This document shows positions 1 through 64,000 of a stretch of 64,000 nucleotides of DNA, one piece after another; positions within the stretch are counted from its first letter, which is position 1; the number at the start of each line of letters is the position of its first letter. Location of the stretch: positions 1-64,000 of IMG/VR virus record IMGVR_UViG_3300020182_002648; one strand, written 5' to 3'. The notes under the pieces were generated by a model, which worked only from the letters and a program-made list of their open reading frames with translations, was not told the DNA's origin and searched no databases. Both the position numbers and the translations under genes were made by a program. Source of the DNA: a virus.

Positions 1-529
1 CAGTAATTTTAAATTTCATCGAGATAATAAGGAGGCTCTCAGACAAAACATACATACATTATGTAAACAATCAAAGAGTATACTAGAGATTGGTTTTAAT
101 GCTGGTCACTCAGCTGCTCTTTACACATATGCTAATCCTGAAATAATAATAAGATCATTTGATTTATGTTCACACAAATACTCAAAACCTTGTGGTGAGT
201 TATTAGCTAGAACACTATCAGACTTTAAACTCATTCCAGGTGATAGTCGAGAAACATTAAGAGATTATAATGAAGCACCGGCATTCGACTTGATACATAT
301 TGACGGAGGTCACGGATACAGTGCAGCTAAAAGCGATTTGTATGAATGTAAGAAGTTCTCAACAAAAGAAACAATATTGATATTTGATGATGCTTACCAT
401 ACTTTTGTAGAAAAGCTACTAACTGAAGAAACTTCATCCTCCAATCACACCGGGATGATAAGAGAGGTTAATTATACTGACTATAACTTAATACCCACAA
501 AGTGGCATCGAGTATTTAAGTATGAATAA
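1..529 (+). CDS. Class I SAM-dependent methyltransferase (Methyltransf_24-like), 5'-truncated by the window edge
   Basis: Frame is open from position 2, extending the 290..529 ORF. Contains motif I 'ILEIGFNAGHSA', 'LIPGDSRETL' and 'FDLIHIDGGH'. Confidence 0.85.
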   Translation, partial: SNFKFHRDNKEALRQNIHTLCKQSKSILEIGFNAGHSAALYTYANPEIIIRSFDLCSHKYSKPCGELLARTLSDFKLIPGDSRETLRDYNEAPAFDLIHIDGGHGYSAAKSDLYECKKFSTKETILIFDDAYHTFVEKLLTEETSSSNHTGMIREVNYTDYNLIPTKWHRVFKYE

Positions 530-535
530 AAAGGT

Positions 536-564
536 TTGACTTTACATGTAAAATATCGTATAAT
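536..564 (+). promoter_or_regulatory. Sigma70-type promoter, probably leaderless transcript
   Basis: TTGACT(536-541)-17 nt-TATAAT(559-564)-6 nt-ATG(571). Confidence 0.8.
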
Positions 565-570
565 ATATGT

Positions 571-1155
571 ATGATAGTTGATATTAAAAGTTACGACGGC
601 AATTTATTACATAACCGTTTCGCATATACATTTTTCAAGAAGAGAACATTACCAATTGGTAACATTATCACATTTCGTGGACCTATGCTTGTTGAAGCGG
701 ATGGGATGATCGACCATGAGGATGTTCTTAACAATGATTATATCTATAGTGATGATGCAGTTAATTTTCTCTGGGAGATACCTGACCTAGACACATTCGG
801 AGCAGTAGCATGGCAGAGGTTATTTAACACTGGTATTGCTAATGTGTTACAAAACTTGATCAAAGCTCCTATTGAAGTGGATGGAGATGATCTAATCGTA
901 CATAAAGAATTTACAAGTGGTGGTATCATACAAACCAAAGGTAAGTGTAGCGTTAGTATCACACACAACAAGAGTGGTGCTGCACTAGGTCATACCGGAA
1001 TTAACATTCGTGCTGGTGATAGAGCTCCTAGTTTTGCTTATAGTACTAACTTAACTGATGATCAAGTTAAGATTTTTCAAGATACCGTGGTTGAGATGTT
1101 TTATGCAATGAATGATGATATGTTCCTTGCTACGACTAAGATCATCAGCAAGTAG
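571..1155 (+). CDS. DUF366-family protein (lipoate/biotin-ligase-like fold)
   Basis: Motifs YDG..L..RFAY, IITFRGPM.V, MIDHED, IYSDD...F..E, WQRL, GDDL, GKCSVSI and H.GINI match my recollection of DUF366. Confidence 0.7.
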   Translation: MIVDIKSYDGNLLHNRFAYTFFKKRTLPIGNIITFRGPMLVEADGMIDHEDVLNNDYIYSDDAVNFLWEIPDLDTFGAVAWQRLFNTGIANVLQNLIKAPIEVDGDDLIVHKEFTSGGIIQTKGKCSVSITHNKSGAALGHTGINIRAGDRAPSFAYSTNLTDDQVKIFQDTVVEMFYAMNDDMFLATTKIISK

Positions 1156-1556
1156 TGACCATCTTTGATATTCTTAATGATATACTCTTCACCAAGAAGG
1201 GTAATCTATTAAAGAATGTAGATGAAGAAAGTTCTTTCAATAACTATATGGTTAATAGGTGGATCAGCATGCACAGCCCGTCATTAGCTATTGTTATCAA
1301 CAACACAAGCAATTGGCTGTGGAGTGTGTTTGAAACCAAACAAGACTACTACAAGTTTATCAACACAATAATTCCTCGTGTGTCTAGAAAGAGGATACAC
1401 TATATCAAGAAGACCAAACCGGAAGACAAACCAAAAGAGTTAGAGAACGTTGAATTACTCGCAAAGAGACTTGAACTTTCCCAAAGGGAGATTAAATCTT
1501 ATTATGAGTACAGCAGCCAACACAGCACAACTTCAACACGCCCAGACACAACTTAG
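1155..1556 (+). CDS. DNA polymerase clamp loader small subunit (T4 gp62-like)
   Basis: 'IFDILNDILFTKK...FNNYMVNRWISM...YYKFINTIIP..SRKRIHYIKK' pattern and size are typical of gp62 in T4-like phages. Confidence 0.7.
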   Translation: MTIFDILNDILFTKKGNLLKNVDEESSFNNYMVNRWISMHSPSLAIVINNTSNWLWSVFETKQDYYKFINTIIPRVSRKRIHYIKKTKPEDKPKELENVELLAKRLELSQREIKSYYEYSSQHSTTSTRPDTT

Positions 1557-1944
1557 AGACAAAGTCAAAGGCACTATTCAACTCGACAATTACGTGACGA
1601 GTGAAAATTTTGATCTATTCGGGTACGAACTTTCTAGTGTTCTAGATGATATTATTTTAGTTAAATTTCTAGACTGCAATGACGACGGATCAGAATTGCT
1701 TAAGAATGGTGTTTGGGTACCAATTAATGCCACCACATTCACATGGAGGATTGGTGAAGTTATTCTAGCAGGGCCAAATTGTGAGTATGTCAAACCCGGG
1801 AGTGTGGTTTGCTTCCCCAACGACAAAGGCATTCAAGTAGGTAATTTAGAAATTGATGGTCATGGTAAGCTTAAAAATAGCTGCTTCTTGAACGAAGCTA
1901 GAATATTTGGTATTTGCAAGACAAAGGAAACAGATAGTGAATGA
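1504..1944 (+). CDS. groES: GroES/Cpn10-like co-chaperonin (functional analogue of T4 gp31)
   Basis: 'VLDDIILVK...KNGVWVP...GEVILAGP.CEYVKPGSVVCFP...FLNEARIFGI' follows the GroES pattern. ATG at 1504 preferred over TTG at 1450. Confidence 0.7.
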   Translation: MSTAANTAQLQHAQTQLRDKVKGTIQLDNYVTSENFDLFGYELSSVLDDIILVKFLDCNDDGSELLKNGVWVPINATTFTWRIGEVILAGPNCEYVKPGSVVCFPNDKGIQVGNLEIDGHGKLKNSCFLNEARIFGICKTKETDSE

Positions 1945-2327
1945 AGGTAGGTATATCAACGCTACGTGTGTTGCTTGAGAATAACGTACTCGAAATAAAG
2001 TTCAAGCGAAGAAGACCAAAAGCTGGAGCACCAGCCACGCGTAGAATGTTATGTACCAACAATCCTGTTGTTTTACAGAGCAGCACAGGCAGACAAACTC
2101 TACACTATAAAACAGCAACTGGTACTCCCAAGTACAGTCCTACAGCAAAAAATTTAGTTATAGCATGGGACATATTCAAACAAGACTACAGGGCTATAAG
2201 CGGAGACAATATAGAAGTGATAAACACTATACCTATCAGTGGTGATGGTAAGGAGTTTTGGCAATATTTTGCAGACACAATACATCCAATGACACCTCAA
2301 CAGAAAGCGAGTTTTTTCAATGTCTGA
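1941..2327 (+). CDS. SH3-like beta-barrel protein (WYL_2/DUF2693-like), common in T4-like phages
   Basis: 'LLENNVLEIKFKRR....TRRMLCT....VIAWDIFKQDYRAI'; ATGA overlap with the upstream stop. Confidence 0.6.
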   Translation: MKVGISTLRVLLENNVLEIKFKRRRPKAGAPATRRMLCTNNPVVLQSSTGRQTLHYKTATGTPKYSPTAKNLVIAWDIFKQDYRAISGDNIEVINTIPISGDGKEFWQYFADTIHPMTPQQKASFFNV

Positions 2328-2682
2328 TCTTGTTCAAAAAAAGATGAAGTTGCTGGAACCAATGTTACAAAAGAATGTGATATTCAACATAGGTACCAAA
2401 ACCATAAGAAGAGGTAGATTGCTGTTGTTCAATATAGATGATTATTATATCAAGTTTACTATCAAAACAAACAAGGATGTGATCAAAACATATGACGCCC
2501 CGTATCCGTACGATATAATAGAAGGTGACAACTCTGTTAAATTGTCATATAAACTAGAAGACTTTTGCAGAGGTAACACTAAAAAAGAAGAATTGCTCCG
2601 AGAGCAGATACCAATTGGCAATAATAAACTATATGATACAAAGCTGATAATTACAAATATTGACCCGTTAGTCAATAAGTAA
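2320..2682 (+). CDS. Hypothetical protein
   Basis: 120-aa ORF overlapping the upstream gene, in operon orientation. Confidence 0.7.
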   Translation: MSDLVQKKMKLLEPMLQKNVIFNIGTKTIRRGRLLLFNIDDYYIKFTIKTNKDVIKTYDAPYPYDIIEGDNSVKLSYKLEDFCRGNTKKEELLREQIPIGNNKLYDTKLIITNIDPLVNK

Positions 2683-2686
2683 TTAC

Positions 2687-2905
2687 ATGGCGCATATAGA
2701 ACCCGTATTTTCACACATCCCTCCAGTTACTGGTGATGTAAACTACTCACCACTAGGTGGCAAAATTGGCTTGGAAGCTGAAGACGTTGCTAATATCAAG
2801 GCTGTCGCTAGCGCAGAAGCAACCGCAGCTATTGAGGCTGGTTACGGTGAAGTTGGTGACGGAGAGGTTTTAGACCATGTACGTAAAAGAAATCTTGGGT
2901 ATTAG
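2687..2905 (+). CDS. Small hypothetical late protein
   Basis: 72 aa; preceded by late-promoter-like AATAAGTA (2674-2681) 5 nt before the ATG. Confidence 0.65.
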   Translation: MAHIEPVFSHIPPVTGDVNYSPLGGKIGLEAEDVANIKAVASAEATAAIEAGYGEVGDGEVLDHVRKRNLGY

Positions 2906-3186
2906 TACCCAATAAGATTTAAACACAAAAAGTCCCCAAAACGTCTATCATTCGATAGTTATATAATAATATAGCGATACCTACCGCTATCAATGTCTTG
3001 CAAGTAATGGGTAAGGACAAGGTGAGTAATTTTATCCGGCTGATTTGGTACATACACAATGCACCTATGAACTAACATAGATTACATTGAGTATGGTAAT
3101 AATATCCGTATTGATATGTTTTACACAAAAGACGCACTCTTCGAGATATCAATTTTATGGAGAATCCTGACCTAATAAACTCCGGT

Positions 3187-3194
3187 TATAAATA
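3187..3194 (+). promoter_or_regulatory. Perfect T4-type late promoter TATAAATA in an intergenic gap
   Basis: Exact TATAAATA; the only ORF directly following is 44 codons (3206-3340). Confidence 0.5.
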
Positions 3195-3231
3195 ACCACT
3201 AATATATGCCGACAATAGTCGCAGTTCGGTG

Positions 3232-3417
3232 CTATGCGGATTTTAAGCCGCCGTTTTTCACCTGCCGTCTAACAGTTGTGTTTAATTTAGCTACGTTCGT
3301 TCTAGCAGTTCTCTCTGCCAAGTTGAATCCTATCTCTTGAGCTAACCACTGCTCACACTCGTGTACCGAAAATGCCGATAGGCAGCACTGTAGCGTTGTT
3401 TCACACTTTTGTACCAT
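3232..3417 (-). CDS. Possible small protein (61 aa), or part of a structured RNA
   Basis: ORF is preceded on the minus strand by TTGACT-16 nt-TATTAT; no recognisable family. Confidence 0.35.
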   Translation of the reverse strand: MVQKCETTLQCCLSAFSVHECEQWLAQEIGFNLAERTARTNVAKLNTTVRRQVKNGGLKSA

Positions 3418-3465
3418 ATATTATAATATAGTATGATAATGAGAAGTCAACTGATAAATAATATT

Positions 3466-4158
3466 ATGAACAAAGATGACATGTTATTATTTGAAGCCTA
3501 TGAGTTAAGTAAAGCTGATAGAATATTAGAGAGTATATTGCCTGGGTATGGAGATTATATCATCACAGAAAAAGAATATAAACTCCCTAGTAATGTCATT
3601 ACTAAAGATGAATTTGAGAGATCGTCCCAACACCCAGGGAATGCCCCGTGGGATAGCAAATCTACTAACACAATGAATTATAATGCTGACAATCCACTTG
3701 ACGGTAAACCAACAATGACTAAACATCCAGAAGGTGTGGGTGTGTTTGACGGTCCGGAATCATTAATGGATAAACTTGATGCAATACTTGACAAAGTGAT
3801 TGAGTATGGTGGTACATTACTCAAAGCAGCACCAGCTGCAATTGTCACAGGAATTTTAGCTAAACTATTGGGTAAGGGTATCAAATTTTTGCTTAGAAAT
3901 CACGATCCAGAGGCTAGAGAAATCAAAAAACGTGATGAAAGAAACTTGAGAATCACACATGCAATGCAAAAAGGTGATCAGATGGGTGATGATGAGATGG
4001 GTCGTGAGATTGATAGAATAAGTGAAAAGCTTGATATCAAATATGGTCAAGGTGTTTCATGGTGGAAGGAAATGTTGTGGAGAGTTAGTGATTTCTTTGA
4101 TGAAGGAGCAGGTAAATATATCGCTGGTCTGGGTGTTTTAGTGTTAGCGTTCGTTTAA
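3466..4158 (+). CDS. Putative internal head/ejected protein with hydrophobic segments
   Basis: GATAAATA (3453-3460) 5 nt before ATG 3466; N-terminal [LI]-x-E motifs (LFE, ILE, ITE) resembling gp21 cleavage sites; hydrophobic stretches AAPAAIVTGILAKLLG and YIAGLGVLVLAFV. Confidence 0.5.
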   Translation: MNKDDMLLFEAYELSKADRILESILPGYGDYIITEKEYKLPSNVITKDEFERSSQHPGNAPWDSKSTNTMNYNADNPLDGKPTMTKHPEGVGVFDGPESLMDKLDAILDKVIEYGGTLLKAAPAAIVTGILAKLLGKGIKFLLRNHDPEAREIKKRDERNLRITHAMQKGDQMGDDEMGREIDRISEKLDIKYGQGVSWWKEMLWRVSDFFDEGAGKYIAGLGVLVLAFV

Positions 4159-4161
4159 GTC

Positions 4162-5268
4162 ATGAGAGAACAACCATTCTATTTCGAGATCAAGGATATA
4201 ATGACCCAATTTGTGGGTGCATTCAATAATATCATCATCAGTCGGCATAACAAGGATAGAGACGTTAGATCGAAGGTTCATGTGAGATATGTATATGCAC
4301 CTAAACAACGTGTTGTACATGATTTAACTAACAAGGCCAAGCATTTAACCTTGCCTGTCGTTGCAGTCAATATTGGAAGTGTCAGTAGAGATGAAAGTAG
4401 AGTGTTTAACAAACTTGAAGGATCGTATTTCGCGAGTGAAGAAACTCACATAAGTGCAGAAAGAACTGAGAAATCTCAGACCACATACAACATGCCCCAG
4501 CCGGTTCCTGTTAACATAGAGGTTAACATGAGTATATTGGCTAGATATCAAACAGACGTTGAGCAAATAATAAGCAATTTCGTTCCTTACAATGATCCGT
4601 ATATTGTGATATCATGGAAATTACCTGAAGGGTTTAGTAGCAAAGATCAGGAGATCAGATCAGAGGTACTATGGAATGGTAATTTGAGTATGAATTATCC
4701 GGATGAATTGAGTAGCACCACACCTTACAGACTAGCATGCGACACGTCGTTCACTATCAAGACATGGTTATTCAAGAAGCACAGAGCTCCTGTGCACAAT
4801 ATATTTCAGATCACAACTAACATGTCTCCTGTACCGGAAATTACAAGCGATTTTTCCTTCATCACACCTTACTACGATGAACTGACCGAAAGTTCGTACA
4901 CATCTGGACTAGGTCCACCACTAACTGCTGCGCCTTTCATAACTCACATAGACACAGAGAGGTACGAGGAGAATGAAATATTAGGTTACAACATGTCATC
5001 AACAACAGGGGTGTACTTATCAAGTAATGATATAAACAGTTTGAGTGGTATGGAGATTGTACCATTCACTGATCCCTACCTATCATCAATATACCCATCC
5101 TTCTCAGGTGTGCCTATCAATTACAATATAGTCAACGACAATAAAATATACTTTGATCTCCCAGAGCTCCCTAAGAACGTGACTTATGACCTGATTGTGC
5201 AAAATATAGGCGGATATGATACAGCACTTAACTCTACACTTCATGGCAAAGGAATATTCCTATCATAA
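4162..5268 (+). CDS. Tail terminator/sheath stabiliser (T4 gp15-like) with C-terminal extension
   Basis: 'FYFEIKDIMTQFVGAFNNIIISR...VRYVYAPKQRV...LTLPVVAV...PVPVNIEVNMSILARYQTDVEQIISNFVPY...SFTIKTWLF' is the gp15 pattern. Confidence 0.85.
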   Translation: MREQPFYFEIKDIMTQFVGAFNNIIISRHNKDRDVRSKVHVRYVYAPKQRVVHDLTNKAKHLTLPVVAVNIGSVSRDESRVFNKLEGSYFASEETHISAERTEKSQTTYNMPQPVPVNIEVNMSILARYQTDVEQIISNFVPYNDPYIVISWKLPEGFSSKDQEIRSEVLWNGNLSMNYPDELSSTTPYRLACDTSFTIKTWLFKKHRAPVHNIFQITTNMSPVPEITSDFSFITPYYDELTESSYTSGLGPPLTAAPFITHIDTERYEENEILGYNMSSTTGVYLSSNDINSLSGMEIVPFTDPYLSSIYPSFSGVPINYNIVNDNKIYFDLPELPKNVTYDLIVQNIGGYDTALNSTLHGKGIFLS

Positions 5269-5277
5269 ATAATTATA

Positions 5278-5802
5278 ATGACCGAGTGTACAAATAACAT
5301 AACCCTAAGTGATTTACCTACTTGCAGTAATATAGATAACCAAGGATATTTAATTGTACAGAATACTGATAGTACATGCAAGGTTAAGATTTCAGACTTA
5401 GTGTTAGGTGTCGAGAATGTAAGTTTCTATCCGGAACTACTCGATATTATATCTCAACTAGAAACATTAACAGCAATCGTACAATCCAAGTCAGCAGAAT
5501 GGGATACATGCTACACAACAACCAACACAAACAGTGCTGCTTGGGGTCAGGTTGACAGCTTAGGTTTAGCTGAAGTTGGTAATATTGTTGAAACAACAAG
5601 TGCAGAATGGAGTGACACAACATCTTTAGTATTAGCGAAAAGCGCTCAATGGGACGCAGCTTATACGTATATGACTGATTACTCTGTAGAGTGGAACGAT
5701 GGACTAGCTACAATAGCATTATATCCAGAGTACTCAACCACTATAGGAATAGTTCAAGAATTATCCGGTCAATGGAATACAGCTTACATGAACTGGCAGT
5801 AA
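5278..5802 (+). CDS. Virion/fibre accessory protein with degenerate 14-aa Trp repeats
   Basis: SAEW/SAAW/SAQW/SVEW/SGQW, several at 14-aa spacing as in the large fibres; CATAAATA at 5264-5271. Confidence 0.65.
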   Translation: MTECTNNITLSDLPTCSNIDNQGYLIVQNTDSTCKVKISDLVLGVENVSFYPELLDIISQLETLTAIVQSKSAEWDTCYTTTNTNSAAWGQVDSLGLAEVGNIVETTSAEWSDTTSLVLAKSAQWDAAYTYMTDYSVEWNDGLATIALYPEYSTTIGIVQELSGQWNTAYMNWQ

Positions 5803-5808
5803 TTGAAT

Positions 5809-8800
5809 ATGAGAAATGTAAAGATCAAGTCCGGAGAGAATTGGAATTCATTATCCCTAGATTATGAGTTTGATGATAAAATAAAATTCAGTAACAAAGT
5901 AATAACTAGTGCAGATGGTATTTCTCTAAACCTAAGTGATACTCTATCAAATTGTGTGGATATATCTAATAATAATTACAGTACATTGATGATGAGTGAC
6001 TTGTGTAGACTTGACGACTTAATTGACCTAGATGTCAATACAACCGATTACCCAGAACAATTCACTACCACACTTACATTCGATTCATCACCTGTCATAA
6101 CAACCACTAGTAAATATTTAAAAATCCTACCTAGAGTTGATGATAGTGATGAGCGGGATTTAATATTCGGGGAAGATATCATTGACAATGTAGCGTATGA
6201 TAGTTATTATTTTAATCAGACAGAGGATGACAATGATATTTATTTTAGTATAAATCTAATATCACATGATCAACTTACAATCAGTCATAACGATAATTAC
6301 GCAAACGTTTATCTGACGCTCCGGAGCGACGGTACGTTTACATTTCGTGTTGGTACACTAGATGAACCGAGTTCTAGTCAAATATTCAAATATTTTATTA
6401 ATAAAACCACCGGTAGTTTGATATTAATGACGGAGGTCGCCGGTGTGACATCGTATATAGGAACTAAGGCCGGGGAGTTAAGCTTATTGACTCCATCCAT
6501 TGAGGACCCCAAGTATCCACCATCAAGTTTAATTTCAATATTCCCCTACAGTAAGACATCAAAGAGGATGAGTATAATTAACAGTTGGGTCAGTTATAAG
6601 ACGACTGGAGATCTAAATAATTTAAATGTTAATGAGAGTAGAAGTTATAAGGATGTGTTTAATAATTTTATATTCAGTAACCAGTATAGTTGTATAACAG
6701 GATCAAACATGAATCTTGATATAATACAACTAAAGAATCAACTAACATCAGACTCAAACTCAACACGTAATAATCCATTTCCTAATTTTATTGACTGTGA
6801 TCATCGAGAATATGACAGTATATTCACTGGTAGTAATCAGATCAAAGGGACTGATAACATGTACTTAGGTTATAATACATACACGACTGATATTACACTA
6901 CCTACTGACAGCATAACCTACTTCCATACACCTCAAGTGATGTACCCTATAAGTAAGCTAAATGTTAACGATAGTGGTTTGATAGAATCCGGAGCAATTG
7001 GAGGTGATTCGCCTATAGTGTCTGATAAACTCTTCAAAAAGGCATCCAACTATAAATACAACTCTCCTCACGGAGCTCCTTCAGATGAGGAAACTGGTGT
7101 ATGGTTGTGTACTTGGTTGAGGAGTAGTATAGAGTCTATATGGGATGGTGATGTTGAGTACGATAGAGATATACTTGTCAGCTACAACAACTCAGTATAC
7201 AAATCATTGAAAAGAAACTCAAACTCTATACCCTCTAGTGATAGAACATCATGGGTTGAAGTACCAGAAGAAAAACCAGTATGGGTTGACAGGTATTATA
7301 ATCCTGAGTATTATAGTACCCAGCAAGCATTAGAGGTACCAGATCAATATACATCATATGCATCTAAGTTTGAGTATATTGTATCAACTCTCAGTGCAGA
7401 GGAGATATACGTATTTGATAAGAAGAGTGATTTGGTGTTTGAGCCTGGGTGTCTTTACGCGTATTATAGGATAGGTGGTAGTGAGAATAATACTATAATA
7501 GATAGTTTGAGATCAACGTTAATTCATGAAGGTCAGTCACCTGCTTACAGAGATGACAGAACCATATACAATAACCCCAACAGGTCATTAACACTAGATG
7601 GTACTCTATATATAGAAACAGAGTCACTAAACAAGACTAACAACAGTGATTACACCATATCAGTTAATATAGGTTGTGATGACTGGACGAAACCATTTGG
7701 AGGTCAGATAGTAGGTAACTATACTAATCACGGAATCGGTATATTTAACACTATGTACACAACGCCCTTCATAATCATATCAAATGAATCCAGTACAGGT
7801 ATATACAACACTAATCTCGAGTTAATTAAATCAATACCATTATCTGGGATCCAGGTAGTACATGGACCTGGGGCAGAGAATATACACATACTACATACAG
7901 TTAATGGAATATATAACATTGCTCAATACGATCATACTGGATTATTAGTAGAGAACACTCCACTACCGGATATTAACTCTACTATATCTCATATAAACAT
8001 CGATGGAGATTATATGTATATACTCGATGTCACTAACTCAGTTTACAAGTATAATATTAACAATGAAGTACAGGACATATTGTATAAACCTATACCAGCT
8101 GGAGTTATAGGTGACGAGCAATTACTATCTACCAAAACATACATTGAGATATTTGATGAATATCAGTATAAAATAAACTGTGATCAATACACAATAGACG
8201 TAACCGGTAGTATATGGTATAAAAAAGCTGGCAATATTGTCAAGTATATGCCGTCTAATCAATTAGGATCGAACGCGACGTATAGCAATACAATCAACAA
8301 TATAAGTGTATCTCTGATTGCAGAAGAGAGGACACGTGGATCTGATGGCAATAATATTATAATATTTGGGGACGGTATTAACACGTTATCTTTTATAGTA
8401 GGAGAGTGGAATGATCAGAATCCAGCTAATAAAGTTAGGATAATAAGTGGTGATGATAGTAAATCTCTTATTATATCAGACAACGAGCAGATAAGGTTGA
8501 TAGGTGGAATTGATGCCGGATCTTCGACCACTAATATAGCGCTGTCATCCGTTGATTGTGACATTACTGGTATCAAATCTGATATAGATAATAATATATG
8601 GCTCCTGGCTAAAGATAATCAATCGTTGACGGTTTATAAAATCGATAGTAACAGAAACATACTGTATAAGAAATCACTACGTGATATTAACACTATCCTC
8701 AATGACATGGTTGTAGGTAATATCTACTTAGACTTAATTTCTGAATTTAAGGAAGGAGAGCATATTAACAATGTATTAATATTAAATCAAAATCCAACTG

Positions 8801-9600
8801 ATATGACCAGTATAGAAGTCATAAAACTCGATTTGGATTGTAATTTTATAAGTAAAAACAACCAAACCATCCCACAATTAAGCACTACAGATATCAACAC
8901 ACTTCATAACATAACTAACTACGAGACTGTCAAGAGAATGTATAATGATACGATTGAGCGTAATCATATTATATTTAAATCACGATTACAAGGATATTTC
9001 GATACCGACAAGACATACACACAGGAAGTCAAGATCGATGTTTCAGGTCTTTCACCTGGCTACCATCATTTCGCGACAGCATTTGATGCTACAAAAGGTA
9101 TTACTACGGTGTTTTGTGATGGTGAATTGAAGCAGGTTTTAAGATCCGACGACATATATACCGGCGCGGCATATAAATTTAGTAAGACAGTACACGATCC
9201 CTTGTTAGTAGGTACTGAACCATTCTTAAATAACATCACATTAAGCGACCACCTAAATATATCTAACTACTCTACTATATCAGGTGTAAATGTAGATCGG
9301 TTACGTGTATATAATAAATCACTAAATTTTCATAAAATCAGGGCACTTACTAGAGAAGATAAAGATATACAACCAATAACCTTGTCATTACCGACAGGTA
9401 AGAGATCTTATATCGACCAAGTTAAACAGATACATAAACACCGATCAGCCGGCCGCAAATCAAGTGATATTGATATATCTATTACCAATATAACCGTTTC
9501 CGGAGATGATATCAAGCAATTAATAAATCAAAAGATATTTAAAGAGATAACCGATACATTATCTCCAAACTCAACTATCAGAAACATCAACTGGGTATAA
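5809..9600 (+). CDS. Large virion structural protein with LamG/concanavalin-like and CBM5/12-like segments
   Basis: About 1263 aa. LamG-like 'YHHFATAFDATKGITTVFCDGELKQ...VDRLRVYNKSL'; CBM-like 'WDGDVEYDRDILVSYNNSVYKS....IPSSDRTSW'; structural gene context. Confidence 0.6.
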   Translation: MRNVKIKSGENWNSLSLDYEFDDKIKFSNKVITSADGISLNLSDTLSNCVDISNNNYSTLMMSDLCRLDDLIDLDVNTTDYPEQFTTTLTFDSSPVITTTSKYLKILPRVDDSDERDLIFGEDIIDNVAYDSYYFNQTEDDNDIYFSINLISHDQLTISHNDNYANVYLTLRSDGTFTFRVGTLDEPSSSQIFKYFINKTTGSLILMTEVAGVTSYIGTKAGELSLLTPSIEDPKYPPSSLISIFPYSKTSKRMSIINSWVSYKTTGDLNNLNVNESRSYKDVFNNFIFSNQYSCITGSNMNLDIIQLKNQLTSDSNSTRNNPFPNFIDCDHREYDSIFTGSNQIKGTDNMYLGYNTYTTDITLPTDSITYFHTPQVMYPISKLNVNDSGLIESGAIGGDSPIVSDKLFKKASNYKYNSPHGAPSDEETGVWLCTWLRSSIESIWDGDVEYDRDILVSYNNSVYKSLKRNSNSIPSSDRTSWVEVPEEKPVWVDRYYNPEYYSTQQALEVPDQYTSYASKFEYIVSTLSAEEIYVFDKKSDLVFEPGCLYAYYRIGGSENNTIIDSLRSTLIHEGQSPAYRDDRTIYNNPNRSLTLDGTLYIETESLNKTNNSDYTISVNIGCDDWTKPFGGQIVGNYTNHGIGIFNTMYTTPFIIISNESSTGIYNTNLELIKSIPLSGIQVVHGPGAENIHILHTVNGIYNIAQYDHTGLLVENTPLPDINSTISHINIDGDYMYILDVTNSVYKYNINNEVQDILYKPIPAGVIGDEQLLSTKTYIEIFDEYQYKINCDQYTIDVTGSIWYKKAGNIVKYMPSNQLGSNATYSNTINNISVSLIAEERTRGSDGNNIIIFGDGINTLSFIVGEWNDQNPANKVRIISGDDSKSLIISDNEQIRLIGGIDAGSSTTNIALSSVDCDITGIKSDIDNNIWLLAKDNQSLTVYKIDSNRNILYKKSLRDINTILNDMVVGNIYLDLISEFKEGEHINNVLILNQNPTDMTSIEVIKLDLDCNFISKNNQTIPQLSTTDINTLHNITNYETVKRMYNDTIERNHIIFKSRLQGYFDTDKTYTQEVKIDVSGLSPGYHHFATAFDATKGITTVFCDGELKQVLRSDDIYTGAAYKFSKTVHDPLLVGTEPFLNNITLSDHLNISNYSTISGVNVDRLRVYNKSLNFHKIRALTREDKDIQPITLSLPTGKRSYIDQVKQIHKHRSAGRKSSDIDISITNITVSGDDIKQLINQKIFKEITDTLSPNSTIRNINWV

Positions 9601-9603
9601 TAA

Positions 9604-11385
9604 ATGTCAGAACATGTAACACAAACGAGTAGCTTCAATCAATCACTATTAACAGCGATGGATGATAGGGGTATAGTACAAGACCGTCTCCCCGGGGATA
9701 AACTATTATTACCTAACGATATGTACGAAATTAAAGTATCAGTGAATGATTTTGTTACGGCAGAGACCATTAATTATAGTCTTTCTAAGCTATATGATAA
9801 CTGGTTATATTTAATATCAAAATCCATAATACCTAGTAACAATATACCTAATAATGACTACTACACAAAAATAGCTATCGATACTCCTGGAAGTGGATTG
9901 AGATGGACGTCAAAGACTAATTTTCCTAGCTTATCGACAGTATCTAGCAATAATTCCCTGAATGGTATCAAGAATTTTACTAAAGTCATCAACACAGCAG
10001 ATCCTAACAATTATAATATTATCGCGACAACAAATACTAACGTTATACTCCTGAGCGGTAGCAACTCACCGATCGATGATTCTAATATAGATATCATTGT
10101 TAATGAGTTCAACGGATCGTTATCCGATAGTAGTATAACACACCCATCTAATAATATAAATTTTAAGAGTATAATCGACCACACTCTCAATAAATCAAAC
10201 GATCTATTCATACTAGACAACGAAATCAACTCATTATTCAAGTTTGATATTAGTGGTATATTGACTCTTGATACCGCCATCTTAAACAATGATACCCCCG
10301 GGCGATTGATGACAGGGTTAATAGGTGGCCCTGGTGATATATCTGATCGAACTAAATTCAATGATCCTGTATCGGTAGTAAGTGTAGATAATGCAGTTTA
10401 TGTTTTAGATTACTCTAATACTGGCGTGATGGTTAAGATGTATGACTCAGAGTTGAACTGGAAGGAATCGTTTAGCTTAGGTCAGTATGTATCTTCTGGG
10501 CCGATTGATATCGCATATAATCATCAAGTTGATATGTTCTGTATATTATGTCATGAAAGTACATTCAACTCAACAACCGAGCCAACTGTGCCTAGGTTAA
10601 TGATTTTCGATAAAACATTCAACTATATAAGTACAAATGACTTAATGGATGAGTCTAGACACAGCGTTGACATTAAATTAGAAACGTACAAGAAGATCAA
10701 TTTCAGTGTAGAAAACCCAAACATCATGTACATATTAACATCAACCAATATATACAAGAAATATTTATCCAGTCCAGAGATGTTTATAGGTAACTTCTTA
10801 CTAGATGAGAAGCCCATAGGACCTGGTTCTAATGCCGGTCAAGTTTTTGAAGATATAACAATACTACCAACAGTAATAACACATGGAGATGAATCTATTA
10901 TTAAGGATGATATTATAATATATGAATCAACCTTTGAGGTCATACATAAATTTCTAGAAGATAGTAATTATCAACAAAGCCTAGAGACTAAGTTTGATGA
11001 TAAAGTTTTGGGAAAAGAGAGCTTGATGATTAACCCTGATGAAAATGTAAATACATTTGTATACAACAAGACCCTATCAAAACATCTATACAATAATATT
11101 ATACTACTTGAGAATACATCAAGAAAATTTGCTACAACATATGACGTTGCCGGTATATCACAGTATATAGGATTTAAATATCTGACTAAAACAGAATTAT
11201 CGTCTCTAGAGTATCGCCCGGGCATGGATAACTTTATAGGTATTAATGAGATTGTAACAACACATACTGTTAATAGATGCTTAGAGCAGATATACAACCT
11301 ACAGAAAGTCATACTGAATAATTGGCAAGAAAAACCTACAAATGTGTTCCCTTTAATCAACACACCAGTACACATAACAATATAA
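9604..11385 (+). CDS. Virion protein with NHL/beta-propeller repeats
   Basis: NHL-like blades 'KFNDPVSVVSVDNAVYVLDYSN..VKMYD' and 'LFILDNEINSLFKFD'. Confidence 0.6.
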   Translation: MSEHVTQTSSFNQSLLTAMDDRGIVQDRLPGDKLLLPNDMYEIKVSVNDFVTAETINYSLSKLYDNWLYLISKSIIPSNNIPNNDYYTKIAIDTPGSGLRWTSKTNFPSLSTVSSNNSLNGIKNFTKVINTADPNNYNIIATTNTNVILLSGSNSPIDDSNIDIIVNEFNGSLSDSSITHPSNNINFKSIIDHTLNKSNDLFILDNEINSLFKFDISGILTLDTAILNNDTPGRLMTGLIGGPGDISDRTKFNDPVSVVSVDNAVYVLDYSNTGVMVKMYDSELNWKESFSLGQYVSSGPIDIAYNHQVDMFCILCHESTFNSTTEPTVPRLMIFDKTFNYISTNDLMDESRHSVDIKLETYKKINFSVENPNIMYILTSTNIYKKYLSSPEMFIGNFLLDEKPIGPGSNAGQVFEDITILPTVITHGDESIIKDDIIIYESTFEVIHKFLEDSNYQQSLETKFDDKVLGKESLMINPDENVNTFVYNKTLSKHLYNNIILLENTSRKFATTYDVAGISQYIGFKYLTKTELSSLEYRPGMDNFIGINEIVTTHTVNRCLEQIYNLQKVILNNWQEKPTNVFPLINTPVHITI

Positions 11386-11492
11386 CAGTATACTGAATAT
11401 ATATCTATAACAACCAACAATATAGATATATACGTGCCACCTTCTCGTGAAATAGGAGTATAATTATACCGTTGCTCTAATAAATAATTACA

Positions 11493-14400
11493 ATGGCCGG
11501 TAACAGAAAATTTCACAATAAATTCCACTCTGCGAATCATCACACGCTTCCTAGTCCTCATATAATAGATAGCGGGTTAGATCCTATTGCTAGTCATGAC
11601 TTTCCTTTCATTGGAGACTTCGTCCTTAATGGTACAGTTAGCTCTAGTAATAACTACGCTCTTAATAACGGTGGTATTAGAGCAGTAACACTCGACTCAG
11701 TCACTCACGGTTTATCTGCACCGGCAGGTTGGAATGTATTTAGAGATAGTACATACATTGATGGTGATGTCACAATCACGGGTAATCTCAGCGCATTAGG
11801 GCAGTTGACATATTTAAATACTCAGGTTCACGTTACTAGCGCGACTGAGATTGAAGTACAAGCTGATAATAGCAACGGTAAGACAGTAGGACTACTCGTA
11901 GATCAACACGGTAGTAATGACGTTGTACATATCAAAAATGACGGTCAATCGACATTACTGATAACCGGGTCAGCTGCTAATGATGAAGAGCGTGGAGGTT
12001 GGTTAGGTATTAATCTTGCTTCTCTATCTGCTCGTGATATAACACGACCTAATCAAAGAATGACTATAGTCGGTAGTGTATCTGTAGTGCCTGATCCAAT
12101 AGAAGTAGCAGATCAACTAAGTCAAAAGGACCCGGGAACAACTGGCTCACTCTATATAGAAGGTGGACTACATGTTAATGATGCTACATATCTCGATCAA
12201 GTCACGATAGATACGACTGACGGTAAGTTTCTAGTTAGTGGTAATAATAATGACGGTAGTGCTAATATATTTGAAGTAGAAGTACCGACACATTTAGATA
12301 GAACCCATATTGATACAAGTGACGGTGTATTTACGGTCAGTGGTAGCACATCAATGGATGTTGACGTACCGAGTGATTTTTCAGGTCATGCAGATTTAGA
12401 TTCAGTTCATATTGATGTAACAAAAGGAAACTTTGTGGTTAGCGGAAGCAACAACAAAATGTACATCAACACAGCAGGTGGATTAGATGTAAATACATAC
12501 ACTCAACTTGACAAGACGGAGATCAATACAAGTGACGGTAACTTTAATGTTATTGGTCCGAATACGATAACTTTTAATAACTCTGGAGGTCTAGATGTAC
12601 AGCATCACACTAGATTAGATCAAGTAACTATTGATACTACTGATGGTGTATTGTTAGTTAGTGGAACCGGTACACCAGGGCAGGAAAACAAAGTTGATAT
12701 TGATGTACCTATCGAACTCGACCGGACAACAATTGATACGTCTGATGGTGATCTTATTATTACTGGATCAGAAACAGTTTTAATTGACGCAACATCAGGT
12801 GTTTACATTGATTCACATACAAGATTAGACCAAGTAACGATTGACACGACTGATGGTAAGTTGTTAGTTAGTGGTATAGGGGTGCCAGGATTTGAGAATC
12901 CAGTCGATATTGATGTACCTGTCCATATGGATAGAGTAACAATTGACACGACAGATGGTAAGTTGTTAGTTACCGGAAACGGGATTGCTGGATTTGAAAA
13001 CATAGTAGATATTGATGTACCTATTGAACTTGATAGGACTAACATAGACACCACAGATGGTGACTTAACTATCACTGGTGACAATGCTGTTATAATCGAC
13101 TCACTCTCCGGAGTAGATATCGATACTCATACTAGAGTAGATCAACTCACAGTCGATACATCTGATGGTGAGATGTTAATTGAAGGTAGTAATATACTAG
13201 ATGTTGATGTAGATGCCTCTTTCCTTGATAATACTATCTCGGCTAGAAATGTAATAATAGACACCCTACCTGGTACTGGAAATTTATTGATCCGTGGAGG
13301 TGGTAGAGTTGATGTTAATACTGAAACATATTTTGATAATCCAGTTGAGCTAGACAGGGTAACTATTGACACGACTGACGGTGAGTTTATAATAACGAAC
13401 CCTTCTACAGGATTCTTTAATAGAAATAAGATGAGAGTAGAGGTACCACTGCTAGTGGAATCACTAACAGCTACTTCAGATTTATCACCTATATTAATAA
13501 CTGGTAGCAACAATACGATATTCGATACAGAGGTGATTTTTAATCAACCAGTAACAATTAATAATCTTCTAGATATTCCAGGTGATATAACTGCTGGTAA
13601 TATATCAATTTCCGGTACAGCGCTTCTGAGCCGCACCGAGATTGATACCAGTACAGGTACATTTGTAGTTACAGGTAGCAACTCGACCTCAATTAGAACA
13701 GATGCTGAATTCACACAGAATGTCCATATATTAGGAGATTTAAGAGTTGATGGTAATGCATATTTGAGTGCCGGTAGTGGTGGTAATATTAATATCGGTG
13801 ATTCAGATAACGATAATATAATCTTTCATGCTGATGTTAACAGTAATGTACTACCCAACATAACTGATACGTACTCTCTAGGATCAACTAGTAAGAGATG
13901 GATGAGTGTTCATAGTTTATCCTGTTTGGTAGATTACTTAGCTGTTACACAGAACTTCGCATTAGAGGGTGACTTAGATGTAAACGGTACTACGACTTTA
14001 GATGAAGTAGTGATCGATACGACTGATGGAGAGTTTGTTGTAAGCGGATATAATAGATCACATATACACACCAACTTATCAACATACGATGGTATTTCTG
14101 CTTCTGGTGGACCGTGGAGGTTTGGTGACTTTGATGAGATAAAATACGCATCACCTGGTTATGTAAATTATGAAGGTATAGACAACTGGGATACAGGCGC
14201 TGTATTAAACCATCCATTTAGAGTAGATACACGCTCACTTTTTCAACAAGGATTAACAGCGTTCGGACCGGTACAAGTCGGAGAGCTTCCAGCTGGTGTC
14301 ACAGATGAACTAACAGAACCTACATTTGAGGTACTAGGAAACATGCACCTAAGAGGTGGTAATCTGAAAATCACTAGTGATATCAGACATTTAGAGGACG

Positions 14401-17400
14401 AGGATACGTTAATTAGATTCTCACCGGATAAGATAGAACTTCGAGCCGGTGATGCACCTTTGTTAACTTTGGAGGAGAAGCCTGACTCTGTAGGAAACAA
14501 TGCAGTACATATTGGTGCCACTGACCAGCCAGCGGACTTAACATTATATAAAGATTTAAGCGGCGAACAACCTGGTATTTTATATGACAGTACTGATGGT
14601 AGTGTTGAGATACACGGAAATGTTGGCATATTTGGAGCTAATGAATCATCGGAAATTATCGGGGATGGAATTGATGTTCACGGTAGCGTTAGGGTAACAG
14701 AGACGTTATCAGCAAGGAATTTAATAGTTGATTATATAACTGTACAGGAAAGTTCATATGGTAATATAGGTGGTCAAATAGGTGGTGCAGCAGAAATGAG
14801 CACATTGTCTGGTACTGCAGTATTTGGACATGTGACAACAGAGTGGGTGAATGGAGAAACACAGTCCTTTACTGGTACTGACATTGGTATCGAATTTGAT
14901 CTCGAGAACGATGACCAAGGAGACATACAAAAATTATACTCATTCACATTTGAAGCAGTGTCGGCAGACGAGTTGAGAGGTGTTAAGGTAGGTGACACTC
15001 AATCAACAACATATCAATTTGTAGCCAAATGGGATCAATATTACACTCAAGCCTTTGTAAATGAGGTCGAGTATGGTATAATTCATACATCTGAACAGCC
15101 CTTTGTAGACGTCAAGTCTGTGGTATTATCCGCTCACGACGTACCAACAAACGAGAGAATTGTTAAGATAGTACTACAACCATCTGCTGACATTAAGTTT
15201 TGGGCTCATAATATATTAGTTCAAGATAAACCGCAGAGATTAGATACAGTAACTACAGCTGATTTTGACGTCAATGGAGGTTTGACTATTAACGGTCATA
15301 CTTCTGCGGATGGTGACATCGTAGCTACTGGTGATGTGTATGTGAGTGGTGGATCTATTTTTGATAAAGATGTACACATAAGAGGTGATTTAAGAGTAGA
15401 TGGTAATGCATATCTTAGTGCTGGGGCTAGTGGTATAATCAATGTAGGTGATAACGCTAATGACGGTGTAGTATTCAATGCAGATATTCACAGCTCATTC
15501 ATTCCAGACGAGCATCAATTACATGATCTCGGAACAACCGGTGCAGAGTGGAAGAAGTTACATGTCAAGGATATATCAGCATCAAATAGCATTAATTGGA
15601 ATGGTGGTAACTCTTTACAATCAAATAGTGTTTATTCGAGTGTTTGTGCTACTAGTGCGGAATGGGATTCAGTTTACTCGAGTGTGCGTACTACAAGTGC
15701 TAACTGGGACAACGTTTACACAGATGTTTCTGAAACGAGTGCTAACTGGGACAGTGTTTACACAGACGTTTCTGAAACGAGTGCGGAATGGGATTCAGTT
15801 TACTCGAGTGTATGTGCTACGAGCAGTGAATGGGATTCAGTTTACTCGAGCGTTTGTGCTACGAGCAGTGAATGGGATTCAGTTTACTCAAGCGTTCTAT
15901 CAACGAGCGCTGAATGGGATAGCGTTTATACAGATGTTTCTGAAACGAGTGCGGAATGGGATAGCGTTTATACAGACGTATCCAATACTAGCGCTGAGTG
16001 GGATAGTGTTTATACAGACGTATCTGAAACAAGCGGAGATTGGAATAGCGTTTATACAGACGTATCTAATACTAGTGCTGAATGGAATTCAGTTTATTCA
16101 AGCGTTTGTGCCACAAGTAGTGAGTGGGATAGCGTTTATACAGATGTTTCTGAAACGAGTGCGGAATGGGATAGCGTTTATACAGACGTATCCAATACTA
16201 GCGCTGAATGGGATGGGGCGTATAGTTTCGTTAGTAGTGACAGTGCTACCAACAATACCGATTACAATCAAACACACTTTGTTAACGCTAGTGGTGACAC
16301 GATTGTAGGAAGCTTATATATTACTGGAGACCTTAGAGTTGATGGCAATACATATCTAAGTGGTGGTACTGGTGGTGTTATTAATGTGGGAGACGACGCA
16401 GCTGATATCGTATCATTTAATGCGGATATCGGATCAAGTTTAACACCTGATATGCATGGTACATTCGATCTCGGATCAGCAACACAAGCCTGGAGAGACA
16501 TACACACAACTGGGGATATAGTGTGGAACGGTGGTAGTTCGATCAATAGCAATAGTGTATATAGCTTTATCAATACAACCAGTGGAGACGAGGGGTATGC
16601 AACGTTATCTGCGTATAAGGATAATAGATATGTATTGAGACATGATCAGGTACCTGATTTAGCTATCACGAATGTATATCGTGTTTCTAATAGCTCGTTA
16701 GTAGGTACTCTGCAATCCAATATACATCGTGGAGATATTGTACTGGTTAACGACACCGAGGATAATATAATAGCAATCGCGGATCATCCTACAGGAGATT
16801 ATAACTCTGATACTCATGAATATTTCGGGTATGAGAAGCTTTTTGCTCCAGGTAATATGGTTAGGTTTATCAATGGTAAGCAAGGACCTAGTGTAACGTT
16901 CACAACAGATGATTTTGATTTCTCTGCATCAACGAATAAGTTCGTGTTGCAGAGTGATATAGATACATGGAACAGTAACTATAATAGCGTAAATACAACG
17001 AGTGCTGAGTGGGATAGTGTTTATTCGAGTGTTGAGGCAGCAAGTGCTGGTTGGAACAACACACAATCCACTGTAGAACAATTGAGCGCAGCTTGGGAAG
17101 AGAGTGCTGACATTCAATTAGTAGCAGATGATGTTGCTGTGATGGGATCAGTGAGCGGAGATTGGAACCTAATACAATCCACTGTAGAACAATTAAGTGC
17201 TGAGTGGGAAGAGAGTGCTGACATTCAATTAGTAGCAGATGATGTTGCTGTGATGGGATCAGTGAGCGGTGATTGGAATAGTGTTTATACAGACGTATCT
17301 GAAACAAGCGGTGATTGGAATTCGGTTTATACAGACGTATCTGAAACAAGCGGAGATTGGAATAGTGTTTATACAGACGTATCTGAAACAAGCGGTGATT

Positions 17401-20237
17401 GGAATTCGGTTTATACTGACGTATCTGAAACAAGCGGTGATTGGGACAGTGTCCATTCAAGTGTATTATCTACAAGCGGAGACTGGAATTCAGTTTATAC
17501 TGACGTATCTGAGACAAGCGGTGAGTGGAATTCAGTTTATTCGAGCGTCCTAACCACAAGTGGAGATTGGAACTCAGTACATGCAAGCGTTCTAGCTACA
17601 AGTGGAGATTGGAACTCAGTACATGCAAGTGTTTTGACGACAAGTGCTAATTGGGATAGTGTCCATGCAAGTGTTTTATCTACGAGTGCTAATTGGAATT
17701 CAGTTTACACAGACGTTTCTGAAACAAGCGGAGATTGGAATAGTGTTTATACAGACGTATCTGAAACAAGCGGTGATTGGGATTCAGTTTACTCAAGTGT
17801 ACTTACGACAAGCGCTGATTGGAATTCAGTATACACAGACGTTTCTGAAACTAGCGCGGAATGGAATTCAGTATACACAGACGTTTCCGAGACGAGCGGA
17901 GATTGGAATTCAGTATACACAGACGTTTCCGAGACGAGCGGAGATTGGAATTCAGTATACACAGACGTTTCCGAGACAAGCGGAGATTGGAATAGTGTTT
18001 ACACAGACGTTTCTGAAACTAGCGCGGAATGGAATTCGGTATACACAGACGTTTCTGAGACAAGTGGTGAGTGGGATTCAGTTTACTCGAGCGTTTGTGC
18101 TACTAGTGCTGAATGGGATAGTGTTTACAGTTATATTAATGTGGCTAGTGGTGATTACGGTATAGCGACTTTAGGATCTGATGGTAAGTTAGATGAAGCC
18201 TTGGTACCTAATCTTAGTATATCGGATGTATATGTAGTGACGTATGCATCTCAGGTTGAAGCTTTATGTAATGGGTCACTACAAGGTGATGTTAATATCG
18301 AGCGAGGAGATGTTATTATAGTAACAACTGATGAACACAGTCTAATATCACTTGTTGATAATCCAGGAGGTGTATATAATACAGGCTTCGATACATTCAC
18401 AGGCTTTACAAAACTAGCAACAGCTACTGATTTTATAAAGACCATTAATGGTAAGCAGGGTTATAACGTAACTCTTAATCCAGACGATCTTGATGATTAT
18501 CAAACCGCACATAAATTCACCACTCAAGAGCAGAAGGATAATTGGGATAGTACTTACAATAGTGTTTGTGCTACAAGTGCTGAATGGGATAGCGTTTATA
18601 CAGACGTATCTGAAACTAGTGCTGAGTGGGATGGTGCATATAGCTTTACAAGTAGTGATAGTGCTACTAACAATACAGACTACAATCAAACACACTTTGT
18701 TAATGCTAGTGGTGACACGATCACTGGACTTCTTTCAGTAACTGGGTTAACAGATGTCAGAACATTAAGTGCTATTGATATTGGTGTGAGTGATAGTGTG
18801 AGTGTTTCTGGTAACGTACATATCCTGGGAGACTTGACAGTTGATGGTAACGCTTATTTGAGTGCAGGAGCGAGTGGTAGTATCAATGTAGGAGATTCAG
18901 CTGATGATAATGTAATATTTAATGCTGATATCAGTAGTGATTTACTTCCAGACATAACCAACACATACAACCTAGGATCTACATTACAGGAATGGAGTAC
19001 TATTCATGTAGTATCTGCTTATGTGTTAGAACAAGAAATATATAATTTAAATGTAACAGGCACGACTAATCTATCTGGTAAATCGGATCAAGGGCCAGGT
19101 GTAATAATAACAGGTAATCCGACTGGGATATTTGATGAAAACGAACCGGGGTTTTTATATCGTAATGGAGATTATATGCTACCAGATGTTGATATCACTG
19201 GTGATGTAGTATTACATGGCAGTCTATCAGCTGACAATGCACATATATACTCATTAACGGCGAGTAACTTCATGGCAGAGTATCAGCGATTGGTAATCAA
19301 TGATGGAGACTTAGAGCTTTGGAACGGTAATGTACGTCAACGTGGTGGAAATATATTAATCGAGAGTGATATAGGTCATATAGATGATGAGAATACATAC
19401 ATAAGATTTCAACAAGATCAAATAAAAATTGTTGCTCATGATTTGAACATGATTCAATTCAATGAATATCCTGTTGATGATGATATTATTATCATCGGTG
19501 ATAGTGCGGATGCTGTAGACGTCAGGATACAAAATCCAACAGATTTAAATACGTTATTTATCAACGGTGATAACGCATACATCGGTATAGGTACAGACAC
19601 GCCGGAATGTAAATTACATGTAATTGGTGGTATCAAGATTGAAGCAACCGACTACACTAAACCTGGACTTGATGTTTCCGAAACCGGTGCACTCTTATTA
19701 CCTGTAGGTGATACATACGCTCGGTATGATGCTCCTGGATCAATTAGATGGAACAGTGAACTAGAACGATATGAAGGTTGGTGGCAAGACAAAGATGACA
19801 CAGGTTACGGGTACTGGGTTAGCTTGAGTGATCTACAGGATGCGGATGGAGATTCTGGAGTATTAGTCAATCACGGTGGTGAAGACATAGACATGGTCAC
19901 AATATTCACTGCTGGTTGTACTGCGATGACCGTTTATCCTGATCAAACAGTCGCGTTCGCTGGTGATATACAGTTTGATAATATAACGGTTTATGATAGT
20001 GATAGTGTGACAGGTCCATTATCAGCCACTAGTGAATTCATATATCTAAAGGTTAACGGTAAGGACCGAGCTATTAGATTATGGGAAACACCTGCTGATA
20101 CTCGTGAAGATCTAGTAACACTACATGGTGAGAATATAACCGAATTAGGCGATGATTGTGGTCTTGGATTACTCGGAAATATACCAATGCAAACAATAAG
20201 TGCCCAAAACGTTCTAACTTCCCCACCAACACAATAA
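11493..20237 (+). CDS. Giant modular tail-fibre/virion fibre protein (2914 aa)
   Basis: N-terminal 'LDQVTIDTTDG' beta repeats; four 'GDLRVDGNAYLSAG..VGD...FNADI...YDLG...W' modules; long 14-aa Trp coiled-coil arrays; fibre-type 'IGIGTDTPECKLHVIG' and 'GSIRWNSELERYEG'; AATAAATA at 11479-11486. Confidence 0.85.
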   Translation: MAGNRKFHNKFHSANHHTLPSPHIIDSGLDPIASHDFPFIGDFVLNGTVSSSNNYALNNGGIRAVTLDSVTHGLSAPAGWNVFRDSTYIDGDVTITGNLSALGQLTYLNTQVHVTSATEIEVQADNSNGKTVGLLVDQHGSNDVVHIKNDGQSTLLITGSAANDEERGGWLGINLASLSARDITRPNQRMTIVGSVSVVPDPIEVADQLSQKDPGTTGSLYIEGGLHVNDATYLDQVTIDTTDGKFLVSGNNNDGSANIFEVEVPTHLDRTHIDTSDGVFTVSGSTSMDVDVPSDFSGHADLDSVHIDVTKGNFVVSGSNNKMYINTAGGLDVNTYTQLDKTEINTSDGNFNVIGPNTITFNNSGGLDVQHHTRLDQVTIDTTDGVLLVSGTGTPGQENKVDIDVPIELDRTTIDTSDGDLIITGSETVLIDATSGVYIDSHTRLDQVTIDTTDGKLLVSGIGVPGFENPVDIDVPVHMDRVTIDTTDGKLLVTGNGIAGFENIVDIDVPIELDRTNIDTTDGDLTITGDNAVIIDSLSGVDIDTHTRVDQLTVDTSDGEMLIEGSNILDVDVDASFLDNTISARNVIIDTLPGTGNLLIRGGGRVDVNTETYFDNPVELDRVTIDTTDGEFIITNPSTGFFNRNKMRVEVPLLVESLTATSDLSPILITGSNNTIFDTEVIFNQPVTINNLLDIPGDITAGNISISGTALLSRTEIDTSTGTFVVTGSNSTSIRTDAEFTQNVHILGDLRVDGNAYLSAGSGGNINIGDSDNDNIIFHADVNSNVLPNITDTYSLGSTSKRWMSVHSLSCLVDYLAVTQNFALEGDLDVNGTTTLDEVVIDTTDGEFVVSGYNRSHIHTNLSTYDGISASGGPWRFGDFDEIKYASPGYVNYEGIDNWDTGAVLNHPFRVDTRSLFQQGLTAFGPVQVGELPAGVTDELTEPTFEVLGNMHLRGGNLKITSDIRHLEDEDTLIRFSPDKIELRAGDAPLLTLEEKPDSVGNNAVHIGATDQPADLTLYKDLSGEQPGILYDSTDGSVEIHGNVGIFGANESSEIIGDGIDVHGSVRVTETLSARNLIVDYITVQESSYGNIGGQIGGAAEMSTLSGTAVFGHVTTEWVNGETQSFTGTDIGIEFDLENDDQGDIQKLYSFTFEAVSADELRGVKVGDTQSTTYQFVAKWDQYYTQAFVNEVEYGIIHTSEQPFVDVKSVVLSAHDVPTNERIVKIVLQPSADIKFWAHNILVQDKPQRLDTVTTADFDVNGGLTINGHTSADGDIVATGDVYVSGGSIFDKDVHIRGDLRVDGNAYLSAGASGIINVGDNANDGVVFNADIHSSFIPDEHQLHDLGTTGAEWKKLHVKDISASNSINWNGGNSLQSNSVYSSVCATSAEWDSVYSSVRTTSANWDNVYTDVSETSANWDSVYTDVSETSAEWDSVYSSVCATSSEWDSVYSSVCATSSEWDSVYSSVLSTSAEWDSVYTDVSETSAEWDSVYTDVSNTSAEWDSVYTDVSETSGDWNSVYTDVSNTSAEWNSVYSSVCATSSEWDSVYTDVSETSAEWDSVYTDVSNTSAEWDGAYSFVSSDSATNNTDYNQTHFVNASGDTIVGSLYITGDLRVDGNTYLSGGTGGVINVGDDAADIVSFNADIGSSLTPDMHGTFDLGSATQAWRDIHTTGDIVWNGGSSINSNSVYSFINTTSGDEGYATLSAYKDNRYVLRHDQVPDLAITNVYRVSNSSLVGTLQSNIHRGDIVLVNDTEDNIIAIADHPTGDYNSDTHEYFGYEKLFAPGNMVRFINGKQGPSVTFTTDDFDFSASTNKFVLQSDIDTWNSNYNSVNTTSAEWDSVYSSVEAASAGWNNTQSTVEQLSAAWEESADIQLVADDVAVMGSVSGDWNLIQSTVEQLSAEWEESADIQLVADDVAVMGSVSGDWNSVYTDVSETSGDWNSVYTDVSETSGDWNSVYTDVSETSGDWNSVYTDVSETSGDWDSVHSSVLSTSGDWNSVYTDVSETSGEWNSVYSSVLTTSGDWNSVHASVLATSGDWNSVHASVLTTSANWDSVHASVLSTSANWNSVYTDVSETSGDWNSVYTDVSETSGDWDSVYSSVLTTSADWNSVYTDVSETSAEWNSVYTDVSETSGDWNSVYTDVSETSGDWNSVYTDVSETSGDWNSVYTDVSETSAEWNSVYTDVSETSGEWDSVYSSVCATSAEWDSVYSYINVASGDYGIATLGSDGKLDEALVPNLSISDVYVVTYASQVEALCNGSLQGDVNIERGDVIIVTTDEHSLISLVDNPGGVYNTGFDTFTGFTKLATATDFIKTINGKQGYNVTLNPDDLDDYQTAHKFTTQEQKDNWDSTYNSVCATSAEWDSVYTDVSETSAEWDGAYSFTSSDSATNNTDYNQTHFVNASGDTITGLLSVTGLTDVRTLSAIDIGVSDSVSVSGNVHILGDLTVDGNAYLSAGASGSINVGDSADDNVIFNADISSDLLPDITNTYNLGSTLQEWSTIHVVSAYVLEQEIYNLNVTGTTNLSGKSDQGPGVIITGNPTGIFDENEPGFLYRNGDYMLPDVDITGDVVLHGSLSADNAHIYSLTASNFMAEYQRLVINDGDLELWNGNVRQRGGNILIESDIGHIDDENTYIRFQQDQIKIVAHDLNMIQFNEYPVDDDIIIIGDSADAVDVRIQNPTDLNTLFINGDNAYIGIGTDTPECKLHVIGGIKIEATDYTKPGLDVSETGALLLPVGDTYARYDAPGSIRWNSELERYEGWWQDKDDTGYGYWVSLSDLQDADGDSGVLVNHGGEDIDMVTIFTAGCTAMTVYPDQTVAFAGDIQFDNITVYDSDSVTGPLSATSEFIYLKVNGKDRAIRLWETPADTREDLVTLHGENITELGDDCGLGLLGNIPMQTISAQNVLTSPPTQ
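12190..13390 (+). repeat. Degenerate ~30-38-aa coding repeats 'D[QR]VTIDTTDG..LV[ST]G....VDIDVP'
   Basis: About 11 copies visible in the translation; boundaries approximate. Confidence 0.75.
15625..16230 (+). repeat. 42-bp (14-aa) coding tandem array, 14 units
   Basis: Trp codons from 15663 to 16209 at 42-nt spacing; unit S[AGS][END]W[DN]SVY[TS][DS]V...T. Confidence 0.95.
17064..17280 (+). repeat. Near-identical 111-bp (37-aa) tandem duplication
   Basis: QSTVEQLSA.WEESADIQLVADDVAVMGSVSGDWN starts at 17064 and again at 17175. Confidence 0.9.
17265..18135 (+). repeat. 42-bp (14-aa) coding tandem array, 21 units
   Basis: Trp codons from 17274 to 18114 at 42-nt spacing. Confidence 0.95.
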
Positions 20238-20249
20238 ATATATACACAT

Positions 20250-21608
20250 ATGGCTAAGAACTTTACAGATTTTCAAGAAATGGTCGGATCCTTCATCCCA
20301 TCCGGAGCGACACACCTAACTGGACTCACAACAACCGATACGACTACAGGAATGCATCTTGTTGGATATGAAAATGTTGAACCTCACGGCGAACGGCGGT
20401 TTACAGTTGAGAGTGTGTTATTAGCTGCTAGTGCCTATCACGTTGGTTTAGAGAATGTAGAGAATATATCTACAGCCGACTTGCTCAATGACACTACACT
20501 AACTGGAAATACATCCGCAGATAACCTGATGATCCTCGGTAACTTAATTGTTGAGGGTGACACAGTACAGTTAAATACAGAAAGTTTTGCTACTAGCGCT
20601 TTTGAAGTAGAGAACAGTGGAACTACAATTGCCTTCTTAGTACGACAAACCGGTACTCAGCCAATAGCTAGATTTTTAGATGACCAAGACTTAGTGCTTG
20701 ATGTCGCAGATGGTGGTTGGGTTGGAATTGGTGTTGAAGGTCAACAAAATGTACCATTGACCATAGCTGGTAATGTTAGCGCTACTGGTGAGATTTATGT
20801 CGGTGGTGAGGTTGACGGAAGGCATGTATATGAAGACGGATTGAAACTTGATGATATACAGAACCATGCCGATGTTACATCATATATGTTAAGTTCAGTT
20901 AGTACTAGACTGACAGAGTTGTCTTTAGAGCCAGAGTATCAAGGTATAACAGTAGCGAAAGGCTTTGATCTATTAGAGGACGGTGACAACTTCAAGAAAG
21001 TACCAACTTTATCAAGCTCTGATATCACCTTCAGCAAGGAAAAGATTGTCAGTATAGAAGACAATGCAGACGTTACAGGAGACCACAGTCAAGACATAAC
21101 TTATAACTTAGTACCAGACGGTCCTTGGACCGGTGATATAGATACCACATTCGTAAAAATAACTAGTGCTGAGAAGATTAGACTAACAACAGTACGTGGT
21201 GTATCCGCCGGTGCAGGAGCTTTGTATAATGGTGATGGAGGTCAAGCGGATATAGGACCTAATGATATAGTACAATCTTATCATCAGGAATATCCTGATT
21301 TTTGGAGTACAGCAAACGAGATTGAGTACAGAACAACAGTTGTTCCTCAAGCAAGCGCAGCTGTTAAGAATATCGGAGGTACTGATGAAGGATTAGCAGA
21401 CGGACATGCAAATTTAAGCCATGTAACTGTTACAGACTCTTTAACGGCAGAAGACTTTACCGCCACCGGTGATGTCAAACTAGGATCAACAGTGAGTGTT
21501 GTGAGTGGAGGAGAATGGGTACAAGGACTGACCCAGGATTTTGATATTGGTGGTACGGTTTTAAGATTTATAGACGGGATATTAGTTGATAGTTGGGACA
21601 ATACATGA
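20250..21608 (+). CDS. Fibre-associated virion protein
   Basis: Fibre-type 'GNLIVEGDTVQLNT' and 'GEVDGRHVYEDGLKLD'; C-terminus 'GLTQDFDIGGTVLRFIDGILV' parallels the end of the 1367-aa fibre; AATAAATA at 20233-20240. Confidence 0.7.
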   Translation: MAKNFTDFQEMVGSFIPSGATHLTGLTTTDTTTGMHLVGYENVEPHGERRFTVESVLLAASAYHVGLENVENISTADLLNDTTLTGNTSADNLMILGNLIVEGDTVQLNTESFATSAFEVENSGTTIAFLVRQTGTQPIARFLDDQDLVLDVADGGWVGIGVEGQQNVPLTIAGNVSATGEIYVGGEVDGRHVYEDGLKLDDIQNHADVTSYMLSSVSTRLTELSLEPEYQGITVAKGFDLLEDGDNFKKVPTLSSSDITFSKEKIVSIEDNADVTGDHSQDITYNLVPDGPWTGDIDTTFVKITSAEKIRLTTVRGVSAGAGALYNGDGGQADIGPNDIVQSYHQEYPDFWSTANEIEYRTTVVPQASAAVKNIGGTDEGLADGHANLSHVTVTDSLTAEDFTATGDVKLGSTVSVVSGGEWVQGLTQDFDIGGTVLRFIDGILVDSWDNT

Positions 21609-21654
21609 CCCAACTAAGTAGCTAGTATTGCCGTTATGTGGAAAGTGAAGCATA

Positions 21655-23826
21655 ATGAGCGATAGAGAACCAGTATTAAAAAATTGTTTTAAAATAAAGC
21701 AAGGCCTGTGTGTAACGGGTGATGCAGCTGTATATGGTGCCGCATGGATTAGTTCGGACTTATCACTAGGCGCTAACCTGTACTTTGAGGATCCGAATGC
21801 TTTGCTGGAGGTACCTAGTGTAAATACAGTCGACTTATCAGCCTCTAAGATATATAGTAGTCGCGAAGAGTTAATTTCTGTACCCTTCGCACCAGACTAT
21901 TTATACACACATCCAATTTCTGTAATTGATCGAATTGTTTTTGAGCGTGCAGTATTCATGGATAATGATATGTATGTTAGTGGTGAGTCAGTCTTCGCTA
22001 ACACTATTGATGCATTATCTGGAGTGACATTACATAGTGAATTGAGCGTTGGGGGATCTTCGACGTTTACTAGCTCTGCTAGGTTTATCGATGATGTGTT
22101 AATGGAGAGTGATTTAGATGTAAGCGGTCATCTCTCTATCGCTGGCGGAATGACATTAAGTGGAGGATTGACAGTATTTGGTCCTATATCAGCAGTAAAT
22201 GATTTATATGTAGATGGTAATGTGTGGTTTAAGGGTGATAATAACACAACTCTGTATATAGGCTCCGACGACTTAGATAATGTTGTGTTCGTCTCAGATG
22301 TAAGTAGTAACATACTCCCTGATAGTAACGATACATACGATCTAGGAAAGCCAGAGAGTGAGTGGCGATCACTCTATGTAGATGACATTAACGCAACTGG
22401 AGTGATCAATGCTATAGGCTGGTCACCAAAAGATGCTAATGCAGTGTCTTGGATAGACGCTAGTGATTTAAGCACTGTAGAGTATACAGTTAATACCTCC
22501 TGTATCTCTAGTGTAACAGACAGGATCGATCCTAATAGAAAATTGACTAACACCACAACATCCAGCCAACCAATGTCAAGTGTTATTAGTAATCGACACG
22601 CTATGGCGTTTGATGGTATTGATGATAACATGTATTATACTGATAGTCCGCTAGGATCAGTTGCGGTTAGTTCTAGCTTTGTAAATATTTTCATATTATA
22701 CAGAATAGAAGACACATCAATCAACGGTGTGTTGTTTCAGAACAGCCAAAGACAAGGAGGAACAGCATTCCAGGCTCATGCCCCATGGGGAAGCGGAACA
22801 TGTCTTTTTGACGCCGGTGGATCTTCCGGACATAACAGAGTAAAAAAGACAGATTGGGCAGAGAATGGTGAGGTCATGCTTGCTGGGTTTAGATCTGCCC
22901 GGGGTGGTCAAGCCAATCTACAGGAGATATGGAAGAATGGTGAATTGGTCGCCGGTGATAATTCCGGAGTGGATATTGCGTCAGGTGAATTTTTTAGTAT
23001 AGGCGGAGTAGAGGGACCTCTAACAGATCAGTTTGCAACAATAGGTGAGGTTATAATAACAACTGATGAACTAACTGATGATATCAGATTAAAAATTGAA
23101 GGATACTTGGCACATAAATGGAATTGTGAGAGCCTGTTACCCGCTGATCATCCATACAAGGATAGATTTGTAATTGATGGAAATATTGAAGCCGCAGCTG
23201 TTGATGTCGATGGTAATATATCCGCTCGAGGTGACCTGACTACCGAAGGTACAATAATATACTCTGATGGTGTAGGCACAGATGTAGAGACATGGTCAAA
23301 AGATGATGTGATAGCAACCAGGAGTATACAAACAGCTGTAGAGAGTAATAGTGCTGTGTGGTTACAGGCAGCCGGTGTAAGCAATCAGCTACACACACTC
23401 ACTAGAGGAGCGTTAGTATTATCAACTCCTGATAATGAACGAGAGTTTATAGCGATTGCAAGTGACAATCCAGCTGGTGATGCTATATGGAATGATGTGT
23501 CGTATGCTCACGCCATGGTGTTACCGTACAACACTAATGTTAAGCAAATAATACTCAGATCAACTGCGAGTCAAAACGCGGATATAATAGTAGGTATTCA
23601 TACGAATAGTGGTATACAAAATACATCTACCCTAGAATATAAATATTTTGCCGAGCAGCCAATGGAAGAAGTATCCAATACATACACTTACAACAATCAA
23701 CCTAAAATATATACATTTAATAACACAACATCTGCTCTTGCAGGTGAAACTCTAGGAGTTAGTATATCCGCATCAAAACCAATCGGGACAACTAATATAT
23801 CAATAGTGCTCGCGTACAATTCATAA
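21655..23826 (+). CDS. Fibre protein with LamG/concanavalin-A-like lectin domain
   Basis: Shared 'DLYVDGN...IGSDD.DNVVF.SDV.SNILPD....YDLG....W' module, then 'WIDASD...FDGIDD...IGEVII....DIRLKIEGYLAHKW....LPADHPYK'. Confidence 0.75.
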   Translation: MSDREPVLKNCFKIKQGLCVTGDAAVYGAAWISSDLSLGANLYFEDPNALLEVPSVNTVDLSASKIYSSREELISVPFAPDYLYTHPISVIDRIVFERAVFMDNDMYVSGESVFANTIDALSGVTLHSELSVGGSSTFTSSARFIDDVLMESDLDVSGHLSIAGGMTLSGGLTVFGPISAVNDLYVDGNVWFKGDNNTTLYIGSDDLDNVVFVSDVSSNILPDSNDTYDLGKPESEWRSLYVDDINATGVINAIGWSPKDANAVSWIDASDLSTVEYTVNTSCISSVTDRIDPNRKLTNTTTSSQPMSSVISNRHAMAFDGIDDNMYYTDSPLGSVAVSSSFVNIFILYRIEDTSINGVLFQNSQRQGGTAFQAHAPWGSGTCLFDAGGSSGHNRVKKTDWAENGEVMLAGFRSARGGQANLQEIWKNGELVAGDNSGVDIASGEFFSIGGVEGPLTDQFATIGEVIITTDELTDDIRLKIEGYLAHKWNCESLLPADHPYKDRFVIDGNIEAAAVDVDGNISARGDLTTEGTIIYSDGVGTDVETWSKDDVIATRSIQTAVESNSAVWLQAAGVSNQLHTLTRGALVLSTPDNEREFIAIASDNPAGDAIWNDVSYAHAMVLPYNTNVKQIILRSTASQNADIIVGIHTNSGIQNTSTLEYKYFAEQPMEEVSNTYTYNNQPKIYTFNNTTSALAGETLGVSISASKPIGTTNISIVLAYNS

Positions 23827-23891
23827 AAAAATTGAAACACTAGTGGATTCTATAGGGATTGAATAAGTATATTTAACAATCTCTTAAGAAA

Positions 23892-24419
23892 ATGGCTAGA
23901 ACTAAAATAGAATTATACAATCTGGATAAATATAGTCCGTATATACCAGCTCCTGTAATAGACAGAGTGGAGGGTGATGCAGATGAAATTATACTAAGCG
24001 CAGATGGATACGAGGATTCCGCAAGCAGTGGACTCCCCGGGTCTTTGACTATAAACGCATCAGGGGGTGTATGGACTGATACAAATTACATGGTTACATG
24101 CGAAACGTCTCATAAATATACTACTACTACTGAGTTAACACAAGAGACATTTCTCTCGTTTGATAAACAGGACTTTCGTAGTGCGATTATTGATATAACT
24201 ATCCAGAAAGGTAACAACTTTACAACTAAGAGACTGACAGTCATACATAACAATAGCCTTGTGACAGTTCACGAGGGAACAAGTGTGAGTGTACCAGAGA
24301 TCACGATATGGAATGAACAGATTTCCGGTAATATCAATGGTAACAATATAAACCTACATGTGTCAGGTTTAACAAGTAACAGTATAATTAGTTGTATATG
24401 TAAATATACGCTAGTCTAA
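23892..24419 (+). CDS. Putative virion structural protein
   Basis: Beta-rich C-terminus 'SFDKQDFRSAIIDITI...LTVIHNNS' resembles fibre-tip domains of T4-like phages; AATAAGTA at 23862-23869. Confidence 0.55.
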   Translation: MARTKIELYNLDKYSPYIPAPVIDRVEGDADEIILSADGYEDSASSGLPGSLTINASGGVWTDTNYMVTCETSHKYTTTTELTQETFLSFDKQDFRSAIIDITIQKGNNFTTKRLTVIHNNSLVTVHEGTSVSVPEITIWNEQISGNINGNNINLHVSGLTSNSIISCICKYTLV

Positions 24420-24442
24420 AAAACACAGTTACAAATTAGTCT

Positions 24443-25120
24443 ATGACTAAGAGGCTCATATTTAAGCAAACCGGAGTTATCACTAGAGTAACTATCCGTG
24501 CAGCTATAGAGCCAGAAAAGCACCCACCAAAAGGTAACGGTATTGATGGTGGTTATCCTAGAGTTTTAGACCTTGATATATGTACTGGATCAGATCACAT
24601 AACATACAATAAAATTAACAACTGGTCTGTAACACAAGGAACTTTTGATCCATTTTCTCTGTTCGATGCTACTCTTAAGAGATTGGAGGCAGTGACCACA
24701 GAGGTAACCCAAGCCGGTGTGAGCTTTACATTAGACACATATAGTGTAAAGCTCGCCGGCAAGGGTTCAATTTCATTTACTGGCGGGAGCGAGGAGAACG
24801 GGTATAGTTGGTCAACAGGCAATTCAACAAATACTGAGATTATCGATAACGATGAAGTGACAGTAACTTTCACAGGTACTCCTCCAACTGGAATTTCTAT
24901 CCAAATGCAGAATAATGTAGACGAGGTGCAATCAATAAGTATAACGCTTGAATCAACTGATGAGGAGGTGTTAGTCAATGGTGATTTTACAGATATTGAA
25001 GTACAGTTTTATGATATAGAGAGCTGGTACGGAGATGCTTATTCCGGAGTTATTCCTAGAGATACCCTAGGCTGGCTGCAGGGCTTCAATGACAGCATAA
25101 TTTACACCATTTTTGAATAA
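24443..25120 (+). CDS. Hypothetical protein, probably virion-associated
   Basis: 225-aa acidic, Thr/Gly-rich ORF in the structural block. Confidence 0.6.
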   Translation: MTKRLIFKQTGVITRVTIRAAIEPEKHPPKGNGIDGGYPRVLDLDICTGSDHITYNKINNWSVTQGTFDPFSLFDATLKRLEAVTTEVTQAGVSFTLDTYSVKLAGKGSISFTGGSEENGYSWSTGNSTNTEIIDNDEVTVTFTGTPPTGISIQMQNNVDEVQSISITLESTDEEVLVNGDFTDIEVQFYDIESWYGDAYSGVIPRDTLGWLQGFNDSIIYTIFE

Positions 25121-25130
25121 ATAAAATTAT

Positions 25131-26039
25131 ATGAAGTTAAAATGTTTAGTAACTGGAGGAGCGGGATTTATTGGAAGTCACTGCGTGGATAGACTTAAAG
25201 AACTCGGCCATGACGTTGTCGTAGTTGATAACGAATGTGCACCTGAGAATGACAATTTCTATTGGAGAGATGATACTGATAACCATAAAGTCAATATCAT
25301 GGATTATGATGCATTGGCTCCCTTGTTCAAAGGAGTTGATTACGTGTTTCATTTCGCCGCTGAGAGTAGAATACAACCAAGTATCATAGATCCTAGATAT
25401 GCCATCAATGTTAATGTCGTTGGCACCACGAATGTACTTCAAGCTTCAAGGGAGGCTAACGTCAAAAGGGTTATGTATTCAGGTACAAGTGCTAGTTACG
25501 GTCTAGCTAACACACCACCTTTAACAGAGGATATGCCAACTGATTGTTTGAATCCATACTCAGTCGGTAAAGTAGGTGGTGAAGAGGTGTGTAAGATGTA
25601 CACTCGCTTGTTTGGAGTTGAAACCACACGATTCAGATACTTCAATGTTTACGGAGATCGTAGTCCTACAAAAGGTCAATATGCTCCCGTGATTGGATTG
25701 TTTTTTCAACAAAAGATTGCCAAGAAACCTATGACAGTTGTTGGAGATGGTGAGAGAAGAAGAGATTACACGCATGTGTCAGATATTGTTGAGGCGAACA
25801 TACTAGCAGCAACATGCAAGAACATGCGCGCGGTAGGTGGATTGTTCAATTTAGGAAATGGTGTAAATTATAGTGTGTTAGATTTAGTCAAGATGATAGG
25901 CGGTCCTTACGAGCATATCAAAGACAGATTAGGTGAAGCGGATGCAACGTTAGCCGACAACACTAGAGCTAAAGAAATATTAGGTTGGGACCCCAAGATC
26001 GATCTACCGGAATGGATATACAATAACAAACCTGGGTGA
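25131..26039 (+). CDS. NAD-dependent nucleotide-sugar epimerase/dehydratase (extended SDR)
   Basis: TGGAGFIGSH, VFHFAA, catalytic YSVGK, RYFNVYG, GDG...RDYTHVSD. Confidence 0.95.
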   Translation: MKLKCLVTGGAGFIGSHCVDRLKELGHDVVVVDNECAPENDNFYWRDDTDNHKVNIMDYDALAPLFKGVDYVFHFAAESRIQPSIIDPRYAINVNVVGTTNVLQASREANVKRVMYSGTSASYGLANTPPLTEDMPTDCLNPYSVGKVGGEEVCKMYTRLFGVETTRFRYFNVYGDRSPTKGQYAPVIGLFFQQKIAKKPMTVVGDGERRRDYTHVSDIVEANILAATCKNMRAVGGLFNLGNGVNYSVLDLVKMIGGPYEHIKDRLGEADATLADNTRAKEILGWDPKIDLPEWIYNNKPG

Positions 26040-26377
26040 GTGTAACCACAGGCAAGCTGTTCGATCAAGCTCATCCAGATCTATATAAGAAATGGGTGAT
26101 AGGTGGCTTCGTTCAGGATCATAAATTCAATAGTGATCACTTTGAGTTTAAGTTTCAAGAGGATAAAAAAGGAATGTTAAGAGAGCCAAAGACAGTGATC
26201 AATCCTGATACAAATACTCTCGCTATATTGATTCATGGAGAGTTACGTTTAAACTTTGGCGAAGATGACATAATCTTACGTGATAGGGGTGATTATGTAT
26301 GGTGGTCACCTGATGAACCTCACCTGTTCGAATACATTGAGGATAGTCTCGTAATAACTTTGAGATGGTATAAATAA
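26036..26377 (+). CDS. Cupin-fold protein
   Basis: 'LAILIHGELRLNF....ILRDRGDYVWWSPDEPH' cupin pattern. Confidence 0.65.
   Translation: MSVTTGKLFDQAHPDLYKKWVIGGFVQDHKFNSDHFEFKFQEDKKGMLREPKTVINPDTNTLAILIHGELRLNFGEDDIILRDRGDYVWWSPDEPHLFEYIEDSLVITLRWYK
26369..26376 (+). promoter_or_regulatory. T4-type late promoter within the glycan island
   Basis: Exact TATAAATA, 7 nt before ATG 26384. Confidence 0.7.
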
Positions 26378-26383
26378 TTATAT

Positions 26384-27094
26384 ATGAGTAATAGTACGTA
26401 TATTATGTTTGGTGATAGTCATTCACGTGCTTTCATGAGAACATTTAAAACGAACTGGTTCCGAGCTAGCTCCGCCCGGGGGTTATGTAATAAAGAATCT
26501 AGAACTAAAATCGGACCAAAGATTCACGACATGTTAAGTTCTATCAATGATGATACAAATGTTATTTTTTATTTCGGTAAGGTTGATTTAGATTTTATTA
26601 TAAACTATAAATACAACTCACAGGACTCAAGTCTAGCTGAACTGAGTGAACACATAACAGAAACTGCTGATATGTATATTAACTACATAAAGAGTACTGG
26701 TATGAGAAATATTTTAGTATTTGAACCACCAGTTGTACATTTAAGTGAAGCAGACATGCTAACAACATTACGAATTGACGGTCATAGAAGTAATGCATCT
26801 AGCCATTTAACTGATAAAGATAAAGTAGAGTTACACCGTGTGGATATACATGAGAAAATGATCCCTCGAGAAGATCACATAACGTTATATGATTTGTTTA
26901 ATACTCGACTGAAATCATTATGCTCATCGAACGGCTTCACGTTTGTTGAGATAAATAAATATTTTAAACAACCATCCGGAGAGTATATTGTACCATCTAG
27001 ATATATTAAAGATACAACCGATCATCACCTACATGACAATTGTACTGAATTATTTTTAAAGTCTATGGAGACACTTGGATATATAATTGAGTGA
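26384..27094 (+). CDS. SGNH/GDSL-like hydrolase or O-acyltransferase
   Basis: 'FGDSH', 'FYFGKVD', 'FNTRLKSLC' and a C-terminal D-x-H ('DHHL'). Confidence 0.7.
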   Translation: MSNSTYIMFGDSHSRAFMRTFKTNWFRASSARGLCNKESRTKIGPKIHDMLSSINDDTNVIFYFGKVDLDFIINYKYNSQDSSLAELSEHITETADMYINYIKSTGMRNILVFEPPVVHLSEADMLTTLRIDGHRSNASSHLTDKDKVELHRVDIHEKMIPREDHITLYDLFNTRLKSLCSSNGFTFVEINKYFKQPSGEYIVPSRYIKDTTDHHLHDNCTELFLKSMETLGYIIE

Positions 27095-27810
27095 GGTTAC
27101 AATCATTTATATTCAACTGGCCCGGGCAGTCTGAAAACGTCAATAAAATATATAATGATATTGACGGTAGTGTTGTTATAAATAGTGGTGATACTGATAT
27201 TGTTGACCGCTGTCATAACATAGGAGATCATTCATACTTCAGTGCTCAGTTCAAGAAGATGTTATCACTACATGACGGAACTAGCACAATACTACACATA
27301 CAAGGTGACGCTAGATATTATGATTGGTCTAAACTGATAAAAGACGCTGGTCATTACATGTCAAGATATTCCGCTGGTATATATTACCCTGTTGTAAAAA
27401 ATACATCATGGACTGCCGATAAAATGGCTGTGACAAAATCATCATCTCGTGATGACAATATAAGTTATGTTGCAGATGGTGATGAAACTGTATGGTTTAT
27501 ACATCCAGATGTAATCAATTATTTTAATGATCATAATTTAATAGACATATTACATGATAATAAGTATGGATTTGGATGGGACTTAATACTCTGCTCTATA
27601 TGTCATCTAAAACAAATTCCAGTCATTAGAGATAGCAATCACATAATAGAACACCCTCGAAGCAAAGGATATGACTTTCATGAAGCATGGATAGAATTCA
27701 AGGATGTGATGAACCAACTCCCGGGAGATCTGAAGATAATTGCAGAAATGGTACATAACAACCACAAGATAGATGATCTTAAGAATCATGTTGATAAGTA
27801 TTGTATATGA
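27091..27810 (+). CDS. Putative GT-A glycosyltransferase-like protein
   Basis: 'ILHIQGDA', 'DETVWFI', 'YGFGWD', 'IEHPRSKGY'; glycan-island context. Confidence 0.5.
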   Translation: MRLQSFIFNWPGQSENVNKIYNDIDGSVVINSGDTDIVDRCHNIGDHSYFSAQFKKMLSLHDGTSTILHIQGDARYYDWSKLIKDAGHYMSRYSAGIYYPVVKNTSWTADKMAVTKSSSRDDNISYVADGDETVWFIHPDVINYFNDHNLIDILHDNKYGFGWDLILCSICHLKQIPVIRDSNHIIEHPRSKGYDFHEAWIEFKDVMNQLPGDLKIIAEMVHNNHKIDDLKNHVDKYCI

Positions 27811-28433
27811 ATGTTTCCGTAGTGTGTGCTGTTATGAATCGACCTTACAGGGTGATACCTTGTCTCCGTTCGTGGGTTGATTTGAAAATCGCTAATGATG
27901 TTGTTGTGGTAGACTGGTCATCCGATAAGCAGATCAATGATATAATAGCAGAAGAAGAATTCAATCACAGCAAATTAACTGTAGTCCGAGTAGACAATCA
28001 AGAAAAATTTAACTTCGGTAGAGCGTACAATATAGCAATTGATAGATGTGAGAGTGACATTGTCGTGAAGGTTGATATAGATTATATTTTAACAAATCAA
28101 GTCAAACTAACAGAAGTCGTGGATGGTATCAATTTTGATAAACAATTTCTACACGGAGGTGGTACCGGTGCTCATTACCTGGGCTTCAGTTGTTTTGACA
28201 AGACACATGGTGAGAGGTACAATGAAAATTTTAATGGATATGGATATGAAGATGGTGACCTGTACAAAAGATTTCAGAACATAGGTTTAGAAAAAATGAT
28301 TATACCTGATATACGTGAGATATTTTATCATATACCTCATGACAACAGACTCAGAGTGCAAAATTTTGATGTTAAGGATATAGCGGAATCAACAAAAAAT
28401 AATATGCAAATTGCAGACACCAATGATGAGTGA
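27807..28433 (+). CDS. Glycosyltransferase (GT2 with GT7 C-terminal motif)
   Basis: 'VVVVDWSSD', 'FNFGRAYN', 'KVDID', 'YNENFNGYGYEDGDLYKR'. Confidence 0.85.
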   Translation: MNVSVVCAVMNRPYRVIPCLRSWVDLKIANDVVVVDWSSDKQINDIIAEEEFNHSKLTVVRVDNQEKFNFGRAYNIAIDRCESDIVVKVDIDYILTNQVKLTEVVDGINFDKQFLHGGGTGAHYLGFSCFDKTHGERYNENFNGYGYEDGDLYKRFQNIGLEKMIIPDIREIFYHIPHDNRLRVQNFDVKDIAESTKNNMQIADTNDE

Positions 28434-30243
28434 TATAGAGTCAGAGGTAAAGTGGCGTATGGGTCGGTTGTATAGTGAGAGATTAGAGCTAAGAGACTTA
28501 ATTGATGACAAGCAGGATTTAGAAGCAATGAAAGTGAAGCTATTGTATGAGTTAGATAATATTAGAAACAATAAAGAATTATTAAATGAGAAAAAGAGAT
28601 TATCTGATGAGTTGGAGGAATGTAAGAACAACGAGACATTATTAAAGAGGAAGGATAAATTAACCGATCTTACAAATAATAGAAATAAACTTATACAAGA
28701 ACTTGATAAGCATATAACTAACAAAGTGTTATTAAAGAGAAAGATCGAACTGACCGAATTGAAAAATAATAGAGACCAGCTCATACAAGAACTCAACAAA
28801 CATAAAAATAATAGTACAATATTAAAGAAAAAGAATGAATTGATCAAATCAAGTGAAGAGAGAAATAATCTCATACAAGAACTCAACAAACATAAGAACA
28901 ACGAGACATTATTAAAGAGGAAGGATAAATTAACTACCTCACTAGATGTAATGAAATATAATAAAGCATTACACACTATTGAAGCTAGTAACATAACTTT
29001 AGAACTAAAATCAATACAAGAACAATTATATCCACTAACATTAACAACGAAAATATCTGACCTTGATTACGTTCAAGCTGAACTAAAATCAATACAAGAA
29101 CAACTAACACCATCATCATTAACAACGAAAATATCTGACCTTGATTACGTTCAAACTGAACTAAAATCAATACAAGAACAACTAACACCATCATCATTAA
29201 CAACGAAAATAGCTGACCTTGATTACGTTCAAACTGAACTAAAATCAATACAAGAACAACTAACACCGGCAGAGACTCTGAATAAGCTAACAACTATACA
29301 ACAGGAGATAGATAAAACCAATCATATAAGCGCTGAACTGAAGAGTATCCAAAACCGGTTAGACATGGCTCAAGGAACATATCGACACGTGACCATTCCT
29401 GGGGAATATGCTTTAGAACAACAGAAGACATGTCACGGTAGAGATAGCTACCCTAGAGAAGGCTTTTTATTTGACTTTATGATCAACAACAACATCGACA
29501 CTCAGTTGATAATCGGAGGAGAACGCTCATTTGGATTTAATGGTGTGTTGTTTTCTCAAGCACGAACAATTGGAGATGATCAAGTGATATTATATCCGGA
29601 TCATAACCTGTACCCAACACCAGCTGTTGATTTTCTGTTGAATAAAAATTTTAATCAAACTATTGAGTCTGTACCCTTTGAAGACAAACCTGATATAGCT
29701 GTATGGAGAGGTGGAGACACTGGTGGACAAGGCCCGGTACCAGGACAGGTTGAGTTGGGTCTGGATAAAGTTAAAATAAACAGACAGCATTTTGTTAATA
29801 AATTTAAGAATACAAAGTGTATAGACGCTGCTATAATTGATAGTGATATCGGCCCTAGTACGCCAGAGATCAAAGGAGATCCTAATTGGTTGATGCCACA
29901 TGAACAGGCTAATAACTACAAATATATAATATCACTTGAGGGTAATGATGCTGGTAGTAATCCTAGATGGGTGTTCTCAACACAATGTGTAGTGTTCATG
30001 TCTGACAAACTGACATCCGAACTCACATGGCATTATCATCTGAAACCATGGGTCAATTATATTCCATTCAAACATGATCTTAGTGACCTGGAGAATAAGA
30101 TAAAGTGGGCTAATGATAACATTGATGAATGTAAATCGATAGTCAAACGAGCTAATGAAATGCATGGACTGGTAACTGACGTGGAGCGTGAATATAAAAT
30201 ATTAACATTAATGTTCGATAGATACAAGACAAATATTAAATAA
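28423..30243 (+). CDS. GT90 (CAP10-like) glycosyltransferase with long N-terminal coiled-coil repeats
   Basis: C-terminal 'PFEDKPDIAVWRGGDTG', 'YKYIISLEGND', 'LKPWVNYIPFKHDLSDLENKIKWA' are GT90 signatures; N-terminal ~310 aa is Leu/Lys/Glu-rich repeats. Confidence 0.85.
   Translation: MMSDIESEVKWRMGRLYSERLELRDLIDDKQDLEAMKVKLLYELDNIRNNKELLNEKKRLSDELEECKNNETLLKRKDKLTDLTNNRNKLIQELDKHITNKVLLKRKIELTELKNNRDQLIQELNKHKNNSTILKKKNELIKSSEERNNLIQELNKHKNNETLLKRKDKLTTSLDVMKYNKALHTIEASNITLELKSIQEQLYPLTLTTKISDLDYVQAELKSIQEQLTPSSLTTKISDLDYVQTELKSIQEQLTPSSLTTKIADLDYVQTELKSIQEQLTPAETLNKLTTIQQEIDKTNHISAELKSIQNRLDMAQGTYRHVTIPGEYALEQQKTCHGRDSYPREGFLFDFMINNNIDTQLIIGGERSFGFNGVLFSQARTIGDDQVILYPDHNLYPTPAVDFLLNKNFNQTIESVPFEDKPDIAVWRGGDTGGQGPVPGQVELGLDKVKINRQHFVNKFKNTKCIDAAIIDSDIGPSTPEIKGDPNWLMPHEQANNYKYIISLEGNDAGSNPRWVFSTQCVVFMSDKLTSELTWHYHLKPWVNYIPFKHDLSDLENKIKWANDNIDECKSIVKRANEMHGLVTDVEREYKILTLMFDRYKTNIK
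28620..29270 (+). repeat. Coding repeats: ~31-aa units, then near-exact 78-bp (26-aa) units
   Basis: ELKSIQEQL starts at 29002, 29080, 29158 and 29236; NNETLLKRKDKLT recurs upstream. Confidence 0.9.
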
Positions 30244-30249
30244 TTATAC

Positions 30250-30930
30250 ATGAAATTTAGATTCGTTACCATCACCAATAAAGGATATTACCACTACACG
30301 CAGAACTGTATGGAAAGCTTAAAGGTATCTCCAAATGCTCCTCAGTTAGAATGTTATTTTACCGACAAACTCGGATATGATCAATATAAAGCCGATAATA
30401 ATGTTCACTACATTGGCGACAAGTCTAGTGAGAATGAATGTGAGCATATTGAATTCCGTAAAGGTAATTGGATAAGTCTAGTTGGTAAGAAGATTAACGT
30501 AATCTCAAAAATACTTAAAACTGGTGATTGTGTAATTATTACCGATGGTGATATAGTATACAAGCATCCACAATGGTTCGACTACATCAAGGGAAGAATG
30601 ACCAACCCGGAGGTAGAATTCATGTGTATGAATGATATGTTATCGGATGATGATCATAGCATGCTTTGCTCCGGATTTATGGTTTTGAAACCTACTGTAA
30701 ATAACATGAAATTTTTTAATGATAATATTGATATCAGTGATCTTCCCGGTGATCAAGTGTATGTCAATAATATCAAGAGTGATTTAAAATATGAAATGCT
30801 ACCGCTAGATAAGTTCCCTAACGGTCGGTTGCATCAAGCTGCGAGCGACCCACACACTCTTCATTACAATTTCATGATAGGTAAGACCAAGGAACAAAAA
30901 ATGAAGAAGTCCGGAAACTGGTTGATATAA
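30250..30930 (+). CDS. Nucleotide-diphospho-sugar transferase (GT77-like)
   Basis: 'ITDGDIVY', 'LCSGFM', 'DQVYVN', 'LPLDKFPNG', 'HYNFMIGKTK...MKKSGNW'. Confidence 0.85.
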   Translation: MKFRFVTITNKGYYHYTQNCMESLKVSPNAPQLECYFTDKLGYDQYKADNNVHYIGDKSSENECEHIEFRKGNWISLVGKKINVISKILKTGDCVIITDGDIVYKHPQWFDYIKGRMTNPEVEFMCMNDMLSDDDHSMLCSGFMVLKPTVNNMKFFNDNIDISDLPGDQVYVNNIKSDLKYEMLPLDKFPNGRLHQAASDPHTLHYNFMIGKTKEQKMKKSGNWLI

Positions 30931-30935
30931 TCACA

Positions 30936-31832
30936 ATGAAGGCAATTCTAGTATCCGTAAAATACGATGACTACCTGTCACTCGCATTAAAATTCAACCA
31001 ACATATATTCGAAGAGATAATTGTTGTCACTACTAACACTGACCACGATACAATCAAGGCGTGTGACGAGATTGATAATGTCCATTGTGTTCGTGTTGAT
31101 GATAGTGAAGTAACCAAAGGAGGAGCAGTATTCAACAAGGGTCATCTCTTAAACTTCGCAGTGAAATATCTAGAGGATCAACAATACAAAGGATGGATAT
31201 GTTCGACAGATGGTGATATAATGTTCTCATCTGGATTCGATAAAAAATTTGATGAAATAAAAGAACAAGTAGATTCCTATGGAGTTAATAGTAACCGAAT
31301 TATATTCACAGCTCCTAGGTATTTTATGCCACAGAATATAGAGTGGGTAGAAAGTTTTATGAGTAATCCAGATGTATCGTCAACACGAGATGAATATGGA
31401 AACTATACAGGCGTTAAATATAAAGGACTAACTAGACTCCCAAATGAAGGTAAGGAGAGAATAGGACTAGGGTATTGTCAGATGTATTATATAGATACAG
31501 TCACACGAATCAAACCTCATCAAGCCGCGGAACATCCTTATTATTATCAAGCGAGTGACTTGAAATCAACTATGGGTCTCGACACAAAATTGATCGGAAA
31601 TTTTAAATGCACCGCCACTCGTAAAACAACACCAACTAAACAACTTCTCGATGTTTCAAATGTTATGGACCAGAGTGGTAAGGGTGAAGTTAAGCCTGGC
31701 TTCAATATAGAGCTCACATTTCGAAACGAACATGTATTCTGTTGTCATTATGAATCTGATGACTTTTACTGTCTGCATATTGGTAGATCTTGGATCAACC
31801 AGAAGGGTAGAGTAAGTGCTAGAATTTCATGA
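30936..31832 (+). CDS. Putative GT-A glycosyltransferase
   Basis: 'FNKG', 'STDGDI', 'LGYCQMY', 'HIG'; paralogue of 37050..37793. Confidence 0.7.
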   Translation: MKAILVSVKYDDYLSLALKFNQHIFEEIIVVTTNTDHDTIKACDEIDNVHCVRVDDSEVTKGGAVFNKGHLLNFAVKYLEDQQYKGWICSTDGDIMFSSGFDKKFDEIKEQVDSYGVNSNRIIFTAPRYFMPQNIEWVESFMSNPDVSSTRDEYGNYTGVKYKGLTRLPNEGKERIGLGYCQMYYIDTVTRIKPHQAAEHPYYYQASDLKSTMGLDTKLIGNFKCTATRKTTPTKQLLDVSNVMDQSGKGEVKPGFNIELTFRNEHVFCCHYESDDFYCLHIGRSWINQKGRVSARIS

Positions 31833-32824
31833 ATACCGAGTATATACCAGTACACATACCGTCAGTACCTATATATGATATCTTTAAAGACCCTAGAGGA
31901 AACATACATGTAATATCACCACCTCCGGCTGAAGACAGAGAGATTGACGAAGTGTTAGACATAAGACTTTATAGAGAAGGAACCAGTGATTTAAGGTTTG
32001 AACCTATACGATGTGCACACGGAAACACCCGGAGATATACTCTATATAATCATGACCTACATGTACAGACTACTGAGATTACATTAACTGTGGGAGGTAA
32101 TAAAATTAAGACGAGAATAAACGTACCGCCAAAGTTTGAGAATGAGATAGTGATAACCACGCTATGTAAAGACAGACAAGAGTGGGTCACGACGTGGGCT
32201 AATTATCACTTCGATTTAGGAGTGGATAGGATAATATTATATGATAACTCTAAAAATAATAATCTTAGAGATTCACTAGCACCATTAATATCATCCGGAA
32301 AAGTGTTTTATATAAGATGGTCATATCCCTTCAAAACAAGTTCATTAAAAGCCACTGGAAGAAAACGAAACAGCTTATCATGTCAAACTACTTCTCAAAA
32401 TCATTCGCTAAATCTTTTATCAAACTGTCGGATAGTAGGTAACTTAGATGTGGATGAGTTTATTAATCTACAAAAACATAAAAATGTTATGAGTTTTTTT
32501 GATGAGTATATAAGAAGAGAGGAATATTACATCCGCATCCCCAGCAGGACATTTTTTAATAGCTCAAACAAACCCTACACTGGTAAGAAGTTCTTCAAAA
32601 TATTCGAGTGTAACAGGACTACAGAGACACATAATGGAAAGCTATTTATACACCCAAAATCAATACCCGTAATTTCTGTACATCTACTGACTGACAACAA
32701 TGTGATCACCGAGGTGAATCCTATCACTGCTTACTTCAATCACTACATCTATCTCTCTAATACTAACATATCTAGACGAACACGCACTGATACAACAACC
32801 GATAACTCAATACTAAATATATAA
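31829..32824 (+). CDS. Glycosyltransferase family 92 (DUF23)-like
   Basis: 'WANYHFDLGVDRIILYDNS', 'DVDEFI', 'SVH', 'NHY'. Confidence 0.8.
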   Translation: MNTEYIPVHIPSVPIYDIFKDPRGNIHVISPPPAEDREIDEVLDIRLYREGTSDLRFEPIRCAHGNTRRYTLYNHDLHVQTTEITLTVGGNKIKTRINVPPKFENEIVITTLCKDRQEWVTTWANYHFDLGVDRIILYDNSKNNNLRDSLAPLISSGKVFYIRWSYPFKTSSLKATGRKRNSLSCQTTSQNHSLNLLSNCRIVGNLDVDEFINLQKHKNVMSFFDEYIRREEYYIRIPSRTFFNSSNKPYTGKKFFKIFECNRTTETHNGKLFIHPKSIPVISVHLLTDNNVITEVNPITAYFNHYIYLSNTNISRRTRTDTTTDNSILNI

Positions 32825-32829
32825 TATAA

Positions 32830-33561
32830 ATGAACATCAATGAAATAGAAAAATCTCTCCGGGATAACACTCGCCACGAATACAGACTTGGTGATTATAT
32901 CAAACAAATGATGTCTGGGGTATCTAATAAAAATGAAGAACTCAGACCACAATTACGTTCTCTGCGAGATAAACATAACGGAACAATGGGAGATGATCTA
33001 CTATCATACGTACAGTCAAAAAATATAAAAGGAACAAAGAATGTTCGGCAAGCTATCTTAAATTTTTTTAGAAATGCAGCCAAGTCAATAGCTGACCCGC
33101 CATACATGACAATACATCTACGACTAGGGGATGTGCTTGACCCCATCGGTGGAATTAAATCACGAGGGGAAGTTCATGGGTATTTAACACCTCTGAGTAT
33201 ATATAGTGATATGATTCAAGACTTAAAGAAACTCAATCCAGACCATCACATAGAGATCCAAACCGGTATTCATAAGTTTGGTGCTACTGCGACTGCAAAG
33301 TATCTATATGAGTTGAATGAACTCCTTGATAATAACGGTTTAAAACCAACTGTCAATATCACAGATCCAGATACTGCGTTTCTCCGGTTGATCTCATCCA
33401 AAACATTGATATACTGCAAGGGTGGATATTCACAGATAGCAGCAGTAATTTGTCAGGAGATGGGAGGCGATGTGTTGTATGCTGAGGATCTTGACAAGCG
33501 TAACCACTTCCCATATGCTGGGGACATCAGTATATTTGATTGCCCTCACTTGTATAAATAA
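32830..33561 (+). CDS. Putative fucosyltransferase-like protein (GT11/GT23-type motif)
   Basis: 'IHLRLGD' GDP-fucose-binding motif, 'YLTPLSIY', 'DPDTAF..L.....LI...GGYS'. Confidence 0.65.
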   Translation: MNINEIEKSLRDNTRHEYRLGDYIKQMMSGVSNKNEELRPQLRSLRDKHNGTMGDDLLSYVQSKNIKGTKNVRQAILNFFRNAAKSIADPPYMTIHLRLGDVLDPIGGIKSRGEVHGYLTPLSIYSDMIQDLKKLNPDHHIEIQTGIHKFGATATAKYLYELNELLDNNGLKPTVNITDPDTAFLRLISSKTLIYCKGGYSQIAAVICQEMGGDVLYAEDLDKRNHFPYAGDISIFDCPHLYK

Positions 33562-33577
33562 CGCATATCTATAAGTA
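33553..33577 (+). promoter_or_regulatory. Tandem late-promoter-like boxes
   Basis: TATAAATA (33553-33560) and TATAAGTA (33570-33577), the latter 6 nt before ATG 33584. Confidence 0.6.
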
Positions 33578-33583
33578 ATACTG

Positions 33584-34222
33584 ATGATCAACCACAAAGA
33601 GAAATTTATATATGTACATATACCAAAAACCGGTGGGCATAGTATTGATAAATACTTTATGTCACGTAATCTAGTTGATGATAAGTTGTGGCACTGTACT
33701 GCGCGTCAGCTACACGATCATCTAGGAGCAGATAAATGGTCCGAATACACAAGTTTCACTGTGGTACGCAATCCATGGGACCGGATGGTTTCTGAGTTTT
33801 GCTGGCAATCCGGAACAGGTGATAAACAAATAGCTACTCCATGGGGAAATAAAACAGCCACGTTCAAGGAATTTTTATTGATGGTAAAAGACTCTCCTAC
33901 TGATCATCACAATCTTAATCAAGTGCGTCAATTCGACACATGGTACAGGACACAAGAAGTTAAGGACGGTCACCTGAACACACAAGCTAGTTTTGTGTTG
34001 AGCCCATCTGGTGAAAAACTAGTACAGCATATCATCCGCTTCGAACAACTGAGCGAAGAGTTTTTACAAATATTATCAAAACTAAATCTTCCCATAGAAC
34101 CATTACCACACTTAAATAAATCCTCTCGGACGAAATATCAGGATTATTATGATCAAGAGAGTATAGATATTGTAGCTACTCGATTTAAAGATGATATCGA
34201 GTTGTTCAACTACAATTACTAG
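33584..34222 (+). CDS. Sulfotransferase family 2
   Basis: PAPS-binding 'YVHIPKTGGHSI' and 'VRNPWDRMVS'; 'IIRFEQL'; 'DDIELFNY'. Confidence 0.92.
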   Translation: MINHKEKFIYVHIPKTGGHSIDKYFMSRNLVDDKLWHCTARQLHDHLGADKWSEYTSFTVVRNPWDRMVSEFCWQSGTGDKQIATPWGNKTATFKEFLLMVKDSPTDHHNLNQVRQFDTWYRTQEVKDGHLNTQASFVLSPSGEKLVQHIIRFEQLSEEFLQILSKLNLPIEPLPHLNKSSRTKYQDYYDQESIDIVATRFKDDIELFNYNY

Positions 34223-34224
34223 AC

Positions 34225-35244
34225 ATGATTAAAACTCCTTCTCTACCGGGTCATATTCGTGATTTCGTTCTGAAGTGGATATTATCAGACGATACAATAC
34301 AACACTATGCTAAGCAACAAAACATATTTGTAAAACCACTGCAAATAGACAAATCGAAAAACTGTATTAGTAGTATTATAGCGAGGGATAATGGTAGATT
34401 GAAACTACCATCACCTACATTGTATGTCGGTTTCGAACCGTATATTGTAGGTTCACATCTAGACCCTGAACGTAATGGATTCTCCATACAGTCAGCTAGA
34501 GGTTCCGCTGGTGACATACCATTAGGTTTCGGATATGATCCTATTGAAGGTATAACATCAAGAACACAGCTCTTAGATAGAAATATATTAATAACAACTT
34601 GTGATAAACAAGAACATTGTCATTACTTACCTTTCATCTCGACACACCCTAGTATTATTGATAGTACTGAAAATATAAAGAAGCATAGTAACATAAACCG
34701 GAGATTTAAAGTAGGTTATATGAACAGAGTTAAATGTAATCGTAGAGAACAAATGTTTAATAATCTAGTGTATAGATTCGGAGTGAATCAGTGCCATGCT
34801 CTAGGTGAGAGGTGTGGTACATATCCAGAGACATTACAACCTAGTAACAATCCTCGATCAGGCCAAGATTGTTGGTATAATGATAAGCTACATCAACTAT
34901 ATTCAAACTATACATTCATGATAGCTATGGAGAATACAATTTCACCTGGATATATAACTGAGAAGATTTTAAACTCATTCATCGCTGGCGCGATTCCTAT
35001 ATATTATGGTACTGATGAAATCAAGGACGTATTTAACACTAAGGCTTTCATCCATGTAACTGACTACAAGTCAATCGAAGATTGTGCAGAATATATATCC
35101 AGTATGAATAATAAAGAAATCCTCCAGATGCAAAGTCAACATATATTCAAAAAACCACTACATGGCATGTTCAAAGAAACATCCGAGATGTATAGCAATA
35201 TACGAAATGATATTATAAGTATGTGTAATCATGAGAGACCGTAA
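34225..35244 (+). CDS. Alpha-1,3/4-fucosyltransferase (GT10)
   Basis: GT10 motif 'YTFMIAMENTISPGYITEKILNSFIAGAIPIYYG...FNTKAFIH'. Confidence 0.88.
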   Translation: MIKTPSLPGHIRDFVLKWILSDDTIQHYAKQQNIFVKPLQIDKSKNCISSIIARDNGRLKLPSPTLYVGFEPYIVGSHLDPERNGFSIQSARGSAGDIPLGFGYDPIEGITSRTQLLDRNILITTCDKQEHCHYLPFISTHPSIIDSTENIKKHSNINRRFKVGYMNRVKCNRREQMFNNLVYRFGVNQCHALGERCGTYPETLQPSNNPRSGQDCWYNDKLHQLYSNYTFMIAMENTISPGYITEKILNSFIAGAIPIYYGTDEIKDVFNTKAFIHVTDYKSIEDCAEYISSMNNKEILQMQSQHIFKKPLHGMFKETSEMYSNIRNDIISMCNHERP

Positions 35245-36004
35245 TATCTTAATCAATTTTGCAGATCATGCATATCATAACAGCCAGGTACGTAATTCAA
35301 CTTCCGGGTTGATGTACGGGTTTAACACCGTACATCAATACAATCCCCGGGATATTGATAAGGATTTTTATAACAAGAATAAAAAGATATTAGACCAACC
35401 CCGAGGTTGTGGGTATTGGTTGTGGAAGCCTTACTTTATATATAAAGAGTTAGTTGATCTATCTCCTGGGGATATATTATTTTACTCAGATTCCGGCTGT
35501 GACTTCATTAAAGACTTCACTCCGGTGATACGACATATTAGAGAGTCTGAACATGGTATATGCCCCTTCAAGCTTGCAGGAAAACATAAGGAGTTTATAT
35601 TTACGAAAAGAGACTTATTTATTGAGACAGAAACCGATACAGAAGAGTATACACAAACACCTCAGATAATGGCATCATTCATAGGGATACGAAAAACAGA
35701 TTTTACGGTTGACTTTTTTAAGAACTATCTACAGTACGCTCAAACCGAACAATTGATAACAGATTGTCCTAGTAAATCTAAAAATTACGATGGGTTTAAA
35801 GATCATAGACATGATCAATCAATCTTCAGTTTACTCTGCAAAAAACATAAAATACCAACTCTAGATGATCCTACACAATGGGGACTAAAGCATAAGGAGT
35901 CAAAACCCGGTTGTACATATATCTGGCATCGCCGGAATAATAATAGAATCAAGACAGAGATGAGAGACCTAGAAGGAATGAGAGTTCCGTTGATAGTAGG
36001 ATGA
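35231..36004 (+). CDS. Putative GT-A glycosyltransferase ('HRHDQS' family)
   Basis: 'RGCGYWLWKPYFI', 'YSDSG', 'DHRHDQSIFSLL'. Confidence 0.7.
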   Translation: MRDRNILINFADHAYHNSQVRNSTSGLMYGFNTVHQYNPRDIDKDFYNKNKKILDQPRGCGYWLWKPYFIYKELVDLSPGDILFYSDSGCDFIKDFTPVIRHIRESEHGICPFKLAGKHKEFIFTKRDLFIETETDTEEYTQTPQIMASFIGIRKTDFTVDFFKNYLQYAQTEQLITDCPSKSKNYDGFKDHRHDQSIFSLLCKKHKIPTLDDPTQWGLKHKESKPGCTYIWHRRNNNRIKTEMRDLEGMRVPLIVG

Positions 36005-37053
36005 ACCGGAAATTAAGAATATATACCCCAATGAAGAAGGCGACCTCTGAGGAGAACGCACAGGTACTTCAACCCGGTATAAAAAACAGCAAACATTGTG
36101 AATCTGTAGACTTACCAGATCAGGTACGTACTTTAGATCACCCAGATGGTCCTTATGTAGAAAAATTGGCACCTCAAACACGAGGTACTCCAAAAGATAT
36201 TGATCTCATGATACTACACGGATGCATGCAGCCAGATCAAGCAAAGGTATGGAGAGAACAATACCCTGATATACCTGCTATTGTCATGGATTATAAAGAT
36301 GAACTCGAACTATATCACCCGGAACTTCGAGTGTTAGCTCACTTCAAGCGTAATATGGCTATAAGAAAATGGGGTAAACCGCTAGGAGTCAATGACTACA
36401 AACCACACAACGTTCATTTTTCACCATATTGTGTGCGTGAGGATATTGTAGCTGAGATGTCCCAGTATAAAAATACAGCAAGAGATAAGGATGTCTGTTG
36501 CTTTTTTGAGCCTAATGATGACAACTGGAGCAAGCACATTCCCATGCACTATGAACGTGGTGTAGGTTTACGATCTGTAATTGAGAATCATGTTGGTTGG
36601 TGTGGTACCCGCCGGCTAGTTGCATCAACATTACAGGCAGCTAAGAAGTGGTATGGTTGTGGATATGATATGCATATAGGTAAAACAGGTGGTGGCCAGA
36701 CTGACGGTAGGAGATCACCACAACAGGACTATTGTCGATTAATGGCCACGACCAAGATAATAGTGACAGCGACTCCTGACGGATGGGAGGGTGACTATAG
36801 GTTGATGGAATCTATTAGCAGTGGTGCATTAGTATTACATAACCGAATGGCATTACCTCCAGCTGGATTAGTCGATGGTAAGCACTGGATAATATATGAC
36901 GATCATCAGGATATGCTAGAGAAGGTATATTATTACAACACACATCCAGATCAAGCAAGAGTGATAGGAGAGCAGGGAAGAGATTACGTGATGAACAACC
37001 ACAAACCAGAGCACCGAGTCGAGAGTTGGCTTCGAATTATAGGTTTGTTATGA
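36001..37053 (+). CDS. GT-B glycosyltransferase (Glyco_trans_1_2/CgeB-like C-terminus)
   Basis: 'YRLMESISSGALVL...DGKHWIIY....MLEKVYYYNTHPDQARVIGEQGR.YVMNNH'. Confidence 0.8.
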   Translation: MNRKLRIYTPMKKATSEENAQVLQPGIKNSKHCESVDLPDQVRTLDHPDGPYVEKLAPQTRGTPKDIDLMILHGCMQPDQAKVWREQYPDIPAIVMDYKDELELYHPELRVLAHFKRNMAIRKWGKPLGVNDYKPHNVHFSPYCVREDIVAEMSQYKNTARDKDVCCFFEPNDDNWSKHIPMHYERGVGLRSVIENHVGWCGTRRLVASTLQAAKKWYGCGYDMHIGKTGGGQTDGRRSPQQDYCRLMATTKIIVTATPDGWEGDYRLMESISSGALVLHNRMALPPAGLVDGKHWIIYDDHQDMLEKVYYYNTHPDQARVIGEQGRDYVMNNHKPEHRVESWLRIIGLL

Positions 37054-37793
37054 AATTTGTAGGTATAACAGTTTGTGTTAATTATGCACCTATTTTGAGA
37101 TTAGCCTTACAAGAAACAAGCCAAAGACTAGATCGCATTATCGTTGTAACCAAGAAAGATGATATTGACACAATAAAGGTTTGTGAGGGATACAATAATG
37201 TGGATACAGTCTTCTTTGATTTTAGCGTTGATGAGAGGTGGTTTGAGACACACATGAAGCGATTTAAAAATGGGGAGATGAACAATCCGCCTGATATGAG
37301 AAAGCAATATTGGTCTAAGCGTTTATCTGATGCTAATGTCAAGGGATTTAATAAAGGTGGAGGGTTGCGTTTAGGTCAGCAACATGTAGTAAAAAACTAT
37401 CCAGGATCTGTACAAATCATTTTAGATTGTGATATAGTTCTCCCACCTGAATTCAAAACCGCGACGACTAGCATGGATTATATTAATGATGTTTTATATG
37501 TACCTAACGAGCGTCGTGATTACACATCATATACATTATACAAACAGCAAAAAACATTTAAGAACTACTCCACCGCTGGATGGGGATATTTTCAAATGTA
37601 CAGACCGTCAATAGAATCTAACAGAGTGTTTTATGATGACTGGCCAGATGCAGCGAAGACTGATGTTTGGTTCCGTAACGATATATTAAAGGGTGATTTC
37701 AAAAAAAAGATAAAACTCAATACACATGTAGATCACTTAGGACAGGAAGGTGGCTCAATACATTTAACTAAATACAACTTCGACTTTAACTGA
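37050..37793 (+). CDS. Putative GT-A glycosyltransferase
   Basis: 'ITVCVNY', 'FNKG', 'LDCDIVLP', 'GYFQMY', 'HLG'; ATGA overlap at 37050. Confidence 0.75.
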   Translation: MKFVGITVCVNYAPILRLALQETSQRLDRIIVVTKKDDIDTIKVCEGYNNVDTVFFDFSVDERWFETHMKRFKNGEMNNPPDMRKQYWSKRLSDANVKGFNKGGGLRLGQQHVVKNYPGSVQIILDCDIVLPPEFKTATTSMDYINDVLYVPNERRDYTSYTLYKQQKTFKNYSTAGWGYFQMYRPSIESNRVFYDDWPDAAKTDVWFRNDILKGDFKKKIKLNTHVDHLGQEGGSIHLTKYNFDFN

Positions 37794-37794
37794 A

Positions 37795-38790
37795 ATGATA
37801 GTATCACACAAACATAAATTTATATTCATTAAGACACACAAGACGTCAACACAGACGTTTATGAAGTTTATCAAACCACATCTAGGGACAGATGATGTTA
37901 TGGCAGGTGATTCATCTAGTGACGTCAATGAGGATACGAAACTCAATGTAGATAAGAAATTTGAATCCACCGGCAAGAGTGCTCACGAGTATGTTGAAGT
38001 TTACGGAAACCATCTCCCGTGGTTTATGATCAAGGAAATAGTAGGTGATGATATATGGAGCAATTATACAAAGATCACTATTGAGAGAGATCCTTACGAT
38101 AGACTAGTATCACTATTTCATTTCCTTAATAATATTCTCATAAAACCCGGTCTATTCCAGCCCAGCCCGGGTTATCGTTCTCAATTGAAAGGTCCAGAGA
38201 TTAAAGACATGCTACAGAACAGTCTACTTGATCTATATCCAGAAGAGATACGAACCTATTTCGAGGAGCTTACACTCATGCAACTATCCTCACCGGTTAT
38301 GAATCTCATGGATCATGATACGTATGGTCCGATTGGAGTCGAAAAAGAGAGATCATTATATAAGAACACCGCGCGTGATTTAAATCTCAGAATATATGAA
38401 GTCGATAATAGCCCGTTGATCATCAATAACAAGCTCGGACCTTTTCCTTATCTAAACACTTCTGATATATGCATTCGATTAGAACCTTTTCAGAAACATC
38501 AAGCTAGTGAAGGTCAATGTAGATTTCTCAACTATGGATATTACTACGATGGTGATCGATTGCAGGTCGACGAAGTTATAGATTTTAAGGATGTGGGTAA
38601 CAATATAGGTGATACGTTTCAAAAATACGGAATCAATATTAAATGTGATGAGAGTTTATATAATGACAACAGCCAAAACACACACTACAGATCAACTACA
38701 TCCAGTTATAGTACTGATTGGTGGTATGAAGGCCTTAAGGGTTTCATGATCAAGGAATTAATTAATGAGAAACTCATTACGCGCACCTAA
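37795..38790 (+). CDS. Sulfotransferase family 2-like
   Basis: 'MIVSHKHKFIFIKTHKTSTQT' and 'ERDPYDRLVS'. Confidence 0.8.
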   Translation: MIVSHKHKFIFIKTHKTSTQTFMKFIKPHLGTDDVMAGDSSSDVNEDTKLNVDKKFESTGKSAHEYVEVYGNHLPWFMIKEIVGDDIWSNYTKITIERDPYDRLVSLFHFLNNILIKPGLFQPSPGYRSQLKGPEIKDMLQNSLLDLYPEEIRTYFEELTLMQLSSPVMNLMDHDTYGPIGVEKERSLYKNTARDLNLRIYEVDNSPLIINNKLGPFPYLNTSDICIRLEPFQKHQASEGQCRFLNYGYYYDGDRLQVDEVIDFKDVGNNIGDTFQKYGINIKCDESLYNDNSQNTHYRSTTSSYSTDWWYEGLKGFMIKELINEKLITRT

Positions 38791-38795
38791 TTACA

Positions 38796-38803
38796 TATAA
38801 ATA
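38796..38803 (+). promoter_or_regulatory. T4-type late promoter
   Basis: Exact TATAAATA 9 nt before ATG 38813; heads the run of genes through ugd-glf-fcl-gmd. Confidence 0.7.
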
Positions 38804-38812
38804 TATGTATAT

Positions 38813-40651
38813 ATGGAAGAAGAGATGATTGTCAATTTATGCACCTTTATGGGACGAAAGAATAATGTTAAGATATTACTTGTATACGTGGAAGAAGCGC
38901 TCAAGATAAATGCTATTGATAATTATTATATGATAGATATGACTCGTAATCATAAGGATCACGAATATATATTTAGCGAACAACAACGACTCAATGAATT
39001 ATATCCAGAGCGAGTCCACGTTGTGAATAGGGAGATCCGGAGGAAACAGTTAGACGATAACACGGCTATGGACACAATCGGTAGTTGGGCACCATTCTAT
39101 GAGTTCTGTAGTCAATTTAGTGACAATGATGTAATTATAAAGTGTGATGATGACACTACATACTTTGACGTAGAGACTATTAGAGCTGCAGCAGAGGTAA
39201 GATTTAAAAACAAACACCCGTTCCTGATGCATGGTAATACTATTAATAATGGTATATGTGCTTTTCATCAGCAACGCAAAGGGATATGGACGTTTGAAGG
39301 TAATGATGTACTAGACAATTACCCTACAAGTGGACTAACAGGTCCCTTGTTTTCTCACCCGGAAATTGCATGCGGGTGTCATGAACAGTTCACACGAGAC
39401 TTAATAGCAGATGAGAGTAATATTAGTAAATATGCCTTAAACTCAAATCCATACTTCACAGCAAGAGTGAGTATTAATATGATATTCATGTTGGGAAGTG
39501 ATAGAGACATTATCAGCAAGATTGACACGCAAGATGAGTATGTTAGTAGCAGTAAGATAGGACAACAAACAGACCGCCCTAACATGTTGATTGGTGATTT
39601 TACGTGCGCTCATCACACATACGGAGTTCAAGAACCAGTAATGGAGGAGTTAGGTACATACAAAATGTACAAGGAGTTGGCGGATAAATACTACAGTAAC
39701 GACACAGTACGTACTAACAAGAGTATCACCCAACCAGAAGGACAATCACTGACACTCAAGTCTGATGATATATATTTGGCTAGATACTGGAGTGGTGAAA
39801 ATAGTATAACTATCAAGAACAACAGGACTGATAAATATATCAATTTAGATTGGGTCAAGACAGAGAGAGTTAAGTTTATCGAGGATAAACCCGGGCAGAA
39901 AGAACGAGTAGGAACAGGAGTGTACTGGTATAAGGCAGAGTTGTCAGCTAGTGACAAGCCAATGGTATTTAATCTAGATGATAAAGAGAAAGGAAACCTA
40001 CAAATACAGGATTGCACAGAGATATTTAAAACATCTCAACCAGGTAATAAGGCTGAACGGTTCATGACATTTCCTGTTAAGAAGTGGTTCCAACAGAACT
40101 ATAAAAAACAATACGTCAAGATCAATAACATAGGTACAGATGAAGCACAGATAGAGACTCCTCATCACCCTGGATTCAATTTAGTTGCAGATGATCGTAA
40201 TCCTGACAAGACTTTATACTTCTTTACAAACGGTGGAGAAGATACATGGACCGTAGAGGATCTGAGCAATACAAATAATCTAATCGTACCTATTTCAATT
40301 GATCGTGGTAATCAGGATGAGTGTGAGAATGACCCTACTACCGCCCGGGTTGTTAATGATGACAGTTTACCGGAGTGTAGGAATTTTAGAGAATTCTACT
40401 GGATGGTTAATGGGTATATTTGGGAAATGGTACCTCAAGGAGATAATGAATGTCATGTAAAGTTGATAGCAGATGATCTAGATGATTTGTATCTCTCCGG
40501 AGAAGCTTCCGGTAAAGTGAGGTTGAGTGCCAATAAGGATCTCTGGAAGTTAAGCACCGATAAGTTTTTAGTCCACAACTCGACAAAATTAAAGTTATCT
40601 ATATCACCCACTGGAGTTGAGATTAACTTAACTGGAACTAAATTATCGTAA
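38813..40651 (+). CDS. Putative GT-A glycosyltransferase with C-terminal beta-rich domain
   Basis: 'FMGRK', DxD-type 'IIKCDDD', 'GNTINNG', 'RVSINMI'; C-terminal half is beta-rich with spaced Trp residues. Confidence 0.55.
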   Translation: MEEEMIVNLCTFMGRKNNVKILLVYVEEALKINAIDNYYMIDMTRNHKDHEYIFSEQQRLNELYPERVHVVNREIRRKQLDDNTAMDTIGSWAPFYEFCSQFSDNDVIIKCDDDTTYFDVETIRAAAEVRFKNKHPFLMHGNTINNGICAFHQQRKGIWTFEGNDVLDNYPTSGLTGPLFSHPEIACGCHEQFTRDLIADESNISKYALNSNPYFTARVSINMIFMLGSDRDIISKIDTQDEYVSSSKIGQQTDRPNMLIGDFTCAHHTYGVQEPVMEELGTYKMYKELADKYYSNDTVRTNKSITQPEGQSLTLKSDDIYLARYWSGENSITIKNNRTDKYINLDWVKTERVKFIEDKPGQKERVGTGVYWYKAELSASDKPMVFNLDDKEKGNLQIQDCTEIFKTSQPGNKAERFMTFPVKKWFQQNYKKQYVKINNIGTDEAQIETPHHPGFNLVADDRNPDKTLYFFTNGGEDTWTVEDLSNTNNLIVPISIDRGNQDECENDPTTARVVNDDSLPECRNFREFYWMVNGYIWEMVPQGDNECHVKLIADDLDDLYLSGEASGKVRLSANKDLWKLSTDKFLVHNSTKLKLSISPTGVEINLTGTKLS

Positions 40652-41481
40652 TGAAAGTCGGAGTTATTGGAGCAGGATTCGTTGGAAACGCGATGAGTCA
40701 ATTAAGCCCAGGAGTGGATATAATCGTATGGGACACTGACGAGAGCAAGAGGGTACCAGTTGACATAACATTCGAAGATTTTGTTAAACAGTCTGAAATA
40801 GTCTTTATAGCAGTACCTACACCGATGGATAAAGATGGTAGATGTCATACTGATATCGTTGAGAGTGTAGTTAGCGACGTACGTAGGATTGATAATGAAC
40901 AGCACATAGTAATAAGATCAACAGTACCTCCTGGTACATGTGCTCGATTAGGTGTTAGTTTCATGCCAGAGTTCTTGACAGAGAGATATTGGAAGACTGA
41001 TTTTATACGAACAACAAAGTGGATTATCGGTACAAATGATAATATACTATTCGAATTGATGACAACCATGTTCAAACTAGCGAAAGATCGAGGATGTATC
41101 GATAGCTGTGTGACTGAACAATACACACCTAGTGAAGCTGAGATGATGAAGTATACCGCTAATTGTTTTCTAGCGACCAAGATAAGCTTCTTCAATGAAG
41201 TTAGCGAGTTATGTGACACAATTGGTATTGATTATAATAATATCATCAAATTCTGTGGTGGTGATCCTCGAATTGGTAACAACCACACCCGCGTGCCTGG
41301 TCACGACGGAAAGAGAGGATATGGAGGTACATGCTTTCCAAAGGATATGAACGCATTAGCGCATGAGTTTGAAGCGAACGGTTTAGAGTCATATATAATA
41401 AAAGCATCAATCGAACGAAATGAACATCATGACCGGCCTGAACGCGATTGGAAGTCGGATAGTGGTAGAGCAGTAATTTAA
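40651..41481 (+). CDS. ugd: UDP-glucose/GDP-mannose 6-dehydrogenase, short form lacking the C-terminal domain
   Basis: GAGFVG, AVPTP, RSTVPPGT, PEFL, catalytic 'GYGGTCFPKD'. Confidence 0.9.
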   Translation: MKVGVIGAGFVGNAMSQLSPGVDIIVWDTDESKRVPVDITFEDFVKQSEIVFIAVPTPMDKDGRCHTDIVESVVSDVRRIDNEQHIVIRSTVPPGTCARLGVSFMPEFLTERYWKTDFIRTTKWIIGTNDNILFELMTTMFKLAKDRGCIDSCVTEQYTPSEAEMMKYTANCFLATKISFFNEVSELCDTIGIDYNNIIKFCGGDPRIGNNHTRVPGHDGKRGYGGTCFPKDMNALAHEFEANGLESYIIKASIERNEHHDRPERDWKSDSGRAVI

Positions 41482-41483
41482 TA

Positions 41484-42500
41484 ATGAAGGTAAATATATT
41501 TGGATGCGGGATGAGCGGCACAGTCGCGGCGATCTTATTTAAAGAACAAGGACATGATGTTGAGATATTTGAGACTAGGTCTCATGTTGCTGGCAATTGT
41601 TTTGATAAAAAGAATGAGGATGGTTGCACAGTACATGAGTATGGTTCGCATATCTTCCATACCAACGATAAAGAGGTATGGGACTTTTTAAACCGGTACA
41701 CAAAATTTAACGACTATCAGCACCGTGTCAGAGCGAACACCAAGGAAGGATTATTGAGCATTCCATTCAGTAAAAAGACAGAACAAGAACTCGGACGTGA
41801 TCTGTCACCTAAAGAGATACAAGAGTTGTTATTCCGTGATTATTCCGAACGTCATTGGGGCATACCATGGGAGGAATTACCCAAGAGTATAAGCGGCAGA
41901 GTACCTAACAAACGTGACAATTTCGACGACCGATACTTCACTGACACATATCAAGGTATACCAGAGAAAGGATATACTACCATGTTTAATAATATGTTAG
42001 ATGGTATCAAGGTTAACGTTGGTGTAGATCGTGATTTACGCAAACGTATCAAAGGGGACCTTACAGTTTGGACCGGAAAGATATCTGAGTATTTCGACTT
42101 AGCATACGGTCATCTCCCTTATCGTTCCCTTAGATTTGAACACACACGCGTAAAACGAGACCCGATGTACACATGGGACAAAGGATCAGTTATTAACGAA
42201 TGTAACACCAAGCCTTTCAACCGTACTATGGACAACAGTGTGTATCTCAAGGAGGATGTGACTCACACTATTCATACACGTGATCATCCAGAGGAATATC
42301 AACCAGGTGTCAATGATCCAATTTACCCAAAGACATTCGGAGAAGGTCCAGAGGTATATAAGAAATATTTACAAGCCGCCGAAGCAGATAAGAATACTAT
42401 ATTCTTAGGCCGATTAGCCACATACAGATACTTGGATATGTGGATGGCAGTAAAACAAGTTATAGCTAAACTTGAAACTAGTGATAAATTAAAACGATGA
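41484..42500 (+). CDS. glf: UDP-galactopyranose mutase
   Basis: FAD motif GCGMSG, 'HEYGSHIFHT', 'YQGIPEKGYT', 'LPYRSLRF', 'GRLATYRYLDM'. Confidence 0.95.
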   Translation: MKVNIFGCGMSGTVAAILFKEQGHDVEIFETRSHVAGNCFDKKNEDGCTVHEYGSHIFHTNDKEVWDFLNRYTKFNDYQHRVRANTKEGLLSIPFSKKTEQELGRDLSPKEIQELLFRDYSERHWGIPWEELPKSISGRVPNKRDNFDDRYFTDTYQGIPEKGYTTMFNNMLDGIKVNVGVDRDLRKRIKGDLTVWTGKISEYFDLAYGHLPYRSLRFEHTRVKRDPMYTWDKGSVINECNTKPFNRTMDNSVYLKEDVTHTIHTRDHPEEYQPGVNDPIYPKTFGEGPEVYKKYLQAAEADKNTIFLGRLATYRYLDMWMAVKQVIAKLETSDKLKR

Positions 42501-43423
42501 AATTGTTAATAACAGGTGGTACTGGTTTGGTAGGAACCGGAATTAAATCAATCGCAAGTGAATTTCCAGAGCTTGATATATCTTATATGTCTTCGAAGGA
42601 TTGTAACTTGCTTGATTACGATCAAGTGTTGGAATATTTCTGGAACGAAGAACCAGAATGTATTATTCACTTGGCTGCAAATGTTGGTGGGTTGTACAAG
42701 AACATGAACCAAAAAGTGGAGATGTTTGATGATAATATTCAAATGAATCTCAACGTGATAAAAGCTGCATTCTCAAATGATATCAAGAACTTGATAGGTA
42801 CTTTATCAACATGCATCTTTCCTGACAACACAACATATCCTATCAACGAGACCATGCTTCATGATGGAGCACCACACACATCAAATGACGCATATGCGTA
42901 TGCAAAAAGAATGATCAAGGTTCAATGTGACGCATATAGCGCTCAGCATGATGTGAATTATTCGTGCATAATACCTACGAACATATACGGAGAAGGTGAC
43001 AATTTCTCATTAGAGGATGGACATGTGATACCCGCATTGATCCACAAATGCTTTAACGCTGTTAAAAATGGTACTGATTTTGAAGTGTATGGTACAGGTA
43101 AGCCGTTGCGTCAGTTTATATACTCAAAGGACCTAGGTAGATTGATACTAAAATCAGTATACAAACTAATGCAAGAAAGTATAATACTGGCACCTCGTGA
43201 GGAAGTCGCGATTGGTGATGTGGCTCGTTACATCGCTAGAGCGTTTGACTACGAAGACCGTATGATATTCAATGATAGCTTTAGTGATGGTCAATACAAG
43301 AAGACAGCTGATAACTCCAAACTAATGGAGTTGTTCCCGGATTTTGAATTTATGAAAATCGAGGAAGGTATAGCTGAGACCGTTAAGTATTTCAAACATG
43401 AGTACCCAAATTTAAGACTATGA
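42497..43423 (+). CDS. fcl: GDP-L-fucose synthase
   Basis: TGGTGLVG, HLAANVGG, LSTCIFP, YAYAKR, PTNIYG.DNF, HVIPALIHK, GTGKPLRQFIYS. Confidence 0.96.
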   Translation: MKLLITGGTGLVGTGIKSIASEFPELDISYMSSKDCNLLDYDQVLEYFWNEEPECIIHLAANVGGLYKNMNQKVEMFDDNIQMNLNVIKAAFSNDIKNLIGTLSTCIFPDNTTYPINETMLHDGAPHTSNDAYAYAKRMIKVQCDAYSAQHDVNYSCIIPTNIYGEGDNFSLEDGHVIPALIHKCFNAVKNGTDFEVYGTGKPLRQFIYSKDLGRLILKSVYKLMQESIILAPREEVAIGDVARYIARAFDYEDRMIFNDSFSDGQYKKTADNSKLMELFPDFEFMKIEEGIAETVKYFKHEYPNLRL

Positions 43424-43773
43424 ATAACAACACAGATGAATCTATCCGCCCATGGGGTAACTACGAGATCTTACTAGATACAGACTACTGTAAGGTTAAG
43501 AGAATTTATGTAAAGCCTGGTCAACGATTGAGTTACCAGTACCATCACAAGAGACAAGAAGCATGGACTGTGGTTAGTGGTGTGGCACGTATAACAATCG
43601 ACGACGAGACTAATGACTACAAACCAGGCGAGACTGTGCTGATTCCATTAGGAGCAAAGCATCGGATGGCCAATCCAGAAACTGATGAGATGATGATACT
43701 TGTTGAGGTACAGACAGGTACGTATTTTGGTGAGGATGATATTGTCCGTGTGCAGGACGATTACAACAGATAA
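43420..43773 (+). CDS. Mannose-6-phosphate isomerase type II, stand-alone C-terminal cupin
   Basis: 'RPWGNY', '[23 protein letters not shown]', '[18 protein letters not shown]'. Confidence 0.92.
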
Positions 43774-43777
43774 TTTT

Positions 43778-44824
43778 ATGAAAATAGCACTTATAACAGG
43801 AGTCAATGGACAAGACGGCTCTTATCTAGCAGAATTATTATTAGATAAGGGTTATGATGTGTGGGGAGTAGCAAGACGCGCATCAGATATAAACACACAA
43901 CGCATAGAACATCTTTACTCGAACAAGAAATTGTTTCTCAGATACGGTGACATGACTGATGGTATCAATCTTGTCAACATATTGTATGAAATAAAAACTA
44001 CATATCCAGATATGAACCGGTTAGAGATATACAATCTAGCTGCTATGAGCCACGTCAAGGTGAGTTTTGACATGCCTGAGTATACAGCGAACGCTGACGG
44101 TACTGGTGTGCTAAGATTGTTAGAGGCTGTGAGGTCTACCGGACTGATGGATGTCACAAGATTTTATCAAGCAGCTACATCAGAACTATACGGACTGGTT
44201 CAAGAGGTACCTCAAAAAGAAACCACGCCATTTTATCCTAGATCTCCTTATGGTGTTGCTAAACTGTATGGATATTGGATAACCAAAAATTACAGAGAGT
44301 CATACGACATGTTCGCCGCTAATGGTATTTTATTCAATCATGAGAGTCCCAGAAGAGGTCCAACATTTGTGACTCGTAAGGTCACTAGAGGGTTGAACAT
44401 GATATTGACTGGTGAGCGTGATAAGTTAGTGATGGGTAATATTGATGCCAAGCGAGACTGGGGGCATGCTAAGGATTATGTTGAAGGCATGTGGCGTATA
44501 TTACAAGCTGACAAACCAGATGATTATGTGCTGTCAACTAATGAATTTCATTCAGTTAGAGAGTTTATCGAGAAAAGCTTCTCTATGAGAGGTTTTGACA
44601 TTCGATGGAAAGGCACTGGAGTAGATGAGATCGGGTATGATTATAATAACGGTAGAGAGTTGATACATATCTCAGATAAATACTTTCGACCAGCTGAAGT
44701 TGAAGAACTGTTAGGAGACTCAACAAAAGCCAGAACAGAACTAGGTTGGGAGCCTCAATATTCATTTGATCAACTAGTAAAAGAGATGGTCGATCATGAT
44801 TGCCCACCGAATAATACTGATTAA
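43778..44824 (+). CDS. gmd: GDP-mannose 4,6-dehydratase
   Basis: [52 protein letters not shown]. Likely start is ATG 43778. Confidence 0.97.
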
Positions 44825-44876
44825 GTTTCAAGTTGCTATATATTCTGAATGAATGTCATAAATAATTATGTAAGTT

Positions 44877-47800
44877 ATGACATTTGAGCACACAAATTTA
44901 GACGAATTAAAAGGTAAATTCGAAGACGGGGACAGGCCTATAGGTGAAGATTTTGCAAGGCTATTAGATAGCTGCCACAATACCCTACAGGATACCGACG
45001 TTGGTATAACCAGGACATTAACTGTAAGTGGAGAGACATCATTTAATAGTAGTGTGGGTATATCATCTAGTTTATCAGTCGGAGGCGCGTTAGGAGTAAC
45101 CGGTTCGACTGTTCTGCACAGTACATTAGGTGTATCTGATACGGTTAGTTTCAATGGAGCATTAGGTGTGGTTGGAGCAGTTGGGTTTGGATCAACACTA
45201 TCAGTATCAGGCCCAGTTAATTTAAGTAACTCGCTTGTGGTGAGTGGATCCACTAGTCTACATGACGGTTTAGCAGTAATTGGGGCAACTCTTCTACGTG
45301 ATTCACTAGATGTATTAAGTGATACTAGGATTATATCTTTAACAGCCTCAGGTAGTACAGTACTAACAGACACATTATCAGTCACAAAAGGTGTTGTACT
45401 TCAGGATACAGTAGATATAGCAGGACACACGGCTATCAATGCTCCGTTAGACGTATTGGGGCTTACTGAGCTTAGTGGTACTACAATCAACGGGACACTA
45501 CAAACCAAAGGATTCGCGACGTTTGACAGTAATGTTCATATCAAAGGTAACTTACGTGTTGATGGAAACGCATATCTGAGCGCCGGCAGTGGTGGTAATA
45601 TACATGTAGGTGATACAGATGAGGATAATCTTATATTCAATGCTGATATTGCGAGTGATGTTAACTTGGATTCAGACAAAACGTACGATTTAGGTTCAAC
45701 TACCAAACGATGGAAGAATGTTTATGTAGCTGATATTGATGTTGATGGTCTAGTTGATGGTAGAGATATTTCAGATGATGGTCAAAAACTAGATAGTGTC
45801 AGCAGTACAGTTGACACAGGTAGTGCAAATTGGACTGATACATACACTAACGTTTCATCTTTTAGTGCCAATCGTGATAGTGTTTATTCTAGTGTCAACA
45901 ACACCAGCGCTCAATGGAACTCAGTATATACAGATGTTAGTGACACCAGCGCTCAATGGAACTCAGTATACACAGATGTTAGTGACACCAGCGCTCAATG
46001 GAACTCAGTATACACAGATGTATCAGAAACAAGTGGAACATGGAATGATGTTCATACGAACGTTAATGTTAATAGTGCTAATTGGGATGAATTATACACC
46101 ACCGCTCAAGCTAATAGTTCAGCTTGGTATGCAGACACAATAGCTGAACTTACTGATGTTGATGTGACCGGAGCATTAAATGACTCGATATTAGTGTACA
46201 GTAGCAGTATCGACAAATGGGTTGTCACAACACAATCGGATAACGATCTCAGAGCCACCGCCACCTTAGAAGCAATCACGCATAACGGAAGCAACATCGA
46301 TCTAGATAATAAAACATTAATTCTAACTGATAATGATCGAACGATAGCAGCACGTACTGTGACGTTCACAACATCTGCTGCTTTGGTTACTGGTACATAT
46401 GTTGAGGTGGATGATTCATCATATGTATATGGTGTATCCGGGTTGGATCGGAGCAATTTAAACGGGATAGCAGAGATAACAACAAATGTTATCGAGCTTG
46501 CTAGGATCAATGGTGATATAAGTATCGCAGCTAGCGTCACTGATGCTAAGATCAGATTAACACAACTGACCGGAGGACCAGGAGGCAACACTGAGATCGC
46601 TGGTACTGCTACCGGTAATACCAATGACGCGCTCTTCCATGGAGTAGACGGCACGAACAATCACAACCCAAAATTCACCGGAGGAGAGTCTGTAGATAAT
46701 TTTGAATCACTAAACGACACACCTGGTAGTTACGCTGGTAATGCTGGTAATTTCGTCAAAGTCAACACCGGTGAGGACGCGCTAGAATTTATATCACACC
46801 CGACAGATGAATGGGATTCAGTTTATAGTTTCGTGAATGGTGATAGTGCCACCAACAATACTGATTATAATCAGACAGTATTTCTCAAGCTTAGTGGTGA
46901 TGTGATGACCGGTGGATTGACAGTACAAGGTGATATATCTGCTACTGGTGATATCTATCTATCCAACGATAGTTTAAACTTCGCTGATGGCGAAACATTT
47001 TCTAGTACTGATAGTGTCAATGTGAAGGGTACGTATGCTAGTGTTACAGCCACTAGTGGTGAGTGGGATAGCGTTTATGCTAGCGTTACAGCCACGAGTG
47101 GTGAGTGGGATTCAGTATATTCAAGCGTATCATCTACAAGTGCTAATTGGGATTCTGTTTACTCTAGCGTTACAGCTACAAGCGGTGAATGGGATTCAGT
47201 TTACACAGATGTATCCGAAACAAGTGGTGAGTGGGATTCAGTATACTCAAGTGTTACTGCTACAAGTGGTGAGTGGGATAGCGTTTATACAGACGTATCC
47301 GAAACAAGTGGTGAGTGGGATAGCGTTTATGCTAGCGTTTCATCTACAAGTGGTGAGTGGGATAGCGTTTATACAGACGTATCCGAAACAAGTGGTGAGT
47401 GGGATAGCGTTTATACAGACGTATCTAATACAAGTGGTGAATGGAATTCGGTTTATAGTTATATCAACACAGCATCTGGTTTCGGTCTAGCTACTGTAGA
47501 CGCTCAAGGTAAATTGTTAACAACACAGATACCAGAGCTTAGTATAACTCGCGTACATGCGGTTACCAGTCCATCAGAAGTCGCTGTGTTAAACCCCGGG
47601 AATGGTATTCAATCAGGAGACGTTGTTGTCGTATCATCTACACATGATAACCTAATAGCAGTAGTTGATTCACCTACAGGTACATATACGAGTGGTACAG
47701 GAGATTACGTAGGGTATGCTAAGCTAGCTCTACCGGATGGCTTAGTACAGACTGTTAATGGTAAGCAGGGTCCTAGCGTTGTTCTTAACTCAGATGATTT

Positions 47801-48980
47801 TGATGATGCAGTCACTGCACATAAGTTCGTGTCAGCTGTTGATAAGACAAAATGGAATTTAAATAACACAACAGTGCATGCTAACAGCGGTTCTTGGATA
47901 GGTGGTAACAGTGTTTACAATAGCGTGCTTGCCACAAGTGCTGATTGGAACAGTGTTCATGCAAGTGTCTTAGCTAACAGCGGTTCTTGGATAGGTGGTA
48001 ACAGCGTTTACAATAGCGTGCTTGCCACAAGTGCTGATTGGAATAACGTTCATGCAAGTGTCTTAGCTACGAGCGCTGAATGGGATAGCACACATACATC
48101 AGTTTTAGATACAAGTGCTAATTGGGATAATGTCTATACGGACGTATCTAATACAAGTGCTAAATGGAATGATGTTTACAGTTTTGTTAATAGTGATAGC
48201 GCTACCAACAATACAGATTATAACCAGACACACTTTGTTAATGCTAGTGGAGATACAATAACCGGTAAGTTGGAGATTGAATCTAGCGAACTAGAGGTAG
48301 GTGGTAATATAACAATGGCGGGAGATTTAATACACCAAGATGATACAGGTACTAAGATATCATTTAATACAGATATAATAACACTAGAAGCAAATGGACA
48401 GGAATTCATAACCATAGACGGTACTGCTCCAACACCTGATACAGTTATTATTAATGAAGCTGCGACTACACCAGTGAATTTCATAATTAAAACTCCAAGC
48501 AATCACCCAGCATTGTACTTTAGAGGTAGTGATGGTTCTCTAGGTCTAGGAACTTCCTCCATGAATGTTAAGTTAGCAGTAGTGGGTGGTATATCCGCTA
48601 GTGAGGGTATTGAGATAGAGGAGCATGCTACTATAAAAGGGAACACTACACTAAGTGGTAGTGTTGATGTAAAGAGTACACTAACCGGTGTTAGTGCTGA
48701 GTTTACCGGTAGTTTATCCACCACCGGTGAGATGATCAGTGCTGGTGTTCCTCTACATGAGATATTCTCAACGGACGTGGATATATGGAACGACTTGACT
48801 GTACATGGTAGTATAAGTGCTACTGAAAGTTTATCAGCTACAGATATAGTAGCGAAAACCGGTTATCATACTTTAACTGGAGCCGATGTAAAAGTCACAG
48901 GAATTACACAAGATATTAACATTGGTGGTCATGTATTACATATAGTGAATGGATTAATTGTTGAGGTGACTGATGAGTAG
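44877..48980 (+). CDS. Second modular fibre protein (1367 aa), paralogous to the 2914-aa protein
   Basis: N-terminal 'LKGKFEDGDRP..EDFARLLDS'; 12-aa beta repeats; shared GNLRVDGNAYLSAG, DSATNNTDYNQT and NGKQGPSV modules; 14-aa Trp arrays; CATAAATA at 44857-44864. Confidence 0.85.
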   Translation: MTFEHTNLDELKGKFEDGDRPIGEDFARLLDSCHNTLQDTDVGITRTLTVSGETSFNSSVGISSSLSVGGALGVTGSTVLHSTLGVSDTVSFNGALGVVGAVGFGSTLSVSGPVNLSNSLVVSGSTSLHDGLAVIGATLLRDSLDVLSDTRIISLTASGSTVLTDTLSVTKGVVLQDTVDIAGHTAINAPLDVLGLTELSGTTINGTLQTKGFATFDSNVHIKGNLRVDGNAYLSAGSGGNIHVGDTDEDNLIFNADIASDVNLDSDKTYDLGSTTKRWKNVYVADIDVDGLVDGRDISDDGQKLDSVSSTVDTGSANWTDTYTNVSSFSANRDSVYSSVNNTSAQWNSVYTDVSDTSAQWNSVYTDVSDTSAQWNSVYTDVSETSGTWNDVHTNVNVNSANWDELYTTAQANSSAWYADTIAELTDVDVTGALNDSILVYSSSIDKWVVTTQSDNDLRATATLEAITHNGSNIDLDNKTLILTDNDRTIAARTVTFTTSAALVTGTYVEVDDSSYVYGVSGLDRSNLNGIAEITTNVIELARINGDISIAASVTDAKIRLTQLTGGPGGNTEIAGTATGNTNDALFHGVDGTNNHNPKFTGGESVDNFESLNDTPGSYAGNAGNFVKVNTGEDALEFISHPTDEWDSVYSFVNGDSATNNTDYNQTVFLKLSGDVMTGGLTVQGDISATGDIYLSNDSLNFADGETFSSTDSVNVKGTYASVTATSGEWDSVYASVTATSGEWDSVYSSVSSTSANWDSVYSSVTATSGEWDSVYTDVSETSGEWDSVYSSVTATSGEWDSVYTDVSETSGEWDSVYASVSSTSGEWDSVYTDVSETSGEWDSVYTDVSNTSGEWNSVYSYINTASGFGLATVDAQGKLLTTQIPELSITRVHAVTSPSEVAVLNPGNGIQSGDVVVVSSTHDNLIAVVDSPTGTYTSGTGDYVGYAKLALPDGLVQTVNGKQGPSVVLNSDDFDDAVTAHKFVSAVDKTKWNLNNTTVHANSGSWIGGNSVYNSVLATSADWNSVHASVLANSGSWIGGNSVYNSVLATSADWNNVHASVLATSAEWDSTHTSVLDTSANWDNVYTDVSNTSAKWNDVYSFVNSDSATNNTDYNQTHFVNASGDTITGKLEIESSELEVGGNITMAGDLIHQDDTGTKISFNTDIITLEANGQEFITIDGTAPTPDTVIINEAATTPVNFIIKTPSNHPALYFRGSDGSLGLGTSSMNVKLAVVGGISASEGIEIEEHATIKGNTTLSGSVDVKSTLTGVSAEFTGSLSTTGEMISAGVPLHEIFSTDVDIWNDLTVHGSISATESLSATDIVAKTGYHTLTGADVKVTGITQDINIGGHVLHIVNGLIVEVTDE
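45901..46020 (+). repeat. Near-exact 42-bp triplicate (TSAQWNSVYTDVS)
   Basis: acaccagcgctcaatggaactcagtata.acagatg occurs three times. Confidence 0.9.
47035..47465 (+). repeat. 42-bp (14-aa) coding tandem array, 10 units
   Basis: Trp codons from 47064 to 47442 at 42-nt spacing. Confidence 0.92.
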
Positions 48981-50106
48981 TTGCGATGACGGTGGTCCAC
49001 ACACACCACCTCCTGTAAAGCCATTACATGAATTTTACAGCTCTAATTTAAATCCTAAAGTAACGACCTATGAGAAGCTAGCGACTCGTATTGCGTATAC
49101 ATTAGGTTACCCGCAAATCAATATAGAAGCTCATCAGAATCAAGTGTTTGAGAACATTAGTATCGCGATTGAGATGTTCAGTAAGTTTGCCGGATACACC
49201 GAAGAGTATTTAACATTCCATTCTAGCTTGTATGAGCCGGGTAAAGGACTTCGGATGGATGTACTGATGACAGCGACAGAACAGTTGGCTGGATCTTATG
49301 AAGCTAATCCAAATGAAACGACTCTCGACAAATCGTTATATGAGATTGGTAGTAGTATTATAGGTGGTGGTCCGATTGATATGGCTGTAAATTATAAAGG
49401 ATATTCAGATGGAGAGTCAAAATGGGAAGGTACCAAGACACGAAAATCTCATGGATCGCGTGCTAGTAGCCGCCCTGATGAATCTCAACGTGATCAATTA
49501 AACGAAAAACTAGCCAAACCACTCCCTAACATGAAGGGGTATGATTATCTAACTGATAGTTACAGGAAGGTTATAGATATTTTCGCATTTGAAGAAGGTA
49601 CATCTACTGGTATCAACACTCTATTCACAATAGAACAAACATTAGCACAACAGACATACTTTAGTTATGCGTTAGGAAAGTACGGGTTTGATTTAGTAAG
49701 CTGGTACACAATGAAGAATTGGTTAGAAGACAGAAGAAAAATGCTATCACAAGACTACTATTGCAGATTTGATGACAGAAAACAAACACTCTACTTGACA
49801 CCCGAACCTAACAGAGGTAACAGACGCACACAGTTCTACGGTCTTATAGGAGCATACGTTGAGCGACCTGTATGTGAATTAGTATCTGAAGCATGGGTAT
49901 ATCAATATGCATTGGCGTTAACTAAAATAGTGATCGCTCGAGTGCGTGGTAAATATTCCGGTACGAATTTATTCGGTGGTGGTTCTCCTAATTACAATGA
50001 ATTGTTAAGTGAAGGTAATACTGACAAGAAGGAGCTCGAGACCAAGTTGTATGAAGGGGTTCCTGGATTCGGTGATGGTGAACCTCCGATGTTCTTCGTA
50101 GGGTGA
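48973..50106 (+). CDS. Neck protein (T4 gp13-like)
   Basis: 'LGYPQINIE....QVFENISIAIE.F' at the N-terminus and 'WVYQYALAL.K.....RGKY....FGGG....PPMFFVG' at the C-terminus. Confidence 0.85.
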   Translation: MSSCDDGGPHTPPPVKPLHEFYSSNLNPKVTTYEKLATRIAYTLGYPQINIEAHQNQVFENISIAIEMFSKFAGYTEEYLTFHSSLYEPGKGLRMDVLMTATEQLAGSYEANPNETTLDKSLYEIGSSIIGGGPIDMAVNYKGYSDGESKWEGTKTRKSHGSRASSRPDESQRDQLNEKLAKPLPNMKGYDYLTDSYRKVIDIFAFEEGTSTGINTLFTIEQTLAQQTYFSYALGKYGFDLVSWYTMKNWLEDRRKMLSQDYYCRFDDRKQTLYLTPEPNRGNRRTQFYGLIGAYVERPVCELVSEAWVYQYALALTKIVIARVRGKYSGTNLFGGGSPNYNELLSEGNTDKKELETKLYEGVPGFGDGEPPMFFVG

Positions 50107-50573
50107 AGAAGAAACCTTACAAGAAATTTACTAAATTTCGACAAGGCATATACAAACCAGTTCACAGCGAGAAGTACGACGGTTCAAAATACCCTAGATA
50201 TCTAAGCAGCTGGGAATTAAAGTTTTTTAAATGGTGCGATATAAACCCTACAGTATTGAAATGGTCCAGTGAGTCGGTATGTGTACCTTATATATCACCA
50301 GTAGACGGTAAGATGCATCGGTACTTTGTTGATAATGTGGTACATATACAAGAAGGAGCAAAGGTTGTTAAATATCTAATAGAGATAAAGCCATACAAAC
50401 AAACAAAGCCACCTGTAACAACCGGCAAGAAAAAACGAACCACGTTAGTACATGAGGCTGCTACATGGGGTGTCAATCAAGCTAAATGGCAGGCAGCAAT
50501 GAAGTGGGCTGATAAAAACGGCTACATCTTCCAACTAGTGACTGAGAAAGATTTTACATTATTCTCTAGATAG
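50103..50573 (+). CDS. Head completion nuclease (T4 gp4-like, TnsA-like fold)
   Basis: 'YLSSWELKFFKWCD.NP.VLKWSSE...PYISPVDGKMHRYFVD...IEIKPYKQT.PP...NQAKWQAA...VTEK'. Confidence 0.92.
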   Translation: MKKKPYKKFTKFRQGIYKPVHSEKYDGSKYPRYLSSWELKFFKWCDINPTVLKWSSESVCVPYISPVDGKMHRYFVDNVVHIQEGAKVVKYLIEIKPYKQTKPPVTTGKKKRTTLVHEAATWGVNQAKWQAAMKWADKNGYIFQLVTEKDFTLFSR

Positions 50574-50614
50574 TAGTAGAATTTCTAGTTTTAGAGATAA
50601 GTAATTAGAATCAT

Positions 50615-51301
50615 ATGCACGCTAACCTATTAATAGAGACAACAGATCCAAGTGATTTTGAATACATTATTGAAGAACGTAATGCTAAAGGTGATCAGAA
50701 TGTTTATATCAAAGGACCTTACGCAATGGCAGGAGCTTCTAATAAAAATGGCAGAATATACTGCGAGAAGGAGATGGCTAAAGAGGTTAAAAGGTATACA
50801 GAGCAGATGATCGACACTAAAAGAGCTTTAGGTGAGTTGAACCATCCAACTAGTGCTGATGTCGATCTAGAGAGAGCATGTCATATGGTGACTGAGTTAA
50901 ATGCATGTCCTCACAATAGAGGTGTATACATCGGAAAGTCCAAGGTATTAAGCACACCGACCGGGGCAATCGTCAAGTCTTTAATCAATGATGGATGCAG
51001 TGTAGGAATGAGCACAAGGAGTCTGGGTAAGTTGGTTCAATCTGAAGACAATTCTGGAGAGAATCACGTACAAGACATGCGCTTAGTAGCTATCGATTGT
51101 GTTGCAGATCCTAGTTTTGGAGAAGCGTTTGTTAATGGTATTCTAGAAAGCAAACAATTTATTCTCAACCAGTCTGGTATGTACGTGGAAGCGTACGATA
51201 AATTTGAAAAAGGATTAGCTAACATGCCGAAGAATGATGTACAGGATTATTTAAAGAACAATATTTTAACGTTTATTGAATCAATCAAACAAAAACTATA
51301 A
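50615..51301 (+). CDS. Prohead core protease (T4 gp21)
   Basis: 'NKNGRIY', 'RALGELNHP', 'TPTGAIVKSL', 'GMSTRSLG', 'DCVADPS..EAFVNGILE'; GATAAGTA at 50596-50603. Confidence 0.95.
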   Translation: MHANLLIETTDPSDFEYIIEERNAKGDQNVYIKGPYAMAGASNKNGRIYCEKEMAKEVKRYTEQMIDTKRALGELNHPTSADVDLERACHMVTELNACPHNRGVYIGKSKVLSTPTGAIVKSLINDGCSVGMSTRSLGKLVQSEDNSGENHVQDMRLVAIDCVADPSFGEAFVNGILESKQFILNQSGMYVEAYDKFEKGLANMPKNDVQDYLKNNILTFIESIKQKL

Positions 51302-51474
51302 TGACCAGACCTAACAACAACCCAAATGAACGCCAACCAGTCATGAAATTTATCAGCGATATTGGCAATAAAAACTACGCAGCTGCGAAGGATTCACTCA
51401 AGGTGGCGATAGAAAAAAAGCTATTTAACAAGATAAATGCTAACAAAAACATAAATATATTTAGAGATGAGTGA
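51301..51474 (+). CDS. Small prohead core protein (gp67-like), 57 aa, absent from the ORF track
   Basis: TAATG coupling to gp21; 'FISDIGNKNYAAAKDSLKVAIEKKL' resembles the gp67 amphipathic helix; overlaps the gp22 start. Confidence 0.65.
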   Translation: MTRPNNNPNERQPVMKFISDIGNKNYAAAKDSLKVAIEKKLFNKINANKNINIFRDE

Positions 51475-52384
51475 AAAACAAATTAATAACCAACTTAAAG
51501 ATCTAGGCGACGGAATCCTCACAGAGGAAACTCTAGCAGAACTAGAAACATCATTCCATGAATCAGTAGACGAGTTAGCTCAATTACGTGTTGAGAAAGC
51601 ACTAGTTGAACAAGACGAAGAACATGCTGTTAAACTCGAGAAGCTTTTAGAAGCTATCGATAGTGATCACACTAACAAACTTCAAAAGGTTGTAGAGGCT
51701 ATCGACAAAAATCACTCAGAAAAATTAGTCGCTCTCGTAGAGAAGTTCAAAACGGAAATTGATGGAGACGCTAAAGTGTTTAAAGAAGGCTTAGTAGACA
51801 ACATCAGCAACTACTTAGACTTGTATGTTGAAGAGACTTTACCAGTAGCAGACATTCAAGAGGCTATTAAGAATAAACATGCAGTAACAGTATTAGAAGG
51901 ATTAAGAAAAGCATTATCAGTTGACAATGCGCTTTCAAATGAGTCAGTACGGGAAGCTGTTATGGACGGTAAACGTCAAATCGATGAGGCTTCTACTACA
52001 GCAATCAAGTTAGCTGAAGAGAACAAAGTTTTAAAAGAAAACTTAAGTGCTCAACGTGCTGAATTAGCACTGGACAAGCTCACAGAAGGTCTACCTGCTA
52101 GCAAAAGACGTCACATGTACAAAGTACTTGAAGGCAAGTCCGCACAATTTATTAACGAGAACTTCCAATACACATTGGACATGTTCGAGAAAAATGAAAA
52201 ATCTAAACTAACCGATCTCAAGGCAGAAGCCACTAGTGGCAAGAGAGTCATCGATCGTCCAGTTTCAAAGCAAGCACCTGTTATTAAAGAGAGTGTTGAA
52301 TCCCAAATCGAGCAAGTAGAACCTGACAACAAACAAGACGGTCATCTATTTAACAATTATATGGGTGAGCTTAAGAAATGGTAA
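51467..52384 (+). CDS. Prohead core scaffold protein (T4 gp22)
   Basis: Acidic coiled coil, 'LVDNISNYLDLYVEE', position between gp21 and gp23; CATAAATA at 51450-51457. Confidence 0.9.
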   Translation: MSEKQINNQLKDLGDGILTEETLAELETSFHESVDELAQLRVEKALVEQDEEHAVKLEKLLEAIDSDHTNKLQKVVEAIDKNHSEKLVALVEKFKTEIDGDAKVFKEGLVDNISNYLDLYVEETLPVADIQEAIKNKHAVTVLEGLRKALSVDNALSNESVREAVMDGKRQIDEASTTAIKLAEENKVLKENLSAQRAELALDKLTEGLPASKRRHMYKVLEGKSAQFINENFQYTLDMFEKNEKSKLTDLKAEATSGKRVIDRPVSKQAPVIKESVESQIEQVEPDNKQDGHLFNNYMGELKKW

Positions 52385-52399
52385 CATCAATTTTAAATG

Positions 52400-52426
52400 A
52401 GGCTTCACAGCCTGAGTATGTAAGGA
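52400..52426 (+). promoter_or_regulatory. Leader hairpin and Shine-Dalgarno-like site of the major capsid gene
   Basis: aggct-tcac-agcct (52400-52413), then TAAGGA (52421-52426) 10 nt before the ATG. Confidence 0.55.
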
Positions 52427-52436
52427 AATTAATAAT

Positions 52437-53894
52437 ATGTCACAGGTAAAACCCGCACAATCATATATTGATGAGGAAAGAGCTGGAACACTTCTTGAGA
52501 AGTGGGCACCAGTTTTGGATTACACATCCGATAACGTTAAACCTATCACCGATGATCATTCTCGTTTGAACACCGCTATTCTCTTGGAAAACCAAGAGTC
52601 ATGGTGCTTGAAAGAAAATTCAGCTGGTGGTGGAGCAGGCGGAGTCTTCGGATCTGCTGGAAGCATGGGTCAAGGAGGCGCAATGACGCCTGCTCAAGAC
52701 TTTTACGCTACTGGCGATGCACGTCTTCCAAAAATTCTCATCCCAATGATTCGTCGTACATTCCCTGAACTAATTACTAATGAGATCGTAGGCGTCCAAC
52801 CTATGAGTGGTCCAGTAGGGCTTGCTTTTGCAATGCGTTACAAATACGAAAATGAATCTTTGGGTTCAACAGGTATTGACGGACACACTAATGGGTCAAC
52901 AACTACTGGTAAAAACGGCCAACCTCGTACAGCAGGAAATGCTCCTGATAACGAAGCCGGATACCAGAAGTTAGACACACGTTTCACAGGTGCATCTTCT
53001 GCTGCTTTAAGTGGAGACGCTGGACTCGGAATCGACTTTGTCGATAACGATGCTGGTATCGCTGCTAAACTAGCTGATTATGAACTTACTGGTAACATCC
53101 CACAGATGGTAGTCTCTTTTGAGAAGACCGCTGTTGAGGCTGGAACTCGTAGGCTCGCTGCACGTTGGAGCGTAGAGCTTGAACAAGACCTCAAGAACAT
53201 GAATGGTATTGATATCGATACTGAATTAACAAACGCTATGTCGTATGAAATTCAGGCCGAAATTGACCGTGAAATGCTCATGAGAATGGTTCAAGTCGCC
53301 GCCAATGCTGGAAGTGGAAAAGGTGTTAGCACCTGGTCCCCCGCTAGTGCTGACGGACGTTGGATGGCTGAACGTAATCGTGATCTTTACGCCAAAATTA
53401 TCGTAGAAGCAAATCGTATTGCTATTCGTAATCGCCGTGGAGCAGCTAACTTTTTAGTTGCTACTCCTCGCGTTTGCGCTATCTTGGAAATGCTCCCTGA
53501 ATTTCAGTGGATGCAAGTTCAAGGTAATGTCAATACCCAACCCGTTGGAATTGCTCGCGTCGGTAACTTAGGTGGAAGATTTAACGTTTACCGCGATACA
53601 CGCACAGAAGCTCAATACGAAGACGGACAAAGGTCCGGCGGACGTATGGAGTATATTCTTTTAGGCTATAAAGGACCTGAGTTTTACGACACAGGAATCA
53701 TTTATTGCCCATACATCCCAGTGATGGTACAAAGAACTGTAGGTCCTAATGATTTTGCTCCACGTGTTGGACTGCTCACCCGTTATGGTGTAGTAGACAA
53801 TATCTTCGGTGCAGATCTTTATTACCACGTTATCGTAATCAAGAATCTCGGTGATTCGTTCACACCCGGCACTCAGTCGGTGTACTTCGGATAA
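52437..53894 (+). CDS. Major capsid protein (T4 gp23)
   Basis: 'LLEKWAPVL', 'TAILLENQ', 'GVQPMSGPVGLAFAMR', 'ELEQDLKNMNGID', 'EIDRE', 'YCPYIP', 'TRYG'. Confidence 0.98.
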   Translation: MSQVKPAQSYIDEERAGTLLEKWAPVLDYTSDNVKPITDDHSRLNTAILLENQESWCLKENSAGGGAGGVFGSAGSMGQGGAMTPAQDFYATGDARLPKILIPMIRRTFPELITNEIVGVQPMSGPVGLAFAMRYKYENESLGSTGIDGHTNGSTTTGKNGQPRTAGNAPDNEAGYQKLDTRFTGASSAALSGDAGLGIDFVDNDAGIAAKLADYELTGNIPQMVVSFEKTAVEAGTRRLAARWSVELEQDLKNMNGIDIDTELTNAMSYEIQAEIDREMLMRMVQVAANAGSGKGVSTWSPASADGRWMAERNRDLYAKIIVEANRIAIRNRRGAANFLVATPRVCAILEMLPEFQWMQVQGNVNTQPVGIARVGNLGGRFNVYRDTRTEAQYEDGQRSGGRMEYILLGYKGPEFYDTGIIYCPYIPVMVQRTVGPNDFAPRVGLLTRYGVVDNIFGADLYYHVIVIKNLGDSFTPGTQSVYFG

Positions 53895-53954
53895 ATCATT
53901 TAAGATGTTTTAGAAGCCGTTGAAATGATACACACGGCAAGAAGTTTTTAACTC

Positions 53955-53990
53955 ACGGTCTACCGATTGATTTCGGTAGACCGTTTTTTT
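53955..53990 (+). terminator. Rho-independent terminator of the head operon
   Basis: Perfect 12-bp stem acggtctaccga/tcggtagaccgt followed by a T run. Confidence 0.92.
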
Positions 53991-54008
53991 GTGTATATAC
54001 GGACAGAC

Positions 54009-54038
54009 AAAAAAGGCCGCCCTGTGTAGAGCGACCTT
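54009..54038 (-). terminator. Rho-independent terminator of the queF operon
   Basis: Minus strand reads aaggtcgctct-acac-agggcggcctt-tttt (stem with G:U pairs). Confidence 0.8.
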
Positions 54039-54064
54039 GTTAGTTTAGTTAGGGTTAAATTGTA

Positions 54065-54997
54065 TTATTGTTTGCTTGTCTTGACGTGAGGTATCTTCAC
54101 GTCAATCAAAGCAGGGCATGCCCAATCAATTGAGCTCTTATCATTAGCACGAACAGGATTGATATCAATACCACCTCGACGAGCATACAGACAGGTTACC
54201 ACGAGCTTCTCCGGAGACAATATATCATGTAGACGTTTGTATATTGTCTCACATATCTCTTCATGAAAGTGACATTCATCCCTAAACGAAATGATATACT
54301 TGAGCATGCTCTCAGGTGTCACGTGGTTCTGTCCTTTGATAGCAATCCATACATCACCCCAATCTGGTTGACTTGTGACACGACAATTACTCTTGAGCAA
54401 ACCACTATGAAACTTAGACCAGCTAGTGACAATACCACCCTCTGGTAGATCTTCTAGTTCTAACAAGTCTGGTGTCTCCGTGTATGTTTCCACATTCATA
54501 TCGGTTAGTAATTGAGGATCTAACACTTCCTCTAATGTCGTGTATCCTTTCCTGCTGAACAAAGGATCTCCACTAGCTTTGATATTAGATGGTATCACGT
54601 GTACCTCTACATGAGTCTCTAGCAACTTGCTCAAATCATCTGATGCATGTAAAGAGATAAACTCTAACACGCTTTCTTGACTGTTTCCGCATTTGAACAT
54701 GTTGAAACTATTGAAATACAACTTGATACTCTTGCTCTCAACAATGTACTTACTATCACACGGATACACGATTTTAGCCACCCCAGCAACAGGTAACCCA
54801 CCATTAGTCAACCCACTCACTTCATATGCATTCCATGTATCATATCCCACGAACGGTAGATCATCATCACTGATATCTAGATGCTTTCTATTGTTACTTC
54901 TAGGTTCTCTGACCAATAAATTACTATCGTATTGGTCCTTGTATTGAGATGTTTGTCCTAAATGAACTGATATATTACTATTGTCTAATTTTGTCAT
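54065..54997 (-). CDS. queF: NADPH-dependent preQ0 reductase QueF (bimodular type)
   Basis: QueF motif 'ESKSIKLYFNSF', catalytic 'LKSNCRVTSQPDWG', 'FHEEICE', 'YARRGGIDINP'. Confidence 0.96.
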   Translation of the reverse strand: MTKLDNSNISVHLGQTSQYKDQYDSNLLVREPRSNNRKHLDISDDDLPFVGYDTWNAYEVSGLTNGGLPVAGVAKIVYPCDSKYIVESKSIKLYFNSFNMFKCGNSQESVLEFISLHASDDLSKLLETHVEVHVIPSNIKASGDPLFSRKGYTTLEEVLDPQLLTDMNVETYTETPDLLELEDLPEGGIVTSWSKFHSGLLKSNCRVTSQPDWGDVWIAIKGQNHVTPESMLKYIISFRDECHFHEEICETIYKRLHDILSPEKLVVTCLYARRGGIDINPVRANDKSSIDWACPALIDVKIPHVKTSKQ

Positions 54998-55545
54998 TTT
55001 ATGTGCTTTAAAATTGTTTCCATCCTCTCTTCTACAGATCCACTTAACTTAACTATTCTATCCCTCCATGAATTCACACCTGGTAAGCTAACCGGAGATG
55101 TGAGAATCTCGTTGTATATATCTAGTATATTGTTACGAAACTGCATGTCAGTGCTCCTCACACCATCATCCTCGAATGGTATCTCATCAGGACATGTATA
55201 GAATATAACATCTAACTTGTTACCTAGAAACGATAGCATGTTCCGCGAGAACTCTCTCACCCAGGTTTCTACTAATCCTTGATCTGATAACCATTTTGTA
55301 TACACATAGCCATCCAATATACATCTATCGAGAATGACATTACCTGTCATACAGTGATTGTCTAGATGTTCTTTGAGAATATGTAACTGTGTCATATCAT
55401 TACCAGATGTATTTATATCATGACCTTCTCTAGCTACTTTTCTAGTAACCTCATCAACAAACTGCCAGTTGTTGAGATGTTTCTTACATTCAGCGAGTAA
55501 GGTTGACTTACCTGTACATTGTGCTCCTGTGAATCCTACTAACAT
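54994..55545 (-). CDS. P-loop nucleotide kinase (AAA_28/thymidylate-kinase-like)
   Basis: Walker A 'GAQCTGKST', 'LDRCILDGYVY', lid 'EDDGVR'. Confidence 0.8.
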   Translation of the reverse strand: MLVGFTGAQCTGKSTLLAECKKHLNNWQFVDEVTRKVAREGHDINTSGNDMTQLHILKEHLDNHCMTGNVILDRCILDGYVYTKWLSDQGLVETWVREFSRNMLSFLGNKLDVIFYTCPDEIPFEDDGVRSTDMQFRNNILDIYNEILTSPVSLPGVNSWRDRIVKLSGSVEERMETILKHIK

Positions 55546-55551
55546 ATTCTA

Positions 55552-55580
55552 ATTATATCCTATTTGTTTGGATAGTTCAA
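55552..55580 (-). promoter_or_regulatory. Sigma70-type promoter, leaderless geometry
   Basis: Minus strand TTGAAC-17 nt-TATAAT-TAGAAT-ATG(55545). Confidence 0.7.
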
Positions 55581-55895
55581 CTTGTCATTCATGTTATCTA
55601 AATTTTTTTCTGTCCACATTGCACACATCATGTTCCATACCACTGCAGCGGCATGATCTTCACTCTCATCTCCTTGCCACCATTGCATCATGTGTCTATT
55701 AGCACTATCGTAATACACACTAAGCGGCATGCCTTTGGTCCAATTGTTGTCTCCATACTTTGCCCCACCGGAGCGGTACCTCTCCATCACTCTCTCAAGT
55801 TCCTTAATAGGTACTAAGGACATGCATAATTTACCGTCTCCTGTGTCTCTCTGAGCCCCGGAGTCGAATTGTCTGTTGTTAGATGTATCTGTCAT
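55560..55895 (-). CDS. dATP/dGTP diphosphohydrolase-domain protein (DUF5664-like)
   Basis: 'FDSGAQRD...GK..MSLVP...GAKYGDNNWTKG...YYDSANRH...EDHAAAVVWN'. ATG at 55895 preferred. Confidence 0.85.
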   Translation of the reverse strand: MTDTSNNRQFDSGAQRDTGDGKLCMSLVPIKELERVMERYRSGGAKYGDNNWTKGMPLSVYYDSANRHMMQWWQGDESEDHAAAVVWNMMCAMWTEKNLDNMNDKLNYPNK

Positions 55896-56061
55896 ATCTT
55901 GAATTGAATGTTGAAACACCACACAATGCAGCAACAGTTGTTGATAATATGGCTTCTCCAGTCAACCCATGCATGGTCATCAGCACCGCTACCATCAGAT
56001 TGACAACACACATCACTATCAAAATCTGTCCTGCTAAATTAACATTGCTCCAACGTCTCAT
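55879..56061 (-). CDS. Small two-helix membrane protein
   Basis: 60 aa, two hydrophobic segments, same strand as the operon and overlapping the next gene. Confidence 0.5.
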   Translation of the reverse strand: MRRWSNVNLAGQILIVMCVVNLMVAVLMTMHGLTGEAILSTTVAALCGVSTFNSRYDRYI

Positions 56062-56133
56062 GCTACAAGTACAATTAGTATGTCTCTGTATAATATGACA
56101 GATAGATCTAATATCAATAACGTCAATATAAAT

Positions 56134-56382
56134 TTAATTCGTCCCATTGCTCTCTATACTGTCTATATTTGAGATGATATCACTCATTGTCAGTGATTGT
56201 GTTTCAATTCTACTAGAACCATTATTGTCAATGCGTTTATGAGTCAATCCTATGTTAAAATTGTTCACGTTGATATTAACATTATGATCAATGATCACAT
56301 GGTGAGATGTTTTAATTGTATTGCATCCAGTCAACCCAACAATCGTCATGGCTGTTCCTAATATCACGTTTATAATTTTCAT
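56134..56382 (-). CDS. Putative lipoprotein
   Basis: Signal peptide with lipobox 'LTGC' (Cys20). Confidence 0.65.
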   Translation of the reverse strand: MKIINVILGTAMTIVGLTGCNTIKTSHHVIIDHNVNINVNNFNIGLTHKRIDNNGSSRIETQSLTMSDIISNIDSIESNGTN

Positions 56383-56389
56383 TTTTACT

Positions 56390-56917
56390 TTATGTTTTTA
56401 ATAGTTGTATCCATAATTGTGTAGCCATTTCATGTAAACGGCAACTTAAATCATCTTCTCCATAAAAGTTATTGGAAGTTGATATCTCTGCTAAGACTTC
56501 ACCGGCATCTACCTCTGAAATCACTTCATGAATCACACAGCCTACTCTCTTGTACTTCTCATCTCCAGTGTTCGCTACACGCTTCTGAGGATCAGCGCCT
56601 TTTAGCTCCGGGTACAGTGTTATCAAACCGGGATGTAGGTTGTATATTTTATATTCTCTACATATCTTTGGTGGTATGATTCTCATCCATCCATGGAGAG
56701 TGACAATATCCACATCCTTGAGAACATTTCTGTAGTCCTCAACAGATGGTTTCTGTTGAACATATACATTGTCTCTGATACCTTCATGTATTCGTTCACT
56801 TCCTGGTGTGTTGTTTGTTATGATCACATCTGGATCACGTCCTATGATGTTAGATATATTCACGATCTCTGATCCTGTGTGACTGAACAACGCAGCCCAT
56901 CTTTTGTTTTTTAGCAT
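56390..56917 (-). CDS. PurN-like formyltransferase (probable preQ1 formyltransferase, DpdN-type)
   Basis: 'ALFSHTGS', 'LHGWMRII', catalytic 'NLHPGL', 'GCVIHEV...VDAG'; lies between TGT-like and queF genes with no other pur genes. Confidence 0.8.
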   Translation of the reverse strand: MLKNKRWAALFSHTGSEIVNISNIIGRDPDVIITNNTPGSERIHEGIRDNVYVQQKPSVEDYRNVLKDVDIVTLHGWMRIIPPKICREYKIYNLHPGLITLYPELKGADPQKRVANTGDEKYKRVGCVIHEVISEVDAGEVLAEISTSNNFYGEDDLSCRLHEMATQLWIQLLKT

Positions 56918-56918
56918 A

Positions 56919-57734
56919 TCATCTTTTGATTATTTTTTTAAACATTTTCGTGTTATACTCCAGTAGTTCCATGTCGATATCGTCAGCCTTATAGTCTATA
57001 AGATCTGCCAGGAGTGTTGAAGGTTTACTATGTAGTCCATGTATATCATTATATCTATAGTTCTTGATTGTGGCAACTACTGGGTTGCTCGTGTCAAGGC
57101 TCTTTATGTTATAAACATTGTTATCCACGTACCATCTAAACTCCTTCGCTAGACTACAACCTAATAGATGATGAGGTTTGTTCCAGTTCCAATGTCCCTC
57201 GTCAATCAATTGTCTTATAAACCGCTGCCTTCCTGAACACCATTTCTCTAAAGTAGGATTAGCTAATCCTGACTTCACACCAGTGTATCCATAATATTTG
57301 TAATCAAAACTAATAGCTATATAGTCAGCATGGTCACTCATGAACTTATAACACTTGAGTAGATGATCCCAATCCTTTCCCTGTACTACACCTATACGCA
57401 AAGCATCAGTAGTGTCAGTGTACTCATTCGTGAAACTCTTCCAGCTCTGTATTGTGTCCGCTGCATCTTCTAATACATCAGGTACTATATACCAGTTGGG
57501 TTGTAACTTGTCAATCCATTCAGCATATTTGATTGGATTGAAGCTCTTTCCTAACTCAAATATACTATTATCTAACAAAACTGAACATTTATTTTCATCA
57601 ACTAAATTCTTAAAAAATTTATAATAGTCAGGATGCGTTTCAAACAAATGTACTAATGCATAAGCGTAATCATTGTATTCTAGTGATTTGTCTAGAATTG
57701 AGATTGGACTCTCGTGTGATACTTCTATTACCAT
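56919..57734 (-). CDS. dpdA: TGT-fold 7-deazaguanine transglycosylase-like protein (divergent DpdA, DpdA3-like)
   Basis: TGT/DpdA-like motifs 'LLDNSIFE', 'IVPDV', 'GVVQG', 'HHLLG', 'SLDTS' plus queF context. Start at ATG 57734. Confidence 0.7.
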   Translation of the reverse strand: MVIEVSHESPISILDKSLEYNDYAYALVHLFETHPDYYKFFKNLVDENKCSVLLDNSIFELGKSFNPIKYAEWIDKLQPNWYIVPDVLEDAADTIQSWKSFTNEYTDTTDALRIGVVQGKDWDHLLKCYKFMSDHADYIAISFDYKYYGYTGVKSGLANPTLEKWCSGRQRFIRQLIDEGHWNWNKPHHLLGCSLAKEFRWYVDNNVYNIKSLDTSNPVVATIKNYRYNDIHGLHSKPSTLLADLIDYKADDIDMELLEYNTKMFKKIIKR

Positions 57735-57740
57735 ACACTT

Positions 57741-57769
57741 ATTATACACTCAAACGTTGCATATGTCAA
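57741..57769 (-). promoter_or_regulatory. Perfect consensus sigma70 promoter of the modification operon
   Basis: Minus strand TTGACA-17 nt-TATAAT-6 nt-ATG(57734). Confidence 0.9.
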
Positions 57770-57785
57770 CGAAAATGTTTATAAT
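57757..57785 (+). promoter_or_regulatory. Divergent overlapping sigma70 promoter for clpC
   Basis: TTGCAT(57757-62)-17 nt-TATAAT(57780-85). Confidence 0.65.
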
Positions 57786-57797
57786 AATAGTATAAAT

Positions 57798-60290
57798 ATG
57801 AGTATGAAGGACTTACCTGATTTAACAGTTGCCGGTCGCCGCGCAATGATGACAGCAAAGAAAATTGCAGTAGATTATAAGCATGATTTCATTACAACCG
57901 AACATGTGTTACTAGCTATATTAGACTGTGATAAGATAACGCCTGGATTAAAAGCCATTTCTAAGCAGTATGTCCAGATAGACGACTTTAAATCCTTTGT
58001 TATAACCAATTTACAAAAATACACTGGCCCGGAGAACATTGATATAGGCCTGGTCGAACCATCACCACGTACATTACAGATGCTAGCATTCGCTAGTGGA
58101 ATCGCCGGTGAGATGGGATCATCTCTTATTGATGTGGATCACATGTTACTAAGTATACTAGTAAGCGATTCAGGTAGTGGTAACAATTTATTCAGACTCA
58201 AAAATATAAATGTTGATGACCTTTACGAGATCATATATGAAGCTATCACTCCACGAGGAGTGAGGAAGAAACAAGACCAAAAACAAAAATCCGGTATTGG
58301 TGGCAGTCATACTAACACGGACACTGATGAGATCTATGAAGAGAGTATCATCGATAAATACGCAGCAAATTTAACTCAATTAGCGTTTAATGGTGAGATT
58401 GACCCTGTGATAGGTCGTGATGACGAAGTGCAAGATGCAATTCAGATACTATCTAGACGTACTAAGAATAACCCTGTGCTAGTAGGGGAGCCCGGTGTTG
58501 GTAAGACAGCTGTAATAGAACTACTAGCTCACAGAATAGTCAATGGAGACGTACCGCAAAACTTGAGAGGTAAACAGATATACACATTAGATTTAGCCGC
58601 TCTGGTAGCTGGTACTATCTACAGAGGTCAATTTGAGGAGAGGTTGAAGGAAGTTATATCATACGTCACACAACGAGAGGATCTAATTATATTTATTGAT
58701 GAGTTACACATGCTTGTTGGAGCTGGTGCAAGTACTGGTAGTATGGATGCTAGTAACATATTGAAGCCAGCGTTAGCAAGAGGCAAGTTGTCATGTATAG
58801 GAGCCACTACCACTAGTGAATATAAGGAGTTTATAGAAGGTGACGGAGCATTAGAGAGACGATTTCAATCAATACATGTAGGAGAACCTGGGACAGAAGA
58901 TTGTATTGCAATACTTCGTGGTATCAAAGAGAAATACGAAGACTATCACAATGTAAAATATAACAAATCCGTGATAAAAGAGATTGTAACATTGTGTGAA
59001 CGTTATATTGTCGATAAAAACTTTCCTGACAAAGCGATTGACATACTAGATGAATCTGGAGCAGTAGCAAAAGTGTCTAGATATCATGGTAATACGGAGG
59101 TACAGGCTCTTATAGATGATTTGTTACATGTTAGCAGAAGCAAGGAAAAGGCTGTAGAGACAGGTGAATATGATTTAGGCTTAGGATACAGAGAAACAGA
59201 GGAACAATTGGCTGTTAAGTTAGAAGAATGTATCGAGGAGAGAGAAGCTGGTGAACTATCTAGAAACATAAAGCCTTCCAGGATATCAATTGAAGATATC
59301 AGAGAGTTGATATCTAATAAATGTGGTGTTCCTGTTAGTAGCATGGAGGCTGATGAGCTGAAAGTGCTGTCAAATCTTGCTATCAGTATGAAGAACAAGG
59401 TGATCGGACAAGAAGATGGTATAGACAAGATATGTAATGCTATCAAAAGGTCTAGAGCTGGTGTGAGCAACCCTGATAAACCTATATGTTCGTTATTATT
59501 TTTAGGACCAACAGGCGTAGGCAAGACCTATCTTGCACATCAACTAGGAAAAGCTATGTTTCATGACGGTAATTTCAAACAATACGACATGTCTGAGTTC
59601 AGCGAGAAGCATGCCACTAGTAAATTGATTGGATCTCCTCCCGGCTACGTCGGATATGGTGAGGGAGGGAGCCTAACGGAGTATGTTAGACACAACCCGT
59701 ACTGTGTACTACTGTTCGATGAGATCGAAAAAGCTCATCCTGAGGTGCTACAACTGTTTCTCCAAGTGTTTGAGTACGGTTGCTTGACTGATAGTGAAGG
59801 ATTAGAGGTAAATTTTAAAAATACTATAATAGTACTGACAAGTAACATAGGTGCTCACAAGTTTGAGAAGCGACCTAATGTAGGATTTGGTACAGGAGAG
59901 ACATTAGAAGAAGGAGTAGTGGCGGAACTCAAGAAGATGTATGCTCCAGAATTTATAAATCGCCTTGATGAGGTGGTTATATTCAACAAATTGACAGACA
60001 AAGACATCACATCTATTTGTACCGGGCTGTTAAAGGGTGTGAAACGTACTCTCAAGAATAACAATGGCAAGATAATTAACTTTTCTAAGGATATCGCTGA
60101 TCATATTCTATCTAAATCAAGAGACGCAGCATATGGTGCTCGTCCTTTGAAGAGAATCATCACAGAATTTATAGAGACACCACTAGCTGAGTTCATTATA
60201 TCTAACGATTCATCCATCCGCAAGATAAATGCTGAGGTTGTTGATGAAGATATACAGTTTACTGCTGCTTCTGTTGTTCAGCGTACTTGA
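57798..60290 (+). CDS. clpC: ATP-dependent Clp protease ATPase subunit (ClpC-type)
   Basis: Clp N repeats (TEHVLLAIL), two Walker A motifs (GEPGVGKT, GPTGVGKT), UVR-like middle helix, ClpP-docking 'VGF' loop, 'YGARPLKR'. Confidence 0.92.
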   Translation: MSMKDLPDLTVAGRRAMMTAKKIAVDYKHDFITTEHVLLAILDCDKITPGLKAISKQYVQIDDFKSFVITNLQKYTGPENIDIGLVEPSPRTLQMLAFASGIAGEMGSSLIDVDHMLLSILVSDSGSGNNLFRLKNINVDDLYEIIYEAITPRGVRKKQDQKQKSGIGGSHTNTDTDEIYEESIIDKYAANLTQLAFNGEIDPVIGRDDEVQDAIQILSRRTKNNPVLVGEPGVGKTAVIELLAHRIVNGDVPQNLRGKQIYTLDLAALVAGTIYRGQFEERLKEVISYVTQREDLIIFIDELHMLVGAGASTGSMDASNILKPALARGKLSCIGATTTSEYKEFIEGDGALERRFQSIHVGEPGTEDCIAILRGIKEKYEDYHNVKYNKSVIKEIVTLCERYIVDKNFPDKAIDILDESGAVAKVSRYHGNTEVQALIDDLLHVSRSKEKAVETGEYDLGLGYRETEEQLAVKLEECIEEREAGELSRNIKPSRISIEDIRELISNKCGVPVSSMEADELKVLSNLAISMKNKVIGQEDGIDKICNAIKRSRAGVSNPDKPICSLLFLGPTGVGKTYLAHQLGKAMFHDGNFKQYDMSEFSEKHATSKLIGSPPGYVGYGEGGSLTEYVRHNPYCVLLFDEIEKAHPEVLQLFLQVFEYGCLTDSEGLEVNFKNTIIVLTSNIGAHKFEKRPNVGFGTGETLEEGVVAELKKMYAPEFINRLDEVVIFNKLTDKDITSICTGLLKGVKRTLKNNNGKIINFSKDIADHILSKSRDAAYGARPLKRIITEFIETPLAEFIISNDSSIRKINAEVVDEDIQFTAASVVQRT

Positions 60291-60561
60291 AATAATAAGC
60301 CATCATCTCATCTTTTACATTGTCTGTAATACGTTGAGAGAAATCTTTAAGTTCCACCGGGAATTCGCCATGTTTTTCTTTATATGCGCGTAATCCGGTC
60401 TCCACTTTGAGTGTTTTGTAACAGTCTATCATGTGCCTCATGTTATTCTCCTTGCTATCTGACATGACATCTTCATAACACACAGGGCACCATATCTCAT
60501 CCACACTTCTGATATCTAAATATTTGTCAATATAGTCGTGTAAATTTAAAGTTAGTCTCAT
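60259..60561 (-). CDS. Hypothetical protein with CxxC
   Basis: 100 aa, 'WCPVC'; late-type box TATAAGTA on the minus strand 9 nt upstream. Confidence 0.65.
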   Translation of the reverse strand: MRLTLNLHDYIDKYLDIRSVDEIWCPVCYEDVMSDSKENNMRHMIDCYKTLKVETGLRAYKEKHGEFPVELKDFSQRITDNVKDEMMAYYFKYAEQQKQQ

Positions 60562-60565
60562 TCGC

Positions 60566-60578
60566 CTAAGTACTTATA
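60566..60578. promoter_or_regulatory. Palindromic bidirectional late-promoter candidate
   Basis: TAAGTACTTA (60567-60576) reads TAAGTA on both strands between divergent ATGs at 60561(-) and 60578(+). Confidence 0.55.
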
Positions 60579-61012
60579 TGGGTCCAGTAATAAACACAAT
60601 CATTGGCGCAGGTATTAAGCTAGGCGTCGTATTAATCAATGCATGGTTAGAAGGTAAACAGCAGAACCAGCTGTTGTTAGCAGCGAGAGACGAGAAAATG
60701 GTAGAGGCCATAATGAACAACCAAGACAAACAAGCTAGTGATCCATTTGTCAAGATGACTAGACGTATATTGTTCACTTGTATAACGTTTACATTATGCT
60801 ATCTCATGTTGTATTACGCTCTCAATCCTCACATAACATACGATGTGATTGTACCAAAAGGAGAGTCCCATCGATGGGGCATATTCTCATGGATAATAGG
60901 TGGTAAAGATTATGACGTTATAAAAATGACCGGAGGTTTGTTGTTAACCAGCTTCTTTGACTTGTGCTTCATGGTTATAGGTTTTTATGCTATACCTAGC
61001 AAGCGTAGATAG
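60578..61012 (+). CDS. Membrane protein, holin candidate
   Basis: Two to three hydrophobic helices, 'SDPFVKMTRR', 'VIGFY', basic C-terminus KRR, late-type promoter. Confidence 0.5.
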   Translation: MGPVINTIIGAGIKLGVVLINAWLEGKQQNQLLLAARDEKMVEAIMNNQDKQASDPFVKMTRRILFTCITFTLCYLMLYYALNPHITYDVIVPKGESHRWGIFSWIIGGKDYDVIKMTGGLLLTSFFDLCFMVIGFYAIPSKRR

Positions 61013-61564
61013 TTACTTCTTCTTCTCAGCACTAGCACCAAACACTGCTACCAATTTGGCAATGATAGCTTCGCCATCACCTAGATCAGTAGGAGGTGCA
61101 ACAGGCATGACCAACTCATCACCATCATCCCAATCCTCATCACCATATCCATAATCCTGGTATATGTCAGCTCCTTGAGCATCAGCATCAATCTCTAACA
61201 CTTCTGTGGCTGCTGGTTCTGGTGGAGGTGTCCAATCTTCAGCTTCCAATTTATAAATGTCACTGAATATGATCCAGAGCAATTGCCTGGTGTGATCTTC
61301 ATCTTTAGTACGGGCAACGAAGTCTATAATGTCCCCCTTGGAGAACGCGCCATGCAAGGTTTGTATAGGATTGTCAATACTAGCGTAACACTTGTGTGCA
61401 ATATAATCATGAGCTAACGTGGCGCAATCTCTGATAACATAATAAGCACTCTTCTTTTTGATCTCCACACCTGTGTCAGGCTTGACCATGGCAATAGCAC
61501 TCGGTCCAACAAGGTTACGTTCCTTGATAGTACTCAACTCTAAGATCTTGCTCTCGAACTTCAT
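61013..61564 (-). CDS. Hypothetical protein with acidic Pro-rich C-terminus
   Basis: 183-aa ORF, TAATG-coupled to the upstream frameshifted gene. Confidence 0.7.
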   Translation of the reverse strand: MKFESKILELSTIKERNLVGPSAIAMVKPDTGVEIKKKSAYYVIRDCATLAHDYIAHKCYASIDNPIQTLHGAFSKGDIIDFVARTKDEDHTRQLLWIIFSDIYKLEAEDWTPPPEPAATEVLEIDADAQGADIYQDYGYGDEDWDDGDELVMPVAPPTDLGDGEAIIAKLVAVFGASAEKKK

Positions 61565-61847
61565 TACTTAGACTTCTTGTTATACTGCCTGGTTGGCTTG
61601 GTTTCTACACACTTGCATTTGAACTCTTCTAACTTGACCAACACATCCTGTATCGCTCCAGCCACCTGGTCCAATCGATCAGCAAAGCGATCCATTCGCT
61701 CATCCAACTCACTGGCACCACAACTGCCAGCCTCTTTAAGTTTATTATTCTCATTCTGCAGGGCATCATTGCGCTATTATTCTCATGCTGCAGGGCATCA
61801 TTGCGCTTGTACAGTTCATTCACTTGATTAATTTCCCAATCTTTCAT
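61564..61847 (-). pseudogene. 83-aa coiled-coil protein gene frameshifted by a 32-bp tandem duplication (real or assembly artefact)
   Basis: Removing one copy of 61743-61774/61775-61806 gives MKDWEINQVNELYKRNDALQNENNKLKEAGSC...YNKKSK*, ending in a TAATG overlap with the next gene. Confidence 0.8.
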
Positions 61848-61885
61848 ATAATAGATACTTAGTCTATCTGTATTGAAAATCCATG

Positions 61886-61943
61886 TAGCGCCGTAGGCGC
61901 TAAAAAAATCAGAAACCGCTAGCCGCCGGAGCCGTAGGCTCCG
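61886..61943. repeat. Two 7-bp-stem hairpins with identical GCC-GTA-GGC core
   Basis: tagcgcc-gta-ggcgcta (61886-61902) and cggagcc-gta-ggctccg (61927-61943). Confidence 0.8.
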
Positions 61944-61965
61944 CTAACCACCGCTGACCAACCGT

Positions 61966-62418
61966 TCAGTCTTTTCGGATGTTGTGCCCGATCAGATCTT
62001 CTGACTCTACCATGGCTTCTGCTGCTGCCCTGTTTATGGTGTCTTTGCGACTGGTCCTGTTGGCCATCCAGGCACATACCAGAATAGATAAGAATACAGA
62101 TCCAGTGATAACACCAAAGGTGAGTAACACGTCTGGACCATTGGAGGTTATGATTGCCTGTTCTGTGGCGTCTAGCATGCCATTGTTGTTCAGGTCTATC
62201 TGATTTAAGTCTATCTGATCTACTGGTATTTCAGAACCTTTGCCGGCTTGGCTATAAGATGTAGAGAAATTTTGCTGCTTCGCAGGACCGTCACCTGTTC
62301 TTAACTTGGCGCATCCTCCAAAGGCTCCTAACAACAACATCAACGCTCCCCATATCAGAGTTATGGTGCACAACTCTAGTGCCAGGTCAACTAATGTTCG
62401 GGTGTTATTCTTCTTCAT
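61966..62418 (-). CDS. Membrane/lipoprotein-like protein with EF-hand-like loop
   Basis: N-terminal hydrophobic segment ending 'FGGC', 'DLNNNGMLD' loop, second hydrophobic helix; GTAAATA just upstream on the minus strand. Confidence 0.6.
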   Translation of the reverse strand: MKKNNTRTLVDLALELCTITLIWGALMLLLGAFGGCAKLRTGDGPAKQQNFSTSYSQAGKGSEIPVDQIDLNQIDLNNNGMLDATEQAIITSNGPDVLLTFGVITGSVFLSILVCAWMANRTSRKDTINRAAAEAMVESEDLIGHNIRKD

Positions 62419-62745
62419 ACTATTATTTACAATTGGTCAACACATAAATGATACCTGCTGTTAATATAATGTATATAATTAAATCTTTTATTAGTCCTAA
62501 ACCTTCTGTTATTTTGTCGCGCATGTTAATGTTACTTATATCTTCTCAGTCACCAACCCGGGTGCACACAGGAAAGCGTTTCTGATTCCGCGAAAAAAAT
62601 TTGCGCAAAAAATAGGAGCATGCGTATCTGCAGGTACCTTATATCGCGCTCTATATAGGTGTGTCTCGCACGCCCATGTTCTCTATACACCGCCCGCTCT
62701 CTGAGCCCCGGTCGGCTTTCAGAAACCCACTTGCGTTTCAGAAAC

Positions 62746-62779
62746 AAAAAGGCGAGCCGCTAACAACAACGACCCGCCT
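62746..62779 (-). terminator. Terminator closing the minus-strand early gene run
   Basis: Minus strand reads aggcgggtcgtt-gttgtt-agcggctcgcct-tttt. Confidence 0.75.
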
Positions 62780-62801
62780 GGATTATATTATGGTATAAAG
62801 T

Positions 62802-63164
62802 TTATCCTATCTCTACTAGAGTGTCTACAGTCTGTTCTTCTGCTATCACATCGTTCAATGTGTCACGTTCAGTCTTTAATAGTCTGATCTGATTGTATAG
62901 ACTATCTATCTTGTTCTTGATCTGTTCTACTCTCTTACCTTTATTCTTTTGTGCTAAGCCTTCTCTACTTACATATGTATCACAGAACTTATCGAAGTTG
63001 TTATCATACTTATTTGTTATCATATTGGCTAGATAGGTATGATGAAATTGTTTAGGTTGTTTAGTTACTGTGCAAATGGCTCGGTAGTGTTTCAGTTCGA
63101 TATCGGCCATTGTACCTTCGTCAGTGAGGAATGAATAAATTGTGGTGCTTGAGTTGTTGTCCAT
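62802..63164 (-). CDS. Hypothetical early protein
   Basis: 120 aa with A/C-rich leader; 'ICTVTKQ...TYVSRE'. Confidence 0.7.
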   Translation of the reverse strand: MDNNSSTTIYSFLTDEGTMADIELKHYRAICTVTKQPKQFHHTYLANMITNKYDNNFDKFCDTYVSREGLAQKNKGKRVEQIKNKIDSLYNQIRLLKTERDTLNDVIAEEQTVDTLVEIG

Positions 63165-63227
63165 AATAGTGATGTTGTGTGTGTTGTTAATTTCCGAATA
63201 AGGTGGGTAAAAAAGTGAGGGTCAACT

Positions 63228-63398
63228 TTACTTTTGAGTTGTGATAGTCACTGGACCTTTTGGAGCCAATCCGATTGTGTATGGGCTATGCTGAACGTTC
63301 CTGTCTAAATTGCTCTCTAGACTTTTCATGAATACTACTGCTGTGTCCATGTCTTGAGCGTTGATAAGAAGTTTTCCGTTTTTTAATATTTGATACAT
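63228..63398 (-). CDS. Hypothetical early protein, 56 aa, absent from the ORF track
   Basis: MYQILKNGKLLINAQDMDTAVVFMKSLE...TTQK*, directly downstream of the 63434-63462 promoter. Confidence 0.65.
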   Translation of the reverse strand: MYQILKNGKLLINAQDMDTAVVFMKSLESNLDRNVQHSPYTIGLAPKGPVTITTQK

Positions 63399-63416
63399 AA
63401 TATAGTGTTGTTGTCG

Positions 63417-63462
63417 ATTGTTGTTATATTCTAATTATAGTCTAGTTTGTTTGATCAGGCAA
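63417..63462 (-). promoter_or_regulatory. Early sigma70-type promoter with conserved leader
   Basis: TTGCCT-17 nt-TATAAT-TAGAATATAACAACAAT. Confidence 0.8.
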
Positions 63463-63787
63463 CTAATGTCTTATGCTCTCCGGAAGCTAATTCTTTGATC
63501 ATTCCTTCACCAACGAATCCGTGAGTGTGTCTGATTATGTCTTTATGAATTCTCATCTCACCTAACAATCCTGCTTGTTTGATCTCGCTGGTCACATCAC
63601 ATTCACCTCGTGCGTTGTAGCTTTCTTCCAAGCTTCTATCCAGTTTCAATATCTGCTGAGCTGAATTGGTCACAAGCTTTTGACTATGTTTGAGAAGATC
63701 TTTGTAATGCTTTTCCCACATTTCGCTTTGATTCTGCCACATGTTGGCGTGATGAGAATGAATGTCTAGAGTGTTGTTAGGTTCCAT
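63455..63787 (-). CDS. Hypothetical early protein
   Basis: 110 aa downstream of the 63819-63847 promoter. Confidence 0.7.
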   Translation of the reverse strand: MEPNNTLDIHSHHANMWQNQSEMWEKHYKDLLKHSQKLVTNSAQQILKLDRSLEESYNARGECDVTSEIKQAGLLGEMRIHKDIIRHTHGFVGEGMIKELASGEHKTLVA

Positions 63788-63801
63788 AATATGTGTTGTT
63801 A

Positions 63802-63847
63802 ATTGTTGTTATATTCTAATTATAAGCTATTCACGTCGATTGCGCAA
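63802..63847 (-). promoter_or_regulatory. Early sigma70-type promoter with the same conserved leader
   Basis: TTGCGC-17 nt-TATAAT-TAGAATATAACAACAAT; 23 bp identical to 63417-63439. Confidence 0.8.
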
Positions 63848-64000
63848 CTAGTTTCTTTTCAACTTGTAAATCCATCAAGCTAGCAACATACTCATGAGCA
63901 TTCATCAAGCATTCTGCTGGTTCATCTTCGTCATGTAGTTCGTTGTCGAATCCTGTTCTGCTGATCACCACTCTTTCTCCTTTTTCTAGTAAAGATTGAA
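63831..64000 (-). CDS. 3' end of a hypothetical protein (partial)
   Basis: Open frame ...QSLLEKGERVVISRTGFDNELHDEDEPAECLMNAHEYVASLMDLQVEKKLVAQST* runs in from the window edge. Confidence 0.55.
   Translation of the reverse strand, partial: QSLLEKGERVVISRTGFDNELHDEDEPAECLMNAHEYVASLMDLQVEKKLVAQST

Follow-up and report, generated by a model that had tools for sequence, protein, structure and literature searches.

A hydrophobic-[ST]-[AG] tripeptide enriched in the fibre block of an uncultured marine T4-like phage: a probable strand-to-turn signature

Related systems and the locus

In pelagimyophages and cyanomyophages, fibre and glycosyltransferase genes are gathered in a hypervariable host recognition cluster, which lies in the structural region, ends at the neck gene, holds non-syntenic glycosyltransferase and sugar-nucleotide genes, and has a mean size of 44.6 kb in pelagimyophages (Zaragoza-Solas et al. 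2020, PMC7029224). The present analysis concerns IMGVR_UViG_3300020182_002648, an uncultured marine T4-like phage, of which a 64,000-nt window was studied; the contig behind this window measures 146.8 kb and is about 65% complete. Its block at 5278-48980 (43.7 kb) ends at the neck gene and is variable in content, with relatives replacing the glycosyltransferase cassette by other genes, and this fibre-plus-glycosyltransferase block is a host recognition cluster as published. The upstream border differs, being gp15 in this phage and VrlC in the published cluster, and the capsid protein shares only about 35% identity with cyanophage gp23, which places the phage in a separate lineage. Neither the motif nor the 14-aa repeat treated here is described in PMC7029224.

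Two further systems bear on the question of whether such fibres are glycosylated. The autotransporters AIDA-I, TibA, and Ag43 are hyper-heptosylated by Aah/TibC of the BAHT family (PMC3835316, PMC4358343), and for AIDA-I and TibA it is a strand-loop-strand shape, not a sequence consensus, that is recognized (PMC3835316). The autotransporter substrate is a beta-helix of imperfect 19-aa repeats, modified at a Ser/Thr that opens a short loop between beta-helical strands; the phage array is likewise repeat-built, and a comparable position is predicted, with moderate confidence, for its Ser. Transfer of heptose by Aah/TibC takes place in the cytoplasm. The phage differs in having no GT9/BAHT enzyme in its contig and no heptose pathway in its sugar-enzyme island, and the likeness therefore offers a possible mechanism only, with phage modification as a candidate. 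For mycobacteriophages, two papers that cite Freeman et al. 2023 (PMC12619734, PMC12801897) report that phage-encoded glycosyltransferases modify virion proteins of the same phage; in these citing accounts the glycans are carried by the C-terminal ends of capsid and tail-tube subunits and not by fibre repeats.

Motif enrichment in the fibre block

The original prediction held that a recurrent hydrophobic-[ST]-[AG] tripeptide in the virion proteins is the O-glycosylation sequon of the adjacent glycosyltransferases. Its quoted examples are all present in the translations: NLSALG, YLSAG (four times, with one YLSGG), ISAS, LSARN, LTAS, VSGS/VSGN, and LSAT among the virion proteins, ALSG in gp23, TSA or TSG in most 14-aa units, and YTSG, LTAA, YLSS (twice), SLSG, and SFSG in the gp15 extension. 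The enrichment, which had been judged by eye, proved real when counted. The ten fibre-block proteins contain 209 [LIVTF][ST][AG] sites where 1000 composition-preserving shuffles predict about 79, which puts the motif two to three times above chance. The excess persists when residues are shuffled within local 15-60 aa windows (z ~16) and when all internal repeats are collapsed (101 vs 48.4, z = 8.0), the narrower pattern [LIVFA]S[AG] giving 59 vs 20.6 (z = 8.7) after the same collapse. Sixty of the 209 sites represent one slot of the 14-aa repeat unit, and several others fall within duplicated modules. The individual features and their counts are collected in Table 1.

Table 1. Features of the window, with observed versus shuffle-expected motif counts where available.
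Feature	Position	Strand	Motif sites	Remarks
gp15 tail sheath stabiliser	4162..5268	+	6 vs 1.7 (P = 0.006)	PF16724, E = 1.8e-20, residues 10-222
174-aa fibre-block protein	5278..5802	+	3 vs 1.7	two degenerate 14-aa units, residues 120 and 161
1265-aa fibre-like protein	5803..9600	+	13 vs 6.4 (z = 2.8)	modest excess; no Pfam or PHROG match
2914-aa giant fibre	11493..20237	+	101 vs 30.5 (z = 14)	main motif carrier
14-unit array of 14-aa repeat	15648..16235	+		within giant fibre; unit starts located
21-unit array of same repeat	17259..18140	+		within giant fibre; unit starts and codon table
452-aa fibre protein	20250..21608	+	12 vs 5.5	family of 92 homologs
723-aa fibre-like protein	21655..23826	+	10 vs 7.2 (z = 1.2)	weak excess
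Sugar-enzyme island	25131..44824	+		22 genes: glycosyltransferases, sulfotransferases, sugar-nucleotide enzymes (Pfam)
1367-aa fibre adjoining island	44877..48980	+	55 vs 20.6 (z = 8)	three blocks of 14-aa units: 45816-46109, 47049-47468, 47931-48191
gp23 major capsid protein	52437..53894	+	4 vs 3.4	phrog_138, E = 1.1e-88; negative example

With the 14-aa repeat units left out of the count, the giant fibre retains 66 sites against 23.3 expected (z = 9.4) and the 1367-aa fibre 30 against 16.3. Eleven of the sites in the giant fibre belong to the repeated module IDTTDGxFxVSG and four to the module VDGNAYLSAG, a fifth copy of which lies in the 1367-aa fibre. Each position of the tripeptide is specific in its own right. 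At the centre, Ser is enriched 2.7-fold and Thr 1.65-fold, all other residues reaching at most about 1.7-fold, and at the third position Ala (2.4-fold) and Gly (2.1-fold) exceed all others (at most about 1.6-fold). The first position prefers Leu (3.2-fold), Val (2.6-fold), Ala (2.25-fold), Ile (2.1-fold), and Phe (2.0-fold), Thr reaching only 1.2-fold outside the arrays. Among all 8000 exact tripeptides LSA ranks 2nd, ISA 14th, and VSG 18th. Signals in the flanking context of the non-array sites were weak and came mainly from duplicated modules.

The scarcity of the motif in enzymes was also borne out, the non-virion proteins of the window, including the sugar-enzyme island, showing no excess (33 vs 38.9). 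As a feature of virion proteins at large the motif fared less well: the fibre block is enriched, but gp23 and the other head and neck proteins (neck, gp4, protease, scaffold) are not. Outside the window the genome is likewise at expectation (114 vs 112.5), and a 1493-aa S/T-rich tail fibre encoded there is depleted (12 vs 22). Little or no excess is seen in two other fibres that this phage encodes. T4 gp34-37 show no excess either, and these proteins together with the two other fibres rule out a generic property of phage fibres. Presence in the fibre block and absence from these other fibres indicate that the motif tracks a fold family rather than a location in the virion.

Conservation of the motif was evident in the family of the 452-aa fibre, in which a motif-centre Ser or Thr is kept in 0.86 of homologs compared with 0.63 for other Ser/Thr (P = 0.002), and in which 42 aligned homologs together contain 497 sites against 224 expected. 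In gp15, five of the six sites lie in the roughly 140-aa C-terminal extension, as had been noted, and one relative with 68% identity (L004) retains those reading LSS, SLSG, and SFSG, which another with 45% (L005) retains in part.

The 14-residue repeat and its predicted structure

The arrays are built from the consensus unit W-[DN]-S-V-Y-x-x-V-x-x-T-S-[AG]-x, a phage-specific repeat found at 73 IMG/VR loci. No Pfam family above cut-off, solved structure, or relevant literature was found for it; like the arrays, the giant fibre, the 1367-aa fibre, and the 452-aa family have no relative among solved structures. Megablast and tblastn against a phage collection returned nothing useful among cultured relatives, apparently because low-complexity filtering masks the repeats. 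Across 41 independent phage loci, retrieved with a pattern that left the TS[AG] slot free, this slot has Thr at a frequency of 0.67, Ser at 1.00, and Ala, Ser, or Gly at 1.00. The Ser is invariant in all 418 units, although it is encoded by AGY in 277 units and by TCN in 141, with both codon classes used in 17 of the 41 loci; in the two arrays of the giant fibre it fills the slot in 35 of 35 units. In 9% of units, Asn takes the place of the remaining conserved Ser. Generic turn positions usually accept Thr, Asn, Asp, or Gly, and the invariance is tighter than such a turn would need, so that the hydroxyl may have a chemical role.

To model the array, positions 46833-47699 of the 1367-aa fibre were submitted to AlphaFold as a single-sequence monomer of what is probably a trimer, giving a pLDDT of 70-82 over the array. 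The predicted period of 14 consists of an 11-residue beta-strand and a 3-residue turn, and the units stack. All turns that DSSP assigns within the array read TS[GA] (once TSGE), the strand continuing unbroken at some unit boundaries. In this monomer model of moderate confidence TS[GA] is placed in hairpin turns, with the Ser predicted to be exposed; buried Ser side chains would have spoken against the original prediction. Residues 60-780 of the giant fibre, which cover non-array modules, gave an unusably low pLDDT of 38, and their motif sites have no clear secondary-structure bias. A Foldseek search against the PDB gave no significant match. Structural alignment ranks the array model best with beta-solenoids, namely curli CsgA, SufD, SRRP, UpaB, and tailspikes (Z 10-11), and the orthologous fibre of one relative (L081) has a Bactofilin beta-helix match. 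The flat plateau of Z scores indicates that only the architecture is common to these beta-solenoids and the array. The repeats of curli CsgA, bactofilin, and tailspike beta-helices likewise form short strand-plus-arc units stacked in a solenoid with small polar residues invariant at fixed positions, as is the Ser of the 14-aa array, but they share no sequence homology with it.

Taken together, the motif is probably a structural strand-to-turn signature of one paralogous family of beta-structured fibre modules. Briefly, Ser (less often Thr) would follow the final hydrophobic residue that a beta-strand points inward, and Ala or Gly would come next, opening a tight turn or arc. The 14-aa unit would thus comprise an 11-residue strand (xWDSVYxxVxx) and a 3-residue TS[AG] turn, the stacked units forming a beta-solenoid-like shaft. 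We infer that the arc requires the small hydroxyl side chain of this Ser, for example in a Ser ladder or as a turn cap, and that the residue is fixed for this reason. The high number of motifs is proposed to result from tandem and dispersed duplication, which would have multiplied the fibre modules within the hypervariable host recognition cluster. If the structural reading is correct, an unannotated repeat from which uncultured marine T4-like phages build their giant fibres acquires a simple signature in sequence and a first hypothesis of its fold, with 11-residue strands and TS[AG] turns arranged as a beta-solenoid instead of a coiled coil.

Glycosylation and other readings

The strongest alternative, a broader form of the original prediction that we regard as unlikely, is that the Ser of the hydrophobic-S-[AG] motif, above all that of the arrays, is an O-glycosylation acceptor for soluble phage glycosyltransferases acting in the cytoplasm on a strand-loop-strand motif and leaving regularly spaced glycans along the fibre shaft. 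The predicted geometry, with an exposed Ser at the start or middle of a 3-residue inter-strand loop, is that recognized by Aah/TibC on AIDA-I and TibA (PMC3835316), and the absolute invariance of the Ser through switches of codon class fits an acceptor, as does the mycobacteriophage precedent to the extent that the citing papers describe it. The island is encoded on the same strand as the fibres and inside the fibre block, flanked by enriched fibres. Its Pfam matches comprise the transferases GT2, GT90, GT92, GT10, Nucleotid_trans, Glyco_trans_1_2, and two Sulfotransfer_2, together with the sugar-nucleotide enzymes UGDH, GLF, GMD, and epimerases, while a 612-aa orphan matches only viral hypothetical clusters in the ESM Atlas. 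None of the 22 proteins contains a TM-like segment, and no flippase, polymerase, or other membrane protein is encoded in the island, which would suit a cytoplasmic acceptor.

A dependence of the motif on this island, however, found no support. Orthologous big fibres compared at the same evolutionary distance and with arrays masked show the same excess with an adjacent island (1.84 in the window, 2.06 in L068, 2.09 in L088) as in relatives without one (2.28 in L081, 2.19 in L087), all of the latter being contig fragments whose genomes may encode glycosyltransferases elsewhere. The flanks of the arrays contain an island homolog at only three of 73 loci, none of them a transferase, and no transferase or other enzyme recurs beside the arrays across these loci, the motif being a fixed, invariant slot of the repeat that they share. 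Of 23 array-bearing records, 13 have no match to GT2, GT1, GT8, or Maf and both complete genomes carry GT2 genes, but such whole-record co-occurrence is not decisive because 21 of the 23 are fragments. A Maf-type transferase (PF01973) is absent from all 26 records examined, GT1 gave a single sub-threshold match (in G017), and the contig of this phage, about 65% complete, has neither a Maf-type enzyme nor a match to GT9 (PF01075). Two further points against an acceptor are the depletion of the motif in the other S/T-rich tail fibre and the published view of such islands as modifying the host O-chain (PMC7029224). The claim that the tripeptide is the acceptor sequon of the neighbouring glycosyltransferases is therefore unsupported; given its turn-like behaviour and the equal excess in island-less relatives, sugar attachment at the motif is possible but not supported.

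Confined to the arrays, the proposal takes the Ser (418 of 418 units in 41 phages) as a conserved covalent modification site, most plausibly for O-glycosylation by soluble phage transferases that read the strand-loop-strand shape instead of a sequence, and we consider this quite doubtful. If true, a whole class of marine phage fibre shafts would be glycosylated once every 14 residues, the sugars being supplied either by exchangeable cassettes in the host recognition cluster or by transferases encoded at other places in the genome. Glycans at regular spacing on the shafts of phage fibres would then be seen for the first time, and the glycosyltransferase cassettes would serve virion decoration rather than, as in the accepted reading, modification of the host surface. 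Host recognition would be affected, as might grazing and the evasion of immunity.

Far less probable is that the 14-aa unit represents two heptads of a trimeric coiled coil, in which TS[AG] would be a feature of helix packing and not a turn, with the Ser at a core (a) or core-flanking (e) position beside a Trp layer. The spacing of the invariant residues (0/3-4/7/10-11/14) is compatible with heptads, and the summed profile match to DUF948, a family of helical proteins, amounts to 36.7 bits against a cut-off of 37.2, no single stretch passing. Against this, the monomer model consists of strands and not helices, its structural neighbours are beta-solenoids, and V, Y, W, T, and S abound in the unit, which is broken by T-S-G-[DN] and has almost no helix formers. 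Finally, there is a negligible chance that S/T/A/G-rich composition, the counting of tandem repeats, or a motif chosen post hoc has produced the enrichment as an artefact, since despite the contribution of the repeat slot and duplicated modules the excess outlives shuffling at both global and local scale, masking of the arrays, and complete collapse of repeats, is specific at all three positions, includes top-ranking tripeptides, and is reversed in an S/T/A/G-rich fibre of the same genome.

If the structural reading holds, short-motif "sequons" in fibres can stem from constraints of the fold, which calls for caution in their interpretation. The D-S-V present in about half of the 14-aa units, for instance, resembles the Bacteroidota sequon D-[ST]-[ALIVMT]. 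This candidate was set aside, as the Bacteroidota system acts in the periplasm and the other half of the units read N-S-V; look-alikes of this kind arise easily from any repeat.

The fibre block and its gene content

The 146.8-kb IMG/VR contig whose first 64 kb make up the window is ~65% complete and belongs to a distant T4-like phage; identity between its gp23 and cyanophage capsid proteins is only ~35%. In the window, fibre genes and an island of sugar-related genes form a 43.7-kb block (5278-48980) that corresponds to the host recognition cluster described for marine T4-like myophages. Such clusters are hypervariable, combine fibres with non-syntenic glycosyltransferases, finish at the neck gene and average 44.6 kb in pelagimyophages; for their transferases the authors favoured a role in host O-chain modification (PMC7029224). 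The content of this cluster is highly plastic among relatives (L005:3541-7996, L081:1703-7441). Portal and neck genes directly follow gp15 in L005, the whole block being elsewhere or absent, while four fibre-like ORFs take the position of the 20-kb island in L081 and L087. Within the island, a motif-enriched 612-aa protein has no Pfam match, contains CDDD within an N-terminal half that may be GT-A-like, retrieved only viral hypothetical clusters in an Atlas search, and has a 50% identical counterpart adjoining GLF in the island of relative L088.

Positions of features in the window and elsewhere on its contig (G000:C1), with counts of the motif [LIVTF][ST][AG] against composition-preserving shuffles
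Feature	Position	Motif, observed vs expected	Remarks
gp15	4162-5268	6 vs 1.7	
Fibre-like gene run	5278-25120		includes giant fibre
Fibre-block protein	5803-9600	13 vs 6.4	
Giant fibre, 2914 aa	11493-20237	101 vs 30.5	z = 14
14-aa arrays/blocks	15648-16235, 17259-18140, 45816-46109, 47049-47468, 47931-48191		
Fibre, 452 aa	20250-21608	12 vs 5.5	
Island, 22 genes, 19.7 kb	25131-44824		GT2, GT90, GT92, GT10, Nucleotid_trans, Glyco_trans_1_2, two sulfotransferases, UGDH, GLF, GMD, epimerases
Island protein, 612 aa	38813-40651	8 vs 2.2	
Fibre, 1367 aa	44877-48980	55 vs 20.6	z = 8
Neck, gp4-like, prohead protease, scaffold, gp23	after 44877-48980 fibre, in this order		
GT8 glycosyltransferase	G000:C1:93236-93808 (-)		E = 5.8e-25; outside window and island
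gp37-like tail-fibre protein, 935 aa	G000:C1:109829-112636 (-)	20 vs 12.6	outside window; mild excess
Tail fibre, 1493 aa, S/T/A/G-rich	G000:C1:142050-146531 (-)	12 vs 22	outside window; depleted

The original prediction regarded the motif as a feature of virion proteins, which stands for the proteins of the fibre block but not for gp23 (4 vs 3.4 expected) or for the neck, gp4, protease and scaffold proteins, none of which showed an excess in shuffle counts. Nor was any excess detected in the non-virion proteins of the window (33 vs 39), in the genome outside it (114 vs 112.5) or in T4 gp34-37. Because of these results for the head proteins, the genome remainder and T4, together with the depletion in the 1493-aa fibre, the motif is a property of one fibre-module family, not of virion proteins as such.

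A 14-residue repeat with an invariant serine

One slot of a 14-aa repeat, W-[DN]-S-V-Y-x-x-V-x-x-T-S-[AG]-x, accounts for 60 of the 209 motif sites in the ten fibre-block proteins. A DNA pattern that placed W-[DN]-x-V-[YH]-xx-V twice at a spacing of 42 nt and left the TS[AG] slot free retrieved 73 loci from IMG/VR and a single match, on a MAG contig, from 596 Gbp of cellular genomes; the repeat is essentially phage-specific. No Pfam family scored above cut-off against it, and it matched no solved structure. A locus-weighted profile of the 41 loci with at least four units gave W 1.00, S2 0.90, V3 0.99, Y4 0.95 and V7 1.00, and for the slot T 0.67, S 1.00 and A/S/G 1.00. The slot Ser is present in 418/418 units through both codon classes (AGY 277, TCN 141; both in 17 loci), and its identity is therefore under absolute selection. 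About half of the array units have W-D-S-V, the other half having N-S-V, and the D-S-V resembles D-[ST]-[ALIVMT], the O-glycosylation sequon of Bacteroidota.

Strand-to-turn motif or glycan acceptor

An AlphaFold model from the single sequence of residues 653-941 of the 1367-aa fibre (array pLDDT 70-82) consists of 11-residue beta-strands and 3-residue turns. The array turns resolved by DSSP are all exactly TS[GA], once TSGE, and a few unit boundaries run as continuous strand. Its closest structural neighbours are beta-solenoids on a flat plateau of Z 10-11 (curli CsgA, SufD, an SRRP domain, UpaB, tailspikes), indicating a shared predicted architecture, not homology, and a Bactofilin beta-helix was matched in the L081 ortholog of this fibre. 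The repeat is accordingly predicted to form a beta-solenoid-like stack, and the motif is probably a structural strand-to-turn element of a duplicated fibre-module family.

That its Ser is instead an O-glycosylation acceptor seems rather unlikely, even though the predicted structure leaves the slot Ser exposed, not buried, and turn positions are usually less strictly conserved. The 22 island proteins are all soluble, with no TM-like segment in any of them (19-residue Kyte-Doolittle means reach at most 1.4); the island thus codes for no flippase, polymerase, ligase or initiating phosphoglycosyl transferase of its own, which would suit a cytoplasmic acceptor. The predicted geometry would moreover equal the strand-loop-strand site read by Aah/TibC on AIDA-I/TibA, at which the loop starts with the modified residue and the sequence follows no consensus (PMC3835316). 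No GT9/BAHT enzyme was found in this genome (contig ~65% complete), so the likeness is limited to a possible mechanism.

Against an acceptor, the supposed tie between motif excess and adjacent glycosyltransferases did not survive comparison of orthologs of the 1367-aa fibre, with arrays masked and upstream content taken from synteny and domain search. The motif ratio is 1.84 in the window (island upstream), 2.06 in L068 (island end upstream, GMD 98% identical) and 2.09 in L088 (island tail of the 612-aa protein, GLF, FCL, GMD and UGDH), compared with 2.28 in L081/L086, where four ORFs without a sugar-related domain lie upstream, and 2.19 in L087, which has the L081 arrangement (upstream ORF 90% identical). 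L081, L087 and L088 are equally distant from the window (gp23 80-83%, fibre 42-43% identical), and invariant-Ser arrays are kept in the island-less relatives L057 and L058. An island homolog flanks only 3 of the 73 array loci, none of these homologs being a transferase; no non-fibre family neighbours more than ten, the recurrent ones being capsid, protease, terminase, kinase and deaminase. Of the 23 array-bearing records, 13, which are fragments, gave no GT2, GT1, GT8 or Maf match, and an epimerase is also missing from the fragmentary G004 (96 kb, 23 units), G002 and G015. The Maf-type transferase family PF01973 gave no match here. Qualifying these negatives, both complete array-bearing genomes carry GT2, and this phage has a GT8 gene outside the window, so transferases need not adjoin the fibres.

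That the 14-aa repeat is structural but forms a coiled coil is very improbable, given the beta-strands of the AlphaFold model, its beta-solenoid neighbours, and an abundance of V, Y, W, T and S along with T-S-G-[DN] breaks, a composition that is against helices.

Specificity and conservation of the motif

The tripeptides quoted in the original prediction were all found in the translations, and the expected excess over shuffled controls in fibre proteins was borne out. An artefact is hardly credible, as the excess persists when the ten fibre-block proteins are shuffled inside 15-60 aa windows (z ~16), when the 14-aa units of the fibres are masked (148 vs 68) and when all internal repeats are collapsed (101 vs 48.4, z = 8). 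Enrichment is specific at every position: 2.0-3.2x for each of L, V, I, F and A at the first, where charged and polar residues are depleted, 2.7x for S and 1.65x for T at the centre, and 2.4x for A and 2.1x for G at the third. Since LSA, ISA and VSG also rank 2nd, 14th and 18th among 8000 tripeptides, post-hoc choice of the motif does not explain the excess.

The 452-aa fibre has 92 homologs, and each of the 42 aligned members is enriched (sum 497 vs 224 expected). S/T is kept at motif centres more often than elsewhere (0.86 vs 0.63, P = 0.002), and the motif class is retained in at least 65% of these members at 8 of 12 sites. In the gp15 extension, 3 of 5 motif sites persist down to 45% identity. 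A second repeat family, ~ten copies of a ~34-aa module (h-D-x-h-x-IDT[TS]DGxFxVSG...), occupies residues 225-560 of the giant fibre, a region that AlphaFold modelled only at an unusable pLDDT of 38.

Follow-up and report, generated by a model that had tools for sequence, protein, structure and literature searches.

In chloroviruses and mimiviruses, soluble virus-encoded transferases, together with GDP-mannose 4,6-dehydratase (GMD) and fucose synthase, glycosylate the capsid or fibrils (PMC9614988, PMC10117803), and mycobacteriophage virions are also described as glycosylated (PMC10527164, as cited in PMC12619734). The sugar-related "LPS/cell-wall" clusters of cyanophages have been read in print as a means of envelope remodelling (PMC9602691, PMC12801897, PMC7824862).

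Here, a stretch of 64,000 nucleotides (the window) from IMG/VR record IMGVR_UViG_3300020182_002648, an uncultured marine T4-like phage with a contig completeness of 65% (CheckV), was analysed. As the original prediction had stated, 22 contiguous plus-strand ORFs were found tightly packed over positions 25131-44824, inside the virion-gene operon, predicted to be late. The best of the readings weighed below, which we hold tentatively, is that this block decorates virion proteins, probably those of the fibres.

Organization of the Gene Block

The intergenic gaps in the block ranged from -23 to +22 nt, and both 22-nt gaps contained TATAAATA boxes, at 33553 and 38796. Sigma-70-like promoters and terminators within it were no more frequent than expected by chance. 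No membrane segment was detected in any of the 22 ORFs, in which no 19-residue Kyte-Doolittle window exceeded 1.40, and the expectation of soluble enzymes was thus borne out. Nor did Pfam and hydropathy analyses reveal lipid-carrier, flippase or polymerase genes among these ORFs, in agreement with the earlier remark that a flippase, a polymerase and an undecaprenyl-type transferase were lacking.

The serious rival explanation, which we consider possible though somewhat unlikely, is that the soluble transferases and sulfotransferases extend or modify a lipid-linked glycan of the host (O-antigen, capsule or S-layer glycan), which host machinery then exports. If so, the masking of receptors would protect against superinfection or grazers, or keep progeny from being lost on cell debris. 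The absence of an initiating phosphoglycosyl transferase, flippase, polymerase, ligase and exporter from both the block and the tested membrane proteins of the contig argues against such remodelling. In bacteria, however, soluble transferases, including those of GT10 and GT11 type, also act on lipid-linked O-antigen, and the missing membrane genes therefore leave room for a host target.

Genes for Donor Synthesis

Six ORFs at the two ends of the block, and one small cupin-like ORF, were assigned as follows.

25131-26039, +, UDP-glucose 4-epimerase-like SDR (Pfam Epimerase 1.5e-55; PDB 7ys8 GalE 7e-45)
26036-26377, +, small cupin-like protein of 113 aa (weak Cupin_2 match, 0.035)
40651-41481, +, UDP-glucose dehydrogenase-like protein of 276 aa (UDPG_MGDP_dh central 7.9e-28, N 8.3e-18)
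41484-42500, +, UDP-galactopyranose mutase, Glf (GLF 5.2e-45)
42497-43423, +, GDP-L-fucose synthase, eukaryote-like (PDB 6aqy, 4e5y 1e-83)
43420-43773, +, cupin-only type II phosphomannose isomerase (PMI) domain of 117 aa (MannoseP_isomer 1.3e-32)
43700-44824, +, GMD (GDP_Man_Dehyd 3.8e-139)

The predicted GDP-fucose route (PMI, gmd and fcl, at 43420, 43700 and 42497), together with glf (41484) and the epimerase (25131), was matched throughout by Pfam or PDB searches. The fucose synthase resembled the human enzyme (4e5y, 1e-83) more than that of E. coli (1bws, 4e-41), and the 43420 cupin corresponds to the C-terminal domain of PMI, a monofunctional form as in the MPI of cyanophage S-SCSM1 (PMC9602691). 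The GMD alignment begins at residue 31 of its ORF, and the true start of the gene is likely 43778. Homologs of Glf in the relatives were 70-83% identical, and the 25131 product probably supplies it with UDP-Gal. In 25131, the sole gene examined in this respect, 30 of the 34 strain differences fell at third codon positions, and the gene is thus under purifying selection. The 26036 product showed weak paralogy to the PMI cupin and had homologs (50-54% identical) in loci L034, L035 and L038.

The call of ugd was confirmed only in part, since the 276-aa product of 40651 has the N-terminal and central domains of UDP-glucose dehydrogenase (UGDH) and no C-terminal UDP-binding domain was found in it by Pfam. 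It aligned to residues ~50-300 of 450-aa enzymes, and the same length recurred in L004, L036 and L039. Donor genes of this kind also speak for the envelope explanation, as the clusters of S-SCSM1, S-SCSM2R and P-SSM2 likewise contain MPI cupin, GMD, fucose synthase, fucosyltransferases and many other transferases.

Transferases and Tailoring Enzymes

The middle of the block encodes the following proteins.

26384-27094, +, possible SGNH esterase/acyl-tailoring enzyme, weak (OSK 0.0028; SGNH 0.049)
27091-27810, +, protein of 239 aa, no family match
27801-28433, +, GT-A glycosyltransferase of GT2/GT7 type, firm (Glyco_transf_7C 6.7e-7; Glycos_transf_2 1e-4)
28411-30243, +, GT90 (CAP10/POGLUT-type) transferase, firm (Glyco_transf_90 2.2e-14, residues 393-584)
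30250-30930, +, GT77-type nucleotide-diphospho-sugar transferase, firm (Nucleotid_trans 1.3e-11)
30936-31832, +, probable GT-A transferase, weak call (paralog of 37026)
31829-32824, +, GT92 transferase, firm (Glyco_transf_92 9e-17)
32830-33561, +, compact fucosyltransferase-superfamily protein, moderate (HxRxGD motif; fold comparison)
33584-34222, +, PAPS-type carbohydrate sulfotransferase (Sulfotransfer_2 2.3e-15, full length)
34225-35244, +, GT10 alpha-1,3/4-fucosyltransferase-type enzyme, firm (Glyco_transf_10 1.1e-17)
35231-36004, +, GT-A transferase, GT34-like, moderate (ESM Atlas Glyco_transf_34 cluster)
36001-37053, +, GT-B glycosyltransferase, firm (Glyco_trans_1_2 2.7e-18)
37026-37793, +, probable GT-A transferase, weak call (B4GalT-like motif)
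37795-38790, +, second sulfotransferase with an extra C-terminal part (Sulfotransfer_2 8.8e-7, residues 1-109)
38813-40651, +, GT-A domain plus two C-terminal beta-trefoil lectin domains, 612 aa, phage-specific, firm (fold; PHROG 4447)

Of the roughly 11 transferases proposed originally, seven were called firmly and two (32830 and 35231) moderately, while 30936 and 37026 remained weak; two sulfotransferases and a weak SGNH match complete the set. The two weak calls belong together, the N-terminal part of 30936 being 44% identical to 37026, and their family profile, which carries an FNK...DxD motif, matched only B4GalT1 (E 0.07). Homologs of 37026 are 247-253 aa long without a Pfam match, and the true start of this gene is likely 37050. 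Searches of Pfam and NCBIfam with the 239-aa 27091 product gave no match. The GT90 domain of 28411 sits on a helical repeat stalk of ~330 aa encoded by tandem repeats of 90 and 78 nt, the number of which varies in a ~95% identical strain (joints between 28557 and 29306). The 35231 product matched the Glyco_transf_34 cluster of the ESM Atlas in features (0.96) and structure (TM 0.84). In L034, homologs of 35231, GT10 and the sulfotransferase 33584 were 67%, 60% and 61% identical, respectively, and the GT-B gene 36001 was the most conserved core gene (73-78% identical in L034 and L035).

The protein earlier called GT11-like, 32830, could be placed in the fucosyltransferase superfamily with moderate confidence. 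Its HxRxGD motif was kept in 29 homologs, and in a comparison of its predicted model (pLDDT 83) with 48,161 chains, only three reached Z >=8, all of them POFUT2 or POFUT1 (9.0-9.2), followed by FUT8 (Z 7.8) and NodZ (Z 7.2). These closest folds, protein O-fucosyltransferases, were counted in favour of protein glycosylation.

As for tailoring, both predicted sulfotransferases, 33584 and 37795, were matched, while the SGNH call at 26384 stayed weak, with a GDSHS motif near its N-terminus. Homologs of 37795 (39-68% identical) adjoin 38813 homologs in L034, L035, L038 and L039. An APS-kinase-like gene outside the block (contig 129042-129866) can feed sulfation.

Glycan hypermodification of phage DNA, as in T-even phages and other viruses, appears very improbable. 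None of the 22 block ORFs matched T4-type DNA glucosyltransferase families in Pfam, and we know of no DNA-modifying precedent for GT10, GT77, GT90, GT92, the fucosyltransferase superfamily or Sulfotransfer_2. DNA modification genes are, moreover, normally early and lie outside the virion operon, unlike this block. In its favour, viruses can encode transferases that assemble glycans on DNA (Pyle et al. 2024, as cited in PMC12619734).

The GT-A plus Lectin Protein 38813

The 38813 product matched the PHROG 4447 glycosyltransferase family (2.7e-10). In its AF2 model (pLDDT 92.9), the GT-A domain resembled COLGALT1 (Z 14.2) and GalNAc-T2 (Z 13.0), and the trefoils reached Z 12.8, a domain order as in the protein-modifying polypeptide GalNAc-transferases (ppGalNAc-Ts). 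The protein is a candidate for the initiating or a glycan-guided transferase. For 38813 and 32830, the structural lead of protein-modifying enzymes over other transferases amounted to 1-2 Z units only.

At least 111 metagenomic clusters belong to the family, in which a CDDDT motif is invariant, and it is abundant in marine viral contigs; neither the 185,579 prokaryote genomes searched nor INPHARED yielded a relative. Its absence from the prokaryote genomes argues against envelope remodelling and, together with the domain order, was counted for virion glycosylation. The modelled lectin domains by themselves would indicate glycan binding only, which is in keeping with targets other than the virion or the host envelope.

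Flanking Genes and Relatives

Three genes define the surroundings of the block.

11493-20237, +, giant fibre-type protein of 2914 aa, paralog of 44877 (left flank, candidate acceptor)
44877-48980, +, fibre-type paralog of 1367 aa, immediately preceding the neck gene (right flank, candidate acceptor)
48973-50106, +, neck/head-tail adaptor gene (PHROG 211, 1.5e-15)

The reported position between two paralogous fibre genes was thereby corroborated (8e-101). The larger protein contains 14-aa Trp-containing Ser/Thr-rich repeats (39 motifs, 35 at 14-aa spacing), and the S+T contents of the two were 21% and 25%, respectively, against a contig mean of 14.6%. The repeats themselves were rejected as a block-linked feature because they also occur in relatives G001 and G002, in whose compared 49-59 kb no homolog of the block genes was found.

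With the neck gene as a conserved synteny anchor, 24 related loci were found. Searches for a cultured relative of the lineage gave none. The interval that holds the block, from a gp15-like gene to the neck gene, spans only about 2 kb in distant relatives; some relatives have only fibres at this position. In L003 and L004, the gene ahead of the neck gene is a homolog of 44877 (42-71% identical). In L004, L036 and L039, homologs of 38813, ugd and glf lie directly against the neck gene, joined by fcl and gmd in L004 and L039 and by four sulfotransferases in L039, while in L036 the neck and head-closure genes flank a sulfotransferase gene. Presence and absence among relatives is, on the other side, the pattern of a surface-antigen locus, as is the loss of GT92 in a ~95% identical strain, where contigs of four runs join 31870 to 32817 and skip 946 nt; both fit envelope remodelling.

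The recurrent association with neck and fibre genes would be left unexplained if the enzymes served another target, such as a cytoplasmic protein, either from the host or a non-structural one of the phage, a sulfated oligo- or polysaccharide, free or loosely bound, that lysis would release (for instance as a decoy or adhesive matrix), or a small metabolite. We regard this as improbable, a polymerising synthase and exporter also being absent. Two small Ser/Thr-rich proteins, 23892 and 24443, to which Pfam assigned no role, are encoded directly upstream of the block and count on its side.

Late-type Boxes

The boxes noted earlier were present at their reported positions: TATAAATA at 26369 (15 nt ahead of the 26384 ATG), at 33553 (ahead of 33584, which also has TAAGTA 6 nt before its ATG) and at 38796 for 38813, AATAAATA at 25116 for 25131, and the variant ATTAAATA at 30235 for 30250. 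The overall TATAAATA count in the window was at chance (12 observed vs 9.4 expected), but placement ahead of start codons is strongly non-random, with ATAARTA found 4-13 nt ahead of 26 of 187 genes vs 16 of 3350 (0.5%) internal ATGs. This motif precedes fibre genes (5278, 11493, 20250 and 44877), head genes (50615 and 51467) and five block genes (25131, 26384, 33584, 35231 and 38813). The APS-kinase-like gene has it as well, as does the fibre gene heading a second sugar cassette. AATAAATA lies 14 nt ahead of the 11493 ATG and CATAAATA 20 nt ahead of that of 44877. Boxes were also seen before the 38813 homolog in L004 and, in L039, before the sulfotransferase gene, the 38813 homolog, and the neck, protease and scaffold genes.

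Judged from the motif, the block would be expressed late. Queries with T4 gp55 and gp45 found no homolog on the 65% complete contig, and RNA-library contigs, for which DNA carry-over is possible, span the block and give no timing. The common late-type box and the position inside the virion operon argue against envelope remodelling, for which late synthesis would allow little time for export. As chlorovirus transferases that act on the capsid are expressed early (PMC9614988), early or middle expression would be no decisive refutation of virion glycosylation.

Proposed Pathway and Comparison with Known Systems

Virion glycosylation, as originally proposed, is supported by solubility, virion-operon position, the common box and neck synteny, whereas its timing is indicated by the motif only. 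In the proposed scheme, the block would be transcribed late into a cytoplasmic, phage-encoded pathway that glycosylates particle proteins. Host hexose phosphates and UDP-Glc or GDP-Man would be converted to GDP-L-fucose via the PMI cupin, GMD and fucose synthase; the GalE-like enzyme and Glf would provide UDP-Gal and UDP-Galf, and the truncated UGDH-like protein possibly a uronic acid. About 9-11 soluble transferases (38813, GT90, GT77-like, GT92, GT10, the fucosyltransferase-superfamily protein, GT34-like, GT-B, GT2/7 and the two weak GT7-like proteins) would assemble a branched oligosaccharide on protein, which two PAPS-dependent sulfotransferases and perhaps the SGNH esterase would tailor, with PAPS supply aided by the APS-kinase-like gene. 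The resulting chain would bear fucose, galactofuranose and sulfate, and its acceptors would most likely be the giant Ser/Thr-rich fibre/whisker proteins on both flanks.

The chlorovirus, mimivirus and mycobacteriophage systems serve as precedents for glycosylation of the virion. Compared with the cyanophage S-SCSM1 cluster, which lies between nrdAB/tRNAs and hli/petF, the location of the present block within the virion operon is distinct.

Phage and layout of the glycan island

The contig is linear, spans 146,809 bp and was estimated by CheckV to be 65% complete, the window being its first 64 kb. Its major capsid protein (MCP) was assigned to the T4 gp23 family (PHROG 138, 1e-88) and was approximately 34% identical to those of the nearest deposited phages, which are cyanomyoviruses. 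Megablast searches with the block and with positions 1-11400 against 50,697 phage records yielded no nucleotide match, and near-identical DNA was present in marine metagenomes from 11 studies. The divergent MCP, the absence of a nucleotide match and the marine occurrence together indicated that the phage is an uncultured, divergent marine T4-like myovirus.

As originally predicted, the island was confirmed by Pfam, PDB and fold comparisons to consist of 22 packed, co-oriented genes with donor-synthesis, transferase and sulfotransferase functions; the feature is real and rich. All 22 ORFs, designated here by their start coordinates, lie on the + strand between 25131 and 44824, neighbouring ORFs either overlapping by at most 23 nt or being separated by at most 22 nt, and two 22-nt gaps coincide exactly with the late-type promoter motif TATAAATA at 33553 and 38796. 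Six genes were assigned to donor synthesis, and the transferase assignments comprised seven firm, two moderate and two weak ones. The surroundings of the block are as follows.

Upstream of the block, + strand, gp15-like sheath-stabiliser gene
11493, + strand, fibre-type gene (2914 aa)
25131-44824, + strand, glycan block
44877, + strand, fibre-type gene (1367 aa)
48973-50106, + strand, neck/adaptor gene
Downstream of the neck gene, + strand, head-closure, prohead protease and probable scaffold genes
52437-53894, + strand, MCP gene

Since the fibre, neck, head and gp15-like genes all share the + strand, the block was placed inside a morphogenesis operon. The expected paralogy of the two flanking fibre-type proteins was borne out (8e-101), both containing arrays of a common 14-aa unit that includes Trp and is rich in Ser and Thr; the Ser/Thr content of the fibres is 21-25%, versus 11.6% in the MCP. 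A PDB sequence search with the 1367-aa fibre gave no match.

Donor-synthesis genes

Pfam and PDB sequence matches identified the following donor genes.

25131, + strand, GalE-like epimerase
40651-41481, + strand, UGDH-like protein without the C-terminal UDP-sugar-binding domain
41484, + strand, UDP-galactopyranose mutase (glf)
42497-43423, + strand, GDP-L-fucose synthase (fcl)
43420, + strand, 117-aa cupin, the isomerase domain of a type II PMI
43700 (likely start 43778), + strand, GDP-mannose 4,6-dehydratase (gmd)

The fucose synthase matched eukaryotic enzymes (human, Naegleria) at 1e-83 versus 4e-41 for that of E. coli, and was 30-32% identical to the cyanophage enzymes, which suggests an origin different from that of the cyanophage fcl genes. 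The gene predicted to be ugd does encode UGDH-like domains, but its missing C-terminal domain leaves the identity as a UDP-glucose dehydrogenase less than certain. This shortened form is kept at exactly 276 aa in three related loci (L004 5022-5849, L036 1795-2622 and L039 10732-11559) and is probably functional; it may need a partner or catalyze a different reaction.

Separately, a 113-aa cupin-like protein (26036-26377) has homologs with 50-54% identity in three other island-bearing lineages (L034 102-437, L035 901-1230 and L038 3688-4011), in two of which a sulfotransferase gene is directly adjacent.

Transferases and tailoring enzymes

The firm family assignments and the tailoring enzymes are listed below.

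27801, + strand, GT2/GT7C transferase, firm
28411, + strand, GT90 transferase, firm
30250, + strand, GT77-type transferase, firm
31829, + strand, GT92 transferase, firm
34225, + strand, GT10 transferase, firm
36001, + strand, GT-B transferase, firm
33584, + strand, sulfotransferase (Sulfotransfer_2, 2e-15)
37795, + strand, sulfotransferase (Sulfotransfer_2, 9e-7)
26384, + strand, SGNH protein, weak call

The two sulfotransferases that had been proposed were thus recovered, the accompanying SGNH call being weak, and most of the "about 11" transferases stood, with reservations on two or three. ORF 35231 is probably a GT34-like GT-A enzyme, as judged from language-model features (0.96) and predicted structure (TM 0.84). 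ORFs 30936 and 37026 are paralogs, whose family profile gave sub-threshold B4GalT matches only, over an FNK...DxD motif; hhalign revealed no relation between this family and that of 38813. ORF 27091 had no match in Pfam or NCBIfam searches. Repeats of 30 aa and 26 aa (90-nt and 78-nt DNA units; window 28557-29306) make up the helical stalk of the GT90 protein.

ORF 32830, previously described as GT11-like, showed distant homologs only, sharing an HxRxGD motif in which H96, R98, G100 and D101 are conserved; one of its 29 homologs matches O-FucT. In an exhaustive structural comparison of its model, the only chains reaching Z>=8 were POFUT2 and POFUT1 (9.0-9.2), followed by FUT8 (Z 7.8) and NodZ (Z 7.2). 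Based on the motif and the predicted FucT fold, the protein is a member of the fucosyltransferase superfamily (GT11/23/37/65/68), within which GT11 itself is a candidate.

The GT-A/lectin protein 38813

The 612-aa product of ORF 38813, the seventh of the firmly assigned transferases, gave no match in Pfam, NCBIfam or PDB sequence searches, the last including its family profile, and its sole family match was that of the N-terminal part to PHROG 4447 "glycosyltransferase" (2.7e-10). An AF2 model built from a deep alignment of 29 homologs (pLDDT 92.9) predicted that residues 1-294 form a GT-A domain (Z 14.2 to COLGALT1 and 13.0 to GalNAc-T2) and residues 328-612 two beta-trefoil lectin domains (Z 12.8 to HA33). 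The CDDDT motif is invariant in the family, which comprises at least 111 metagenomic clusters, with homologs on metagenomic contigs of up to 224 kb. Among the 50,697 records of deposited phage genomes no member was found, as was also the case for 36001, and a pattern-based scan of one genome for each of 185,579 prokaryote species, weak as negative evidence, found none.

The order of domains, an N-terminal GT-A followed by a ricin-type beta-trefoil lectin, is that of the GT27 ppGalNAc-transferases, and full-length Foldseek matches were obtained to GalNAc-T1 and T2. On the other hand, 38813 has a DDD motif where GT27 has DxH, and two trefoils instead of one; a sequence-level match was lacking, and neither the GT27 motifs nor Pfam GT2 plus Ricin_B_lectin were found in it. 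In the model comparisons, COLGALT1, chondroitin polymerase and RmlT scored as well as the GalNAc-Ts.

Late-type boxes and transcription

Exact boxes were located at 26369, 33553 and 38796 and variants at 25116 and 30235, in agreement with the predicted positions; across the whole window, TATAAATA was not enriched (12 found versus 9.4 expected). On the contig, 16 of the 65 NATAAATA sites lie 13-20 nt upstream of a same-strand start codon, and ATAARTA was found 4-13 nt upstream of 26 of 187 starts, versus 16 of 3350 internal ATGs (0.5%). The genes marked by ATAARTA include the following.

Virion genes: four fibre-type genes, protease and scaffold genes
Block genes, + strand: 25131, 26384, 33584, 35231 and 38813, with weaker variants at 30250 and 32830
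Contig ~93-113 kb: fibre gene heading a second sugar cassette
Contig ~122-130 kb: APS-kinase-like gene heading a sulfation island

The box is also kept in related loci, namely before the 38813 homolog in L004 and before the sulfotransferase gene, the 38813 homolog and the neck, protease and scaffold genes in L039. Sigma-70-like promoters and terminators within the block were at chance level. Co-regulation of the block with the virion genes, which we infer from these motifs, is well supported. Queries with T4 gp55 and gp45 gave no match on the 65%-complete contig and were hence uninformative.

The late-type box ends 4-13 nt before the ATG with no Shine-Dalgarno sequence between them (e.g., window 5264, 11479, 25116, 26369, 38796, 44857 and 51450), and with the box so near the ATG, hardly any leader would be left on late mRNAs. 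Promoters of the early type, TTGnnn-N17-TATAAT, end approximately 6 nt upstream of an ATG, as at window 571 and 3433.

Contigs from RNA libraries (X18 and X20, from one study) cover nearly the whole block of a strain with ~95% identity. They were considered as proof of transcription or timing and set aside, as they derive from bulk metatranscriptomes of a single study with no silent control. Early or middle expression had been named as grounds for rejecting a virion target; since the chlorovirus transferases that glycosylate the capsid are early (PMC9614988), timing is a weaker discriminator than was assumed.

Synteny and strain variation

With the neck gene as query, 24 related loci were retrieved; locus searches with a 723-aa protein and with GT10 as single queries found nothing. 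A gap of only ~2 kb separates the gp15-like gene from the neck gene in the distant relatives L018-L021, indicating that the whole 5.3-49 kb stretch of the window, fibres and block together, is accessory. The interval so replaced measures 43.7 kb here (window 5278-48980). T4 has wac/fibritin at this position, and by this analogy the giant repeat proteins may form whiskers on the neck instead of tail fibres.

In G001 and G002, two relatives with ~70% neck identity, the same gap is filled by ~25 kb of fibre-type genes, including one for a 4369-aa protein in which the 14-aa repeats recur, and no homolog of any block gene was found within the 49-59 kb compared. These repeats had been considered as block-specific acceptors, a proposal that was discarded because G001 has them with no block in the 59 kb compared.

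In other relatives, block genes adjoin the neck gene in various combinations. In L003 (97% neck identity), the neck gene is preceded by the end of fcl, PMI, gmd and the fibre gene, and L004 has the order 38813-glf-fcl-gmd-ugd, fibre gene, neck gene. In L039, four sulfotransferases, a GT77-like gene and 38813-fcl-gmd-ugd-glf abut the neck gene without an intervening fibre gene, and in L036, 38813-ugd-glf-neck is followed by a Sulfotransfer_2 gene (4771-5334, 1.4e-10) and then the head-closure gene. The core ST-GT10-35231-36001-37026-37795-38813-glf is found entirely in L034 and partly in L035, at 45-78% identity. Furthermore, L038, a 116-kb contig of another marine phage lineage, carries two tandem 38813 paralogs (9974-13629) surrounded by approximately six sulfotransferase homologs.

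The strain with ~95% identity was found in two DNA and two RNA libraries, four runs in all, from a single study. It is without the GT92 gene, its contigs joining 31870 to 32817 with 946 nt skipped and 6 nt shared at the joint, and the number of repeats in its GT90 stalk differs (joints 28557>28861 and 29111>29306). In gene 25131, 30 of the 34 listed differences fall at third codon positions. The relatives and the strain differences together indicated that the island is conserved in kind and variable in content, with purifying selection in one gene (25131).

Acceptor of the glycan

The mechanism first proposed, in which late, soluble enzymes build a sulfated, fucosylated glycan on virion proteins and not on host LPS or DNA, is plausible, unproven and modestly favoured. 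Glycosylation of the virion is, in our estimation, a good possibility that falls a little short of probable. The late-type box common to block, fibre and head genes would fit such a target, as would the recurrence of sulfotransferase and sugar genes beside, and even inside, the neck-head operon. The contig bears three glycan islands, each headed by a late-type box and two of them adjoining fibre genes, an arrangement that also points to the particle. In addition, 38813 appears phage-restricted, with a predicted GT-A/lectin layout otherwise typical of initiators of protein O-glycosylation, and protein O-fucosyltransferases are the nearest folds to the 32830 model; these structural matches lead other transferases by only 1-2 Z units, which weakens the virion reading.

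The enzymes might instead remodel the host envelope, a less likely though serious alternative, as soluble fucosyltransferases also act on lipid-linked glycans and a host-surface arms race would account for the presence/absence variation just as well. Against a Wzx/Wzy or ABC O-antigen/capsule locus, however, no phosphoglycosyl transferase, flippase/exporter or polymerase/ligase Pfam family was detected in the 22 ORFs, and the expectation of soluble enzymes free of membrane anchors was upheld, no ORF of the block having a hydrophobic 19-residue window above 1.40. The lack of lipid-carrier and export genes in the block would likewise favour a virion target. DNA is a most improbable acceptor in view of the enzyme families found, no Pfam family of the T4 alpha/beta-gt type being present among the 22 ORFs; acceptors of any other kind seem improbable.

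Of the hydropathy-flagged proteins elsewhere on the 65%-complete contig, four were scanned, three of them being a subtilase, RNR-beta and a DUF protein and the fourth giving no match. The subtilase (Peptidase_S8, 6e-48; contig 119784-121001, L042 15784-16998) has a Pro/Glu-rich repeat and hydrophobic segments, and its gene adjoins that of the RNR small subunit just upstream of the sulfation island.

Returning to a virion target, a more specific proposal, which we put forward tentatively and with some doubt, is that the phage, within the cytoplasm of its bacterial host, would clothe its fibre or whisker proteins in a eukaryote-style sulfated glycan coat containing fucose and galactofuranose, started or guided by the phage-specific GT-A/lectin enzyme as an analogue of mucin-type ppGalNAc-transferases, with strains diversifying by gene gain and loss. 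Were this so, it would stand as the first pathway to sulfated glycoproteins in a phage, and as a feature common among marine phage particles that has gone unrecognised. A glycan on the particle would give marine phages a variable, negatively charged sugar coat that could affect adsorption, stickiness to particles or mucus, grazing, decay and antigenicity, and would mean that phage enzymes by themselves suffice for sulfated protein glycosylation in the bacterial cytoplasm. Irrespective of the acceptor, the island is a source of compact soluble fucosyl-, galactofuranosyl- and sulfotransferases and of a new GT-A/lectin family of more than 100 metagenomic clusters.

Comparison with known systems

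In full-text literature searches, phage-encoded glycan sulfation came up only as passing mentions in AMG lists, with no study devoted to it. As in virion glycosylation systems, the virus encodes its own soluble glycosyltransferases, donor synthesis included. Mycobacteriophages (Che8 and relatives; Freeman et al. 2023, PMC10527164) are cited for virion glycosylation (PMC12619734, PMC12801897), and in these accounts soluble transferases encoded by the phage act, in the cytoplasm of the bacterium, on structural proteins of the same phage, as is proposed here. Those phages are described there with few glycosyltransferases (two in the Cheoctovirus phage Maravista, PMC11256854), compared with 22 genes here, and with acceptors in the C-terminal tails of capsid and tail-tube proteins, whereas here the fibres, not the MCP, are Ser/Thr-rich; donor synthesis, fucose, Galf and sulfate go unmentioned in the sources consulted.

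Giant viruses, with the Vp54 glycans of chlorovirus PBCV-1 and the fibril clusters of Megavirinae (PMC9614988, PMC10117803), similarly encode GMD, GDP-fucose synthase and multiple soluble cytoplasmic transferases in clade-specific clusters, and the fucose synthase here is of eukaryote type. Their clusters decorate capsid or fibrils, as is proposed for virion proteins here; they differ in their eukaryotic hosts, in the early transferases of PBCV-1 and in that sulfation is not mentioned in the review.

Among published gene sets, the nearest are those termed "cell-wall synthesis and modification" clusters in cyanophages S-SCSM1 (ORF113-135), S-SCSM2R and P-SSM2 (PMC9602691, PMC12801897), and such clusters have been interpreted in jumbo-phage comparative genomics as capsule or O-antigen modification systems (PMC7824862). 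Like the block, they are co-oriented arrays in T4-like phages, variable between relatives, with a cupin-only MPI, GMD, GDP-fucose synthase, several fucosyltransferases and many other soluble transferases. Orthology was not found, however, the fucose synthases being 30-32% identical and 38813 and 36001 having no match in deposited phages, and no sulfotransferase, Glf, GT90, GT92 or GT-A/lectin enzyme is annotated in the S-SCSM1 cluster region. The cyanophage clusters, for which the published reading is host-surface modification, are expected in an auxiliary-gene (hyperplastic) region outside the virion module, that of S-SCSM1 lying between nrdAB/tRNAs and hli/petF, whereas the block is situated in the interval from the gp15-like gene to the neck gene, flanked by fibres and, as in a T4-type late unit, with a TATAAATA-type box upstream that is common to the virion genes. 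The present case adds to these systems a quantified late-type box shared with virion genes, a neck-gene synteny series, strain-level gene loss and the fold of the 38813 family, and its position in the virion operon, unlike that of the cyanophage clusters, gives specific grounds for testing anew the customary interpretation of phage glycan genes as acting on "host LPS".

Follow-up and report, generated by a model that had tools for sequence, protein, structure and literature searches.

A DpdA3–DpdN–QueF operon with a recurrent kinase partner in an uncultured marine T4-like phage suggests guanine replacement before replication

The 64,000-nt window analyzed here comes from an uncultured marine T4-like phage known solely from metagenomes, and belongs to a record of 146,809 bp that is ~65% complete. 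Its minus strand carries an operon bounded by a promoter-like site (57769) and a terminator-like hairpin (54013). The original prediction described a minus-strand run of five genes, for a TGT-like protein, a PurN-like formyltransferase, a diphosphohydrolase, a P-loop kinase and QueF, and each of the five is present at its predicted position; it did not mention two small ORFs that separate the formyltransferase gene from the PF18909 gene. The predicted end at 57769 coincides with the −35 box of a promoter-like site, TTGACA-17-TATAAT (57741..57769, minus strand), that matches the sigma-70 consensus at 12 of 12 positions. Because the −10 box stops 7 nt short of the ATG at 57734, the mRNA of the first gene, DpdA3, may be leaderless; a GTG at 57749 falls within the promoter-like spacer. 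At the opposite end, downstream of QueF, the terminator-like hairpin and its T-run (54013..54038, minus strand) face, in convergent orientation, the capsid-gene terminator at 53955–53984 on the plus strand.

The leading gene (56919..57734, minus strand) encodes a predicted TGT-fold transglycosylase of 271 aa from the ATG at 57734, or 276 aa from the GTG at 57749. It has no match in Pfam, and its sequence shows no significant relation to bacterial TGT (hhalign probability 8.8%) or to the DpdA1 of Enterobacteria phage 9g (2%). Its AF2 model (pLDDT 96), in turn, matches the TGT fold with a Foldseek probability of 1.00 and aligns with ArcTGT (1iq8; Z 17.4, rmsd 3.1 Å over 234 residues) and with Zymomonas mobilis TGT (Z 17.0; both by VIA-align), from which the protein is predicted to adopt the TGT (β/α)8 catalytic fold. 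It is assigned to the DpdA3 subfamily by its homology to DpdA3 proteins from phages whose DNA modification has been measured: it is 44% identical to that of Flavobacterium phage immuto (E 3e-54), 41–42% to gp056 of Campylobacter phage CP220 (Firehammervirus), and about 28% to CGPG_00065 of Cellulophaga phage phiST (E 6e-5). Family-invariant residues include D55/S57 (LDNS), D86, H189/G192 (HHLLG) and D214/S216 (DTS), with D55 and D214 unvaried across 69 homologues. These Asp motifs align, in both cases with low confidence, with FLDSG of 9g DpdA1 and SIDS of bDpdA (7ui4). The CxCxxC zinc motif of TGT is missing from the window protein and from 9g DpdA1 alike.

Next in the operon is a formyltransferase gene (56390..56917, minus strand; 175 aa) with a Formyl_trans_N domain (PF00551, E 3.6e-13). 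Because its score against PurN (TIGR00639) falls far under the cut-off, the product is taken as a PurN paralogue and not PurN itself. Together with the domain, 45% identity to immuto DpdN and a position adjoining DpdA3 indicate that it is DpdN. NLHPG and DAG motifs are visible in the sequence and were taken by eye for the Asn-His-Asp positions of PurN. Natural DpdA3–DpdN fusions also exist (P0133 and P0170). The two small ORFs follow: one of 82 aa (56134..56382, minus strand), weakly conserved, with a lipoprotein-like signal peptide and an LTGC lipobox, and one of 60 aa (55879..56061, minus strand), hydrophobic, which overlaps the start of the PF18909 gene by 17 nt. The latter keeps its position, at ~40% identity, in those relatives with a PF18909 gene. 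The last gene (54065..54997, minus strand; 310 aa) overlaps the kinase stop by 4 nt and is assigned to the bimodular QueF, the preQ0-to-preQ1 reductase, by its QueF_N and QueF domains (PF14819, E 3e-32; PF14489, E 1e-21), a TIGR03138 score of 252 bits and 48% identity to immuto QueF. Its translation holds ESKSIKLYF, presumably the QueF motif, and a Cys in SNCRVTSQPDWG that we take, by eye, to be the catalytic cysteine.

The putative diphosphohydrolase (55560..55895, minus strand; 111 aa) matches PF18909 (dGTP_diPhyd_N, formerly DUF5664; E 7.8e-21) over positions 2–98 of the 99 in the profile and stops after that domain; its nearest Atlas clusters are likewise stand-alone PF18909 phage proteins. 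Judged by its sequence, it corresponds only to the accessory domain at the N terminus of the phiVC8-type enzyme (PF18909 + PF04447). No catalytic MazG-like domain is recognizable in it, hhalign finds no relation between it and a MazG protein, and neither a MazG (PF03819) nor a dUTPase domain was found across the 146.8-kb record. In relatives the slot is variable: a homologue in lineage L110 adjoins a separate MazG gene, and elsewhere the slot holds an unrelated Nmad1/DUF1599-like protein or nothing. The earlier proposal that this hydrolase removes dGTP is not supported in that form, since with the MazG domain missing and the slot otherwise filled or empty in relatives such a role is conjecture; a conversion of dGTP to dGMP is a possible function. 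NTP phosphohydrolase genes do recur adjoining DpdA3 in divergent phages. Beside it lie a PRA-PH/MazG-like gene in immuto, an HD-domain gene in CP220 and a MazG gene in phiST (the latter two 1–2 genes away), and MazG and/or dUTPase genes in lineages L110, L112, L108 and L118.

The kinase (54994..55545, minus strand; 183 aa) belongs to AAA_28 (E 3.6e-15), carries a GAQCTGKST P-loop and an invariant DRC motif, and is 31% identical to its immuto counterpart. Its AF2 model (pLDDT 89.7) matches the ribosylnicotinamide kinase domain of NadR (Z 17.1), human deoxyguanosine kinase (Z 15.9), and thymidylate kinase and Dm-dNK (Z 14.7), which places it, as modeled, in the nucleoside/NMP-kinase fold of the dNK–TMPK–NadR RNK class. 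Since these matches take in nucleoside and NMP kinases alike, either acceptor fits; no guanylate kinase is among the structural matches listed. At 81 of 83 distinct related viral loci the kinase lies within the operon, and it also adjoins DpdA3 in immuto, CP220 and the divergent lineages L108, L112 and L118. One protein, adjoining QueC, is a kinase–DpdA3 fusion, and, in a set of 50,697 phage records, DpdA3 phages alone have close homologues of the window kinase. The kinase had been proposed as an operon member; the conserved linkage and the fusion go further, marking it as a core partner of DpdA3 and not a chance neighbour. In phiST, a P-loop kinase of another Pfam family, AAA_18, sits directly upstream of DpdA3, so that each of the three phages whose replacement was measured as 100% (immuto, CP220 and phiST) pairs DpdA3 with a kinase. 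This implies that kinases were probably recruited to DpdA3 at least twice, from AAA_28 and from AAA_18. Lineages L110, L121, L119 and L120 have no kinase adjoining DpdA3 on the DNA available, and the kinase of Campylobacter phage CC_R7 lies far from the DpdA3-like gene.

When relatives were sought among the 50,697 deposited phage records, the closest match was the immuto cluster, which has the identical DpdA3–DpdN–kinase–QueF gene order at 31–48% identity. Like the window phage, immuto is a T4-like myovirus-type phage, and all of the G in its DNA was measured as fdPreQ1 (Cui et al., 2023; PMC10516641). Because immuto shares the order and has all of its G as fdPreQ1, the gene set is of a known kind, of which it is a new member, and identification of the cluster as a DpdA3 + DpdN + QueF module of the fdPreQ1 type is supported. 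In this respect the original prediction of a 7-deazaguanine operon with a DpdA-like protein, a formyltransferase and QueF agrees with the domains, the immuto gene order and the TGT fold. The two loci also differ: immuto has queD, queE, PRTase, folE and the MazG-like (PRA-PH) gene directly upstream and PolA downstream, none of which is near the window operon, whereas of these two loci only that of the window has the PF18909 protein and the two small membrane/lipoprotein ORFs between DpdN and the kinase. Complete G replacement is also reported for CP220 (dADG) and phiST (dDG) (PMC10516641). Their DpdA3 homologues are directly flanked by P-loop kinases, as in the window, but they are without QueF and DpdN, and their products are amido- or unsubstituted 7-deazaguanine.

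As predicted for the window, folE, queD, queE and queC are missing, and this holds for the whole 146,809-bp record: QueC, FolE and QueD have no Pfam match and no QueE-like gene was found, leaving QueF as the only 7-deazaguanine synthesis gene in it. In four of five larger relatives QueC lies ~50 kb from DpdA3, and preQ0 (by FolE, QueD, QueE and QueC) would be supplied by the host or by the third of the genome that is missing. A PRTase gene lies in the record at C1:86979–87476, ~30 kb from the operon; PRTase genes are also present in immuto (between queE and folE), L012 and L013.

The reading favored here, with slightly better than even confidence, is that the operon is an fdPreQ1-type G-replacement module in which the exchange takes place on free nucleotides, a kinase step follows, and the modified dNTP is polymerized. 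Its enzymatic components are predictions well supported by homology: QueF would reduce preQ0 to preQ1, the PurN-like DpdN would formylate the aminomethyl group, and the TGT-fold DpdA3 would swap guanine for the 7-deazaguanine. By analogy to the immuto measurement, all or nearly all G in virion DNA is most likely replaced. DpdA3 would act on a free deoxyguanosine nucleotide or nucleoside and not on DNA, the adjoining kinase would phosphorylate its product, host kinases would finish the triphosphate, and the phage polymerase would build the modified DNA directly; the PF18909 protein would be an accessory part of this nucleotide branch. In many phages a kinase accompanies DpdA3, which points to, but does not prove, a base built before replication. 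The pre-replicative part of the original prediction thus gains from the kinase partnership, the fusion, the kinase fold and the NTPase neighbors, and loses from a hydrolase that lacks MazG and from the lineages that lack an adjoining kinase. For Campylobacter phages, an earlier paper put forward a route through modified dGTP (PMC6884629), and cells infected with CP220 contained free dADG nucleoside (PMC10516641). Cap10 is described as a TGT-family enzyme that acts on a non-nucleic-acid substrate (10.1101/2025.04.06.647259). If true, the new base would be made on free nucleotides before copying, contrary to the published swap in finished DNA.

The proposed logic resembles that of T4 hmC synthesis (gp56 dCTPase, gp42 dCMP hydroxymethylase and gp1 dNMP kinase) and of the dZ pathway (MazZ, PurZ and DatZ; PMC8342488): the canonical nucleotide is provided or depleted by an NTP phosphohydrolase, a single enzyme alters the dNMP, and a kinase brings it back to the triphosphate level. 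In the dZ pathway MazZ converts dGTP to dGMP (PMC8342488). The MazZ protein of the phiVC8 type has PF18909 as its N-terminal domain; its catalytic MazZ/MazG domain is missing from the window operon. The likeness is one of functional analogy and not of core-enzyme homology, and the step on the dNMP would here fall to a TGT-fold base exchanger, an activity not known on mononucleotides.

Post-replicative insertion, as proposed in the only DpdA3 paper (PMC10516641), is a credible though less than probable alternative: the phage polymerase would make ordinary DNA, in which DpdA3, as an unusually efficient DNA-guanine transglycosylase, would then put preQ1 or formyl-preQ1 in place of every G. The kinase and the relatives' PRTase and GMP reductase would recycle the freed guanine to GTP for FolE, or tune pools, and PRTase in both immuto and this record fits such salvage. 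DpdA3 belongs to the TGT/DpdA superfamily, whose characterized members act on tRNA or DNA, and its Asp motifs align, at the low confidence given above, with those of the DNA-acting DpdA1 and bDpdA. That TGT, ArcTGT and DpdA1/2 all work on polymers tells against a nucleotide-level exchange, as does the lack of preQ0 synthesis genes, MazG and dUTPase in the 65%-complete record. Cui et al. (2023) further based their argument on every modified phage having a DpdA (PMC10516641), and some DpdA3 loci are without an adjoining kinase. Yet post-replicative insertion leaves the kinase–DpdA3 fusion and the independently recruited second kinase family in phiST unexplained, gives no ready reason for the recurring MazG, dUTPase and HD neighbors, and sits poorly with a kinase fold that resembles nucleoside and dTMP kinases rather than guanylate kinase among the matches listed. 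To our knowledge, every other complete base replacement with a known route (hmC, hmU, dU and dZ) is pre-replicative, which also weighs against it. The 9g DpdA1, of the same superfamily, does act on DNA post-replicatively, but it replaces only about 25% of G and, unlike the window operon, its cluster has neither kinase nor NTPase. Moreover, DpdA3 failed to modify DNA in E. coli, in a model where DpdA1 and DpdA2 had been found to insert preQ0 (PMC10516641).

The PRTase genes of immuto, L012, L013 and this record could instead point to a ribonucleotide route, in which a PRTase joins the deazaguanine to PRPP and the kinase and ribonucleotide reductase then yield the dNTP, with DpdA3 merely patching residual G in DNA or acting on (r)GMP/GTP. 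In toyocamycin-type pathways a PRTase acts on preQ0, and the top structural match of the kinase, NadR RNK, is a ribonucleoside kinase. This route is nonetheless improbable, as the PRTase, unlike the kinase, is unlinked to DpdA3 in most loci, lies ~30 kb away in this record, and would leave the universally conserved DpdA3 a minor role. Less probable still, to the point of being very hard to credit, is that the DNA is unmodified and the module boosts queuosine-type tRNA modification or host preQ1 metabolism. QueF and a TGT-fold enzyme are indeed bacterial tRNA-queuosine steps, and phage Q-pathway genes were once read in this way (PMC6884629). Against it, DpdA3 is without a significant match to bacterial TGT, DpdN and the kinase and NTPase neighbors play no part in tRNA-Q synthesis, and the closest characterized homologues, those of immuto, CP220 and phiST, come from phages with fully modified DNA (PMC10516641).

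The 7-deazaguanine genes form a single minus-strand operon spanning 57769 to 54013 in the window, which covers positions 1–64,000 of an IMG/VR phage record of 146,809 bp, rated 65% complete by CheckV. Read gene by gene, this operon bore out the five genes and coordinates of the original prediction. A 12/12 sigma-70 consensus (57769–57741) heads it, followed at ATG 57734 by DpdA3, a 271-aa protein without a Pfam match that belongs to a TGT-fold transglycosylase subfamily, and by the PurN-like formyltransferase DpdN (Formyl_trans_N, 175 aa), whose start overlaps the DpdA3 stop. Next come two small ORFs: the 82-aa orf82 (56134–56382), with a lipoprotein-like signal ending LTGC, and a 60-aa hydrophobic ORF (55879–56061) kept at ~40% identity in PF18909-bearing relatives; tying either to precursor uptake is speculation. 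A 111-aa PF18909 (dGTP_diPhyd_N) protein, a 183-aa AAA_28 P-loop kinase and a bimodular QueF of 310 aa, its start overlapping the kinase stop, complete the coding sequence, and a terminator-like hairpin (54038–54013) is the last element. All of these lie on the minus strand; the neighboring Gp23-type major capsid gene ends at 53894. On the plus strand, at 57798–60290 and divergent from the DpdA3 promoter region, lies the gene for a ClpA/ClpB-type double-AAA+ protein of 830 aa (Clp_N, AAA, AAA_lid_9, AAA_2 and ClpB_D2-small domains). Many relatives have large ORFs (828–1018 aa) flanking their DpdA3 cluster (loci L005, L008, L012, L015, L016, and L019).

The closest characterized arrangement is that of the Flavobacterium phage immuto, whose order of DpdA3, small ORF, PurN-like DpdN, “thymidylate kinase” and QueF agrees with that of the window. 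The DpdA3, DpdN, kinase, and QueF proteins of the two are 44, 45, 31, and 48% identical, respectively. The DpdN translation retains the NLHPG and DAG motifs, and that of QueF the ESKSIKLYF motif and the Cys in SNCRVTSQPDWG, with a TIGR03138 score of 252 bits; these motifs would hold the catalytic residues of PurN-type and QueF enzymes. By homology, preQ1 is made by QueF and formylated by DpdN, DpdA3 carries out the glycosyl exchange, and DNA containing fdPreQ1 is the expected outcome. The match of the whole operon to immuto, together with the retained motifs, makes DNA with G replaced by 7-(formylamino)methyl-7-deazaguanine the best-supported predicted product. The gene set is one more, diverged member of the DpdA3/DpdN fdPreQ1 system, in an uncultured marine phage. 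Complete replacement of G has been measured as fdPreQ1 in immuto and as dDG in the Cellulophaga phage phiST (PMC10516641), where complete replacement by dADG in the Campylobacter phage CP220 is also cited. A different product is suggested at locus L112 (6001–8473, a Logan contig with a 43% DpdA3 relative), where DpdA3, 586 aa long, is extended N-terminally by 316 aa and the DpdN slot holds a CxxCxxCC protein (PF03692, YkgJ-like), followed by AAA_28 and QueF. Proteins of this type were named DpdM by Cui et al. (PMC10516641), which suggests a DpdA3-type methyl-preQ1 variant.

The TGT-like gene of the original prediction proved to be of the DpdA3 type, a name given to the immuto, CP220, and phiST proteins (Cui et al., 2023; PMC10516641). 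In a tblastn search of 50,697 phage records, it was 44% identical to the immuto protein annotated as “DNA guanine transglycosylase, DpdA” and 41–42% identical to Campylobacter Firehammervirus proteins including CP220 gp056; identity to phiST CGPG_00065 is ~28%. The family comprises 3,940 proteins at E ≤ 1e-3, or 1,173 representatives at 50% identity. An AF2 model built from 69 homologues (pLDDT 96) superimposes on archaeosine TGT and Zymomonas mobilis TGT with Z 17 and an rmsd of 3.1–3.3 Å over ~234 residues. Invariant residues include D55/S57 (LDNS), D86, H189/G192 (HHLLG), and D214/S216 (DTS), of which the LDNS and DTS motifs align, with low confidence, with FLDSG of the DpdA1 of phage 9g and SIDS of bDpdA (7ui4). 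The CxCxxC…H Zn motif of TGT is absent from the family. Since it is equally absent from the DNA-acting 9g DpdA1, the missing Zn-binding subdomain does not discriminate and is ruled out as an argument against DNA binding. Nor does acidic pI, at a median of 5.5 across the family, settle DNA binding. NCBIfam had no match for DpdA3, the kinase, or the PF18909 protein.

Across 83 distinct related viral loci, each with sufficient flanking DNA, the kinase lies inside the operon in 81 and DpdN is present in 47; DpdA3, kinase, and QueF make up the minimal conserved unit. In CP220, where there is neither DpdN nor QueF, the kinase directly follows DpdA3 and an HD + AAA_33 protein directly precedes it. 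The phiST gene CGPG_00066, next to DpdA3 on its upstream side and set aside as without homologues (PMC10516641), encodes a P-loop kinase from another Pfam family, AAA_18, with a MazG-like gene two genes further up. A kinase thus accompanies DpdA3 in each of the three phages for which 100% replacement has been measured, and at least two recruitments of a kinase have occurred. Kinase and/or NTPase genes are likewise paired with DpdA3 at divergent loci (35–43% identity), as in the orders dUTPase, DpdA3, AAA_28, an unassigned gene, QueC, FolE2 (L108); DUF3310, dUTPase, MazG, DpdA3, CxxCxxCC protein, AAA_28, QueF (L112); and AAA_28, DpdA3, an unassigned gene, dUTPase/DCD (L118). One cluster representative is a continuous AAA_28–DpdA3 fusion followed by QueC; two others are DpdA3–DpdN fusions, and one joins DpdA3 to DUF3310. 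Among deposited phage records, close kinase homologues occur only in DpdA3 phages, and the DpdA1 cluster of 9g has no kinase. By these several lines of evidence, the kinase is a genuine partner of DpdA3. The exceptions are L110 and L121 (both DpdA3, DpdN, PolA), L119, and L120, where no kinase is seen within short contigs, and the Campylobacter phage CC_R7, where it is distant from the DpdA3-like gene.

Further afield, Streptomyces phages carry distant kinase homologues whose candidate link to DpdA3 was rejected, the upstream 263-aa “methyltransferase” being unrelated to it. Bacillus siphophages may hold a related kinase-linked system: in phage BSTP12 (L115, 3336–4684), the gene for a distant DpdA3-like protein (26% identity, weak DUF6610/DpdA4 match) is flanked by those for a small P-loop protein and DNA polymerase I, with queD, a radical-SAM gene, and folE located upstream. 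At L108 (4230–5987), the dUTPase gene directly upstream of DpdA3 is apparently split by an intein (Intein_splicing and dUTPase matches).

Structural comparison places the kinase, as modeled with AF2 (pLDDT 89.7), among nucleoside or nucleoside-monophosphate kinases, its predicted fold being compatible with either acceptor. Its best match is the ribosylnicotinamide kinase domain of NadR (Z 17.1), followed by human deoxyguanosine kinase (Z 15.9) and by vaccinia thymidylate kinase and Drosophila dNK (both Z 14.7), while the top Foldseek ranks are held by deoxyadenosine, deoxycytidine, and thymidylate kinases. Sequence searches of the PDB with the kinase and with the PF18909 protein returned nothing significant.

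The 111-aa protein originally called a diphosphohydrolase does carry PF18909, which makes up the N-terminal part of the phiVC8-type dATP/dGTP diphosphohydrolase, but this domain stands alone: the MazG/MazZ catalytic domain is absent, and hhalign finds no relation to MazG (probability 0.2%). Such proteins, with PF18909 alone, form a common phage family. At L110, a homologue (hhalign probability 98.6%) adjoins a separate MazG gene, which suggests an accessory or partner role. Because conserved acidic residues are present, clearing of dGTP by this putative hydrolase is also possible. The 146.8-kb record as a whole yielded no MazG and no dUTPase. Relatives differ in what separates DpdN from the kinase: some have PF18909, others p115, a 115-aa protein that is unrelated to it and matches Nmad1/DUF1599 weakly (best E 0.0023, short of the Pfam cut-off), and others no gene at all. 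Homology between the two proteins was rejected (hhalign probability 0.9%), a short KYG/DYG-N motif being all they have in common. Either accessory gene occurs in 44 of 47 DpdN-positive and none of 36 DpdN-negative loci. This correlation says little on function, as the DpdN-positive loci are essentially one clade on the DpdA3 tree, with three changes and too few independent pairs, and the association is phylogenetically confounded.

Other genes enter the same neighborhood. An IMPDH/GMP-reductase-family gene (PF00478, E 7e-55) sits between DpdN and the Nmad1-like gene at L016 (9414–10373) and recurs in L017, L075, L086, L087, L089, and L090, hinting that guanine nucleotides are actively depleted or rerouted. 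At L110 (467–1782), a Vut_1 (PF02592) membrane protein, MazG, and PF18909 lie directly upstream of DpdA3–DpdN–PolA; Vut_1 is the family of the YhhQ preQ0/preQ1 importer. Phages of this lineage may import the base and have PF18909 work together with a separate MazG.

The original prediction noted that folE, queD, queE, and queC are missing from the window, and the whole 146.8-kb record (65% complete) likewise yielded no QueC, FolE, or QueD, nor a QueE-like gene, its five radical-SAM genes (99–107 kb) being unlike immuto QueE by tblastn. QueC lies ~50 kb from DpdA3 in four of five larger relatives; the window was rejected as the site of the missing gene, for structural genes occupy the place syntenic to QueC of the relative G004. 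Genes for preQ0 synthesis may be located in the third of the genome that is missing here, or the host may provide the precursor. The five radical-SAM proteins (99324–107121) belong to a long minus-strand operon of ~20 tightly packed genes (~92000–112600 of the record, loci L105 and L106), most of whose other scanned genes have no Pfam match; an operon with this content is unusual for a phage. The record does encode a PRTase (86979–87476, minus strand; 165 aa, PF00156, E 1e-16), which shares 27% identity with the PRTase that immuto encodes between queE and folE. Salvage of released guanine or synthesis of a deazaguanine ribonucleotide would be possible roles for it.

DpdA3, the only enzyme proposed for the 100% replacement of guanine in three phage groups, is not known to have shown activity. 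We lean, with modest confidence, toward a pre-replicative route in which DpdA3 would be no DNA transglycosylase but would act on deoxyguanosine in free form, as a nucleotide or nucleoside, exchanging its guanine for a 7-deazaguanine. The kinase would re-phosphorylate the product and the polymerase would incorporate it, a dGTP-cleaving enzyme, where present, being a further member of the pathway. This is supported by a kinase that is conserved, twice recruited, and once fused, and by the recurrent NTP phosphohydrolases near DpdA3. Further support comes from E. coli, in which DpdA3 failed to modify DNA, and from the free dADG nucleoside seen in CP220-infected cells (PMC10516641), as well as from an older suggestion that Campylobacter phages have a modified-dGTP route (PMC6884629). 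By analogy, such a route would resemble the T4 hmC and dZ pathways, in the latter of which MazZ supplies dGMP for PurZ (PMC8342488), and we count this likeness in its support. The proposed route contradicts the only DpdA3 paper (PMC10516641), whose post-replicative model is the main rival and would assign the kinase, the PRTase, and GMP reductase to the salvage of guanine and the supply of GTP, an account we regard as possible but less likely.

No published nucleotide-level mechanism for DpdA3 or the kinase was found in the literature searched, its coverage lying outside subscription journals. If true, the pre-replicative route would be the first for complete guanine replacement, and the published view, in which every 7-deazaguanine modification of DNA is post-replicative, would no longer hold. 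Action of DpdA3 on mononucleotides would constitute a new reaction class for the TGT superfamily and a possible enzymatic route to 7-substituted 7-deaza-dGTPs. The comparative pattern thus outweighs the gene set itself in importance, as the kinase and NTPase partners single out proteins and substrates.

Near-identical operons occur in marine metagenome runs from several studies dated 2018–2023 and in two metatranscriptome runs of one study. The RNA-library contigs of that one study cover the entire operon at ~98.5% identity and are compatible with its expression, DNA carry-over being possible and the contigs silent on strand and transcript ends. They represent a strain variant, ~1.5% diverged, with a 13-nt insertion in the DpdN–orf82 spacer at window position 56381.
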